Origin: Amphiscolops sp. MND2022
Taxonomy: Eukaryota
DNA length: 64,000 nucleotides
Assembly: GCA_964187785.1 (NCBI GenBank)
Contig: OZ076418.1
Location: 36,394,001 to 36,458,000, forward strand
Reading direction: 5' to 3'
The stretch's first letter is position 1, and the number at the start of each line of letters is the position of its first letter. The translations under genes and the position numbers were made by a program. Shown one piece after another: positions 1 to 64,000 of the stretch. The notes under the pieces were generated by a model, which made no database searches, was not told where the DNA came from, and was given only the letters and a program-made list of their open reading frames with translations.

Positions 1-472
1 TATTCAAGTACCTGTTAACTGAACCTCGTGATAGCCTTTGAAGTTGGCCTTGTGTCAACTTGGGAAGGCTATCACATCAAAAAATTTTCAACAAAAATAC
101 TTTTTGTTTATTGAAAATGACAGTCGATATATAATTTCGTGATTCTATACTACCGTTAGTACCTTCCATTAAGTCACCTGACGATTGCATTCAGTCTTTG
201 ATAAATACCTATGAACTCGAAGTCATATTTATAAATTTTTTGCCAAAAATAAACATCAAAATTATCCAATTTATTTAAAATTGAGTCTTTACCGTTTTTG
301 TTTTACTTTTTCTACTGTTATTAGGCTCATCAACTTCCTACAGCCACGCTCTCTGTCATACTGTACAACGCCACATAGTGTTGCGACGTGCACGGTCTGT
401 GGGCATGCCGAGGCATGCCCTTCGACGACGTATGCCGAATACCGCGGGCCTACGCCCGCGCTCCCCGGCTAG
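1..472 (+). mobile_element. Unit U0 (family E), 3' part only
   Basis: Long hairpin GATAGCC...GGCTATC at 30-73, palindrome GGGCATGCC-GA-GGCATGCCC at 401-420, hairpin CGCGGGC-CTAC-GCCCGCG at 443-460, CTAG at 469-472. Confidence 0.7.
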
Positions 473-1860
473 GTGGTTGGGGCGGTCCCCAGAACGCACA
501 AGGAGGCGCGGGGAGGGTCCTGCGCCGACGTAGAATAATTTCATATAATACTAGTATCCTACATGGGTGTTTTAGAGGCGATTTTGGAATCTAACCGTAG
601 GATTTGGATAATTTTTTGCATGCGGCCATAACTCGAAATTCTAAGAACTTTTTCCTACTGTCATTTTCCCCGCAAATTGTTTTTTGTTGACTTATGGCCG
701 AAAAACCGGAAATAACGTCCTTTTTAGACGTTATATCCGAAGTGTCGTCATAACTTTTTTCCAGGGCATGCTAGCGTTCTCGTTCACTTTTACACTTAGT
801 TGCAGCATCTCAAAATACAACTGGTGGAAAATTTTGGTTGCATTCGGATCACCCCCCACCGAGATAGAAGGGTTCCCCCCTCCAGTTTTACCCCCCAAAT
901 TTGCAAAATAGCCAATTTTGAGCATGAAGCCGAGGATTTAGCGTACCCATACCCTCCTGATGTTTTGTTGTACGTATTAGGGTCAATCTGACGACATGTG
1001 TGGTTTTCACCCCCAACCCCCCCTTGGACCGGAAATGACACTTTTTTGTGTTTTTTGGCAGAATTTAGCCTTTTTCATTATTAGGCAGTCGTTTTAGGGA
1101 CTTCTAGCAGGATATCGAAATTGAAATACAACCTGATCACAACCCAGTGACAACATGTTGGCCACTTGGAGGTATCATCATGACCGGAAGTGGGGTCAAC
1201 CCCCCTTTTTGTGACCGCTTTTTGACCTTGTGCACCAAAATGCCAACATCTTGAGGCCTAATGAGGCATTCAAATCTGTACAAAGATAAAATGTTAGACA
1301 ACCGAAGTCCCGGAAGATCTTTAGCATATACCGGAAGTTACCCCCCATGACCGGAAGTTACCCAATGTGACCGGAAACGGTCCAAAAATTAATGTAAAGT
1401 TGAATTTTCCACTATTTCAAGACCACTTAATTGAAACTTTTCAATCTAAAAACTAGCGTACTGGCTTGTTTTGCTGAATTTATGGAAATTGATGAGCTCT
1501 ATCGCCCCCGATAGCCTTCGAAGTTGACCTTGCGTCAACTTTGTAGGCTATCGATAAAGAAAAACGAACAACAAAGTACATTGTTGCTCTCGTTTTTTCC
1601 CGTTGTTTTTCCTCAAACATTCTTGAGACATATACATGGCCGTTAGTTGAAATCAATATTTAGCCCATGTTATAGCTGGAGCAGCGAAGCGTTACACAGA
1701 CTAGTGTGGTTTTGAAATCACACTATTTAAATTAACAACTGACCGTCTTAGTCAGCTCCACACATTCATACCAACGCCCACCGTCTGTGGGCATGCCGAG
1801 GCATGCCCTTCGACGACGTATGACGAATCCACTCCAACCACACCCGCAGTCCTCAGCTAG
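473..1860 (+). mobile_element. Unit U1 (family E), 1,388 bp, non-autonomous
   Basis: GTGG start with two hairpins, core at ~580-625, body ~730-1050 aligns with the 901-bp repeat of U4, hairpin at 1510-1552, palindrome at 1789-1808, CTAG end. Confidence 0.7.
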
Positions 1861-3856
1861 GTGCGCGGGGTTATTCCCCCCGTTTGTCCCCGGCCGGCGG
1901 GTAGGGTCCTGACGGCCGTCCTTAATCATGAAGCTTGCTGTTTAGCGCAAAAAGCCCACAAAAACGCCGATTTTAAAAACTAACCATTAGAATTTGTTCG
2001 TAGATTGCATGCGGCCCTAAAATTTGCATACGAATGGAAGTTCCTGCTGACGTTAAGCGATAGAAACATTATAAAAAAAGTTATGGCCAATTTTTGGTCC
2101 CCATTAGATGTAAAAATGATGAAATTTTTCATAAAAGGGCAAATATCTCAAAATGCAATAATTTTTGGACATTGACTGTGAAACAAGCTTGGAACCTTCA
2201 TTTCGTGGCTGTGGCATTGCACTGAACACAAAAGATGTAAAGTTTTTACATTTTTTGAAAATTTGACATTTTTGAATTTTTTTTCACTACTATCAGTACC
2301 ATATATGTCAAAAACACCTCAGAAAAAAATTTTTATTTGCTTTAACTTGGAAACCTTGGTATCCATGGTTTCTGTCGGAACCTACTCGGAGCCAAACACT
2401 CAACAGTTTCCATCCAATGTGAAAATAAATTTTTTTTCGAGGTTATAGGTGTATCACAAGGATTTCACAACTTAGTATTAATTTACAAAATGGTCATTTT
2501 CAACATCATATTTTCATCGAGGCATGTCGGATATAGTCCTAATGCTCACGACCGGTCCTACTGGCAACGTATTACCCATTTATAGAAATATAAAGTTTTA
2601 AAAAAATATTTTCACCCGATCTTCAGTCATTTTTCAGTCATTCGGAACTTAACTTAGAAAAATTTCGACCAAAAAACCCATTTTTGTCAGGTCGAAAATT
2701 CAAATTCAGCTTTTTAAACAAAATTATTAAATCTGACGTAACCAGTGGGGCCAATGAAACTCAAAACCGCAATAGACACTGGTATCAATGGCTCCAATAA
2801 CTCATGAGTCGCGATAAGACGTTATTTTGAGCAATACGTCTCAATTGAGGTAAACATCTCGCAAGCCAGGGATCACTGTGAAAAGTGATTTCATCAAAAA
2901 TTTACTCATTTTCGTCAATCACCATGTGCACAGAATGCGTAGGGTGCGTTTCAGCACTATAATGAGGTTTTTGAAGGCGTCGGGTTGTTCAAGGGGTGGT
3001 ATGAGACAATTTTTTCCCATATACTACTGTATTTTCCAAAACTTTTTGCCATTTATCTGGAAAAACTAATTTGACAAAATACTTTCAATTACTTTATTCG
3101 AAGGTTACAGTATAGATGAACCCTGTGGTTGATCAGAAACTTTCATCTCTTTTGTTTTCCGAAATAATTCCCTTCGAATGTGTTACTTTTGTAGCCGGGT
3201 AAATAACCGAAACTGAAAAATACGCAATTTTGCTGAGATAGAATCCTAATGGTTGCACCCAAAATCTCTTTAAATATTTCTAACGCGACCTTACGGACCT
3301 AAAATGATTGAAAATGTCATTCACAATGCTGACATGTGCTCTTTCTACGATCCTGGCTGGACAAGTGTCGCATATTTTTCAAGTACCTGTTAACTGAATT
3401 TTGTGATAGCCTTTCAAGTTGGCCTTGTGTCAACTTGGGAAGGCTGTCACATCAAAAAACTATCAACAAAATTACGTTTCGTTAATGTAAGAATGCTGTC
3501 AATGATTAATTTAGTGATTCTATCCTACCGTTGGTACCTTCCATCAGATCAGATAACGATTGCATTCAGTCTTTGATAAAAACCTATGAACTCGAATACA
3601 TTTTTCTGTTTTTTTTTCTAACAGAAAAGTAAAAAATAATAAATTTTTTATTAATAACACCTTTCAGTACTATTACTTTCACACACAATCGTTACCGTGA
3701 TCAGCCACACCCACCCCGTGCGGCCTCGCCCTGTTAGTAGTGCAACGCCACATATAAACATCAACGCCCACAGTCTGTGGGCATGCCGAGGCATGCCCTT
3801 CGACGACGTATGGCAAATTTAGCGTTGCCCGCACTCTGGAGTGCGGTAGCAGCTAG
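1861..3856 (+). mobile_element. Unit U2 (family E variant), 1,996 bp, non-autonomous
   Basis: GTGC start, core at ~1970-2015, 3' half matches ~9370-10350 and U0, hairpin at 3405-3448, palindrome at 3779-3798, CCGCACTC-TG-GAGTGCGG hairpin 6 nt before CTAG. Confidence 0.7.
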
Positions 3857-4922
3857 GTGGTTGGGGCCGTACCCCACAAAGTTCGCGGCCGCGGGAGACG
3901 GGACCCGCGGACGGCCGCCCATAAAAATATACACTCTAAACAGCACCATTATAAATGCGATCTCGAAAATGAACCGTTAGAATGTCTTGAAATTTTGCAT
4001 ACGGATAGAAGAGAAAATTCTAAGAACTTTTTCCTGCTGGCACTTTTCCGAAAAAAAACTCCTTCATGGGTTTTTTTGGGTTTTTTTGGTTTTTTTTCAT
4101 CTTTCTCATCTTTGATTAATCAATCACCGAATCAAAGGCCATTTTCAGCATGAAGGAATGCCCGTAGCAGCAAAGTGCACTTTTATGAAAATCATCAACC
4201 ATCAACGGTCTTTCGAACGGTCTAAAAAAGTTTTCCCCCGGGGGCATCCAAAGTGCCGAAAAGTGCCAAAATATTTTTTTGGTCTGAATCATTTTGATGA
4301 AATTGATGATTTGAGCAGCCGGAACGGTCCGCACGGTCTCAAATTATAAGAGCAAAAATTGACAGCGTTCAATGACGGTTCCAAAAATATAAGTCGGTCA
4401 CCTGTAGGGGTTTTAACAAAAAAGTTGATTTTTGGGTAAAATGGCATGATGAGTGGTTGGATGAGAAATAGCCGTAACATGTTGAGTTGGATTTGATGCA
4501 GCAATGGTTGCAGCTGCAGCAAATGTGAAAAAGATAAAAGGGCTGGGATATATCACCTGCACAAACCAATGTTGCCCTGGGGCATTGGTTGTGCCAAAAA
4601 ATGCCTCAATGCGATCATTATGTTTTTCCAAATGGGGTCACAAAATCAATTGCCACCGGTGTTCCTAGTGTTGCGCAGCAACTCGCAGGAACAACGGGGC
4701 TCTGCGAACGCGAAACTGAAGATGCCCTTTCGTTGATTTGATTGACGGCAGTCGCAGTTGATATTCTTCTGAATGAGTGATGAAATTTATCGTTGAATCC
4801 CAGAACATGTAACAAAAAATGGCAGCTGGAATTTCAACACATTGGTCTGTTGTTGATTACACGTAAGCAGCAAACTTAATCAGAAACTCCCCTCTCGTGG
4901 TTTGTTTAGCCTCCAGCGCTAG
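3857..4922 (+). mobile_element. Unit U3 (family A), 1,066 bp
   Basis: Start GTGGTTGGGGC...GCGGCCGCGGGA and end GTTTAGCCTCCAGCGCTAG are shared with U9 and U12. Confidence 0.75.
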
Positions 4923-5189
4923 GTGGTCGGGGTCGTTTTCCCCATTGATTTTGCCGGCGCGGGAGATGGGTCCTGAAGCCGGCCCCTAGTACCAATCGAG
5001 CATATGAGGAAACAGCAAGTGTTAATCACGATCTCGAAAACTATCCATACGAATTGACTGAAATTTGGCACACAGCTGCAGGATCAAATCCTAAGAACTT
5101 TTTCCTGCTGACGTTTTGCGGGGAAATTTGTATATGTTGACTTTTGGTCAAAAAACCGGATATAACGTCGAAAATGAACGTTATATCCG

Positions 5190-8100
5190 AATTGTCGTAA
5201 TAACTTTTTTCCAGGGCATCCTAGCGATTTTGGTTGCTCCTACGGTGCGTTGCAGCATCTGAAAATACATCTGCTGACAAATTTTGGCAGCAATCGGATC
5301 ACCCCCCGCCGAGATAGAGGGGTACCCCCCTCCGATTTTACCCCGAAAATTTGGGCAAATGCCACTTTTGAGCATGAAGCCGTGGATTTAGCGTGCTGGT
5401 ACCCTGCTAAAAAATTGTTGGGCGTAAAAAATTACAGCCGATAGCAAGTATGCTTGTTACCCCCCTCCCCCCCGGAGACCGGAAATGACCTTTTTTTGTA
5501 CTTTCAGACCGGAAATCTAAATTTTTACAAATTCAGGCCACCCAAAGTCGAGAAACCTCCACACAACTAGGATTGCAAGTGAATGCATGTGGAAAGCTCT
5601 TGTTTCCAGGAGAAAAATGCCGTTGAGAACGACTTTTTATCTTAACTTGACGTTGACTTATGATATTTTGAAGGTGAGATTGGAGTGAGTGAACTACTAA
5701 CTTTTGTCTAAACACAGATTTATCGTCACGTCGAAATTCAAAAATCAGCTTTTGAACCGCTAAAAACTACTTCGATGCAACCAGTGGGGCACAAGATATT
5801 CGAAAACACGAATGGGATTGGTACAAGTGGCTTCAATATCATATGGGCAGCGATAAGAAGTTATTCATAAAAAAACTTATCAATTGAAGTAAACATCTCG
5901 GAGGCCTGGAATCACAGTGAAAAGTGACTTCAATAAAAATTTACTCGTTTCTGTCAATCACTGTGTACACAGAACCCGTAGGGTAAGTTTCAGCACTAAG
6001 AAGAGATTTTTGAAGAAATCGGACTGCTCAATGTGTGACTTTTTACCATTTGACGTTATTTTGTTGCGTTTCTTATGTCTATTTTGCGTTTCTTTCGTCA
6101 TAACTTTTTTCCAGGGTATCATAGCCATTTTTGTTGCTCCTATGTTGCGTTGCAGCATCTGAAAATACGTCTGCTGACAAATTTTGGTTGCAATCGGATC
6201 ACCCCCCGCCGAGATAGAAGGGTACCCCCCTCCGATGTGACCCCGAAAATTTGGGAAAATGCCAATTTTCAGCATGAAGCCGTGGGTTTAGCGTGCGTGT
6301 ACCCTGCTAAAAAATTGTCGGCCGTAAAAGACTACAGCCGATAGCAGATACGCTTGTTACCCCCCAACCCCCTTGAGACCGGAAATGACATTTCTTTTGT
6401 ACTTTCAGACCGGAAATCTAAATTTTTACAAATTCAGGCCACCCAAAGTCGAGAAACCTCCACACAACTAGGATTGCAAGTGAATGCATGTGGAAAGCCC
6501 TTGTTTCAAGGAGAAATATGCCGTTTAGAACGACTTTTTATCTTAACTTGACGTTGACTTATGATATTTTCAAGGTGAGATTGGAGTGTGTGAAGTACTA
6601 AGTTTTGTCTAAACACAGATTTATCGTCAAGTCGAACTTCAGAAATCAGCTTTTGAACCGCTAAAAACTACTTCGATGCAACCAGTGGGGCGCAAAATAT
6701 TCGAAAACACGAATGGGGTTGGTACAAGTGGCTTCAATATCATATGAGCAGCGATAAGACGTTATTCATAAAAAAACTTATCAATTGAAGTAAACATCTC
6801 GGAAGCCTGCAATCACAGTGAAAAGTGATTTCAATAAAAATTTTACTCCTTTCTGTCAATCACAATGTACACAGAATCTGTAGGGTAAGTTTCAGCACTA
6901 AAATGAGATTTTTGAAGAAATCGGACTGCTCAATGTGTGACTTTTTACCATTTGACGTTATTTTGTTGCGTTTCTTATGTCTATTTTGCGTTTCTTTCGT
7001 CATAACTTTTTTCCAGGACATCATAGCCATTTTTGTTGCACCTATGTTGCGTTGCAGCATCTGAAAATAAGTCTGCTGACAAATTTTGGTTGCAATCGGA
7101 TCACCCCCCGCCGAGATAGAAGGGTACCCCCCTCCGATTTGACCCCGAAAATTTGGGAAAAAGCCAATTTTGAGCATGAAGCCGTGGATTTAGCGTGCGT
7201 GTACCCTGCTAAAAAATTGTTGGGCGTATTAAATCACAGCCGATAGCAGATATGATGGTTACCCTTCTATCCCCTTGAGACCGGAAATGACGTTACTTTT
7301 GTACTTTCAGACCGGAAATATAAGTTTTTACAAATTCAGGCCACCCAAAGTCGAGAAACCTCCACACAACTAGAATTGCAAGTGAATGCATGTGGAAAGC
7401 CCTTGTTTCAAGGAGAAATATGCCGTTTAGAACGAATTTTTATCTCAACTTGACGTTGACTAATGATATTCTGAAGGTGAGATTGGAGTGTGTGAAGTAC
7501 TAAGTTTTGTCTAAACACAGATTTATCGTCAGGTCGAAATTCAAAAATCAGCTTTTGAACCGCTAAAAACTACTTCAATGCAACCAGTGGGGCACAAGAT
7601 ATTCGAAAACACGAATGGGGTTGGTACAAGTGGCTTCAATATCATATGGGCAGCGATAAGAAGTTATTCATGAAAAAACTTATCAATTGAAGTAAACATC
7701 TCGTAGGCCTGGAATCACAGTGAAAAGTGATTTCAATTAAAATTTACTCGTTTCTGTCAATCACTATGTACACAGAACCCGTAGGGTAGGTTTCAGCACT
7801 AAAATGAGATTTTTGTAGAAATCGGACTGCTCAATGTGTGACTTTTTACCATTTGACGTTATTTTGTTGCGTTTCTTATGTCTATTTTGCGTTTCTTTCG
7901 TCATAACTTTTTTCCAGGACATCATAGCCATTTTTGTAGCTCCTATGTTGCGTTGCAGCATCTGAAAATACGTCTGCTGACAAATTTTGGTTGCAATCGG
8001 ATCACCCCCCGCCGAGATAGAAGGGTACCCCCCTCCGATTTGACCCCAAAAATTTGGGAAAAAGCTAATTTTGAGCATGAAGCCGTGGGTTTAGCGTGCG

Positions 8101-9600
8101 TGTACCCTGCTAAAAAATTGTCGGGCGTATTAAACTACAGCCGATAGCAGATATGCTTGTTACCCCCTTACCCCCTTGAGACCGGAAATGACCTTTATTT
8201 TGTACTTTCAGACCGGAAATCTAAATTTTTACAAATTCAGGCCACCCAAAGTCGAGAAACCTCCACACAACTAGGATTGCAAGTGAATGCATGTGGAAAG
8301 CCCTTGCTTCAAGGAGAAATTTGCCGTTTAGATTGACTTTGTATCGTAACTTGACGTTGACTTATGATATTTTGAATGTGAGATTGGAGTGTGTGAAGTA
8401 CTAAGTTTTGTCTAAACACAGATTTATCGTCAAGTCGAAATTCAGAAATCAGCTTTTGAACCGCTAAAAACTACTTCGATGCAACCAGTGGGGCACAAGA
8501 TATTCGAAAACACGAATGGGATTGGTACAAGTGGCTTCAATATCATATGAGCAGCGATAAGACGTTATTGATAAAAAAACTTATCAATTGAAGTAAACAT
8601 CTCGGAGGCCTGGAATCACAGTGAAAAGTGATTTCAATAAAAATTTACCCGTTTCTGTCAATCACTATGTACACAGAACCCGTAGGGTAAGTTTCAGCAC
8701 TAAAATGAGATTTTTGAAGAAATCGGACTGCTCAATGTGTTATTTTTTACCATTTGACGTTATTTTGTTGCGTTTCTTATGTCTATTTTGCGTTTCTTTC
8801 GTCATAATTTTTTTCCAGGACATCATAGCCATTTTTCTTGCTCCTATGTTGCGTTGCAGCATCTGAAAATACGTCTGCTGACAAATTTTGGTTGCAATCG
8901 GATCACCCCCCGCCGAGATAGAAGGGTACCCCCCTCTGATTTTACACCCCAAATTTGTAAAAATGCCAATTTTGAGCATGAAGCTGTGGATTTAGCGTGT
9001 CCGTACCACTTTGAAAATTTGTCGGGCGTAATAAGTTACAGCTGATAAGATGTATGTTTTTGACCCCCTACCCCCATGAGACCGGAAATGACATTTTTAT
9101 GTACTTTCAGACCGGAAATCAACATTTTTACAGATTCAAGCCACCCAAAGTCAAGAAACGTCCACACAACTAGGATTGCAAGTGAATGCACGTGGAAAGC
9201 CCTTGTTTCAGGGAGAAAAATCCCGTTTAGAACGTCGTTTTATCTTAACCTGACGTTGACTTATGTTGTTTTGAAGGTGCGATTGGGGTGTGTGAAGAAC
9301 CAAATATAGTCTGAAACACCCATTTTTCGTGAAGTCAATTTTCGAAATTCGGCTTTTGAAGCAGAAATATTCACTCTGACGTAACCAGTAGGGCCCATGA
9401 TACTCAAAAACACGAATGGTACTGGTACCAATGGTTCCAATAACATATGAGCAGCGATAAAACATTATTCATAGCAAAATTTCTCAATTGAAGTAAACAT
9501 CTCGCAATCCTGGGATCACAGTGAAATGTAAATTCATCAAAAGTTTACTCATTTTTGTCAATTACTATGTGCACAGAGTGCGTAGGGGAAGTTCCAGCAC
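5190..9600. repeat. Tandem array of ~5 copies of a ~901-bp unit
   Basis: Marker CCACACAACTAG at 5559, 6460, 7362, 8263, 9162 (periods 901, 902, 901, 899). The same short spurious ORFs recur in each copy. Edges are approximate. Confidence 0.92.
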
Positions 9601-11242
9601 TATAATGATGTTTTTGAAGGCATCGGGTTGCTCAAGGGGTGGTATGAGACATTTTTTTCCTTAATTCTACGGTATTTTCCAAAACTTTTAGCCCATTATC
9701 TGGAAAAACTAACTTGACAAAATACTTTCAATAACTTTATTCAAAGGTTACAATGTAGATGAACCCTGTGGTTGATCAGAAACTCTCAGTTCTTTTGTTT
9801 TCCGAGATAATTCCTTTCCCATGCGTTACATTTGTATCAGAAAAAAAGTAGAAGCTAAAAATTACGCTATTTTGCCAAGATAGAATCGCAACGATTGTGC
9901 CTAAAAACACTTAAAATACTTCTAACGCCACCTTACGGACCCAAATTGATCGAAAATGCTATTCACAATGCTGACATGTGCTCTTTTTACGATCCAGCCT
10001 GCTCAAATTTTGCATATTTTACAAGTAGCTGTTGACTGAATCTTCTGATAGCCTTTCAAGTTGGCCTTGTGTCAACTTGGGAAGGCTATCACCACAAAAA
10101 ACTCTGAACAAAGTCACTTCTCGATCATGGGATAATGCTTTTGATAGTCGTTTTCGTGATTCTATCCTACTGTTAGTACCTTTCATCAAGTCAGCTATCG
10201 ATTACTTTGTCTTTGAGAAAAACCTATTAACTTGAAGACAATTTTCAATATTTTGTGACAAGAACTTACTACTAAAACACATTTTTTAAATCTAACCATT
10301 AAATACGATACCTTCAATTTTCTTTACCGTTATCAGGCCCACCCTACCCGTACGTCCTCGTACCCCAACACAACAAAATCCCAAAGTCAACACCACACAC
10401 TCGCATCAATGACCACAGTCCGTGAAGGTAATCACTTTTGATTACCAAGATACCAGAAACTGTTAACAAAATTTTGTTTTTCATGCACAAGAGTGAGCTG
10501 AAAAACGATTGAAAATAGAAAAAGATGATTCCACAACATTTTATATCTTCCTATTTAAACTAATGTGTTCCTGTTTAGCATCAGAACCAATACTGACGCA
10601 ATCTCATTACCCGACGTCACACACCCTCATCAAGGCCCACCGTCCTTGGGCATGCCGAGGCAAATATTTCAACAACATGTGCCAAGTGCACTTTATCGAT
10701 GCCCGCGCTTATCTGTAAGACTTAGAAGTATCACAAGGTTTTTAAAAATTTTTCAGCCTATCAGTGTCAGCATCCATCTATAAAACGAGGATTGCAAGTG
10801 AATACATGTAGCACGCTGTTTAGTAGAGCTAAAAATGCTGTTGCAAATGTCTCTTTATCTTACGTTGACAATGATGTATATTCTTTTGGTTGTGAAACTG
10901 GAACGGGGTATGAAATCGAAAGATGACAAAAGAGCTTCAGTTTCATATGAAAGGTATTGCCATAAAAATAGTAGAAAACCTCAATACATGTTCGGTTGTT
11001 CTTCTGTAGTGAACACTTCTCTATCTTGAGACGACTTGTTACGCTACGGAACTACAAGTCTTATGCATTTAAAGGGAAAAATTGAGAGTAGATAGCATAT
11101 GGTTTCCTGGCACTCGCTAAAGTCAGGTGCTACGTCCAACATCTGACTTTAGCCTATGTAAAAAAAGGATTGCACATGGATGCCTTTGTTTTGTCTACCA
11201 CCTCCCATTTTACACTGAATTGACATTCTGAATGTTCTGTCA

Positions 11243-11287
11243 TTACATTACCTTACTTTACTTTACTTTACTTTACTTTACATTACC
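11243..11287. repeat. (CTTTA)n-type microsatellite
   Basis: TTACTTTACTTTACTTTACTTTACTTTAC read directly. Confidence 0.85.
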
Positions 11288-11418
11288 TAACTTTACCACG
11301 ATACAACTCTAACGTCAACGCCACACACTCTTATCAACGCCCACCGTCCGTAGGCATGCCGAGGCATGCCTTTCGACGACGTATACCAAATCTCTTCCCC
11401 CGACGCCCGCGGTTCTTG

Positions 11419-12490
11419 GTGGTCAAGGGGGATGCCCATCAAAAAATATTGCGAGGCCGGGGAGGGTCCCGAGAGCCGAGCACATTCTATCAATTCCTAC
11501 CTTCAGGATTGCGAAGTATTTTAACCGATCTCGAAATTCACCCGTAGGATTTGTCTGAAACTTTGCATGTGGCTTTATCTCAAAAATTTAAGAATTTTTT
11601 TCTGCTGACGTTTTTCCAGGAAAATTCATTTTGTAGGGTTTTTTTGCGTTTTTTTTGGTTTTTTTCATCTTTTTTCATCTTTGATTAATCAATGACCGAA
11701 TCAAAGGCCATTTTCACCATGAAGGAAAGCCCGTAGCGGCAAAGTGCACTTTTATGAAAATCATCAACGGTCAACGGTCTTTCGAACGGTCCGAAAAAAT
11801 TTCCCCCCGGGGGGAACCAAAGTGCCGAAAAGTGCCAAAATTATTTTTTTGACTGAATCACTTTGATCAAATTGATGATTTGAGCAGCCGGAACGGTCCG
11901 CACGGTCTCGGACAATAAGGTCAAAAATTGTCAGCATCCAATGGGGGTTACAAAAATGTAATTCGTTCACCTGTAGGAGACATCAGAAAAAAGTTGATTT
12001 TTTGGGGTATATGTCATTATGAGTGATTGGATGAGAAATACTTGTATCACTTTCAGTTGGATATGATGCAGCACAGGAAGCAGCTGCAGCAAACTTGAAA
12101 CTGATTATGGGGCTGGGGTTTACCCTCTGTATCGAGCAAAATAGCCCTAGGGCATAAGTTGTGCCAAAAAATGCCTCAAAGTGATGATTTGGTTATTGCA
12201 AATCGATCAGCAAAATTTATTGTCACCGGTGTTCCGAGAGTTGCGCAGCATCTCGCAGGAACAACGGTGCTTGCTTAGAAAGCAAAAAACCACAAAATCC
12301 CTTGAGTTAAGTTGACGGCAGTCACCATAGACATTCACTCGTCAGGGTAATGATATTTATCGTTCAATCCCAGAATAAATTACAAAAAATTGCTAGCCTC
12401 AATATTTCTTTTTCATACTCCATTAGCAAAGGTTGCGCTGTTAAGTTTAGGCCTTTTTACTAGCAGTGCTCTAAATCGCTCCATCGCTAG
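11419..12490 (+). mobile_element. Unit U5 (family B), 1,072 bp
   Basis: Start GTGGTCAAGGGGGATGCCC is shared with U8. End AAATCGCTCCATCGCTAG is shared with U8 and U14. Confidence 0.75.
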
Positions 12491-12801
12491 GTGGTCGGGG
12501 CCCGATGCCCTTCAAAAAACCGTTGCGCGTCGACGGGAAGGGTCCTGTCCGCGCCCGTGGGATAAGAACAATATATACGATGTCAAAAAGCCATTTTTTT
12601 CAACGATCTCGTAAACTAACCGTAGGATCCTGCTCAAATTTGGCATGTGGCTTGCAAATAGGCTGAAATGAAAAAGTGTAGGAGGTAATTTTTCTGTACT
12701 ATCATTTTGTGTTGACTTATGAGCTAAAAACTACCCGTTCGACATCTTTTTTTCAATTTTTTCAAATTTTAGAGCTCATATCTCGTTTTCAGGTGCTCGG
12801 A

Positions 12802-13810
12802 GCGGTTCGCATATGGACGTCAATATTGCTCAGCAGTGCTAGAGGAGTGCGTAGACAAATTTTCGTCCAATTCGGATAAAAATGGACTGAGTAATAACCG
12901 ATTTTTGACGAATTTTTTCGAAAATTTTTGAAATCCCTGTCTATCTCTGCCGTTTTTTGCCCAGATTTTTTTCCAGATACTCTCCTAAAGACCTGCCCTG
13001 GCCGGTTTACCTCCCAAAAAAACCATTTAGCCCTTTTGCCGCAGTTTCAGCGTTCCAGGATTCCTTGAGTAAAAGATAAATGACTTAGAATTTTTTCGAA
13101 AAATTTTCAAATTTTTTTTTTCAACTTCAGGCCTCCAAAAGTCGAGGAACCTCCACACAACTAGTATTGCAAGTGAATGCATGTGGAAAGTTCTCGGATA
13201 GACGAGAAAAATGAGCTATTGTACGACCCTGTAGCTTAATCTGACGTTGACTTATGACATTTTTAGTGTGAGCTTGAATAGGGGTTGAAGTGTCAAATAA
13301 AATTAAGTGTCTTTTCAGAGCCTATTACATCCTCCCACGTTATCGTAGCGGTTCGCATGTGGACGTCAATATTGCTCAGCAGTGCTAGAGGAGTGCGTAG
13401 ACAAATTTTCGTCCAATTCGGATAAAAATGGACTGAGTAATAACCGATTTTTTGACGAATTTTTTCGAAAATTTTTGAAATCCCTGTCTATCTCTGCCGT
13501 TTTTTGCCCAGATTTTTTTCCAGACACTCTCCTAAAGGCCTCCCCTGGCCGGTTTACCTCCCAGAAAAACCATTTGGCTCTTTTGCCGCAGTTTCAGCGT
13601 TCCAGGATTCCCCGGGTAAAAGATGAATGACTGATTTTTTTCGAAAAATTTTCAAAAAATTTTTTTTCAACTTCAGGCCTCCCAAAGTCAAGAAACTTCC
13701 ACACAACTAGGATTGCAAGTGGATGCTTGTGGATAGGGCTCGAATAGGCGAGAAAAATGAGCTATTATAAAACTCTGTAGCTTAACCTGACGTTGACATG
13801 TGACAATTTG
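12802..13810. repeat. ~546-bp direct duplication inside the 5' region of U6
   Basis: GCGGTTCGCAT(A/G)TGGACGTCAATATTGCTCAGCAGTGCTAGAGG at ~12802 and ~13348, with the following ~450 bp near-identical. Confidence 0.88.
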
Positions 13811-14438
13811 AGTGTAGGTAGGTTTTAAATTAGTGGTGTTCCTGACTAATTTTTATTCCTTTTCCAGGTGACGCAGTCGACTTTTTTCTGCATACAGGTA
13901 GTATTTGGTAACAGGTTACGTCTGGTTTGTGGTATTTTGGTAAGCAGAAGGTAGTTTCAGAAGGTAAGTATATTTTTCTCTGTCCTGTTCTTTTTAGAGG
14001 GGGTCCCATGGACCTCGCTGACGGTTGCAAATGTGTAGGGCAACCTGAGGCGAAAGGTGTAGATCTGCCTTAAGGGGCGGTGAGGTAAAATAAAAAACTA
14101 ATTAAGGTCCGATTGTTTAATCCTTCTTTAAACTGAGCTGTTTTGCTTGTGTCATGTTCTTGTATTATTCGAATGTTTTAAATTTGATTAAGTTACTGAA
14201 GTGTAACATGAATGTCTCAATTCCTAGGCTTTCTTTCTTCTAACAATTAATTCACATTGTTGTGTTAATTGTATGTGTTTTACAGGTTCGACGCCGAGGG
14301 ATAGCAAACTACGAAGATCAAAATGGTATACATTATTAACAGCTGTGTTTATCTCATTATTTTACTTTATTTCATTCCCTAAATTAAAATTGACTTTTAA
14401 TACATGATTGTTTTCTGTTTTGCACATCATTTTTAATT

Positions 14439-14731
14439 GGCATGAGTAATACTCGGCCTCCACCATTTAAGTTTCTGTTACTTTTTATTCGGCATGAGCA
14501 ATGCTCGGCTATTTTTAAAATTAAACTTTAGGACTTGAACGTTTTCTGTTCTGTACATCATCTTTAATCAGCATGAGTAACAGTAGGCCTCGATCGTTTA
14601 AATTTGTCTTTTTATTTGGCATGAGCAATGCTCGGCCTTGGTTTTGACATACAATTCTAGCAGGTTTTCAACAAACGGTAAAACGATTCGAGAATTTTGT
14701 AAGATTTTACGGCATGAGTTATACTTGGCCT
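14439..14731. repeat. Five copies of a ~20-nt GCATGAGY-AAT-RCTCGGC motif
   Basis: Copies at 14439, 14491, ~14570, 14618, 14711. Two are intact GAGC-AAT-GCTC, one is GAGT-AAT-ACTC and two are degenerate. Confidence 0.75.
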
Positions 14732-15429
14732 CATTTGTTTGGAAATTTTCTTTTAATGATTTACCTGGTTTGTTGCGCGAGTTCATGTACGTTGTCAAAA
14801 TGATCTGTCTTTTATTTCAAGTAGTTATGTTGAAGTACAATGTTATTGGAGCAAGTTCCTTAGACGGAACGAAACACCATTTGGGCTTGACCAAGGACCA
14901 GTTGAATCAAATTAAGTCTGAACCCGGGATGGCGTTCACAAGAAATGTTAAAGGCCATCCCAACAAAAACTTGATGAATGCCCTTAAGGATGCAAACTTC
15001 AACAATGGTAGACCAACCATCATTTGGCACGATGCGATCAATAATTCATTGTCAAATTTCAAAGAGAGTGTGGCTCTTAATAAAACGGAGTTGTACAATT
15101 TTCTGGAGGAATCTCGTGCTTATGGTGTCGTAGCCTTCCTTTTTTTCCTCAGAAATGATTCCATCATTGATTTGAGTTCTTGCCTCCCAGATGTATCACC
15201 GCCAGGAATCATTTACGTTGATATGAAAAGGTATCTGCCACCAGACTACAAATTCTACGATTCAGCAGTTCCGCATCCTAACAAAAACTTGGAAATCAAA
15301 TGTTTTGAGATCTTGCAGCAATGCGAAAGTTTAATGGAACTAACCAAACGCCCTGAAAAACGGCGAATTCCTGGTAAAAATCGGCCGTCAAAGAGAAAGT
15401 ATCTCGAAAAATTAAATTTCAATCAATAG
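14638..15429 (+). CDS. SGNH/GDSL-hydrolase-like protein; likely start is ATG 14827 (~200 aa)
   Basis: Motif order IGASSL (block I-like), IIWHDAINN (block III-like), YDSAVPHPN (block V DxxH-like). Motif resemblance only, no search run. Confidence 0.5.
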   Translation: MVLTYNSSRFSTNGKTIREFCKILRHELYLASFVWKFSFNDLPGLLREFMYVVKMICLLFQVVMLKYNVIGASSLDGTKHHLGLTKDQLNQIKSEPGMAFTRNVKGHPNKNLMNALKDANFNNGRPTIIWHDAINNSLSNFKESVALNKTELYNFLEESRAYGVVAFLFFLRNDSIIDLSSCLPDVSPPGIIYVDMKRYLPPDYKFYDSAVPHPNKNLEIKCFEILQQCESLMELTKRPEKRRIPGKNRPSKRKYLEKLNFNQ

Positions 15430-15430
15430 T

Positions 15431-15555
15431 TTTGGTGTTGTTGCTTTTTTTGTTTTATGCAACTTTGAAGTTAGATTTCTGATTTGTTATCACTGGTGTT
15501 GTTGTTTTTATTGTTTTATGCAACTTTGAAGTTAGATTACTGAGTTGTTATCACC
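15431..15555. repeat. ~62-bp tandem duplication
   Basis: TGGTGTTGTTG...TTATGCAACTTTGAAGTTAGATT...TTATCAC occurs twice. Confidence 0.8.
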
Positions 15556-15942
15556 TATTTTATCCATTACTTTTAAACTCTCAACTGTTATTTTACGCAT
15601 TGTGACTTGTGTTTCATTGTTTCATATTTTGATAATGAGTTGAATTTATCAGTTTTGCGTTCTGATTTTTTGATGAACTTTTGTTAAAATTATGCGACAT
15701 TCAAAATACTTTCACAATAATTTAGATCTAAATGAAACGCTTTACATAAAGTGTTACTCAATGGCATACGTAAATTACGTAATTTATGAACTTTTTTTAA
15801 AAATAGGTAACTTTAAATTATTTTTCTGATTAAATTCTACGTCTACTTTTGACAATTTTACATATGGGCCTCTTGATTATTCTCTATGATTTGACTACAT
15901 TCAAAAGGTTTTATTGTCTTTCAGATTTTTGTCCTTTGTAAA

Positions 15943-18900
15943 ATGCCTCCTCGAAAGAGACGATCGGTAAGTAAATGTCCAAATTGTGGCATGTTTGCTA
16001 AAAGTCTGTCTGATTGCAACAACTGTAACCCTACCCAACACGTGAGTAGCCAACGGTCTGAGAATGAGCCAATCTCGGCCTCTACAGTTAACTCAACTTC
16101 GAGGCTTCAACAAAATCCACCAAGTGCACAATATTTCCCAAACATCACAGAAACTTGTAATGTGCCTTCAACCCAAGCCATCCCTTGTATTTTGAATCTA
16201 AAATTCCCTAGTCTGACAGAATTGGGTCACCGTCCTTTACATCAGGATGAATGTCACAAATGTCGTCGGGTTGGTTGTGGACCTCTGCAAGTGTTATCTG
16301 TCAACTTCACTGTTAAGCGTAGATTGGGGGCAAAGCTTCAATCCGAAGGAAATGTTCGAGTTTGCGATTTATGTCACCGGTTTATCAGTAGAGATCCTAC
16401 GTCAGATCGATGGGAAAACGGTTGGCCAGCGGCTCTTTTAACATGCCTAACGACTGATGAGAGACCAAGAATGGGAAATCACTTTTGGTTTTTCTTACCC
16501 CAGTCTCTCCAATTGTTTTGGCAGCATTTAATAACAAGCCCGATCACCACTTATATATCAACTTCCACATTCAATGACGTAACAGGTACTGTGGATCAAT
16601 TAGAGGAAACGAAAAAGAGAAATATTGGAGATGAAATTGAGGACTTTTACAATAAAACTGCTTTCCCTGATGTGAGATGTCCCTTCGGCTGCACCACTTT
16701 CAAGGATTTGGAATACAATGGACACATTTCAATGCAGCATTTCATAAATGGTGTTTTCCCGTCCTTCACTTTTTTTAATGCCGACTTTAGACAGTATCTG
16801 AGTGGAGTCCGACCGGATTGGTTGGATGAAGAAAACCACAATGGATTCGTAATCAAGCCTTCTTTGTATTTGAGTCGTCATCATGGTCTCCTTGTTGTAA
16901 CTTGTAAAGACCACAACGGAGGATCTCATCTCCAATATGTACATCCACCCAAAAATCCAGCAACTGGCATATTTCCACCGAAACATCCGGACAGACTTGC
17001 ACCCGCTGTCGTTCAGTCAAACGTCGCACGTCCGTTGAAAGCAAACTATTCCGTTCACACGTACTCGATCGTTGCTGAAAATATTGGATATACTGGAGCT
17101 AGCTCGCAACGAATCGGTCTAAAGAGAAAGTGGGACGTGAATGCAGAAGACACCATGCCAAGTGCCGAAGCCCTAAGTGCGAATAACAGATGTGACGTCA
17201 AACAATTGCTGGATGATTTGGTCGCAACTGGTGAGATATCCCAAACAATTAAAGAAAACATTTTGTCGAATCCATGCCCCAGCGATGCTGAAGTTCAAGA
17301 AGCGCTTAATTCGTCTACCAATATCCCACTGAAAGTAGCAATGAAAATGAAACGTCAAATTGAAAACCATCCCAACAATAAACTGTATCATGCTTTTTTC
17401 GCACAAACTCGAACTGACCATGGATGCCAACCTCCAAGCGTTCCTACGAACCTAGAGTCTTCTTTATGGTTCATTTTATCGTGTATGGCGATTAATTCGG
17501 ATTTTTGTACTTTGGTGAACGACAATGCCGTTTCAGGAAATGTAATATCTGAACATGTGTCTAAACTTGCGGCTAATTGTTTCAATTCCAATCCCACAAC
17601 AAGGCATTCGCAAAGAACCAAATCTGAACAATTCCTATTAGAATTTCTTCTAACTTCACAGGGTGCGAATATTGAGGAGCGAGCCACTAAATGGTTCCAG
17701 ACAATAACCCCTGATGTACATATGGTGGATGTTTCATCGAGGAATGATGTGGGAATTGCTATACAACAAGATGCATCAGCAATCGTGTTCAAATGTCGCA
17801 GCCGGAGTGAAATATCTGCCGAATTGCTCCCAAATGAAATAGTTTTTGGCGATTCCACATACGAACTTCGAATGCTAACATTTCTGAGTGACACATCACC
17901 AAGTATTTATACACGCCATGGATACAAAAATTGGGGATGGTGGAGATATGACTACACCAAGAAACGACCAACCATTCAAGATTTCGATAGCGATTTTTTC
18001 AAGGCCCATCAACGTTGGAACTTTTGTTTGTACATCAATGTGACCAAAACATCGGATTGGAGTTTTCGAGCCGAGTATCTTCAGTTTTTGGGCGGGCAAA
18101 GTACCATCGTTTGTAATGAACACAAGTCATTTTTGACTAAAAACCCACGAAAAACTGATTATAAATGTTCTGGGAAAAATTGCCAAAGGGTTGGAAAGTT
18201 CAGATGCGCATCCGATGGCTGTTCAGTAAGCATTTGCAAAAAACATTTCGAGTGCATATCATTATCCAACTGCTCAATGGTACATTTGAATCCAGATCAC
18301 GATAGAAATGATCTCTCTCTGTTTGAAAGAGAGCCTCTAGAAGATATAATCGATATACAGTCACAAAGTCAAAACAACAACCATCAAACAATTTGTGACA
18401 AAGAGGATGCTGATTGTGATAGTGATGAACTTTTAGAAAACATGGAAGAAATCGAACACCTTGAAACAACATCAGAACACTCCGGAACAGAAGATGACAT
18501 TTGGGATTTTCATGTTGAAAATGATGCAATGGAACAATTCCCACGGACAGTTCTTGAGATCGATGATTTCCACGACGACCAAGAATTTTCAGATTCCAGT
18601 TCCATCCCTATATTCGACATAAATTCAAACAATAAGTCCATTCCTTCGCACCTGCTGCTGAATACAGATTGTCATCTTTTGCGTCGAACTCGTCATCCAA
18701 TTAGAGGCACCGAACACAGTCGCCGAATGCTGCAAAATATTGTAGCTTCTTCGAAGGGATATAGTGTCCCACTGCTATACCCGGAAGCAATGCTCTTTTC
18801 TACTATTTTTTATAAAAGCGAAGAGGACGGTAGTTACCCTGGTTCCCTATGCAGTAGCTTGTTCTCAGAAGATCAAAACAAGAAGTTTGGTTTTGCCTCA

Positions 18901-21900
18901 GTGGTAGATCACATGACTACCCGTTTGAAGAATTGTTCCTTATTGTGCTCAACTGACGATAATTATATTCAATGGTTATTCGATGTCGTCTACAATTATT
19001 ACTTGGCAAACGTTCATTCTTCTCTCATTGTGGATCGCGGCTTGGAAGAAATTCCTAAGAAAGACAAATGTAAAACTGCTGGGGAGTCTGTACTAAAGTT
19101 TGATGAAGCAGATTCTCGCAGAAATGTAAATCAGTTATCCGCAATGATAGCTAATAAAGCCCCGACGTATTTCACAACGCACACTTGTAACATGGACGAA
19201 CATTTTGGAGTAACTCCTATTTTCAAAGCTTTGAAAGCCCGTCATGTTAATTCAACACATGAGAGATGGAAAGCAGCAGTGAAAGCAGAGATGGTCATAT
19301 TAACGAGGGCCTGGGAACGTGCTTCTAAAGCTCTAATGCGATATATTGAACACTCGCCTGAGCAACCGCTCGGCCAAGTCACCCAGCTTTGGTATCGCTA
19401 CGAGTTTCAAACGACAGCTGGCAATTTGCCACACATTCACGCTGTGATTTGGACAGATGAAAATAACCATGAATTCGCGGTACAGCGCAGGATAGTTTGT
19501 TCTGGAAAAGCGATCCGCAATGAAATACAAAATCTGCAACAGTTTTCCAAACCGCTACCCCAAAACGAGAAAGATCGAATATTTAAACTTGCCATCGCTA
19601 TTCAGTCACACGACTGTTCCAAAGCTAATTTCCGATGCCATAAAAAAACAAGGGACGATGGAACTCTCATCTGCCGTGTTCCCATATATCCAGCATCCCA
19701 TATTTATTCCTACATGCCCATTCGTGCTCCTCAAAGTAAAGAAGCTTTACTACTCATGCAACAACTTGATTTAGCATATCCAAGAGTAGGCGTTGATGAC
19801 GACTATGATGTTTGTTCAAGTCTGAAGGGGGGCAAGTTTATGTACCCTGCTGACATAGGCGAGCACCTTTCACCCCTCAACATCTGCCTGTTTCGTCTCA
19901 CAAAGTCAAGTATGAATGTACAAGTTAGCGACAGGTATCTGTGTGCAAGATACATTGCCAAATACGCGGCAGGCATTGAAGAACGTGCAACATCAAAGAT
20001 TGTCTCTGCAAATACAAATGACTCTTTAGCTGTCAATGTCCAACGAATTCACAACAAAAAAATCAGTGGTGTTACGGTAGGACTTAACAATTCCAAGGAA
20101 AGAAAACAAAGACATGTGGAAGCTCAAAACATTTGTCTTACGGAGTCTATTTGGTTCGTTCTCAACTTTCCTTACGTATATTGTTCGAAGGAATTTGTGA
20201 GATGTTCTACGTTGCCACGAGAGAATAGAGGAGGCATAGTAAAACGAAGGGAGAAAGAGGGACCCGGCTTTGAGACGAATGAATTATCGAGCTTTGCTAA
20301 TTCTATTCCGGGTAATTTTACAGATTCACAAAAACTGCTTATTTTAGATCTGACTACAAGCAAATTCCATGCTGACAAAATTTCTGTTTTTGGTATTCGT
20401 CCACCGGAATTGCTCGTTATAGATTCACCCTTGGAATATTTCAAGTTTTTTTATCGAAGTCCTAAGAAAAGCAACACGACCAGGGGTTGGATAGACGGTC
20501 TGAAAAGATCCGTTTACCTCAGATCTCAGTGCGCTGGAGAATTTGTTAAATACTGTAATTCCCGCCTGTCAACAGTAGTTGAAACTCATAAACTGATTCA
20601 ACTCAAGCAAATTGCCCAAAACTATCTTGATCATCAAATCAATGATGGTTATGTCATTGAAAATGTCAAGTCTGTCGAAATTGTTACGTCTAATGTGCTG
20701 CCGTTGAATCCATTGAAGTTTTGTGTTCATATTCTTTTTACTTTGGGACGTTTCACTACCGAGTATGATTTGTTCACCCAACCAACGTTGAAAAAATCTT
20801 TCGAAGTCGCTCGTTTAATTAGTGATGCGTCTAATGTGTCTGTAAACGAGGTTAATGCCATCACTAGGGATTATGCCTTGAGGTTTTTAATGTTCCTCCC
20901 CGGCGCTACAAGGTCATTTGACAAATACTTGCTCTCCGCTCACAAGATTCTGACTAACCTTCTCATTGAAAACGATTTGTACCTGAACAATGCACCAACT
21001 GTTCTCGAGCGGGATATAGTTGATGCATTCAATGAGGAAGTTGCTTTACATCTCGTAGATAAAAAAGAAAAACTAGTGAATGCACTTTTTCTCCAGACTG
21101 CGATTGTCGATAACTTTCCCAATGTAATAGACCTTGTCTGTTGTTCGAAGAATAACCCCATTATCTGGTCACCCCAAGTTTCACATAAAGCAGGACAAAC
21201 GAGAACGTCATATCAGAAGCAAGTTGAAACACTTCAAGTCGTGATTAATGAATTGAACGAGTTTGCTTGCGGTTCGAACACTTTTGTTAGGCACCAGTTG
21301 GTGGTTGGAAGACCCGGCAGCGGGAAAACAAGTGTTCTATTGGTTGCTTTGGCATTTGCCCTTAGTAAGGGCTTAGTCTGTGCCACAACTTGCCTTTCGG
21401 GTGAAAGAGCGCAATCGCTCGGAGGTGACCATTTACACTACTTAGCGTGTTTCCCAGTCTTAAAACACCTGAACGTTAATGTTCTCATCGAAAAATCTAT
21501 AAATGGTTTGTTGCATAACAGAAATCGTTTATGTTTTTTGGAACAACTTGACGTATTACTTTTTGATGAGTTTGGCATGCTTAACGCCGAGTTGTGGACT
21601 GCTTTCGACAAAGTAATGCAATGGGTTAAAGGAAACAGCCTTCCTTTCGGTGGAATTTTCTGTTTGCTCTCTGGAGACCCTAAACAGCTACCTCCACCCG
21701 AAGGCACCTCAATTTGGATTACTACCTCAATGTTAACTGATTACAAATTCTATTACTTCGCTGAGTACGTACGAGCTAGTCCCGGGCCACTTCAACAACT
21801 ATTAGAAATTTTAGACAAAACCGAATTAGATGATGATGAAGTAGCGACTCTTTGTGAACTCATAAAAAATAACTGCTCTTTTAGTGAAGATTGGGACGAC

Positions 21901-23178
21901 TCGGTATCCAATACCGACATCAAAATAGTTAGCACAAGGTTCGCTGAAAATAGTGCTCTCATTAGGCATCTTGCTGAAGTTTCTACATCGGACACTCCCT
22001 TTGTCAAAATGTCAGCACGCGACGAAGAAAGTATTAGTGGCTCTTCAGTTTGGAAACCAACGAATAAACAAGCTTCTGGTCAACTATCTTATAAATGTCT
22101 CGAACCTGAGGAACTGGTTTTATACAACGGAGCAATGCTGCGTGTCACTGCCAATATTAAGTCTATCAGTGTTGCTCAAGGAACTTTAGCGGTACTGTTA
22201 GACTTACCTTCTCCTTCTGCTGCTTCGTTCACAGTTTGGGTTGCGCCACCTGGAGTTCGTGACATTCCAACTTTGAAAACCAGATCGACTTTTGAAGGTA
22301 ATGGCTGGAGAGCAGTAGTTATTACAAGGCAAACTGGTAATGTGATTTCCTTCCAAAATGTATCCATCCGGCGAACGCAGTTTCCATTGAAAAATTATGT
22401 TTCCAGTACAATACACAAGGCCATTGGTTGCACCCTTACTTCCATTCAGACCAAAGTATCACCAACAGACCGCAAATATTCCATTTGGCACCGCGAACAA
22501 CTTCTTGTACTTTTGAGTCGTGTGCCAAACTTGAACAACATTACTTTCGTAGGTTCAAAAGATGATGTTATGCAAACCATCAAACTAGCTGTGAGACGAT
22601 CATCCCATCAAACTTCCTATGTTGATAGTTTCTTAAAAATGTTAATTTCAGAAGAGAGTCCAACGCGTGTTCAGTACATCAACTGTGAAACACTTCAATT
22701 TAAACCCTTCTATCGGAGTCTACCAACATCCAAATTCGGCTATGTTTATATACTTGTCAGTTGTCCCTATCCGTCATTAGTTTATGTTGGGGAAACCATA
22801 TGTCTGTCACGACGCTTATATGAGCATAATACCGGACGCGGAGCATCATTCACGGAGCCAATTCAACGACGGCCCTGGGGTGTTTTGGCCTACATTACGG
22901 GATTCGACACTGCCAACATGTCTGAAAATGAACGACAGCGAAGACAATTGGAACAGCAGATACATTCTGATGTTGCTTATTTTGCAAGAATAAATAGAAG
23001 ATCCCCAAGTCCCGAAGACATACTTAGCATTGCCCGACAATCAATCCACAACGCTTTTCCAAACAATATTCATCTTACATTACGTATTGTTGTTGTGGGG
23101 GAACTAACAAAGGCGGATACCCCTATTGCGGGAGCGCTCGGTGAACGCAGTGAAACCGGAGCTCCCGTCATGCATTGA
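15943..23178 (+). CDS. Helitron-type RepHel transposase: Cys/His zinc-finger N-terminus, HUH Rep, PIF1-family SF1 helicase and C-terminal GIY-YIG nuclease (2,411 aa, uninterrupted)
   Basis: Rep motif 1 PTYFTTHTCN (19162), motif 2 YEFQTTAGNLPHIH (HUH at 19432-19440), motif 3 YIAKY (19951-19965). Helicase GRPGSGKT (21307-21330), LLFDE (DE at 21565), GDPKQLPP (21673), TIHKAIG and VLLSRV. GIY-YIG GYVY...YVGET..LSRRLYEHN (22738 onward). Confidence 0.93.
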   Translation: MPPRKRRSVSKCPNCGMFAKSLSDCNNCNPTQHVSSQRSENEPISASTVNSTSRLQQNPPSAQYFPNITETCNVPSTQAIPCILNLKFPSLTELGHRPLHQDECHKCRRVGCGPLQVLSVNFTVKRRLGAKLQSEGNVRVCDLCHRFISRDPTSDRWENGWPAALLTCLTTDERPRMGNHFWFFLPQSLQLFWQHLITSPITTYISTSTFNDVTGTVDQLEETKKRNIGDEIEDFYNKTAFPDVRCPFGCTTFKDLEYNGHISMQHFINGVFPSFTFFNADFRQYLSGVRPDWLDEENHNGFVIKPSLYLSRHHGLLVVTCKDHNGGSHLQYVHPPKNPATGIFPPKHPDRLAPAVVQSNVARPLKANYSVHTYSIVAENIGYTGASSQRIGLKRKWDVNAEDTMPSAEALSANNRCDVKQLLDDLVATGEISQTIKENILSNPCPSDAEVQEALNSSTNIPLKVAMKMKRQIENHPNNKLYHAFFAQTRTDHGCQPPSVPTNLESSLWFILSCMAINSDFCTLVNDNAVSGNVISEHVSKLAANCFNSNPTTRHSQRTKSEQFLLEFLLTSQGANIEERATKWFQTITPDVHMVDVSSRNDVGIAIQQDASAIVFKCRSRSEISAELLPNEIVFGDSTYELRMLTFLSDTSPSIYTRHGYKNWGWWRYDYTKKRPTIQDFDSDFFKAHQRWNFCLYINVTKTSDWSFRAEYLQFLGGQSTIVCNEHKSFLTKNPRKTDYKCSGKNCQRVGKFRCASDGCSVSICKKHFECISLSNCSMVHLNPDHDRNDLSLFEREPLEDIIDIQSQSQNNNHQTICDKEDADCDSDELLENMEEIEHLETTSEHSGTEDDIWDFHVENDAMEQFPRTVLEIDDFHDDQEFSDSSSIPIFDINSNNKSIPSHLLLNTDCHLLRRTRHPIRGTEHSRRMLQNIVASSKGYSVPLLYPEAMLFSTIFYKSEEDGSYPGSLCSSLFSEDQNKKFGFASVVDHMTTRLKNCSLLCSTDDNYIQWLFDVVYNYYLANVHSSLIVDRGLEEIPKKDKCKTAGESVLKFDEADSRRNVNQLSAMIANKAPTYFTTHTCNMDEHFGVTPIFKALKARHVNSTHERWKAAVKAEMVILTRAWERASKALMRYIEHSPEQPLGQVTQLWYRYEFQTTAGNLPHIHAVIWTDENNHEFAVQRRIVCSGKAIRNEIQNLQQFSKPLPQNEKDRIFKLAIAIQSHDCSKANFRCHKKTRDDGTLICRVPIYPASHIYSYMPIRAPQSKEALLLMQQLDLAYPRVGVDDDYDVCSSLKGGKFMYPADIGEHLSPLNICLFRLTKSSMNVQVSDRYLCARYIAKYAAGIEERATSKIVSANTNDSLAVNVQRIHNKKISGVTVGLNNSKERKQRHVEAQNICLTESIWFVLNFPYVYCSKEFVRCSTLPRENRGGIVKRREKEGPGFETNELSSFANSIPGNFTDSQKLLILDLTTSKFHADKISVFGIRPPELLVIDSPLEYFKFFYRSPKKSNTTRGWIDGLKRSVYLRSQCAGEFVKYCNSRLSTVVETHKLIQLKQIAQNYLDHQINDGYVIENVKSVEIVTSNVLPLNPLKFCVHILFTLGRFTTEYDLFTQPTLKKSFEVARLISDASNVSVNEVNAITRDYALRFLMFLPGATRSFDKYLLSAHKILTNLLIENDLYLNNAPTVLERDIVDAFNEEVALHLVDKKEKLVNALFLQTAIVDNFPNVIDLVCCSKNNPIIWSPQVSHKAGQTRTSYQKQVETLQVVINELNEFACGSNTFVRHQLVVGRPGSGKTSVLLVALAFALSKGLVCATTCLSGERAQSLGGDHLHYLACFPVLKHLNVNVLIEKSINGLLHNRNRLCFLEQLDVLLFDEFGMLNAELWTAFDKVMQWVKGNSLPFGGIFCLLSGDPKQLPPPEGTSIWITTSMLTDYKFYYFAEYVRASPGPLQQLLEILDKTELDDDEVATLCELIKNNCSFSEDWDDSVSNTDIKIVSTRFAENSALIRHLAEVSTSDTPFVKMSARDEESISGSSVWKPTNKQASGQLSYKCLEPEELVLYNGAMLRVTANIKSISVAQGTLAVLLDLPSPSAASFTVWVAPPGVRDIPTLKTRSTFEGNGWRAVVITRQTGNVISFQNVSIRRTQFPLKNYVSSTIHKAIGCTLTSIQTKVSPTDRKYSIWHREQLLVLLSRVPNLNNITFVGSKDDVMQTIKLAVRRSSHQTSYVDSFLKMLISEESPTRVQYINCETLQFKPFYRSLPTSKFGYVYILVSCPYPSLVYVGETICLSRRLYEHNTGRGASFTEPIQRRPWGVLAYITGFDTANMSENERQRRQLEQQIHSDVAYFARINRRSPSPEDILSIARQSIHNAFPNNIHLTLRIVVVGELTKADTPIAGALGERSETGAPVMH

Positions 23179-23277
23179 ACTTTTCTTCTCGTCCGTGCAT
23201 TCTGATTTTTTGGTTCGAACGGCAATTCTTTTTATTCCCTGATTAAAATTAGCTCGGAAGATATAATATCACTGCCA

Positions 23278-23609
23278 GATGCAAACAAAAAGCAAGCCTC
23301 TTCTATGGTCTGAGACTTTTCTCGGCCTGCCTTTGTCTTTGATGCAATGTCACTCCGAACCATTGTTGATGCAATTAGAAAGCAAGCCTCCTCAATGGTC
23401 TGAGACTTTTCTCGGCCTGCCTTTGTCTTTGGTGCAATGTCATTCCGAACCCCATTGTTGATGCAATTAGAAAGCAAGCCTCCTCAATGGTCTGACACTT
23501 TTCTCGGCCTGCCTGTCTTTGGTGCAATGTCATTCCGAACTTCATTTTCGTTGCAAATAGAAAGCAAGCCTCTTCAATGGTCTGAGACTTTTCTCGGCCT
23601 GCCTTTGTC
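23278..23609. repeat. ~3.7 copies of a ~90-bp tandem repeat downstream of RepHel
   Basis: Unit starts at 23278, 23368, 23460, 23550. Each contains AAAGCAAGCCTC...TTTTCTCGGCCTGCCT. Confidence 0.9.
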
Positions 23610-24161
23610 TTACACTGTTAAAAACTCGCGTCAGAATTGTGTTCCAATAGGTGTCTGCCACTATCCTTGAAGCCTAATTTACATCAAAGCTCCGCTTCCT
23701 CTAAAACTGGTTTCATATTCATCCCTCATTCATATAAGCATGAAATATCCCACAATGGAGCTGCTTTGCGGTAAAACAAGTGTTGTTTGCGTCGGTTTTT
23801 GTTAGATAAATATGTTGCGTAATTAGTTTGTTTCATTACTATTGATTTTTTTACGTTGCACATCTGATGTATTTTTAGTTGTTGATAAAATAAGAAATTA
23901 TTTGAATTTCGCACTTTTCATTTTAATCTCCGGTAACGGAAACTATGTTCCCTTTTTAATGGATTGCTATTTCTTAACTTTTTGCTGTTGTTTTATGCAG
24001 CCACTGTTTTCAACTTTTACGTTTGTTTTCACAAAGTAATATCTTAATCATCAAAATTAACTCAGTTTTATAATTTTTATTCTTCCCAATTTCCTTCAGC
24101 ATTCAAAAATTCAACAGCTTCAGTAACAAAAAATCTGAATTTCCAAAAAATTTTTACTCAA

Positions 24162-25448
24162 TTGTTTCGCATTAATAAGATTGTTTTTAATTTGATATCT
24201 GCTTCCTCCTACGAGTTTTGTTTCAGTGTTTCAATAATGCCTCTCATATCTGCGAATCTGTCTTTGGAGCGTGCCATGAATTTGGCGAGTTCCCGATTCA
24301 CTGGAGTTACTTTGGAGGGAGTGATCAGTCCTCAAGAAGGTTTCGCCAGGACGAAGCTCCCCTGTATACTTCTTCATGTGAAGAAAACGTCCACCCCTGT
24401 TAAGATGTATAGGGTCCGAGAAAAAGCAAAAATAATGGAAGCCGCGTTTCATCGATTCCTGCTTTTCGCAGAGGCTGGCAGCGAAAGAGTGTTCGGCATG
24501 TTCACCAGCAACGACACCGAGACTTCTCAGTTGTTGAGATTTTCGCCTAATCTTCACCCCGGGGCGACGTGTCTACTCCTGAATCCGCGTCATCGAGATG
24601 AAAAGTATCTTCAGGATTCCGACAACGCACTGCTGACGACTGCGGAGCCTCTGGTGCCTATTTTTCTGGAAGATGCGTCAACTGTCCTTCCGAAATACTC
24701 ACCGAAAATGGCAGACTTCCAACATTTCTGTTTCAACACGGTTACACTCGAAGTTCTGTCCGTGTGCACAGTGTCCCATCTGTGCAGTGGAAAATTTTGT
24801 GATGGACAAACATTGAAAGATGCATGTGGTTGTAAAGAAACAGATCTGAAGAAGCATTCTTGGGGTGTAACATTGGAGTTGATATGCGACGAACTGAAAG
24901 GTGAGCGTGTTGGATTCCTCAGCGTGTACTTCACTTCCAAACGTGTTGTATCGTTGTTCACTGATAGCTACAGTTCTCTAACACCTGATACTGACAACTT
25001 TGACGAATTCGACTTTGAAGATGCTGTTTTGAAATGCGTGAAACACCTGAATGAAAACGGTGGCTTCCGAGTACATGGTTGGTTGAAGCCATCCACTGCT
25101 GCAGTTGCTGTAGGTTCTAACAACTCTCCGCTGCACGTAGTGTCCGTTGATGTGATACAGCCGTCTACATTGACAACAAACGCTTATAAGGATTTGCAAT
25201 TCAGAGCAACAGAGCGAATTGTTGTCCAAGACACTCCCGGGACAGTACAAGGTGGCTATGTTGTTCCTCGGCCAAGAACTCCACCAAGTACCTCCCATCA
25301 ACAGGATTCAACTAGTAGCGCTGTTGATGCCAGGACAAGTTCCGCCACCCTCGTCTCCCCTGGATTACCAGCTGGCACAACTAATAATAACATTGATGTA
25401 GCTGGAACTGCAAACGCTGAAGCAATTGGGTCAGCTGGCAACGCTTAG
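24162..25448 (+). CDS. Accessory protein of the Helitron-like element with a C-x4-C-x8-C-x-C motif; likely start ATG 24237 (~403 aa); possibly an OB-fold/Zn-ribbon ssDNA-binding protein
   Basis: Long intact ORF, CSGKFCDGQTLKDACGC at 24783-24833, GGFRVHGW, low-complexity tail, AATAAA at ~25617. The fold assignment is inference. Confidence 0.6.
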   Translation: MFRINKIVFNLISASSYEFCFSVSIMPLISANLSLERAMNLASSRFTGVTLEGVISPQEGFARTKLPCILLHVKKTSTPVKMYRVREKAKIMEAAFHRFLLFAEAGSERVFGMFTSNDTETSQLLRFSPNLHPGATCLLLNPRHRDEKYLQDSDNALLTTAEPLVPIFLEDASTVLPKYSPKMADFQHFCFNTVTLEVLSVCTVSHLCSGKFCDGQTLKDACGCKETDLKKHSWGVTLELICDELKGERVGFLSVYFTSKRVVSLFTDSYSSLTPDTDNFDEFDFEDAVLKCVKHLNENGGFRVHGWLKPSTAAVAVGSNNSPLHVVSVDVIQPSTLTTNAYKDLQFRATERIVVQDTPGTVQGGYVVPRPRTPPSTSHQQDSTSSAVDARTSSATLVSPGLPAGTTNNNIDVAGTANAEAIGSAGNA

Positions 25449-25943
25449 CCAAATTAGTATGAAATCAGGTCTGAGCACCAGCTCGGCTTGCCAAGTGTGA
25501 ATTTCAATCTGTTACATTTAAGAGGTCTGCTATTTCGCGACCCATGAAAATGAAAAAAACGTCTTTCTTTTCTACCAAAACTCTTTTGTTATTGTGCTGT
25601 TGATGAAACTCGAATGAATAAAAGCAGCATTACAGTATAACTTTTCCATTACAATCAGCTGTTTGATATATGAATAGAAGAACATAATTTATTTTGCGTT
25701 CATACTATTGATTGAATTCAAGATCTGAAGTTTGCGTTATCTTTGACTTTTCATTAAAATAAAAAACCTTCATCAAGTTTTCATCCAGTGACATAGAATA
25801 GGGTTAAGTTCGAACAGTTCTCAATCAAATTAAACCTGAAACGTGTAATAAAATACAGATACAATATGAAGCAAAAATTATACCATAGTAATTAAACAAA
25901 TTTTAGAATAACACCTCGTATACTCCACTGCTTTCACCGCTAG

Positions 25944-27217
25944 GTGGCCGGAAATTTTTTTTTTCAGCAAAATCTTTGCCATTGGGGGAGGGGCCCCGGA
26001 TGGCCAGTAGTACGGCATAGCTCCCTACAGAATCCAGGCGGAAAAAACGTGATTTCGGAAACTAGCCGTCAGAATTTGCTCAAAATTTGCATACGGCTTC
26101 CTATAACAATCCTAAGAACTAATCCCTACTGGCATTTTGCCCAAAAAACGCAAAAAGTTGGTCAAAATCTTAGTTTTTTGGTCAAAAAATGGCGTTTTTT
26201 CGAAAAAATTTTTTTTCAGAGACAATTACTCGTAACTGGTTCACCCAGCGCAAAAACGCCTAGCTGATTTATTGTTGGGCACTTCATGAGGAGTGCGTAT
26301 ACAAATTTTCGTCCAAATCGGATAAAAGTTAATTGAGAAATAATTGAAAATTTGAGGCATTTTTTTGGAAATTTTTGAAATCCCAGTCTATCTCTGCCGT
26401 TTTTTGCCCAGATTTTTTTCCAGACACTCTCCTAAAGACCTCCCCTGGCCGGTTTACCTCCCAGCAAAACCATTTGGCCCTAAATACGGAGTTTCAGCAT
26501 TCCAGCAAACCCCGGGTAAAAGATAAATGTCTTAGAATTTTTTCGAAAATTTTCCAAAAAATTTTTTTTTTCAAATACAGGCCTCCTAAAATCAAGAAAC
26601 TTCCACACAACTAGGATTGCAAGTGATAGCATGTGGAAAGTGCTTGAATGGACGAGAAAAATGAGCTATTATACGACTCTGTAGCTTAACCTGACGTTGA
26701 CTTATGATAATTTTAGTGTGAGCTTCGTATGTGCTGTAAAAATCAACAAAACCTAAAAGTCTTTTAAAAGTAATCAGATTACGTCCAATCAACCCCAGAG
26801 CTGTTATATTGCCGTTGTGTAGTAGAGCAACACCATTCAGAGTGTTTTGACCCATTTTGATAAGTTTTGATACCGTCTTGTTCATCTGATAGCACAAAAC
26901 AGCTGAGTACATTCCATCCCCCCCCTTGTGGGGGAGATGAGAATGTACTCGCTAAAAGTCAGGTACTATAGCACCCATTTTGTTTTATTCGACGCTAGTG
27001 ATGCTATTGCACCCGAATACAATAGTGTTGTCAAATCATGTTTGACATGATGAATCTTACTATACCTTTAGTGTACGTTAACCTACTACTACAACATCGC
27101 ATCCCTGACGTCAACGCCACACACTCTCACTAACGCCCACCGTCCGTGGGCATGCCGAGGCATGCCCTTCGACGACGTATGCCAAATAGCGCCACAGGGC
27201 GCAAACTTGTCCGCTAG
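25944..27217 (+). mobile_element. Unit U7 (family D), 1,274 bp
   Basis: Body matches the 5' region of U6. Hairpin at 26905-26950, palindrome at 27148-27167, GCGCC-ACAG-GGCGC hairpin 11 nt before CTAG. Confidence 0.72.
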
Positions 27218-28287
27218 GTGGTCAAGGGGGATGCCCATCAGAAAATATTGCGAGGCCGGGGAGGGTCCCGAGAGCCGAGCACATTCTATCAATTCCTACC
27301 TTCAGGATTGCGAAGTATTTTAACCGATCTCGAAATTCACCCGTAGGATTTGTCTGAAACTTTGCATGTGGCTTTATCTCAAAAATTTAAGAACTTTTTT
27401 CTGCTGACGTTTTTCCAGGAAAATTCATTTTGTAGGGTTTTTTTGCGTTTTTTTGGTTTTTTTCATCTTTGTTCATCTTTGATTAATCAATGACCGAATC
27501 AAAGGCCATTTTCACCATGAAGGAAAGCCCGTAGCGGCAAAGTGCACTTTTATGAAAATCATCAACGGTCAACGGTCTTTCGAACGGTCCAAAAAAATTT
27601 CCCCCCGGGGGCAACCAAAGTGCCGAAAAGTGCCAAATTTATTTTTTTGACTGAATCACTTTGATCAAATTGATGATTTGAGCAGCCAGAACGGTCCGCA
27701 CGGTCTCGGACAATAAGGTCAAAAATTGTCAGCATCCAATGGGGGTTCCAAAAATGTAATTCGTTCACCTGTAGGAGACATCTGAAAAAAGTTGATTTTT
27801 TGGAGTTTTGGCATTATGACTGATCGGATGATAAATCATTGCATCACGTTGAGTTGCATTTGATGCAGCACACGAAGCAGCTGCAGCGAACTTGAAACTA
27901 CTTAGGGGGTTGTGGTTTACTATCTGTAACAAGCAAAATATCCCTTGGGCAAAAGGTATGCCAAAAAGTGCCTCAAAGTTTTAATTAAGTTGTTGCAAAT
28001 CGGCTAGCAAAATTCATTGTCACCGGTGTTCCGTGAGTTGCGCAGCATCTCGCGGGAACAACGGTGCTTGTTTCGAACGCAAAACCCAACATACCTCTTT
28101 GGTGACGTGACGGAGGTCACCATTAGCCTTTTTCGGCAGTGTGATGATATTTTTTTTGTTGAATTGTGAAAAACATACACAAAAGATTTAGCGTGGGATA
28201 TTTGTTTGTGTCATACTTCAGTAACAAACTTTCAACCGTTTTGCTTAGGCCTCTACCTAGCAGTGCTCTAAATCGCTCCATCGCTAG
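27218..28287 (+). mobile_element. Unit U8 (family B), 1,070 bp
   Basis: 5' half near-identical to U5; B-type end. Confidence 0.75.
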
Positions 28288-29360
28288 GTGGTTGGGGCGT
28301 TATTCCCCACGAAGTTCGCGGCCGCGGGAGACGGGCCCCGCGGACCGCCCATCCAATGCAAAAATATACACTCTAAACAGCACCATTATAAACACGATCT
28401 CGAAAATGAACCGTAGGATTGTCTTGAAATTTTGCACACGGATAGAAGAGAAAATTTTAAGAACTTTTTCCTGCTACTTTTCCGAAAAAAATGTCCTTCA
28501 TGGGTTTTTTTGGGTTTTTTTGGTTTTTTCTCATCTTTCTCATCTTTGATTAATCAATCACCGAATCAAAGGCCATTTTCAGCATGAAGGAATGCCCGTA
28601 GCAGCAAAGTGCACTTTTACAAAAATCATCAACGGTCAACGGTCTTTCGAACGGTCCAAAAAAATTTCCACCCGGGGGCATCCAAAGTGCCGAATAGTGC
28701 CAAAATATTTTTTTGGTCTGAATCATTTTGATGAAATTGTTGATTCGAGCAGCAGGAACGGTCCGCACGGTCTCAAATTGTAAGGGCAAAAATTGTCAGC
28801 GTTCAATGGCTGTTCCAAAAATATAAGTCAGTCACCTGTAGGAGTTGTAACAAAAAATCGATTTTTGGGTAATATGGCATGTTGAGTGGTTGGATGAGAA
28901 ATACCCGTAACATGTTGAGTTTGATTTGATGCAGCAGTGGTTGCAGCTGCAGCAAACGTGAAAATGATAAAAGGGCTGGGATATATCACATGCACAAACC
29001 AATGTTTCCATGGGGCTTTCCTTGTGCCGCAAAATGCCTCAATGCGATCATTATGTTTTTCCAAATGGGGTCGCAAAACTAATTGTCACCGGTGTTCCTA
29101 GCGTTGCGCAGCAACTCGCAGGAACAACGGGGCTCTCCGAACGCAAAGCGCAAGGCGCCCTTTCGTTGATTTGACGGCAGTCGCAGTTGATATTTTTTTG
29201 AATAAGTGATGAGATGTATCGTTGAATCCCAGAACATGTAACAAAAAAAAGGAAGGTGGAATTTCAACACTTTGGTTTGTTGCTGATTTCACGTAAGCAG
29301 CAAACCTAATCAGCAACTCCTAAACTCCTCTCTCGTGGTTTGTTTAGCCTCCAGCGCTAG
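28288..29360 (+). mobile_element. Unit U9 (family A), 1,073 bp
   Basis: A-type start, body and end. Confidence 0.75.
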
Positions 29361-30420
29361 GTGGTCGGGTGTTTTACCATCATAGAGTAGTGCGAGGCCG
29401 GGTAGGGTCCCGTGACGAGCTTGAAGAATAGCCTGCTAAAAATATACATGTTGGGGGGGGGGTCTACGGAGACGATCTCGAAAATGAACCGTTAGAATTT
29501 ATTCAAACTTTGCATACGGACATAGAATCAAAATGTAAGAACTTTTTCCTACTGGCACTTTTCGCTCCAAACCCTGTGACGGAAGTTATGAGCAAATGTA
29601 TGTCGAAATCACCCATTTTTCGCATCTTTTCAGTCGCTGCTCCTCAGCCATTGGAGCCAATAGGCCGAAACTTTTTGTGTGAGGTACAAATGAAGTGGGC
29701 TACAAGATGGCCAAAAATTTTTGGCCAGGTCCTAATACAACGGGAGATATGATAGAAAATATACACCAAAAAAGGTGATTTTTTGACACTTTTTATCATG
29801 ACTTCCGAAGTGCCCAATGGAATAGGTAGTGCCTATGGATAAAAATGAATGGTTTTATCTTTAATCGAAAGAGGAAAAAATTTTGGTTTTTTTGGCCAAA
29901 AAAAAAGTTCTACAAAAGTTCTACAAAAATTCGAAAAATTTAGAATTTTTCCAAAAAAAAAGTTTTTTCGTCTTTTTTGATGTTTTTTCACATTTTGAGG
30001 TCAAAAATGAGGTACCCGAGCACTTACGCTGACTTTTTAGGGGAATTTGACACATTTAATTTTTATTTTTGGTTAATGATTACACTTTTAAAGTTTTAAT
30101 CCCAAATTACTGCAATCTTTTCTCAGTTGTTGGAATTCTATGTTTTTTGTTAAATGACATGTAGAAAGATCGCCAATGTTCCGGGAGAACGCGAAGCGTT
30201 TCGGAGGAAGATTGGCGACAAACGATAAAAGTCTGTGCAACTTATGTGCTTCCAATGAGGTGCTTGGTAGAATTATCAAGATGAAATAATAACTTTTTTG
30301 AGGTAGTTTGTTGTGAAATGAAAACGATTAAAGTTTACAATTTTAAGTTGCACCAACTTCAGTTTCAATCAAGTACTGTCTGAATAGGCCTTACTGGTAG
30401 TTGGTACCTGCCTCCACTGG
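29361..30420 (+). mobile_element. Unit U10 (family C), 1,060 bp
   Basis: Start GTGGTCGGGTGTTTTACC, end GGTACCTGCCTCCACTGG. Confidence 0.75.
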
Positions 30421-31481
30421 GTGGTCGGGTGTTTTACCTTTACAGAGTAGTGCGAGGCCGGGTAGGGTCCCGTGACGAGCTTGAAGAATAGCCTGCTAAA
30501 AATATACATGTTGGGGGGGGGGGTCTACGGAGACGATCTCGAAAATGAACCGTTAGAATTTATTCAAACTTTGCATGCGGACATAGAATCAAAATGTAAG
30601 AACTTTTTCCTACTGGCACTTTTCGCTCCATACCCTCTGACGGAAGTTATGAGCAAATGTATGTCGAAATCACCCATTTTTCGCATCTTTTCAGTCGCTG
30701 CTCCTCAGCCATTGGAGCCAATAGGCCGAAACTTTTTGTGTGAGGTACAAATGAAGTGGGCTACAAGATGGCCAAAAATTTTTGGCCAGGTCCTAATACA
30801 TCGGGAAATATGATAGAAAATATACACCAAAAAAGGTGATTTTTTGACACTTTTTATCATGACTTCCGAAGTGCCCAATGGAATAGGTAGTGCCTATGGA
30901 TAAAAATGAATGGTTTTATGTTTAATCGAAAGAGGAAAAAATTTTGGTTTTTTTGGCCGAAAAAAAAGTTCTACAAAAGTTCTACAAAAATTCGAAAAAT
31001 TTAGAATTTTTCCAAAAAAAAGGTTTTTTTGTCTTTTTTGATGTTTTTTCACATTTTGAGGTCAAAAATGAGGTACCCGAGCACTTACGCTGACTTTTTA
31101 GGGGAATTTGACACATTTAATTTTTATTTTTGGTTAATGATTACACTTTTAAAGTTTTAATCCCAAATTACTGCAATCTTTTCTCAGTTGTTGGAATTCT
31201 ATGTTTTTTGTTAAATGACATGTAGAAAGATCGCCGATGTTCCGGAAGAACGCGAAGCGTTTCGGAGGAAGATTGGCGACAAACGATAAAAGTCTGTGCA
31301 ACTTATGTGCTTCCAATGAGGTGTTTGGTAGAATTATCAAGATGAAAAAATAACTTTTTTGAGTTAGTTTGTTGTGAAATGAAAACGATTAAAGTTTACA
31401 ATTTTAAGTTACACCAATTTCAGTTTCAATCAAGTATTGTCTGAATAGGCCTTACTGGTAGTTGGTACCTGCCTCCACTGG
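30421..31481 (+). mobile_element. Unit U11 (family C), 1,061 bp
   Basis: C-type start and end; near-identical to U13. Confidence 0.75.
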
Positions 31482-32549
31482 GTGGTTGGGGCGGTACCCC
31501 ACAAAGTTCGCGGCCGCGGGGAGGGCCCCGACTGGCCGCGCTTAGAGTGCAAGATTTATACCTACCGCAAGTGGGCAAAAAAGTATCGAAATCGGAAATG
31601 AACCGTAGGATTTCCTTGAAACTTTGCACACAGGTAAAAGAGCAAATTCTAAGAACTTTTTCCTGCTGGCACTTTTCCGAAAAAAATGTCCTTCATGGGT
31701 TTTTTTGGGTTTTTTTGGTTTTTTCTCATCTTTCTCATCTTTGATTAATCAATCACCGAATCAAAGGCCATTTTAAGCATAAAGGAATGCCCGTAGCGGC
31801 AAAGTGCACTTTTATGAAAATCATCAACGGTCAACGGTCTTTCGAACGGTCCAAAAAAATTTTCCCCCGGGGGCATCCAAAGTGCCGAAAAGTGCCAAAA
31901 TATTTTTTTTGTTTGAATCATTTTGATGAAATTGTTGATTTGAGCAGCCGGAACGGTCCGCACGGTCTCAGATCATATGGGTAAAAATTGTCAGCGTTCA
32001 ATGGTTGTTCCAAAAATATAATTGGTTCGCCTGTAGGGGCTGTAACAAAAAAATTGATTTTTGGGTAATATGGCATGTTGAGTGGTTGGATGAGAATTAC
32101 CCGTAACATGTTGAGTTGGATTTGATGCAGCACTGGTTGCAGCTGCAGCAAACGTGAAAATGATAAAAGGGCTGGGATATATCACATGCACAAACCAATG
32201 TTGCCCTGGGGCATTTGTTATGCCAAAAAATGCCTCAAAGCGATCATTATGTTTTTCCAAATGGGGTCGCAAAATTAATTGTCACCCGTGTTCCTAGCGT
32301 TGCGGAGCAACTCGCAGGAACAACGGGGCTCTCTGAACGGAAAGCACAAGGTGCCCTTTCGTTGATTTGACGGCAGTCACAGTTGATAATTTTATGAATA
32401 AGTGATGAGATGTATCGTTGAATCCCAGAACATTTAACAAAAAAAGGTAGCTGGAATTTCAACACATTAGTTTGTTGCTGATTACACGTAAGCAGCAAAC
32501 TTTATCAGAAACTCCCCCCTCTCGTGGTTTGTTTAGCCTCCAGCGCTAG
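31482..32549 (+). mobile_element. Unit U12 (family A), 1,068 bp
   Basis: A-type start, body and end, with a distinct sequence after hairpin 2. Confidence 0.75.
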
Positions 32550-33609
32550 GTGGTCGGGTGTTTTACCTTTACAGAGTAGTGCGAGGCCGGGTAGGGTCCC
32601 GTGACGAGCTTGAAGAATAGCCTGCTAAAAATATACATGTTGGGGGGGGGGTCTACGGAGACGATCTCGAAAATGAACCGTTAGAATTTATTCAAACTTT
32701 GCATGCGGACATAGAATCAAAATGTAAGAACTTTTTCCTACTGGCACTTTTCGCTCCATACCCTCTGACGGAAGTTATGAGCAAATGTATGTCGAAATCA
32801 CCCATTTTTCGCATCTTTTCAGTCGCTGCTCCTCAGCCATTGGAGCCAATAGGCCGAAACTTTTTGTGTGAGGTACAAATGAAGTGGGCTACAAGATGGC
32901 CAAAAATTTTTGGCCAGGTCCTAATACATCGGGAAATATGATAGAAAATATACACCAAAAAAGGTGATTTTTTGACACTTTTTATCATGACTTCCGAAGT
33001 GCCCAATGGAATAGGTAGTGCCTATGGATAAAAATGAATGGTTTTATGTTTAATCGAAAGAGGAAAAAATTTTGGTTTTTTTGGCCGAAAAAAAAGTTCT
33101 ACAAAAGTTCTACAAAAATTCGAAAAATTTAGAATTTTTCCAAAAAAAAGGTTTTTTTGTCTTTTTTGATGTTTTTTCACATTTTGAGGTCAAAAATGAG
33201 GTACCCGAGCACTTACGCTGACTTTTTAGGGGAATTTGACACATTTAATTTTTATTTTTGGTTAATGATTACACTTTTAAAGTTTTAATCCCAAATTACT
33301 GCAATCTTTTCTCAGTTGTTGGAATTCTATGTTTTTTGTTAAATGACATGTAGAAAGATCGCCGATGTTCCGGAAGAACGCGAAGCGTTTCGGAGGAAGA
33401 TTGGCGACAAACGATAAAAGTCTGTGCAACTTATGTGCTTCCAATGAGGTGTTTGGTAGAATTATCAAGATGAAAAAATAACTTTTTTGAGTTAGTTTGT
33501 TGTGAAATGAAAACGATTAAAGTTTACAATTTTAAGTTACACCAATTTCAGTTTCAATCAAGTATTGTCTGAATAGGCCTTACTGGTAGTTGGTACCTGC
33601 CTCCACTGG
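32550..33609 (+). mobile_element. Unit U13 (family C), 1,060 bp
   Basis: C-type start and end; near-identical to U11. Confidence 0.75.
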
Positions 33610-34678
33610 GTGGTCCGGGCATATCAGCCCTCAAAAAAATTTTGCGAGCCGGGGGAGGGGCCCCGAGCCGAGCCCATCATATCATCTATTACAAACCCCG
33701 ATCAGGGGTGCTCCGGAGACGATTTCGAAAATGAACCATTGGATTTGGCTGAAAACTTGCACACAGATAGAAGAGCAAATTCTAAGAACTTTTTCCTGCT
33801 GACGTTTTTTTGGGAAAATTCATTTTCGAGGGTTTTTTTTGCGTTTTTTTGGTTTTTTTAACCTTTTTTAACATTGATTAATCAATCACCGAATCAAAGG
33901 CCATTTTCACCTTGAAGGAATACCGATAGCGGCAAAGTGCACTTTTATGAAAATCATCAACGGTCAACGGTCTTTCGAACGGTGCAAAAAATTTCCCCCG
34001 GGGGGCAACCAAAGTGCCGAAAAGTGCCAAAATAATTTTTTTGACTGAATCACTATCATCAAATCACTGATTTGAGAAGCCGGAACGGTCCGCACGGTCT
34101 CTGACAATAAGGTCAAAAATTATCAGCATTCAATGGCGGTTTCAAAAACATAATTCATACACCTGGGGGGATCATAATTAAAAATTCGATTTTTGGGGTG
34201 TATGTCATTATGAGTGATTGGATGAGAATTAATTGTATCACTTTGAGTTGGATATGATGCAGTACTGGAAGCAGCTGCAGCAAACTTGAAACTGATTAGG
34301 GGGTTGGGGTGTACCTTCTGTACCAAGCAAAACAGCCCTAGGGCATAAGTTATGCCAAAAAATGCCTTAAAGTGATAATTAAGTTTTTGCAAATCGGTTA
34401 GCAAAATTCTTTGTCACCGGTGTTCCGAGGGTTGCGCAGCATCTCGAGGGAACAACGGTGCTTGCTTAGAAGGCAAAAAGCCTCAGTATACCTTTTTGTT
34501 ATGTTGACGGCAGCCACCATAGACATTTACTTGGCAGGGTGATGATATTTATCGTTGAATCCCGGAATAACTTACACAAAAGTGCCAGATTCAATTTTTT
34601 TTCATAATCCATTAGCAAAAGTTGTGCCGTTTTGTTTAGGCCTTTTACTAGCAGTGCTCTAAATCGCTCCATCGCTAG
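33610..34678 (+). mobile_element. Unit U14 (family B, diverged), 1,069 bp
   Basis: B-type body and end CGCTCCATCGCTAG. Confidence 0.72.
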
Positions 34679-35714
34679 GTGGTCACGGGTATACCCTACC
34701 ATAATTTTGGCGAGGCGGGGGAGGGGCCCCGTGTCCGAGCACCATGCTGTCAGATATCTATCTAGAGTGAGGGGTCCAGAAAAACAGCGATTTTGGAATT
34801 GAGCCATACGATTTGAATGAAACTTTGTGTGTAGGTAGATCTCAAAATTATAAGAACTTTTTTCTCCTGGCAAAACATGGTTGGAACATTGTGTCGGAAG
34901 TTATGAGCAAATGATCGGTTTTTTTCACCTATTATCGGCATGTTTACGCCTCGGTACAACCAGCCTGTGGATACAATTGGCTGAAACTTTGCATGCGAGG
35001 CATAAATGAAGAAAAGTGTTTGCATGTCAAAAATCGTTAGGCTGCTGATACTAGGCTGGGAGATAAAAGTGGAAATATAAACGGAAAATTGTGAAAAACC
35101 CGGTCATTGCGTCATAACTTCCGAACTTTTGTATTGATTGTGTTTACTTCAGCGGTAGCAGTACTTTGGAGGTACTTTCATCATCACGTGGTCAGGATAA
35201 AAAATAAAAAATAAAAAAGTTCTCCAAAAGTTCTACAAAAATTCTAAAATTGACGAATTTTTCAAAAAAAAAGATTTTCTCGTTTTTCGATGATTTCTTA
35301 CATTTTGAGCACGAAAATGACGTAACCCTGCACTTACGATGACTACTTGAAGGTTTTTCACATACCTCTTCCTCAATGAGTGGTCACTTTACAGAAGTAA
35401 TTGTTCTTTTGTTAGAAGTCCCGCCATTGTTTGTGGAAAAAAAGTTTAAGAAACAACTTCTCCGTTGTTCCTGAGAAATGCGAAGCAGTTCGCAGGAACA
35501 ACGGATAGAAATAACAAAGTACCAGGGTGGTTGGAATGAGAGATATGTAATCATTCGTTAAACTGATGAAAAACAGAGTTTTCATCAGTAGAAAATACGA
35601 ATAACGTTTCCACGGATGTTACTTAAAGTAAACATTACTGGTAACATGATTTAAAATGGAGTTTCACGGAAGCCGCCCGCCCACTCTGGTAATTAGTTTC
35701 CTTGCCTCCACTGG
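34679..35714 (+). mobile_element. Unit U15 (family C, diverged subtype), 1,036 bp
   Basis: Shares GGAAGTTATGAGCAAATG, AAAAGTTCTACAAAA and the GCCTCCACTGG end with C units. Confidence 0.72.
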
Positions 35715-36752
35715 GTGGTCAGGGGTATTTCCCCACATATTTTAGTGCGAGGCCGGGGAGGGTCCCGTCGCCGAGCTCAAGTTATGCGTGTCAAACTATA
35801 TACCTATAGATCACCTGTCAAAAAATGGCGATTTTCGAATTGAACCGTAGGATTGTAACGAAACTTTGCATGTGTACTTATCTTGCTGATGTACAAATGA
35901 TGTTCTGCTGGTCAAACACGATCCTATTACTTGGCGGGAAGTTATGAGCAAATGATCGGTTTTTTCACCCTGTTTCGGTACTTTTTCGCTGCGATATCTG
36001 CAGCATGTGGATACAATTGGCTGATACTTTGCATGCGAGGCATAAATGATGTCAGGTGTTTGCATGCCAAAAATCATTAGGCTGGTGATACTAGGCTGAG
36101 AGGTAGAAGGGGAAAAGGTAGTGGAAAATTGTGAAATCTCCGGTCATCGCGTCATAACTTCCGAACTTTGTATGAGATGGTGTTTAATGGAGCGGTAGCA
36201 GTACAGTCGATGTGTTTTCAACATCGCGTGGTCAGGATAAAAAAATAAAAAATAAAAAAGTTCTACAAAAGTTCTACAAAAATTCTAAAAATTTAGAATT
36301 TTTGCAAAAAAAAAGATTTTCTCATTTTTCGATGCTTTTTCACATTTTGAACGCAAAAAAGAAGTGACTCTGCACTTACGGTGACAATTAAAGGGGTTTC
36401 AGAGGTCAGAAAAGGTAAATGAGACAATACTGAACTGTTGCTTCAGTTGTTGGAACTGAATGTGTCAGTATATTTTTGTTAAATTGTAACTAACAACATC
36501 ACCGTTCTCCGGAGGACCGCGAAGCTGTTCGGAGGAAGAACGGTGATAACAAAATACATTGCCTGGACATCACTTGTGGTGGTTCGCGCGTGCGTTATAG
36601 GATGAACTATTGCAGATGAAAGAAAGCCGTTTTGTGCAAGTTTTGTACAATGCAAAACAATTGATGGTCGTTATTCTGTGAGTTCCGCCTCATTGCGTAC
36701 CTGTACAATGTCATTACGGCCTTTCTCGTGATTGTACCTTTGCCTCCACTGG
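35715..36752 (+). mobile_element. Unit U16 (family C, diverged subtype), 1,038 bp
   Basis: Sister of U15; GCCTCCACTGG end. Confidence 0.72.
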
Positions 36753-37972
36753 GTGAGTGGGGGAATCCCCAAAAATTGTTCTGAGGGATGGGTAGGGCCC
36801 CTATCCCGAGATCGAGGGCGGAGCTAAATAACAACCATATCCAAAATGTAAACTTTTAGTGAGATCTCGAAAACTGTCCGTAGGATTGGGCTGAAACTTT
36901 GCACACGTGCACAACTCGATATTCTAAGCACTTTTTTCCTCTGACGTTTTGCCGAAATGATCTTTGGTCATGCCGAAAAACCCTATTTTTTCAAGAAAAA
37001 ACGACTTTTTCAGTTTTTTCTCAATCATGACCTCATAACTTGTCTCAGAGTACTCGGAGCGATTCAGACGTGGACCACAATATTGTTCAACGGTTCGTAG
37101 GGAGTGTGCAGGGCAATTTTGGCGCTAATCGGATGGAAACAAAGTGAGCAATAGAGAAATTTCCAAGAATTTTTTTTGAAAAAAGTTTTTTTTACCATTT
37201 TTGCCCAAATTTTCAAAGACACAGTCACAGTGGGTAGTTTCTGCCCAAATTATTGCTCAACAAGACCATTTGGCCTATTTGCGGCAGTTTTAGCGTACCA
37301 GCATTGCCGGTGAAAAATATGTGACTTCGAACATTCAAAATGTTTTTTTTTCGATTTGACTTTTTTGTTCATCTTCAAGCCGCTCAAAGGTAAGAAACTT
37401 CCACACAACTTAGATTGCAAGTGGATGCATGTGGAAAGTACTCTGATAGACGAGAAAAATGGGCTATAGAACAACTCTCTATCTTAATCTGACGTTGACT
37501 TATGATGTTTTGGATATGCGATTGAGAAATGTTAAAATTGTCAAAAAATGAAAATGGAAGACAAGTCTCATTGAAAACTTATGTTCAGCAGAGCTGTTCA
37601 ATTGACGTAGTTTAGTGTACCAACACTCATCAATTTTTTCGACCTATTTTAAAAAAGTGTTGAAGTCTGCATTAAGTATCAGTTAACAAGACATACTCAA
37701 GTACATTCTCATCTCTCCCCACTGTCGGGCGAGATGAGAATGTACACTTCGAAAGCCAAAATATGCTACCTTCTCAACTTCTTCAACCTCGTCAACCGGT
37801 ACGCAGAAGACACAAAACTGTTTCCAGTAACTCCATGACTTTTAGCTGTAGGTTCTTTAAAAATATCGCAGTGGTGATACTAAGTGATCCAAAATTGAAT
37901 ACATATAGTTAACCATGGAAATACTTTAAGAACATCTGTCATCGTGATAAATTTTTCGCACCCATCCACTAG
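36753..37972 (+). mobile_element. Unit U17 (family D, diverged); 3' end tentative
   Basis: GTGA start with hairpins and core (~36863), D-type body, hairpin GTACATTCTCATCTC...GAGATGAGAATGTAC at 37701-37745, candidate end CCATCCACTAG at 37972. Confidence 0.55.
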
Positions 37973-38001
37973 CTTATCTTGTGAGGACGTGCATCCGTCT
38001 T

Positions 38002-38410
38002 GGATGTGAGAAACATAGCCAAAATTAGCCCAAAAATGGCCAAAAAACAGCAATTTTTCGACTTTTTTTCGCTTTTCTCAAAAACTGTCCATACGATTCG
38101 AACGAAATTTTCTACATTTATTCTACACCATATAAGAGTCCTATATGTGCAATGGCATCAAAATCGTATGGCTGGGATGTGAGAAACTAGCCAAAAATAG
38201 CCCAAAAAAGGCCAAAAAACAGCAATTTTTCGACTTTTTTCGCTTTTCTCAAAAACTGTCCATACAATTCGAACGAAATTTTCTACATTTATTCTACACC
38301 ATATAAGAGTCCTATATGTGCAATGGCATCAAAATCGTATGGCTGGGATGTGAGAAACTAGCCAAAATTAGCCCAAAAATGGTCAAAAAAGGGCCATTTT
38401 TCGACTTCAG
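38002..38410. repeat. ~2.3 copies of a ~172-bp tandem repeat, probably inside a small non-autonomous element (~37973-38470)
   Basis: GGATGTGAGAAAC at 38002, 38175, 38346, followed by an AGCCG...CGGCT stem-loop at ~38428-38456. Confidence 0.85.
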
Positions 38411-39808
38411 AAGGAAAAAGACCTAAGCCGACTCCTTTACCTATCATGCGGCTCTGGTTTGATTACCAAATCTTACAAAACTTTTTTTCGGCATTTCGGA
38501 GCATTTTCCTCTTAACGTTCTTAACTTTAAAATTTTTTGCAGTTCCTGAATTCTGATTTGACAAATTGAGTAATTAACCTTAACGCCTACCTCACCCCCC
38601 CACCACCACTGGTAACCAGTGTAATATGTCTTGAAACTCTTGCCAAGATCTTGGATTTTCCCGCAAATTCCTGTTACCTCCTGAAAACCTTGATAAGATC
38701 TTGAATTATCTTGGACCGATAAAAAATCTTGAGGTGAAAACTGCATTCAGCATTTCATTTATGTCTGTGATAATTTATGCATTTCATCAAACACCAACCA
38801 GGAGCGTTCGTATGGAGCAAATTTTGTTGATGATAAAATTTCCAGCTGAAGTATGGAAAAATATCAAATATGAAATCAGAGAAACTTTCTAAAAGAATTT
38901 TGGAGCCAAATTATTAAATCAAATTGATAACGTTGTAATAATACAAAACAAAGTTTGGTACCAATTGACATATCGTCTTTTCTACAGTATACTAATTTCA
39001 GTTTGCCAATTCTCTATTTAAGTGGTGCTAAACAACATTACTATTACAAAAAGAAATGAAAGTTAGGGCCTTTTCATGCAATTTCATCCATTATCATCCA
39101 TTAACCTCTTACTTTTTCCGGCTTATTATTTTCCGCCCATATTTCATATGGGAAAGGAAAATATTTAAATCAAACAAGAGTTTTTTTTTACAAAATTTGC
39201 CAACAATTATTGTTTACTTAATATGAAGAAGTACATTCACAGAATTCAACTGACATAAATTTAGTTCCATGCGATATGTATTTGTAAAGATTTTTGGACT
39301 TAAAACGATTTTGTTGCTCAAATGATTTGGGGCGGAAAATATCCCGCTGGTCCGCGGGCGTCTTGTTCTTGGGTTTTAACGGTTTCTTGCCAAGATCCTT
39401 GGCATTTCTTGGATTTTTTGACAAAATTCTTGAAATTTTTTGGTTCTAACAAGATTCTTACCAAGGGTTTCAGGAAATTGTAAGACTCTTGGCAAGAGTT
39501 TCAAGATGCTACACTGGGAGCTTCGAAACTGGCCAGTAGTCCCCTTTAATTTCACACATCCCGAAGTTTCACTCATAAAAAGTGTACTTACAGTGAGTTG
39601 ACAACATAACAGAACTTACAAAGCTGCAATAATGACTAGCATAAATTTCACTCGAAAGCAACTCAGATCCTATCGAGAAAGGTCAGTGAAAAAATGTTTG
39701 GCATTTTACCAAAACAATTCTTTTGTTCCAATAATAAGGATCCCTCTTCAAAAGCCAAGTGCTTTTGGGGACTGCCTTGTAAATTCGTTTTGTTTAATTT
39801 AATATATT

Positions 39809-40357
39809 CCCTGGTTGGAACTGCTTGAACTTTTTACATGTTTTTGTAGGTTACCAAGCTAATTTTCCATGATTTTATATAATTCTCAAAGAAACGTCCA
39901 TGCAACTAAACTTCACTGATTCGATTTAATTTTACCAAGCTGCCTATAAAATGTATCTTAAATTTTGCGGCAATTCTGCGCTGCGACGTTTTGCAAATTT
40001 CATAAAGACGCCGTTCTAATTTTGAAAGCAGCTGAGACCTTAATCAATTTTACCGCGCTTTCAATGCAAACAAATTTCAGTCACATTATAAGTTTCAAAG
40101 TAGCGTCATATTCAGCGTGCTATTTCACAAACGGTGATTACATAAGGTACTTACATGAGAAACTTACGCGTGAAAACAAAGTGATCGCTGCGGTGAAGAA
40201 GTGGAAATGTTTTCAGTTTTAATTCAAATAGTGAAGGCTGCATTGTAATCCTACAAAAAGTTTCCATGCACGGTCCCGGAATTTTCCATGTTTTATAAAA
40301 AATTAGCCTGCATGTTTCCATGCAGCATGTGAAAAGTTCAAGCAATCTCGACTAGGG
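39809..40357. mobile_element. MITE-like element with imperfect ~26-bp TIRs
   Basis: Left CCCTGGTTGGAACTGCTTGAACTTTT versus right AAAAGTTCAAGCAATCTCGACTAGGG. Related ends occur at 56659 and 61532. Confidence 0.55.
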
Positions 40358-40843
40358 TTGTCTATTATTTATGCCCTCTGATAAATAGAATTATTATTAT
40401 TTTTATTTTCCGCTAAGAAAATGAGAAATGCATCAGGACCTTTTTATTTCAAACAACTTTTTCACAAAGTTCATAGAAAACGTCAGGAAGTTATTTCGAA
40501 ATGCTCAGTAAAACTATCAAGCAGTTAGGCTAAGGTTCGATTCAAATATTTCAGAGTATCTTTAGAAAAACAAAGCTTGCAATGAATTATTAATCTTAGG
40601 GAGTGAACCAGTATAAGAGAAGAAATTATGAAACAATGTGGAAAATTATATTCTACAGTAGGCGTGAAGGAATTGTTTGGTCAGGTTAACGGGAGGAGAG
40701 AAAAATATTCCTGAAAAGAAAGGACTGAATTTTTGAAGATATATAATCATATTCATTATCATTTCAAAACAACAATGATGGAACGTTTTTGCGAGATACT
40801 ACTTTACGTTATTTCCAGTTAGGTCGCCGCTAAATTTTCTATC

Positions 40844-42902
40844 TGTCGCAGCCCTCTAGGAGCAGCGAAATAACGAATACAAGGAGAACGCCAGAGGAAG
40901 GAAATAGAGAAATCAACCAGAAAGGGACCGAATAAGAACATCATTCACCCTGAAAGAAACAATTAACAAACAACCCATCTAAACTATCCAACAAACATTA
41001 TTAACCCAGCGCAGTACCTAAAATACATAAATATGTAAATACTTAAATAATATTAAAGTGCTATTAGTGTGATTTGTTTACAGTAAAGCGACCAGCATAT
41101 TGACCGAAATTAACTCAGCCAACACGCTGATCAATTTACCGCTACAATAACAATGGAGCTAAAGCAGATTAAATTTCATTCCAATTTCATCGGACCAATC
41201 AGCGATTAGCGCAAATTCACCGCGCTAGCTGAACAGCAATACCAGGCAGCTCACCAGTCGACCGAGTGCTGGGTCGCACGCCTGGTCGCACGCTTGAAAC
41301 AACTGAAGCAATAGTATTACTGTATAACATGTTGTGCTATTCTATCGTGAACACAGAGCTTAAAAGAAGCTCAAACCACAAATAAATAACCGATGGAAAT
41401 AATGAAGGGTCTAAATGATGAAAGTATTTGTTTTATTATTTAGGTCAACCGCCTGGTCACCCAACTCTACTTTCCAAATGGGACAACCACCGGGACAACC
41501 GATCAAATATAGTTGATATTACTGTGCATTAATTATTAGTGTAACTTGGATAATATTGTTAATTTGTCCTGATCCCCCCACCAGAGCAATATTTCGTTCG
41601 TTTTGTAGTATTTTTATTCAAATATTACTGTGTTGGTAGAGCCCCACCCCGGGTCGACCGCCGGGGCAACTGCTTAGTTGAGAACGAATGAAAGATTAAC
41701 TACATTGTGACAAGTGCTGATTATTAATTTGTTATGAACGTTTATTGATTGAATGGCATATAATACTCACTAAAGCCATTAAAGTTGCGTTAAACCCCCC
41801 CACTGTGTTGATTAACGATGTTCAATATCCGGTCAAGTGTTCCGGAAAATTTCAGTTTAACACTCCGCCCTGGCATTCGACCAGAACTTTAACCAACGAA
41901 TTAATCCGCCCAAATTGATCATTTTGTGTTCAGTTGATGAGAATAATAATGCCCGAATTCCCATTTTTCCTAATTTAGTGCAGTTTTATTTTATTTAGAG
42001 TTTCATTTTCTTCGATGTAAACTTCATTTCCTTTTCCCGCTTCAGTAGCTAGGTTCATGAATTTCAGTGCTAACTTCGGTTCGGCGTCTTGAATTGGCGG
42101 GAAATGAAGAAGAAAGGTACGCGGAATTGGGACTTCGGCAGGAAGTTGATTCCCACTTTTCCTTTGAAGTGAGATGAAGCCGAAAGCCGAGTCCCGAGGA
42201 AGCGTACCTGACTTGGATTTTCTTGCCTCGGAAGGACGCCGAGCTGAACGAAGTGTGAATTCACGCGCGGGATTTATCCCGCGTGTCTAGCGCAAAGTAT
42301 AAATACCTGAAGTGGGAAAAGGAAAAGGACATTGTTATTTTGATTTCGCGAAAGCTCAACCTTGATTTGTAATTCCCGAAACTTTGAATTTTGAGTTTTC
42401 AATTATTGATTGTACTCTTTTATTTGCTTGCGAACGTTTTCTTTGGATTTGAGACTGTATCTTTGCATTGGAACAAGCTTGTTCTAGAAACTCTTGATTT
42501 GTTCAACCACCAGTTAAACCAGTCGAATTAACCTGTTTGATCAACTAAACTTTTCGACGATGCCCGAGAAATCTCAGAAAAGGAAACTTAGGAGTGACCC
42601 AAGTAGTAGTTTGGAAAATGTCGAGTCTACAAGTCAGGCTTCTGATGAAAATACTTGCTTGACTGATCAAGACTTCTCAGATATTTCAAACAAGATTGAA
42701 AATCGACTGTCCAAAAGACTAAGAGACGCAGAATTTGGACAAAGAGAAATTTTGAAATTAATCGAAAATCTAGCTGCGAAAGTAGATGGTCTTTCAAATT
42801 CCGCCACTGAACCTTCAGGTTCGGTTCTACGACATGATATCGAGCCTGAATCAATAGGGAACTCCGAACCCATCGGCAACTTAGTGAACGTTAGTTCCAA
42901 CA
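40844..42902 (+). repeat. 5' LTR (2,059 bp)
   Basis: TGTCGCAGCC...GTTCCAACA. Matches 54467-56525 except for a few substitutions (three noticed by eye). TATAAATA at 42298. Confidence 0.95.
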
Positions 42903-43954
42903 TGGTGACAGGAGTCTCTGCGAACCATCAAGAAAATCATCAACGATCATCAAGTCTGCCACCTCCAAACCAGAGGTACCCCGATGACATCATTGATAAA
43001 CTGTTACAATCGCTGCAAACGGCAACAACAAACAACTCAGGCGTCCCCAGGCTACCAAAAGCCATGTCCACTACGATGCCGACTTTCGACGGGAAAACGG
43101 ACAAGTTCGAGCACTTTGAGGACCTTTTCCAGACAAGCCTCAAAGTATACCCGAACATCACTGAAAAAGAAAAGATCCATTACTTTCACTCCCTCCTGAG
43201 AGGCGAAGCGTTACAAACATTCAGGAACATGACGGAAGCAACACGTGAACACCTGAATGACATCCTGGCAGGCTTCCGCAGGAGATACGTCCGACAGCAG
43301 TCAGTGGCAACTGCACGGTGCAAATGGGAAAATCTGTCATTTAACCCAAGCCAACAAACCTTCCCAGACTTCTTGGAGCAATACCAAAAACTAGCACAAG
43401 AAGCCTATGGAGAGGACGCCCCCCGATTCATAGAAACATCCTTCTATGCAAAAATGCCACCACACCTCAAGAAGGTCCTAAACCAGGCAAGACTAGAAAC
43501 AGAATCGTACGAGACAATGGTACAGCACTTGGAACGAGAAATCGAACTCAACGGACTCGCTACCAACGACAGCCTTTCAATAACAGGAGTCCACAACATC
43601 GAACCCAGTTCACAACAACAGCAACAAAACAATCCCCCCAGAACAACGGGACCATGCTTTGGGTGCGGCAACCCAGGTCACCTCCTACGAAACTGCAGGA
43701 AAACCAATCGGGACAAACGATCCCAAAAAACAAACGCTCCAACTCAATCCACTCCCTGCGAGACATGTGGCAAAATGAGCCACGAAACGAAAGACTGCTT
43801 CTCTGGAGCGAATTGGGCAAACCGCCCCTCATGGTGGAAAACACCTAAAACAACGCCCCCCAATAATATTCCCATCACACAAAACCCACAAACGATCCCG
43901 ATGCAGCAGCCACAAACCATGGCACCACCAGAAATGGAGTCAAAAAACTCCTAA
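42560..43954 (+). CDS. gag: Gag (464 aa) with two CCHC zinc knuckles; ORF starts inside the 5' LTR
   Basis: CFGCGNPGHLLRNC and CETCGKMSHETKDC; capsid-like MPTFDGK...F...F region. Confidence 0.9.
   Translation: MPEKSQKRKLRSDPSSSLENVESTSQASDENTCLTDQDFSDISNKIENRLSKRLRDAEFGQREILKLIENLAAKVDGLSNSATEPSGSVLRHDIEPESIGNSEPIGNLVNVSSNMVTGVSANHQENHQRSSSLPPPNQRYPDDIIDKLLQSLQTATTNNSGVPRLPKAMSTTMPTFDGKTDKFEHFEDLFQTSLKVYPNITEKEKIHYFHSLLRGEALQTFRNMTEATREHLNDILAGFRRRYVRQQSVATARCKWENLSFNPSQQTFPDFLEQYQKLAQEAYGEDAPRFIETSFYAKMPPHLKKVLNQARLETESYETMVQHLEREIELNGLATNDSLSITGVHNIEPSSQQQQQNNPPRTTGPCFGCGNPGHLLRNCRKTNRDKRSQKTNAPTQSTPCETCGKMSHETKDCFSGANWANRPSWWKTPKTTPPNNIPITQNPQTIPMQQPQTMAPPEMESKNS
42903..42914 (+). other. 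Primer-binding-site-like sequence
   Basis: TGGTGACAGGAG immediately after the LTR CA. The first 7 nt are compatible with a tRNA-Trp 3' end; the primer is not assigned. Confidence 0.5.
43942..43948 (+). promoter_or_regulatory. -1 ribosomal frameshift slippery heptamer A AAA AAC
   Basis: In gag phase (tcA AAA AAC tcc taa). The pol frame is -1 and open from 43867. A downstream CTTCGGGG/CCCCGAAG pairing is possible. Confidence 0.75.
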
Positions 43955-46900
43955 AGCCACGTCTTCGCTTCGGGGATTATATCGATTACCGATTTTACAC
44001 AACATCCGAACCCCCGAAGGACCACGATTTAGAGATGTTCGCAGAGTGTTCCGGTGAACCATCTACCGACTGGCAGCGGAGATGGCTCATACGGCGCCTC
44101 ATCAAGTTCAACAAATCCACCGTTGACAAATTGCAATATCCAGAATGGTACCAAGAAAACCCTCAACTCTACAATACAACCCGACGCCCTCTCCCTCCCA
44201 GTTCAACTCCTCTCACCTACATACTCGACCCAGACTACGACTGTGACCCCTACCACAACCCTGACCTATACGACCAAACTACCCTAACCTTCAAACAGAC
44301 AATCAATGTACCCTTCCACGCATTCGCCAAGAAAACAAACATGAATCTGGACACCACAAAGCGGAAAGATGATGGCAACCTCAGTCACTCACCCGTACAA
44401 CACGCCGAAGAACAAAACGAGGAAATACAAGTTATCGTCACACCCCCTACGATTTCTCTGAGACCAATCCTCAAACCACAAATCACCAATTCGACCGAAT
44501 ACGGGTCACCCACAAGAGTTCCGGCACACACAAATGAAATCCGGGCTGCAATGACGTCATCGCCATCATCTCCCCAAAGCCCTGAATTCCCAATAAAGGA
44601 TAGCTCCGTCCACCCAACAAACTCAACTACAGGCACGACAACTACACACAAAGAAGGGGACCCTTCCGACAATCCTGCAAATACAACCAACGCTAATACA
44701 GCCCCAAAGACGAGGCGGATCAAACGAGCACTGACATGCGAATTCAATCAAAATCCGCACCCAAACCCCAAACCGGTAGATACCCAACAAGATAACAATA
44801 ACCCACTGATACAACTGGATGAAGACCAGCTAGTCAACATCACCTCCACAAACAATCCAACGGGAGAACGATGCCTCCCAATATTCTCAGCAATTGCTCT
44901 CAAACAGAAAAGGCGCATGCTATTCGCACCGATGGATTTCCAACATTTTTCCATTGACGCCCTCATTGACTCCGGGGCCTTGGTCAATTGCATGCCCGAA
45001 CAAGAGTACCAAAAACTCAAAACCATGAGCCCCAATAATCTCCTACAAGAATCTGACCCACCGCCGTTCAAACTACAAGTCGCAAATGGCGACATTGAAA
45101 CCCCGATCAAGACTATCCAAGTGCAGTTTGAAATCGGCGACTGGACGTTCAAAGAGACATTCATAGTAGCCAGCAAAATCAATGGCCCCATTCTCGGCCT
45201 CACCTTTCTCAAAACCAACAGCGCCATCCTCGACGCAAGCCAGGGACTTCTCCACTTCCCTCATCTAACCTACGCAATAAACCCAGTGTCCGAAGAACAA
45301 CCAGCGAAACCACACAAGGTGTCCATCCCCAACCAAACGACACTGGCCCCTGACCAATGCATCACAATCGAAGCCCTAGTCAACATAAGGGCTATAGCAG
45401 ACACTACTGGCGTCATCCACCCACTCCCAAACTATTCTGAAGACAAACAAATAGTGATCGCCAGCTCACTATCCACAGTCCACGAAATGAAAATACCCAT
45501 CCGGATCACGAACACCTCACCTACCCCATTTACCATCAAAAAGAACACAGTGGTAGCTGAATTTCACATTACAACGCCCAACGAAGCGAAGAACATCAAA
45601 CCCATCCCCATCGCCGCGCTCAAAATCCTAACAGAGGACGACTCAGAACAGGCGCTAGAGTACGTAAACGAACTCTTAAAAACCACAGAAAAACCTGAGA
45701 CCACCCAACAGTTCTGGTTCCCAACTCCAGACAATCCGAGGGACCCATCAACCCACACCCCCGTCCAGAGAAGGATCCTCCGAGAAATCGAAGAACTAGA
45801 GGAAATCCAAAAACTCGACCCAACAACAAGCCCTCAAAGCAGACAAAAATTCCTCGAGAATTTTAAATGGGAGGACTCCCAATTGAACAGCCAAGACCGA
45901 GCTGACATAGAGAACATTCTGGTTGAATACCATGACGTCTTCGCCCGTCACCGCCTGGACATAGGCGTCAACCACGACTTCAAAATAAAACTGACCCCGA
46001 AAAACGATTAGCCGGCCTACACGCAGAGCCTACCCTGCCCAGTGAATCTCAAAGAAGATCTTACAGTAGAACTGGCATTGATGCACTACTACGGCATCAT
46101 TACCACGCTACCGTTTAGCAAATATGCAAGTCCCATATTTGCCCAGAGAAAACCAAACGGACGCCTCAGACTGCTAGTCGACCTCCGAAAGATCAACAAT
46201 TTGATAGCGGACGACTACACAAATAACAATCACCCGGTCAGCACCCTCTCAGACGCTGCCCAACACCTCGCAGGGAAAAAGCTATTCTGCAAGCTAGACT
46301 GCTCCCAGGCTTATCACGTCTTGCAAATGGCAGACAAAAAGTCGGTCGAACTCCTAGCTTTCAATTTCGCCAGTCGAACATTCGCATACCTCCGACTCGC
46401 ACAAGGGCTCAGCAGGTCCCTCTCCTCCTTCTCGAGCTTCATGAGAGAATATCTCGATCGAGTCATCAAGGCTGACAAATGCGCTCAGTACGTTGACGAC
46501 ATCGGGATTGCCACCCACAACGCCGAGGAGCTGAAGACCAACCTGCGTGAGGTCTTCCAGTGCGTACGCGAAGCAGGCCTGCGTTTGACAATGGCCAAAT
46601 GCCAGTTCGGTGCCAAGGAAGTCCAATTCCTTGGACGAACAGTGTCACCAGAAGGAATTGCCCCCCAAGATCAGAAGATCCACAACTACCTACAAAAACT
46701 GACCTTCCCAAAAACCAAAAAGGGTCTCCAGCGCTACATTGGCTTCGTCAACTACTACCGGAATTACATTCCCAGGCTTTCCGAAAAGATAGCCCCTTTC
46801 CACGAGCTCATCAAGGCTGAAAAGCCCATCAAGATCACAAACGAGATCATGAACTCCTTCACCAACATCAACAAATCTTTGGACAATGCCTGTGGTTTGT

Positions 46901-49359
46901 GGCTCAAACAACCTATGCCTAACAGACAATACGTACTCATGACCGATGCCAACTTCAAAAATGCAGGTTATGCCCTCATGATCGAAGAAAACCCCGAAGA
47001 AAAAATCAGCTCAGTCCGAAAAACCTACGCACCAGTGGCATTCGGGTCAAAAATGTTTTCCCCGTCACAAATTAAAATGTCGATCTACGCGAAAGAATTT
47101 CTGGCAATATACTTCGCTTTCATGGAGTATAGCCACATTCTTTGGGAATCAACCAAACCGGTTGTCGTCCTCACCGACAATAAATCAGTGACACGTTTCT
47201 TTCAAACCAAAATCATACCCCCGGCCCTCTGGAATGCCTGCGATTTTGTTCTTCAGTTTCACTTCACCATTGCTCATGTGCCGGGCAAAATGAACACTGC
47301 CGCGGACTTCCTGTCCCGCCTCGACCTTCATCCAAAAGACAAGGTCCACCTCACAATAAGAGATGACATACGAACAACACCGATCCAGGTCAACATCCAG
47401 TCATCCGATGTCGCGGAAGAAGAACAATTTTTCTTCATGCCTGATGATGACACGGAAACTGAAGAACAAATATGGGAGCGCAAGCTCCGTGCACGAAAGA
47501 AAATTGCCGATGACAACAATAAAGAACCTGGCCCCGACGAAACCAATCCCAAAACACCAAACAATGACCAAGAAGTTACCATATTTCAAACGGAAATACT
47601 CGTAACCCAAGGACCACCCAAAGCTACCGACGAACACGACGGTCCGTCGAAGACCATGAGGCAACAACAGGACCAAGACAATGTCCTGCGAAATTACAAA
47701 CTCCGCTTGCTCAAGGAACCTCACAATGAACAACTCTTGGCAACCGACCCCCGAGCAGCCAAATACAGCGCACAAGCCAACCGAATAATCCTAAAGGACG
47801 GACTGTTATACCGACAGTATTACGACCACGCAGGAAAGGTCAAATTCCTGCAAATCCTGTTACCTGCACATTTGGTTGACTCCTTCATCCTAGCGCACCA
47901 TGGCCAAGCCAATAAACACCCCGGAATAGCCAAGGTAATACAGCAATGCAGAGAGAAATATTACTACCCAGGCATGGCAGCCAGAATAGCACACCACATC
48001 TCCAGGTGTACCGACTGCATGCAGACCAAACGAACGGACAAACGATCCATTACACCACCAATGATCGACACTTCCAAACTGGCCCTAGGCCCAGAAGATG
48101 CACTTCAAATGGACATCGTCCCGTTTGATGAGCCTTCCGGTGGCTATAACGCGATTGTCACTGCAATGGACGTCTACTCGCGCTACCTCTTCACCTACAA
48201 TGTCGTCAAAACGGACGCCCCCACAGTAGCCCGAGTTTTGGTCGACATCATGACCCGTCACGCCTACCTCCCTACTACAGTCATCACCGACAAGGGCACT
48301 CAGTTTATGTCTGAGGTAATGGCAGACGCGACGAGAACCCTGGGCATACAACTCCGTCATGCTACCACTAAACATGCCCAAACCATCGGAATTTTAGAAA
48401 GAAGCCACGCCTCTCTGAAAGAATCGCTGAAAATCTCGACAGGAGAGCGCCGGACGATGTGGCATCAATACGTAGCCATCGCCACGCTGAATTACAACAC
48501 ATCGTACCACTCCGCCTTAGGGTGTGAACCCAGCCGAGTGTTCCACGGGAGGATCCCATATAACGTGTTGGACCTCAAATTTGGCATACGAAACCAACGA
48601 CCTACAACTACGACGACGAACATGGGAGAAGACATTCTACACAAAACACAGCAAATCAAAGAGGCGGTGAACAAAAACTTAATGCAGTCATACGTGCGAT
48701 ACAAACAGTATTACGACAAAAAAGCAAACGCCCACCCCCTCAATGTCAACGAATACTGTTACGCCTTACACCCAAAAGCGAATACCCAGGGAACCAAACT
48801 CCCATTCAAAGAATACCTCTGGACAGGGCCCTATATTATTGTCAAAGTGCTCCCCAACAACAATTACCTAATACGGAAACTACAGACAAACTATACACAA
48901 ATCCTACACAGGATTCGCTTGAAACCATGCCCTACCGACAAATCGCTCCCAGACAAACCTGTCTTGCCCAAAGATTACACCCCAGACAAGGAAGTAGACG
49001 TCTTCCACGACGACCTATATGCGCAGGCATGGCAGTCCAATTTCGATGAGTACACCTCAACGACACCCCCATTTCAAACAGAACCCACAATAACAATTCC
49101 AGAGTCACACGACGATCTACCTACCCAAACGGACAACCCAACGAATGACCCAGGAGATTTTCCCCTGGAACCTAACCCAAACGAACACCCAGGAAATGCC
49201 ACGCTAAACGCCGATCCTGATGCCACTGAAAATGATACCCCAACCCCGAATTCTCCCCGAAAAAACAAATACAACTTAAGGGCAAACCCTCCATCAAATT
49301 GGAAGAAGGATTATGCTTATTATAATCCGATAGATGCTGAACCCAACGCGACAGACTAA
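43948..49359 (+). pseudogene. pol: Pol (PR-RT-RNaseH-IN) interrupted by one in-frame TAG at 46009-46011
   Basis: DSG protease (44968), YVDD (46489), RNase H TDA/TDN/ADFLSR, integrase HHCC with D,D,E (QMDIV, TDKG, LERS). ORFs 44035-46011 and 46042-49359 are in the same frame. Confidence 0.9.
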
Positions 49360-49927
49360 AACTCCCAACTAACTGGAAGGATCATCGTCTCATTTACCCT
49401 ATTACAAACTACTTAATCACCCCTACGACTCAACCTAAACTCACGAGAAAACAAATTCGAAGGGCAAAGAAATAAATTCAAGAACTCCCTGTACTGTTTT
49501 ACTTGCCGGGTTTGTTAACAAACCCCCTTTTTTTCCACAAAGTGGCGATTCAATTTTCAGACAATTTTGTCTGTGTTTGCTTACTATGGTAAATCGACAT
49601 ACTGATGGACCTTTCGGACCAATAACAACAGAAATACAACATATAGCAGTACAAATACAACTAAATCTAAAGTTTGATCCAATTTTGCTACAATGTGTTT
49701 CATCGCCCGGATCCACGTTTCACTGACCCACTAGAACTGCCTTTACCAGACGACGACCCAGACACACCACTTTGCCGAAGATCTTTCTTCATCTTGACGA
49801 TCTCCGCAATACTGCCAGAACCACCCGCCTGCTTGACCGTTTTGCCGACAGACTTCACTGAAGGGGGAGTATTAACGGCGGAAGAAGTCCCAACATTCTC
49901 CTCAACAACAGATGCAGCATGCGAGAA

Positions 49928-52900
49928 TTACAACTCGAGTAACAATTTATCAGGAGACGCGGTCGCGGCATACAAGCCCAATCCAGCTCGTCGACGCCAT
50001 TCCGATACTTGATCCAGATAGTATGCATCGAAAGCATCTCGCAATCTTCGATACATATCACAGCGGGTATGAGCATACAACGGCCTCCACGGTGCAAACG
50101 AAGCGTCCTCCATGAAACCCTTCCCGTTCGGCAAATTGGTTTTCAGTTCTTCTAGACAGTCCCTGGTCAACAACTCTCCGGAGGCAAACTTCCTGAATGT
50201 CACATATGACTGACAAGCAAATATCGAAGACAGCAGGATCTTTTTCGGCACCAAAGCTCCACTCAAGGACATATCCACGACAGGATAATTGACACACCGC
50301 GGAACCATCGCCATTGCAGCAATTTGTACCACCTTATCCAAATTCAGCCGACAGTCTAGAAGTCCGGAATCCCGCAAGAATACAAAACTGTCCTTGATCG
50401 ACGACACAACACGCCGATTCCGACGCCGTAACTCCACAAGTAGAGATTTGAACTCATTACCGGCCGCCTCACAATCCAACGACGCCAACCGCCCACAGTC
50501 AAGAAAACAAGTCGTCAAATCTTTGAACAATTGAACTGCGTAAGATTCATCGCCCAACAACATCATATCAGGCGCAAAGCAGCTCAGATTTGAGGACAGG
50601 ACAGACTTCGCATATGCCGACTGATTTAACACCTTCAAGAATTCCGAAAGAAACCCATGGCACTCACGGAGGAAAGGCCGCCGAACAGTATCTCCACAAG
50701 CTGATAAGGCCACGGTCACAAGGGGCTCACCACGAAGACACTCGACGAAAGGAATATTAGCCCACGTAGTCAAGGGACGACCGATGTACTGGCTCCAAGC
50801 CTCGATCTCAGGCAGACTACTCAACTTCTTGACTTTGCCCAGCAAACTCCAATAAAAATAGCAGAAATCGGAATAATTACGACAGGTGTAGTCAGTCACT
50901 GATTCATCAAACTGCTTCACAAAGTTGGCCTCGAAGCACGCAACAAGAACATGCAAGACACTCAATCGGGGCAACACTAGGGTATCCGACACAATGAGCT
51001 GACCAACGTCAAGAGGAGCCTTGCCCTTTGAAGGAAGAACAGTCCCCGTCTCTTTCAAGAATAGTGTCACATCGGCCCAATGATGTATCAACTCTGAGAT
51101 AGCAGCACGCAAAGAAGGAAACGGCACCTGGCGCTGGCTTATACACACACGAAAAGTCGGCAGAGACTCTAACCAAGGCTGGTGGACGGCTCTGACCAAG
51201 CGCAATAGCAAATAGTCCAAAATAGCAAATGGATCCAACAAGTTTGCACCAACCAAGCCAGCTTCACGAATATGCTCTCTAAAGACATCAGGGGTATACT
51301 CCAGCACAGGCAGTGGCACCGGTCGACCTTCGTTCTTGCACCACGAAGAAAACACATTGAACAGCGTCGAAGGACAGCCCCGGACAGCAACTGGAGACTG
51401 ATCAATTGGGAGAATCGCGAGGACGCGGGTCAAGCACTTGATCTCTGCATCGCACAGCCCAGGAGAGACTTCTTCCCACAGCACACAAACCTCGCGGACG
51501 ACATCGCTAGCAAAGAAGTGGACATAACACTGCACCCCACTATCGTCACGCCGGAAAGAAATACTGAAGTCAGACAGCTTACAACCAGATTGCACCCGAC
51601 GCAAAATTCGGGGATACAATGTCTGACACAAAATAACAAATGACTCAGTTTTACTCCAGGTGGCTTGGGCATAGCTGGTCTCCACGGGGATGGTCGTCCT
51701 GAACTGACTCCACAAACGTCTAAGGAAGCTGTGGGACCCGCCACTCCGCAACAATTCAAACAAACCCCCAACCAAGGTTGAGCAAGGCACATTGGAAACT
51801 ACGCCCACAAGAGCGTCCACCTCATCCTCCTCGAACGCATTCTTTGGTCGAAGAACAACAGGGGGCGTCAGCTCAATTTCAGCACGCAACTCTGGTGATA
51901 TGGTGGCAACAGCAATCTCATCAAACTTCTCTGTGTAGATGAAATCTTCATGGTCAAGCCGATATCGGCGGTCCTTTGCGAAATGGGTTTTGCGACCGAA
52001 ATGCCTCCAGATTTCCAGCTCCCCACGCGACAGAAACGAAACATCTTTACGGCAAATCGCACAATTGAACCCGTTTGGGTTCTTATCAGTCCTTCGGCTA
52101 ACAAAGAGCCGAGGAATCGCATGTGTAGCCATCTCTCTGCGAAGAACATGACGCTCGCTTTGCCGTTTTTTCCTTCTCTCGTACTTCGCAAACAATTTGC
52201 TCTTGGTCTCCTCCTCAGCGTTCAAATGCCCACGGACTCGATGCAGTTGGATCCCTTTTTGCTTGAGCAGGCGCATGATTTCGTCCAGACCTACAAACAG
52301 AAATACAAACACTCATAACCAAGTCACCCCGAAACCTACTATCCCGCCCCTCTCCAATCAACTATCACTGAATCAAGAAATACACGGAGTATAAAGATGA
52401 TAACTACTGATACTGGAAATGAGCCATAAGAGTGCAATACTAACGGCGCGACAATGAACGATCCTCCACACGACTCTGGGTCCGCTCCAATCGAACAGCT
52501 GCCTGGCCGAAAGCCAAAACCTGTGATGCCGACATACACACAGCACCTTCTGGCACATCCTTCAACCCAGCTAAAAAGAAGATCATGGGTGAACACAGTT
52601 CAGACAGACTGCATACGGCAAAAAAAAACAAAAACGAAAGACAGACCAAAATAACAACCACTAATAACCCAACAACAAAACTATAATCACCTTTAGCCCA
52701 TTCATTGTGGATCACAGAGCGCTCCAGGCCTTCGGCAAGACGAGAATGCTGGGTCCGCCCCCGCTTAGGCTGATCACTACACCCAAGCTCCTCGCTGGAA
52801 GCAAAGCCCCCCGTCACTGGCAAAACACCTTCAGAGTCCGTCGAATGAACCCCCGCAGACGTATGCATCCCAAAAGGTGAGGAAACGACTATAATCAAAA

Positions 52901-53641
52901 ATATACAAAGTATGGACAAATGACATGTGATAACAAAGGAGAAGATTTACCCACCACTAGTCTCTACATTAGGTGCAGCTGACGCAGTAGCAGTTTTCCT
53001 GGCAGGTGTCCCAGAACAGGACCAACGACCACGCTTCACGGGACTGCCTTCAACGAAGGACACTTCGCGACGGACACGTTCCACAGTAGCTGGCACGCGA
53101 ACAGAAGACCCAGGAACATAATCCTCATCATGAGAATCGTCAGACAAGCCTAAAACACAGACAAGGTGGATGAAACGACGCGTCTGTATACTAGCATGAA
53201 AAGTTAGCTGGCCACTAACAATTCGCTAAGGAACTCACCCTTTAAATCATGCAAATAGTCCAATTCATGGCGGGCGTCACTAGATGCTGAATGCACAGAA
53301 TTTCCTCCATCATCATCATCATCATCGTCACCGGTATCGCCGCGGGGAACACCAACTTCACTCAGACTAGACCCAGATTTATCAGAGTCGCTGTCATCAT
53401 CTTTTTCTCCAAATCCACGCCCACCACAAGACACCGGAACTTCCAACTCAACAGGAGAATCTCCAGTGACAGCCTCATCAGTTGTCTCAGCAATAATCAA
53501 TTGCGATTCCTCCCCATTCCCTTCATCCAGACCACTCGCGACTTCTCCTCCTCCTAACACTGCTTCACCCTCGCTCTCCATAACTCCAATCTTTCCTGCC
53601 TGTAACAGTCGTTGATCATCTTCGTCAGTCGAATTTGACAT
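49928..53641 (-). CDS. Predicted five-exon antisense gene (~1,094 aa): acidic low-complexity N-terminus plus a hAT-transposase-like body with a C2H2/BED-like finger
   Basis: Exons 53641-53239, 53149-52955, 52888-52691, 52570-52445, 52290-49928, with GT-AG introns all in phase 1 and total 3,285 nt. Motif CAICRKDVSFLSRGELEIWRHFGRKTH. The 794-aa last-exon ORF is solid; the splicing model and hAT call are inference. Confidence 0.65.
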
Positions 53642-53922
53642 CGTTCGCAAGCAAATCAATCTAAAAATGTCAACACAATAATACCAATACGAAGACGTGG
53701 CGTAAAACCAACGAGATTACTACTATACAATATTATTAGTATGACGTAATGGAAGTCATTCAGTCTGCCAGCTGAAAACTTTCCCATTCATGCAAGCGGC
53801 GTGAACAAAAGAAAAGAACGGAATTAACATTCAATTACTCGACCATTCCGCAGAACAGCCGCTCAGCATTACTTACAAGTATTACTATTTATTGCATACA
53901 ATTTATTTACTCATCGGATCAA

Positions 53923-54558
53923 ATGAATTCATCGACACTCAATTCCTCAACCGATTATTTCATTTTGGACCGCGACCAAGACGCTGCCCCAGTAAACCCC
54001 TGTGCACAATCAACACCTAAGGTGCATGGTGATAATTGCGAAAATACTCAAACACCAATAATTGAGGATATTTACGAGATTATTAACACTGGGACGGAAC
54101 ATATTGTCCTTTATCATGAGTCGGCACCAATATCTATATTAGCAACGGCCCAATCGGACACATTACCATACAGGAAATTTGTCAACTCCAACCCGATCAT
54201 CCCGGATGACGAATTCACGAGCCCCCCTAGAAACTACGAGAACATGGACAATTGGCTATACGGGCCGCACGATGGGACAATCAGCCCCATCTCCAGTAAC
54301 TCTAGTTCGATAGGTTACTTCTCAGGAAGTGACTGGTCAACCGATTCGTCCTGGCTATCTTACGATTCAATGGTACAATCGGTATTTCTTCCGCCAATAT
54401 CGTCGCCTTTCAGGCCAATTTCTCCATTACCTCCCATAGTGGACGTCCCTCATCAAAGCAGGGGACTGTCGCAGCCCTCTAGGAGCAGCGAAATAACGAA
54501 TACAAGGAGAACGCCAGAGGAAGGAAATAGAGAAATCAACCAGAAAGGGACCGAATAA
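53923..54558 (+). CDS. 211-aa Ser/Pro-rich ORF running through the PPT into the 3' LTR; function unknown
   Basis: ORF track only; low complexity, no motif recognised. Confidence 0.3.
   Translation: MNSSTLNSSTDYFILDRDQDAAPVNPCAQSTPKVHGDNCENTQTPIIEDIYEIINTGTEHIVLYHESAPISILATAQSDTLPYRKFVNSNPIIPDDEFTSPPRNYENMDNWLYGPHDGTISPISSNSSSIGYFSGSDWSTDSSWLSYDSMVQSVFLPPISSPFRPISPLPPIVDVPHQSRGLSQPSRSSEITNTRRTPEEGNREINQKGTE
54455..54465 (+). other. Polypurine tract
   Basis: AAAGCAGGGGA just upstream of the 3' LTR. Confidence 0.7.
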
Positions 54559-56525
54559 GAACATCATTCACCCTGAAAGAAACAATTAACAAACAACCCA
54601 TCTAAACTATCCAACAAACATTATTAACCCAGCGCAGTACCTAAAATACATAAATATGTAAATACTTAAATAATATTAAAGTGCTATTAGTGTGATTTGT
54701 TTACAGTAAAGCGACCAGCATATTGACCGAAATTAACTCAGCCAACACGCTGATCAATTTACCGCTACAATAACAATGGAGCTAAAGCAGATTAAATTTC
54801 ATTCCAATTTCATCGGACCAATCAGCGATTAGCGCAAATTCACCGCGCTAGCTGAACAGCAATACCAGGCAGCTCACCAGTCGACCGAGTGCTGGGTCGC
54901 ACGCCTGGTCGCACGCTTGAAACAACTGAAGCAATAGTATTACTGTATAACATGTTGTGCTATTCTATCGTGAACACAGAGCTTAAAAGAAGCTCAAACC
55001 ACAAATAAATAACCGATGGAAATAATGAAGGGTCTAAATGATGAAAGTATTTGTTTTATTATTTAGGTCAACCGCCTGGTCACCCAACTCTACTTTCCAA
55101 ATGGGACAACCACCGGGACAACCGATCAAATATAGTTGATATTACTGTGCATTAATTATTAGTATAACTTGGATAATATTGTTAATTTGTCCTGATCCCC
55201 CCACCAGAGCAATATTTCGTTCGTTTTGTAGTATTTTTATTCAAATATTACTGTGTTGGTAGAGCCCCACCCCGGGTCGACCGCCGGGGCAACTGCTTAG
55301 TTGAGAACGAATGAAAGATTAACTACATTGTGACAAGTGCTGATTATTAATTTGTTATGAACGTTTATTGATTGAATGGCATATAATACTCACTAAAGCC
55401 ATTAAAGTTGCGTTAAACCCCCCCACTGTGTTGATTAACGATGTTGAATATCCGGTCAAGTGTTCCGGAAAATTTCAGTTTAACACTCCGCCCTGGCATT
55501 CGACCAGAACTTTAACCAACGAATTAATCCGCCCAAATTGATCATTTTGTGTTCAGTTGATGAGAATAATAATGCCCGAATTCCCATTTTTCCTAATTTA
55601 GTGCAGTTTTATTTTATTTAGAGTTTCATTTTCTTCGATGTAAACTTCATTTCCTTTTCCCGCTTCAGTAGCTAGGTTCATGAATTTCAGTGCTAACTTC
55701 GGTTCGGCGTCTTGAATTGGCGGGAAATGAAGAAGAAAGGTACGCGGAATTGGGACTTCGGCAGGAAGTTGATTCCCACTTTTCCTTTGAAGTGAGATGA
55801 AGCCGAAAGCCGAGTCCCGAGGAAGCGTACCTGACTTGGATTTTCTTGCCTCGGAAGGACGCCGAGCTGAACGAAGTGTGAATTCACGCGCGGGATTTAT
55901 CCCGCGTGTCTAGCGCAAAGTATAAATACCTGAAGTGGGAAAAGGAAAAGGACATTGTTATTTTGATTTCGCGAAAGCTCAACCTTGATTTGTAATTCCC
56001 GAAACTTTGAATTTTGAGTTTTCAATTATTGATTGTACTCTTTTATTTGCTTGCGAACGTTTTCTTTGGATTTGAGACTGTATCTTTGCATTGGAACAAG
56101 CTTGTTCTAGAAACTCTTGATTTGTTCAACCACCAGTTAAACCAGTCGAATTAACCTGTTTGATCAACTAAACTTTTCGACGATGCCCGAGAAATCTCAG
56201 AAAAGGAAACTTAGGAGTGACCCAAGTAGTAGTTTGGAAAATGTCGAGTCTACAAGCCAGGCTTCTGATGAAAATACTTGCTTGACTGATCAAGACTTCT
56301 CAGATATTTCAAACAAGATTGAAAATCGACTGTCCAAAAGACTAAGAGACGCAGAATTTGGACAAAGAGAAATTTTGAAATTAATCGAAAATCTAGCTGC
56401 GAAAGTAGATGGTCTTTCAAATTCCGCCACTGAACCTTCAGGTTCGGTTCTACGACATGATATCGAGCCTGAATCAATAGGGAACTCCGAACCCATCGGC
56501 AACTTAGTGAACGTTAGTTCCAACA
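54467..56525 (+). repeat. 3' LTR (2,059 bp), including a copy of the first ~114 gag codons (from 56183)
   Basis: Near-identical to the 5' LTR and followed by the TSD CTATC. Confidence 0.95.
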
Positions 56526-56658
56526 CTATCAAGATAATTGCTAGAGCTTTACAGTTACTCCAGAGGCTGTTTTTTACGAAATTTCCTTCGATCTTACCTA
56601 ACTTACTTCTCTATCTTGTCTCATGCCTTGAGTTCCATCTTTCTCTCTTTGAAAGCTA

Positions 56659-59600
56659 CCCTGGTTGAAACTGCTTAAACTTTTTGCAAGTTTTTTCCAG
56701 GATCTCCACTCTTTTTTAATTGATTTTATAAAATTCTCACGGAAACTTCCATGCATTAAAAATCAATGTTTTTAAAATCCATATCAATCTGTTTAGAAGT
56801 TGCATTCTAAGTTCGGGGAACTCGAGTACATGTACTTGACAGAGCTCTCACTCCAAAACCGTATGTACCTTTTCTCAACGTAATTTAAGAATTTTCGCGT
56901 TGTCAAGTTTTCCAAGCAAAACGTATCGTTAAGTCGTAAAAACGAGCTGTAAACGAGTCATAAAATTTCATGGAAATTTTTCCGACTTATATGCTTATAT
57001 AAGTCCAAACATTTTGGAGTCCTTTAGAAAATAGTAAGTGTTCTAGATCATTAGTCATGACAAAAGGTCTTTTGTTAAAACATGAAGACATAATTACATC
57101 GCAGGAGCTGATAACAAGAAGCTGAGAAACATAGAACTCAAGTTCAGTCCAGGACTGTAGAAAACTGAACTGTAAACGAGGCCGTGACGTCATCGAGTGA
57201 GCTTTCGAAGACTCTTTCCATTTTCTGTAAGTGCAATTAGCAAAGAAAAACACAATAAAACACAAACGTTGAAAAGTTGGGTTGATGAGTTTTTCAACTT
57301 GCGTTTGTTCCACTTTCACATCGAAAGATAAAGTATCCGGTTGAAAATTGATATGAGAGGTTCATTCAATTACCACGTGAAGCAGGATTCGAAGACAATA
57401 ATGACTTTCAGATTTCTTTTTAAGCATAGCCTGAAATCAGATCTTGAAAAATTGATTGTATAAAACGAAGGAATAGAGATGCCAAAGTTTGCATCGAATA
57501 GTACAAGTGTTGATTAGGTTTGATAATCGAGTGGAAAGAAACTGTAAGAGAATGCTTTTTCAGCGCCTGATTCAAAATATGAGCGGAAATGTCAACATCA
57601 GATTTCGACCTCATCTATAGATTCTGGTACTCATCGGGACACGACTCATCGACGAAGTAATTTGTGAAAAATTAGGATGTATTTTGATGTTGCCACTAAA
57701 AGGTTTAGGTTGTTTTGATAGAAAGTCATTTGGACTTCTTAATTTATAAACTCTTCGGGTTTTTCATCGCCAAACTTTTGGAAAATTTTCATACAGATTT
57801 CCGACTTTCAATTGGGTGACTATTGATTATGAATCAGGCCTAATAACATGTATGAGATCAATAGTTGCCAAATTCCGTTCACATAGGGTGTTTTTAGTCG
57901 GCGCTTTTCGTGAAACCGAAAATGCCCGACTATTACAGTGAACATTTTTCTCCAAACCACGGACCTCACACTGAAAGGTCCACTTTTCATAGAACTTCAC
58001 TATGCCTTCCTACCTTACTAGAAAGCAATCTCGGATCCTTCTAAAGGATAGTATTTCTGGTTACTATAGTTAATAAAGCTTTTGTCGTTAGTGGACAACT
58101 TAGAAGATTTGATTTTACTGATTATTCGACAATTTGAGATTTTTTGGAATGTTTTTGGTTTTCAAAGGGTCTTCTCTTTTGTTATTTTGATTTTCTGCAA
58201 CCAACTGGATGATTAAAAAGCCAAAAAGGCCCATTCTTTTTCGCCACGGTTATACTGTTTGAAAATCCTCAAGTTTCGTCCAAAATTGGTGTTTTCTCAA
58301 CATATATCGACTTTAAAGTTTCAATACCATCGGAATTCTTGATGTTATATCCAAAGTAAATTGCGTTGTACTAAGGAGAAGGCAACACATGAACAAGCAC
58401 TCCCATTTGTCCCAGCACAATTTATCCGAACATTTGGATCGTATTCCGAACATGAAAGGCACTCTTTGGGTGTTTCGAAACTTTTTGTGAGTTTTCCATT
58501 TAAAAAACGTACTGAGCTTATTGTAGAAACTTTGCGCTTTTGGAGCGTTAAGCACAGTGCCCACCACCTCAGACGTTCATGTCTTATATAAATTTCAGCA
58601 GCGTATATACCGAAAAGAGCAGAGTCTGGGAAAAGTCACTGCTAATAATACCAAGGTCTTTTTTTTCAACGGGTTGTTCGAAATCTTTTCGCTTTACCAT
58701 TTTTGCCGGAATGTTTCAGAGAAGTTTTCGAAAGTTTCCTATTCTCGACTCAGGTTCGAACGTATGAACTCGAGAGCCAACATTGATGGGTCTTTTCAAT
58801 TATATTATTCGCCAGTGGATTCGAGGAACCCATTTTGAGTTGTTAAATGTCTATGATAGACCTAAAAATAGGAGAACAAAAATGTAAACGAATCGTGGAA
58901 TGACAACTGGACACGTCGGCTTAGAAAGTCAAGCAAAATTTTGTGGGGAGTAATAAAGGGCTGAAAGTTCAAGGAAAACACCAAAAAAATCAATTTTTGT
59001 TCACCGTCGGTCAATTTAGCTTTCGTTTAATTGAGCGTTCGGCCAATTGAACGGCCTGAAGATGATCTTTTCGACGACAATCAACCACATCCAGTTATGT
59101 CGGTCAACTTCACAGCTATTCAGTTGGTCCGTCGGTGTCAATTGCTATGCAAAGCCCTTTAAGAATTTTAGTTAGATAACAGCCTTCTTGTCAGCCTAAA
59201 GGGCCCCTTCAGGTTTTGGAACTGTAATTTTTCTTTCGAATTTTTTTTTGAAAACCGCCACTGGGCATATTCAAAAGGCTTTGTACTTTTTGAGCTTCAA
59301 GCGAAGTGCCGACTTGAGACGTTTTTTTTTCTGTTGATTCTTTTATTCATCCATTCTTAACCTCTTTGACTGAAAACGGTTCTGAATTCACAATGTCAGC
59401 GATCTTGAGGTCATTGCATTTTTTCGATGTTCTCCATGGCTAACTTCAGCTGGTCTCAGTTGCCATAAATGTTCAGCTACAGTGCTTATTGAAAAAGAAA
59501 GTCATCCATTTCACTTATAAGATATCGTTTCATCTTGGACGAGCGTAAATGACCTCCTTGGTATAATTCCTACGCCATTTGTTTTCAATATCAACGGACT

Positions 59601-61532
59601 TTTTATGTAGTTTGAAAGGATTTGACTTTCTTTTCGATATGATTTTTTCCATCATTTTTGAGCAACCTCAGAACCAATGAGCCAAAAAAACTTATTTCTT
59701 CTGGCCAATGTTATGTTGAGATTTGGAAGTTTGATACATTTTAATTACCTAAACAGAAAGCAAATGAGATAAACTACTAAAAAACTCGCAAATCATTATA
59801 CTGGTTATTGGATCGCGAAAAATTGGAATCTACATATCGTTGAAAATTGATTTTCCTTTTAAAAACATCTCTCTTTTCATTTCCCCAAAACTTTACAGAC
59901 AAGATAAGATTATCTTTCGCCGTCGAGTAAAAATGGAAGAAAGCCGCATGCAACTTAAATTAGCTATTTCCACTGAATCTATTTCATCAACATTTTTCTT
60001 CTTGACCTAATCAATTTGTTAATCTCAATAATAATCTCAGATAAAGTAACTTCAGCGACTTTCAATTAAAATCTGCGTCATTTGAGAATTCAGCGACCCA
60101 AAACAGAAGCGAAAATAATCCTTTGCTGACAAAAGTCCTCCGGCAATTTTGTATTTATTTAATGGAAAACAACGACTTGTATAAATTAAAAATCATGGAG
60201 TCGTATTCAGATGAAAATCGTGCGAGGAACTGAATTTTTAGACACAAAAAGCGAAGCGTTTTTATGCCCTTGTGTTGTACCAATTTAAAGTGTTGTTTTA
60301 TTCATGTCTTTTGCTTAATTTCTGTTTTTTTTGCCACCTAACTAGCGCCTAAAAACTGTGCTTATGCAAAAACTGTTTGAAAAAGTAGTAATTCAGATGT
60401 CGTGATTGTGGAAAAAATTCATCACTGCAGACTTGCGCTTTGAAAAAACCCAGATTTTAAAAAAATCAACAGCAATAGATGAGTCACAACAAAAACAACA
60501 AGACAAGAACGACCCAAGTTGGCGTCTAGGCTGAAATTACAGCTTAATGGGAGACTGTTTTTGAAAAAAACGACCAACATTTTTTATTTGTGATTACATA
60601 ATTTAGCATTTTTACACGTTTTTCAAGATGCCAAGCACAATGATCATGATTTTATAACACAATGATAGAAACTTTTGGGCCGAAAATTTACATAATTTAA
60701 TTTTATCACTTTGTTTCGAAAAAAACACTAGAATCGGCACCACTGAAGCCGTGCCGCAAGTTATGCAAATTTTAAAACGCATGACTTTCAAGTTTGGTTC
60801 CAGCAAATACCTAATCAATTTAAATTCTAATTTTCCTGCAAAAAAGTTCAGTCATTTCATAAGCTGCAATTTAGCATCACATTCAGCGTGCAAGTTGAAT
60901 ATTGAGTATAAATTTGAGAACGAATAATGTGAAAAAAAAATAATTGAGTCGGTCTCTAAATGGAGGTTTTCCAGTTTTAAGCAGAATAGCGGAAACTGCT
61001 GTGTAATCTGGCAAAGTCTTCTCAAGACTAATTAGTCTTGGAGCTATAACCAGCTAACTTGGAAATAGTTTGACAATGTTGATGAATTTCTTTGATGGTC
61101 GATTTTGTCACTTGTAGGTTTTGAAAAGCCGAATACTTAACTTTAATGTTTCACTTCTTCAAAAGTATTTTGGTTCTGAATTAATTCATTTCATTTATCC
61201 ATTGCCCTTTTTGTTTCTCTAGTTTCAGTGCTAGCAACAAAAGTAGCATCAAGTGAGGAAAGCCAGCGGATTGTCTCGACTTTTTGCTCAATGAACTTCC
61301 TTGAAGACCGCTTGCAGATATTTCAAAAATTTCAAAGGTTGCAGGGACTTTTTTTCAAAGTTGCAGGGACTTTTTTTCAAGGTGCAGTGAAAAACATCGA
61401 AGATTTTCTAAGATGCAGGGAAGTTTTACAAGAATTTTCCCTGCGCGCAGTCAGAATTTTCTAGGTTTTATCAAAAATTTCCCTGCATGCAGGCCTGCAG
61501 CAAGTAAAAAGTTCAAGCAGTCTCGACTAGGG
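56659..61532. mobile_element. Possible decayed TA-flanked TIR DNA transposon (4.9 kb), or two separate MITE ends
   Basis: TA|CCCTGGTTGAAACTGCTTAAACTTTTT ... AAAAAGTTCAAGCAGTCTCGACTAGGG|TA (27 bp, 4 mismatches). No intact transposase inside. Confidence 0.3.
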
Positions 61533-62599
61533 TATTCAGCTTTTCAAAACCTTCAAGTGACAAAATTGTCCAAAAACAATTTTATCAACACTGTCAAACT
61601 ATTTCCAAGTAAGTTGGTTATTACTCCAAAGGGTTCCCTCGGGGTCCAGATAGCCTGCAAATTTGGGGTGGGTATTTTGGGTAGTTCTACTTTGATTACA
61701 TCCACAAAAAATTCACATGGATCAACGTCGAGTTGAACCTACAATATATCAGTCAGGAATCTACAACACCTACAATACAATATATACAATACACTTCGTC
61801 TTTGAAAATTAAGTGGATTTGGAAAGAAGATAAAGTAGTTGATATAGTTGGTGAGTTATTAAATTGGTAATGTGGTTTCAACGAAGCCTTTCTGACTGAA
61901 AAACATGCCAAATTCCAAATCAAAAATAAAAGTTTCAGAAATTTTAAACAAATTCCGGTCAAATGTCACTATATCCTCTGCTACTACTTTGTTGGAAAAC
62001 TTAATGGCTATCTATTGACTTTATGAGAGCCCACCATGGACTTCATTTTTTCTAATTATGTTATTGTTAGGCAATTGTTGAGCTTGAAGTCTAAAAAATC
62101 AAAGCACATATCCTTTTGATCTTTTCTTTTGAGAAAACATCATAGCTCAAAAAGCAGTTCACGGTCAAGCGGTGTGATAACTAGCTGCAATACTTAGGGA
62201 GAAATTGGTTCTAGGAGAAAAAATAAAACCAGCAGCATTTGAAGCAATCTTAAAACCTTCAATTTCGGAGAAAAGTCATAAAAGATTTAACGACTAACGT
62301 TTGTGCTTTACAAAAAAAAACAAAACTGCAAGTCTTCCGATTTAATACGCGCTCTGGAAATCCAGATGCAGTTGATGCAGACAGCAAAACTATCAGAGAA
62401 ACGCAGTTAATAGCTTTTTTAAGAGTTCTTGAGTTGTTTCAAATGAAAACAAAGAAGCAGAAATTTTACACCGCAGGGAAAAATTTTCCAGTGATTCTCG
62501 TAAGTCCTTTGTCTTCAAGACAGTTTCACAAAGATTAAAACAGGGCGCAGAATCCTGGTTCAAAAGTTTGGAACGTTTTTTTGCTGAACCAACGTAACA

Positions 62600-63270
62600 A
62601 ACCGAAAATGTTTGAAAAAATCAAACAGTAGGCCAAAGATATGCTGCCTTTCCCAATCCCTCTGGTCGCTCTGAAGTGTTACGAGATCCCTATCAAAACA
62701 CGCGTATAATCTCACGAGCCAATGTGCACAATTTGCAGACCAGAAACAATCACACCAGAAACTGCAAAAGATCCCCTTCAGCTCTTGGAATGAATCCGTG
62801 GAAGAACACCACCTGACCCTAGAAAACATAGGACAATCAATTAGTGAACCAGATGTTTTCCTGGTTAATCTCCACATCGGAGAATTCCCGCCGAAACAAC
62901 AAAATTCGGGGACAAATTCACTACCGGAGCACAGCCCTGGTCCCAAGAGGACCTCAAGAGGGATGTGGAAGCAAAATGCCAAGCTCGTGAAGCGGCTATT
63001 CTCTCAACACCAACCATTGAAACCCAACCCCGTTTCACAACCCTTCAAAACAGACAACAACAGCATTCAACACAGTGCTAAAACGACACTGATGTCTAAA
63101 CATGCAAAAATCAAATGTGAGTAGTACAATGGAGCTCACAAAATCAATCGTTGCCCGAAATTCAATGTCACTGTTCCCAATGGAGCAAAACTAGCCAAAA
63201 GTAAAAATTGCTCCAGTTGCTCGAAAGGGAATCATCCGTAAATAAGAATGCACAACTTCCTTGATCGTTG
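62600..63270 (+). pseudogene. Probable degenerate BEL/Pao gag fragment
   Basis: After the 108-aa ORF the frame reads KCE*YNGAHKINRCPKF, and nearby CSSCSKGNHP. This resembles the tandem Cys/His knuckles of BEL/Pao Gag. Confidence 0.4.
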
Positions 63271-64000
63271 ACTAATGATCCGAACAATGACTAACGTTGA
63301 CTAACGGTTCCACAATGCCGACTAAACCTCAAAGGTGGGACCCTTTAGTCTCGCCCGGTATCGTTTTTTACGCAGAAAAAAAGGAAAAACTTTTTTGGTT
63401 CAGTTCTATTTTACTCATCCATGGTACTTCTCTTAGACACTTCTTCTTGCTTCCCTTGTTTTGCTTTACGTGCAGTGTCTCTCGGCGCTTTGGGTTTCTT
63501 CTTTGGTCCTAGAGAGCCTTTTTGATTACTTGTCTTTTCAATTATTCCTAAAATAATCTTAGTATACTTTTCATATAGCAAAAAATTTCTGTTCTTTTCA
63601 GAATTTTGACACAGATGTTACTCTGTCTCTTTTGCTTTTGGCGGAACCAAGAATTAAACCCATTCAAGAGGCCTAAATGTTCACACTGATTAGTCAAAAA
63701 ACTCTCAACAATCGAAACTTTTGTTGACTTGTCTGTCTCCCTTTTTGATTTTGTTCACAGTTTCTCAGTTTCGGTCACAATTTGGTCACGTTTTATCAAG
63801 CCAAAGCAACTTATTATCTCCATGATGCCTCAGTTTTTGGTGATTTGGCTACTTGTCTCTCAGGTGGCATTCTAAACAATACAACACGCCCACTATGCAC
63901 CCGGATATTTTCCGCCTTCAATTGACTAACAAAAGACGCTTTTGAATCGAAAATTTACCTCCTCGGCAAAACGCAATTTACTTCGGATATAACGTCAAAA

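Follow-up and report, generated by a model that had tools for sequence, protein, structure and literature searches.

The first 37,972 positions of the window, the whole 64-kb stretch of DNA analysed here, form a mixed, one-directional chain of Helitron-like elements joined tail to head at one exact boundary, CTRG/GTG (the slash marks the junction, hereafter the seam). Comparison of filled and empty seams suggests that such chains probably arose through Rep-catalysed integration at the exact CTRG/GTG boundary between resident copies of a diversified Helitron-like clade.

Eighteen units tile the window array

The + strand of positions 1-37972 is tiled by 18 units, one of which is truncated at the window start (Table 1). 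The units are connected by 17 seams without spacer or target-site duplication: 16 are exact CTRG/GTG and one, at 11418/11419, has decayed to cTTG/GTGG and was identified via its head sequence. The initial annotation had proposed at least 18 units in the order E,E,E,A,E,B,D,D,B,A,C,C,A,C,B,C',C',D, fused at CTRG/GTG with neither target-site duplication nor host DNA between them; the mapped unit starts match this order, and the exact seams and complete tiling bear out the fusion. Its observation that the upstream unit sets the purine of CTRG also holds, the final bases being CTGG in C and C' units and CTAG in every other unit. In a scan of the 64-kb window, CTRGGTG was found 16 times on the + strand, always within 1-37972, and three times on the minus strand, never at a unit boundary. 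Shuffled 64-kb sequences contain a mean of 8.3 copies on both strands, and none of 100 shuffles reaches 19. All self-similarities within the window array are direct.

Table 1. Units and open reading frames of the window array. Relatives at other loci are given as locus (L number) and positions.
Feature	Positions	Strand	Length	Description	Identity to related copies
Unit 1	1-472	+		3' part only (unit cut by window start); E2-like; type I 3' end; tail has palindrome GGCATGCC-GA-GGCATGCC at 402, then GC hairpin, then CTAG	88% to 3' end of L003:21535-23522
Unit 2	473-1860	+	1388 bp	Non-autonomous family F1 (E1a); young copy	98.9% to L001:23731-25119 and L002:19398-20789, neighbours unrelated on both sides
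Unit 3	1861-3856	+	1996 bp	Family F7 (E2); head begins GTGCGCGGGG	84-87% to L003:19560-21534 and L003:21535-23522
Unit 4 (A1)	3857-4922	+	1066 bp	Type II 3' end ..CCTCCAGCGCTAG	92% to A2, 89% to A3
Unit 5	4923-11418	+	6.5 kb	Non-autonomous; five tandem repeats of 901 bp at 5195-9635 (self-BLAST period 901 bp); type I 3' module; 3' palindrome at 11353; terminal CTAG decayed to CTTG	
Unit 6 (B1)	11419-12490	+	1072 bp		89% to B2, 84% to B3
Unit 7 (autonomous element)	12491-25943	+	13453 bp	Type II 3' end ..CACCGCTAG	
RepHel ORF	15943-23178	+	2411 aa	Intact	
Second ORF	24162-25448	+	428 aa	Downstream of RepHel; conserved in other autonomous copies	29-33% to L001:17844-18821, L003:17593-18546, L006:18214-19194 and L008:17487-18497
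Unit 8	25944-27217	+	1274 bp	Family F8; type I 3' end; head begins GTGGCCGGAAATTTT	
Unit 9 (B2)	27218-28287	+	1070 bp		
Unit 10 (A2)	28288-29360	+	1073 bp	Old A copy	90.3% to A3, 92.2% to A1
Unit 11 (C1)	29361-30420	+	1060 bp	CTGG end	98.1% to C2 and to C3
Unit 12 (C2)	30421-31481	+	1061 bp	C1-C2 seam is the empty form	
Unit 13 (A3)	31482-32549	+	1068 bp	Young copy between identical C2 and C3	98.97% to L008:20572-21640 and 98.78% to L003:23523-24591 (both other contigs); only 89-90% to A1 and A2 of the same array
Unit 14 (C3)	32550-33609	+	1060 bp	Exactly at the A-B seam uninterrupted in L008	
Unit 15 (B3)	33610-34678	+	1069 bp	Young copy	99.35% to L008:21641-22709; 80-84% to B1 and B2
Unit 16 (C'1)	34679-35714	+	1036 bp	CTGG end	92.5% to L008:19540-20571
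Unit 17 (C'2)	35715-36752	+	1038 bp	Diverged singleton	69% to C'1
Unit 18 (last)	36753-37972	+	1220 bp	Diverged singleton; decayed head GTGAGTGGGG; ends ..CCACTAG	

At its right edge the array ends at 37972 (..CCACTAG/CTTATC) and is followed by unrelated DNA. The flank from 37973 to 40842 has no similarity to the arrays except one 51-bp match, and a head HMM found no head-like sequence in the 26 kb of non-array window DNA beyond 37972. A decayed continuation of the array to the right of this point was considered and rejected, the flank not being array-like. In the only host flank seen, at this right end, the terminal CTAG is followed by C.

Units share a structured head and carry one of two tails

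A conserved head of ~65 nt opens every window unit. It contains a hairpin at +7 (GGGG-loop-CCCC, also seen as GGGC/GCCC and GGGT/ACCC) and, at approximately +32 to +58, a second stem-loop whose loop reads (G/T)AGGG. Pairing in the stem-loop is kept in 69% of cells, compared with 61.5% in shuffles, and its covariation score is 0.312 versus 0.210; both values exceed those of all 500 shuffles, and slid versions of the structure all score lower. This covarying structure was named by us and not by a folding program; RNAalifold returned no structure for the second head hairpin, where bulges shift the columns.

The 3' ends fall in two unrelated classes. In type I tails ~110 nt of sequence is conserved, and a GC hairpin precedes the end by 10-14 nt. 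Type II tails, found in A, B, C and C' units and in the autonomous unit of the window, lack that hairpin, and fewer than 20 nt are conserved at type II seams. In the E units and the unit at 25944, the 3' module is that of other autonomous lineages (L001-L003), and the A units have the same 3' end as P0016, an element of a different contig (L011). No terminal inverted repeats beyond chance were found when the first 25 nt of 66 units were compared with the last 120 nt (best 5'-3' complementarity, mean 7.4 nt versus 7.7 nt when shuffled).

As there are two 3' end classes, the five families of the initial annotation are too few and mix lineages. Unit 8, which it had assigned to the family of the autonomous element, has only an internal module in common with that element and takes its 3' end from another lineage; its head also occurs after the autonomous unit in L006. 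Nor do the data support an array organised around a helper, as had been suggested: the RepHel element of the window is one unit among many, and other units carry the 3' ends of other lineages.

The autonomous element encodes a RepHel protein

The autonomous element comprises, in order, the two-hairpin head, a 546-bp duplication (12797-13815), RepHel, 90-bp tandem repeats (23278-23648), a second ORF and the tail. RepHel contains an N-terminal region of ~1000 aa, an HUH motif (HIH), the two-tyrosine motif RYIAKYAAG, a Pif1 helicase motif (GRPGSGKT) and a C-terminal GIY-YIG domain. The Pfam models Helitron_like_N (33 bits), PIF1 (37 bits) and GIY-YIG (28 bits) all score above their cut-offs, and the HIH, RYIAKYAAG and GRPGSGKT motifs are kept in 14 relatives. 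The earlier view that the units are Helitron-like rolling-circle elements, with the seam as a true element boundary, is supported. Among solved structures, matches to RepHel were limited to Pif1 helicases and one GIY-YIG protein; phmmer did not find Helraiser there, the Rep region being too diverged. Relatives of this RepHel include the Styela clava protein XP_039257388.1. The GIY-YIG domain is degenerate in the relatives P0010, P0011 and P0013, an OTU domain is present in one relative, P0031, and DUF6570, a marker of HLE2, was not detected in a Pfam scan of the ORFs.

The alignment of the second ORF with its counterparts has 34 invariant columns, including a Cys motif. It had no match in Pfam, and AlphaFold gave no usable model (pLDDT 38). 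Across the clade, autonomous elements are 12-17.6 kb long, and their RepHel combines an HUH/two-tyrosine nuclease with a Pif1 helicase and, in most cases, a GIY-YIG domain at the C terminus; non-autonomous derivatives measure 1.0-2.4 kb. RepHel proteins of lineages found in the same arrays are only 32-41% identical.

Single units occupy seams that are empty elsewhere

An A and a B unit are adjacent in L008 (21640/21641), whereas the window reads A3-C3-B3, with C3 exactly at the seam and the flanking A and B units 99.0% and 99.35% identical between the two loci. Within the window, C1-C2 is empty and C2-A3-C3 is filled, C2 and C3 being near-identical (0 mismatches and one 1-bp indel). Not a single base is gained or lost between filled and empty seams. 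As the initial annotation had pointed out, the near-identical C2 and C3 have different left neighbours (C1 and A3, respectively), and its contention that simple tandem amplification is insufficient is supported. Single units lie exactly at seams that are empty elsewhere, which fits insertion at seams by the HUH enzyme. The similarity of A3 to its counterparts on other contigs sets in at the head's first variable base and breaks off precisely where the seam is reached, indicating that whole units move.

Young units have their closest relatives on other contigs. Each of the 15 pairs of full units with at least 98% identity has non-matching neighbours on both sides; the neighbours belong to different families in 29 of 30 comparisons, and the single same-family neighbour pair is 90% identical, compared with 98% for its focal pair. 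These 15 pairs speak against an order due entirely to segmental duplication, an alternative raised at the outset, and judged from the aligned copies block duplication does not explain the unit order. Duplication of an A-C block was examined separately and rejected, as A2 and A3 are 90% identical and C1 and C3 98%. Two-unit blocks do recur: an E1a-E1b pair is present twice in L002 at 94% identity and an F6-F3 block occurs in L001 and L008 at 93%. Duplication or multi-unit movement thus also shapes the arrays, and part of the unit order, by the same comparisons, is inherited in blocks.

Recurring blocks would also be expected if seams formed off the chromosome, an alternative that we regard as rather unlikely. 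Rep end-joining or read-through would then produce mixed concatemers or multi-unit circles, which would integrate as blocks and expand by unequal crossing-over, and chromosomal seams would not be targets. Homogeneous tandem Helitron arrays are known and have been explained by read-through (PMC5876387, PMC9248874, PMC4067079), and the position of A3 between identical C2 and C3 is compatible with 1.5 rounds of rolling-circle copying of a two-unit C-A circle. However, an extra rule is needed for blocks to land in register and in the same orientation with no host DNA between them. The A-B and A-C-B arrangements differ by exactly one unit between flanks that are 99% identical, and neighbours differ widely in age (A3 has distant copies at 99% identity, A2 is 90% identical, and the last unit is a diverged singleton), which argues for piecemeal growth in place.

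Less likely still is that old tandem repeats diverged in place and were shuffled by unequal crossing-over, gene conversion and homologous recombination in their conserved ends, with no transposition into arrays. The ~65 nt of head and ~110 nt of type I tail could act as recombination sites, unit lengths cluster at ~1.06, 1.27, 1.39 and 1.99 kb, and C1, C2 and C3 are local duplicates. A crossover, however, would exchange all downstream DNA and not one unit, and type II seams share less than 20 nt. The interiors of A, B and C are largely unrelated (A3 and C3 match at 45% of positions, versus 38% for shuffled sequence), at least five autonomous lineages and both unrelated tail classes are in register, and the similarity of young units to their closest relatives, on other contigs, stops at seams. 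The simpler form of this idea, in-place divergence of one tandem repeat, was rejected in view of the unrelated interiors, the two tail classes and the several RepHel lineages.

The same architecture recurs at other loci

Six further loci in the same assembly (~200 kb, 66 full units) are fully tiled in the same manner. They contain 12 recurring families and at least five divergent autonomous lineages, the 66 full units comprising the 12 families and 19 singletons. Divergent RepHel lineages and both 3' end classes use the same seam in the same arrays. Within each locus all head sequences point in the same direction; three tiled loci lie in the same orientation over a 440-kb stretch of a single contig. 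On one 1.3-Mb contig, three autonomous copies separated by 160 and 250 kb share orientation.

Across 52 seams from the window, L001-L003 and L006, positions C-4, T-3, G-1, G+1, T+2 and G+3 are invariant and position -2 is A or G in 51, an invariance that is partly by construction because seams were located with the CTRG/GTG motif; complete tiling and the head HMM provide independent support. All seams in L008 and L009 are CTAG/GTG. Neither a left array edge nor a solo copy was found in the seven array loci, which were reached via RepHel genes, so that the sample may be biased towards arrays. A look-up with the small ORF of a high-copy unit, intended to cover many loci, recovered none but its own. 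No arrays are present in the available flanks of L004 (a JGI metagenome) and L005, which represent divergent lineages, or of one relative from another organism (L012 and L013), and the head HMM found no head-like sequence in the 27-kb locus L005. In L012 and L013 a hairpin and then CTGG/GTG follow the ORF by ~650 bp.

In Logan short-read contigs from four runs of two samples, A and C 3' ends are joined via GTGGTC to other heads, and one such tail-GTGGTC-head join corresponds to the seam at L011:17026/17027. Summed word depth of the families in Logan contigs ranges from 1e3 to 1e6, an uncalibrated measure of copy number. Families this abundant, and the breaking of short-read contigs at seams, could raise the suspicion that a highly repeated family was misassembled into chains. 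We give this explanation very little credence, as the architecture is the same in seven loci on five long contigs labelled 89-112x, the units (1-13 kb) are mostly unlike their neighbours and can therefore be spanned by long reads, and the independent short-read contigs hold the same type of join, including the one found in L011.

A model for integration at resident seams

For integration at resident seams we propose the following sequence of events. RepHel would recognise the structured head of a resident unit, that is the hairpin at +7 and the stem-loop at ~+32 to +58, although recognition of the head as opposed to the tail is our inference. It would nick the + strand just 5' of GTG, the same cut that would initiate rolling-circle copying. 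The second tyrosine would hold an incoming unit, probably derived from a CTRG-GTG circle; this unit would be joined to the freed upstream 3'-OH, and its 3' end would subsequently be joined to the resident 5' end. No target duplication would be expected and both neighbours would be left undamaged. Orientation would be fixed because the target is strand-specific, and since each insertion would make a new seam, long, one-directional, mixed arrays would accumulate over time. Read-through past the 3' end and ordinary duplication may contribute some of the multi-unit blocks. Both enzyme-driven release and insertion and the circular intermediates are inferred. More tentatively, RepHel could be a site-specific strand transferase for which the resident tail-head seam is the preferred, perhaps nearly exclusive, chromosomal target, with any unit, whether autonomous or not and from any of several lineages, copied from seam to seam.

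Helitrons insert at loosely defined dinucleotides and sometimes form single-element repeats, and target choice by rolling-circle transposases is poorly understood. If true, homing of elements to their own seams would represent a new target-choice strategy for eukaryotic DNA transposons, a safe haven in which insertion disrupts nothing. It would be a self-homing, single-strand-based modular system, and would explain how mixed, one-directional arrays reach hundreds of kb with no harm to host or elements. The tail, the CTRG/GTG boundary and the head hairpins would define a short substrate for direct cleavage and strand-transfer tests of a eukaryotic HUH transposase. Seam homing may also bear on large regional Helitron-like arrays in other animal genomes.

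Comparison with known systems

The HUH motif, two tyrosines and Pif1 helicase in one protein (Pfam, conserved motifs) and the lack of target-site duplication at filled versus empty seams place the elements in the Helitron-like superfamily. With canonical Helitrons (HLE1, e.g. Helraiser) they share the two-tyrosine HUH Rep-Pif1 architecture, a CTRR-type 3' end, the absence of target-site duplication and, in type I but not type II tails, a short GC hairpin. Tail-to-head Helitron junctions are known from circles and tandem arrays (PMC5876387, PMC9248874). Unlike HLE1, in which a 5' TC and A/T insertion are expected, all 52 tabulated 5' ends are GTG after CTRG (one CTTG), followed by two hairpins, and no A/T target is seen; RepHel also has the C-terminal GIY-YIG domain and the ~1000-aa N-terminal region. 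While the HLE1 arrays described so far repeat one element, the present arrays mix many families and lineages, with 12 families and 19 singletons, and young units have their closest relatives on other contigs.

Similarities to Helitron2/Helentron (HLE2) and HINE/DINE-1 elements include the 5' hairpin (here the +7 hairpin, followed by the covarying stem-loop), a large RepHel bearing an additional nuclease at its C terminus, tandem repeats within non-autonomous units and the OTU domain of P0031. An HLE2 family with a GIY-YIG domain has been reported from Sphagnum (PMC11417382). However, the elements lack asymmetric terminal inverted repeats (7.4 versus 7.7 nt when shuffled), and DUF6570 was not detected. 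No T-rich ends or T/T target were seen, with no T-rich flanks at the 52 tabulated seams or the array end, and the C-terminal nuclease is GIY-YIG, not the AP endonuclease of Helentrons.

Site-directed or regionally confined Helitron-like elements have precedents. Paramecium Helitrons target telomeres, with the telomeric repeat as the target (PMC13085455), and subtelomeric Helitron-like arrays in Hydractinia and Nematostella have been described by repeat masking only, without junction analysis (PMC11934779). In contrast to these cases, the apparent target here is the element's own tail-head seam.

The proposed seam chemistry would amount to HUH Rep origin-to-origin strand transfer. In IS91/ISCR one-ended transposition, IS200/IS605 and the release of geminivirus unit genomes from tandem copies, which are prokaryotic or viral systems, an HUH Rep nicks a structured origin, links to it through a tyrosine and joins it to another cut origin, and the target resembles the element's own end. 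We know of no HUH Rep origin-to-origin system that builds long chromosomal arrays of many different elements.

The initial annotation had likened the array to an integron. The resemblance, that of discrete units meeting at one defined junction in an order that can be shuffled, is one of analogy only. No integron tyrosine-recombinase integrase was found among the long ORFs scanned against Pfam, and there is no fixed platform, attI or attC-like site, promoter or sign of expressed cargo. In contrast to integron cassettes, the units are non-coding, and any seam would be able to receive one.

Units joined at a single seam tile positions 1-37972 of the window

Self-comparison of window positions 1-37972 revealed direct repeats only. 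The motif CTRGGTG, in which the CTRG tail of one unit (a Helitron-like element) is fused to the GTG head of the next, matches 16 times on the forward strand, always within 1-37972. On both strands of the 64 kb there are 19 matches against a shuffle mean of 8.3, and 0 of 100 shuffles reached 19. A 17th seam at 11418|11419 (cTTG|GTGG) has decayed and was recognised via its head sequence. From the seam positions, 1-37972 consists of 18 units end to end, the first truncated at the window start, with sizes of 1036-1073, 1220, 1274, 1388, 1996, 6496 and 13453 bp. The unit order given in the initial annotation, in which the units were sorted into families A to E, was confirmed, as were the lack of spacer DNA between units and the rule that CTGG follows C and C' units and CTAG all others. 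The last unit terminates in ..CCACTAG, followed by CTTATC.., and flank comparison revealed no relation between the DNA to the right of 37972 and the arrays. Further features of the window and of related loci are listed in the table.

An assembly artefact could make such chains, and Logan short-read contigs from two samples (four sequencing runs), which cover the units at a very high summed word depth of 1e3 to 1e6, do end at seams. The same contigs nevertheless contain A and C tails joined via GTGGTC to other heads, one join matching the seam at another locus, L011. Because these joins were obtained independently, an artefact is very unlikely.

Positions and properties of individual features (window coordinates unless a locus is named)
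Feature	Position	Description
Autonomous unit	12491-25943	Uninterrupted 2411-aa ORF (RepHel)
Second ORF	24162-25448	Downstream of RepHel; 29-33% identical counterparts in four further autonomous copies
Second-ORF homologues	L001:17844-18821; L003:17593-18546; L006:18214-19194; L008:17487-18497	
Tandem repeats, 90-bp period	23278-23648	Directly after RepHel stop codon
Tandem repeats in two divergent lineages	L004:17650-18098; L005:17387-18364	Directly past RepHel stop; one lineage from another metagenome
901-bp repeat	5195-9635	Five tandem copies, 89-92% identical, within one non-autonomous unit; each contains a ~160-bp module
~160-bp module, other copies	13116-13276; 26566-26714; 37374-37512	First copy in autonomous unit
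GCGAAGC	30191; 31252; 33380; 35480; 36519	Caps long imperfect inverted repeat ~230 bp upstream of 3' end in all C and C' units
GTGGCCGG head type with T-rich run	25944; L001:19785; L006:22678	Unit directly after autonomous element
Hairpin, 7 nt, CTGG|GTG	L012:11150-11200; L013:10525-10575	~650 bp past RepHel stop (P0031)
171-bp tandem repeat	37999-38407	2.4 copies, 95% identical; begins 27 bp past array right edge; 51-bp stretch weakly similar to a unit's interior
BEL/Pao-type LTR retrotransposon	40843-56525	Young; 2060-bp LTRs 99.85% identical; gag (DUF1759), protease and RT-RNaseH-integrase ORFs
Antisense ORF	49928-52312	794 aa, within BEL/Pao element; no match in Pfam search

Units share a structured head and carry one of two tail classes

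Each unit begins with a conserved head of ~65 nt starting GTG(G). The head comprises hairpin 1 at ~+7 (GGGG-loop-CCCC; GGGC/GCCC, GGGT/ACCC and GGT/ACC occur as compensated variants), an A-rich spacer, and a second stem-loop with the loop (G/T)AGGG, whose outer stem varies in sequence by family while its pairing is kept. In an anchored alignment covering 31 distinct heads, pairing in the second stem-loop was found in 69% of cells versus 61.5% after shuffling, and the covariation score was 0.312 versus 0.210. Neither value was attained in any of 500 shuffles, and all slid versions of the structure scored lower.

Type I tails, carried in the window by the E units and the unit at 25944, consist of the perfect palindrome GGCATGCC-GA-GGCATGCC, the block TTCGACGACGTATGCCAAATA, a second, GC hairpin that differs among families, 10-14 nt, and CTAG. 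Type II tails (A, B, C, C', last and autonomous units) are hairpin-less and terminate in ..CCTCCA(GCG)CTRG or similar. The units have no terminal inverted repeats above chance level. In C, C' and the last unit the tail CCAC can pair with the head GTGG across the seam, which is not general to units. Apart from the capped inverted repeat, C and C' interiors are weakly related (~55% matches). Unit lengths at all array loci cluster at 1032-1073, 1263-1304, 1388-1403 and 1975-1996 bp, and this clustering spans families with unrelated interiors (A, 1066-1073 bp, versus C, 1060-1061 bp).

The autonomous unit encodes a RepHel protein with a GIY-YIG domain

The RepHel ORF matches the Pfam families Helitron_like_N, PIF1 and GIY-YIG, each above its cut-off. 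Alignment with 13 relatives revealed that the HUH motif (HIH), the two tyrosines (RYIAKYAAG) and Walker A (GRPGSGKT) are kept. The GIY-YIG domain (GYVY..VYVGET..R..EHN) is conserved in most lineages and degenerate in P0010, P0011 and P0013; it may serve in second-strand nicking or hairpin processing, and lineages with the degenerate form are also present in arrays. Exhaustive searching at E <= 1e-30 returned relatives in 350 clusters. Many of these cover the Rep, helicase and GIY-YIG regions, and one is a protein of Styela clava; the protein architecture is therefore widespread. The second protein, of ~320-430 aa, has an invariant Cys-containing motif (C.G..CD...C.C). Its ORF matched no Pfam family, and its AlphaFold model, mostly beta-strand, was of very low confidence and not usable.

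Arrays recur at other loci

One ENA assembly has, on long contigs, RepHel relatives with 32-41% identity to the window protein; 27 kb was sampled around each of nine of them. Loci L001, L002, L003, L006, L008 and L009 are tiled end to end with CTRG|GTG joins; all of their units are oriented as the locus's RepHel gene, and their autonomous units measure 12.0-12.3 kb or 17.6 kb. L008, L001 and L009 map to a single 1,297,008-bp contig (at 554, 717 and 967 kb) in the same orientation, each of the three autonomous copies within a fully tiled stretch, which suggests one array, or a co-oriented array set, spanning >440 kb. The array observation thus holds well beyond the window: seven array loci contain 66 full and 13 partial units, representing 12 recurring families and 19 singletons. 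A head profile search gave 49 matches at E < 1e-3, all within arrays, in one direction per locus and essentially all preceded by CTRG.

L011 contains the end of a different autonomous element, P0016, whose tail is identical over its final 29 nt to that of the A units and is fused to the head of a further unit. L010:19000-28334 contains two units with CTGG|GTGG seams on the strand opposite the RepHel gene (P0015, 2777 aa); an element there with its head at 22283 (minus strand) appears to hold the RepHel gene in antisense. No CTRG|GTG array seams were found in the 27-kb locus L005. P0031, an OTU-domain relative from another organism, is followed by a hairpin and CTGG|GTG that may represent a tail and seam of this type; the available flanks at L012 and L013 contain no repeated units. 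The window, L001 and L006, which share the GTGGCCGG-type head after the autonomous element, have different RepHel lineages, and the shared position could reflect chance or joint movement by tail read-through.

Duplication does not explain the unit order

Neither duplication nor in-place divergence accounts for the unit order. All 15 full-unit pairs of >=98% identity have non-matching neighbours on both sides, the neighbours belonging to different families in 29 of 30 comparisons; the single same-family neighbour pair reaches 90% identity, its focal pair 98%. A3 shares 98.97% identity with L008:20572-21640 and 98.78% with L003:23523-24591, and B3 is 99.35% identical to L008:21641-22709. The A and B copies adjoin in L008, whereas A3 and B3 of the window are separated by exactly one unit, C3 (1060 bp), with 0 bases gained or lost. 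C2 and C3, with A3 between them, are identical but for one 1-bp indel, and the seam that A3 occupies is seen uninterrupted in C1|C2. Similarity between young copies starts at the head's first variable base and stops at the seam. Crossing-over within the short ends that units share would swap all downstream DNA, not one unit. A and C interiors are essentially unrelated (45% matches versus 38% shuffled).

A candidate A-C block duplication (28284-30429 versus 31478-33619, 93.8%) was rejected as a mixture, with A2/A3 at 90.3% and C1/C3 at 98.1%. Some neighbours were nonetheless inherited as blocks: the E1a-E1b pair is present twice in L002 (94%), and a block of families F6 and F3 is common to L001 and L008 (93%). 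Multi-unit movement or duplication therefore also contributes. The same arrays hold, in register, tails of two unrelated classes and at least five lineages of RepHel; the proposal of a single helper element is not supported.

Proposed insertion at seams

The simplest account, and the most likely mechanism given the sequences, begins with a transposase that would recognise the structured head of a resident unit and nick the + strand just 5' of it, the same reaction that any rolling-circle transposase must do. At a seam this nick would free the 3'-OH of the upstream tail. If the 5' end of a further copied unit were bound to the second tyrosine, two joining steps would place the incoming unit exactly within the seam. 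Such a reaction accounts together for the lack of target duplication, the undamaged neighbours, the fixed orientation, the common seam of lineages whose tails differ, and growth in place, in which units of widely differing age adjoin one another. The last unit, which forms the array's right edge, is a diverged singleton, and its head has decayed; this single case fits a founder whose 3' flank would be fixed if insertions go upstream of heads. Alternatively, units might be joined off the chromosome and then integrated in register, and we consider insertion at a chromosomal seam about three times as likely. Insertion at seams, the core of the initial annotation, is thus the best-supported reading, short of proof.

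Comparison with known systems

It is established that Helitrons form tail-to-head junctions in circles and in repeats of a single element (PMC5876387, PMC9248874). Three tandem copies in Metarhizium have been discussed as 5'-end insertion or rolling-circle copying (PMC5148889), and Paramecium Helitrons target telomeric repeats in fixed orientation (PMC13085455). Mb-scale subtelomeric Helitron-like arrays 'with variety of unit lengths' were described in Hydractinia and Nematostella, without junction analysis (PMC11934779), and a GIY-YIG domain has been reported from one HLE2 family (PMC11417382). Our full-text literature search found neither a description of long arrays mixing many families or lineages at one exact seam nor evidence for seam-directed insertion. 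The suggested likeness to integrons is not supported, as the elements and their arrays share none of the defining features of integrons. The units lack two features of canonical Helitrons, 5' TC and A|T, and three of Helitron2/Helentron, namely the inverted repeats, T|T and the AP endonuclease; they do fall within the definition of Helitron-like elements.
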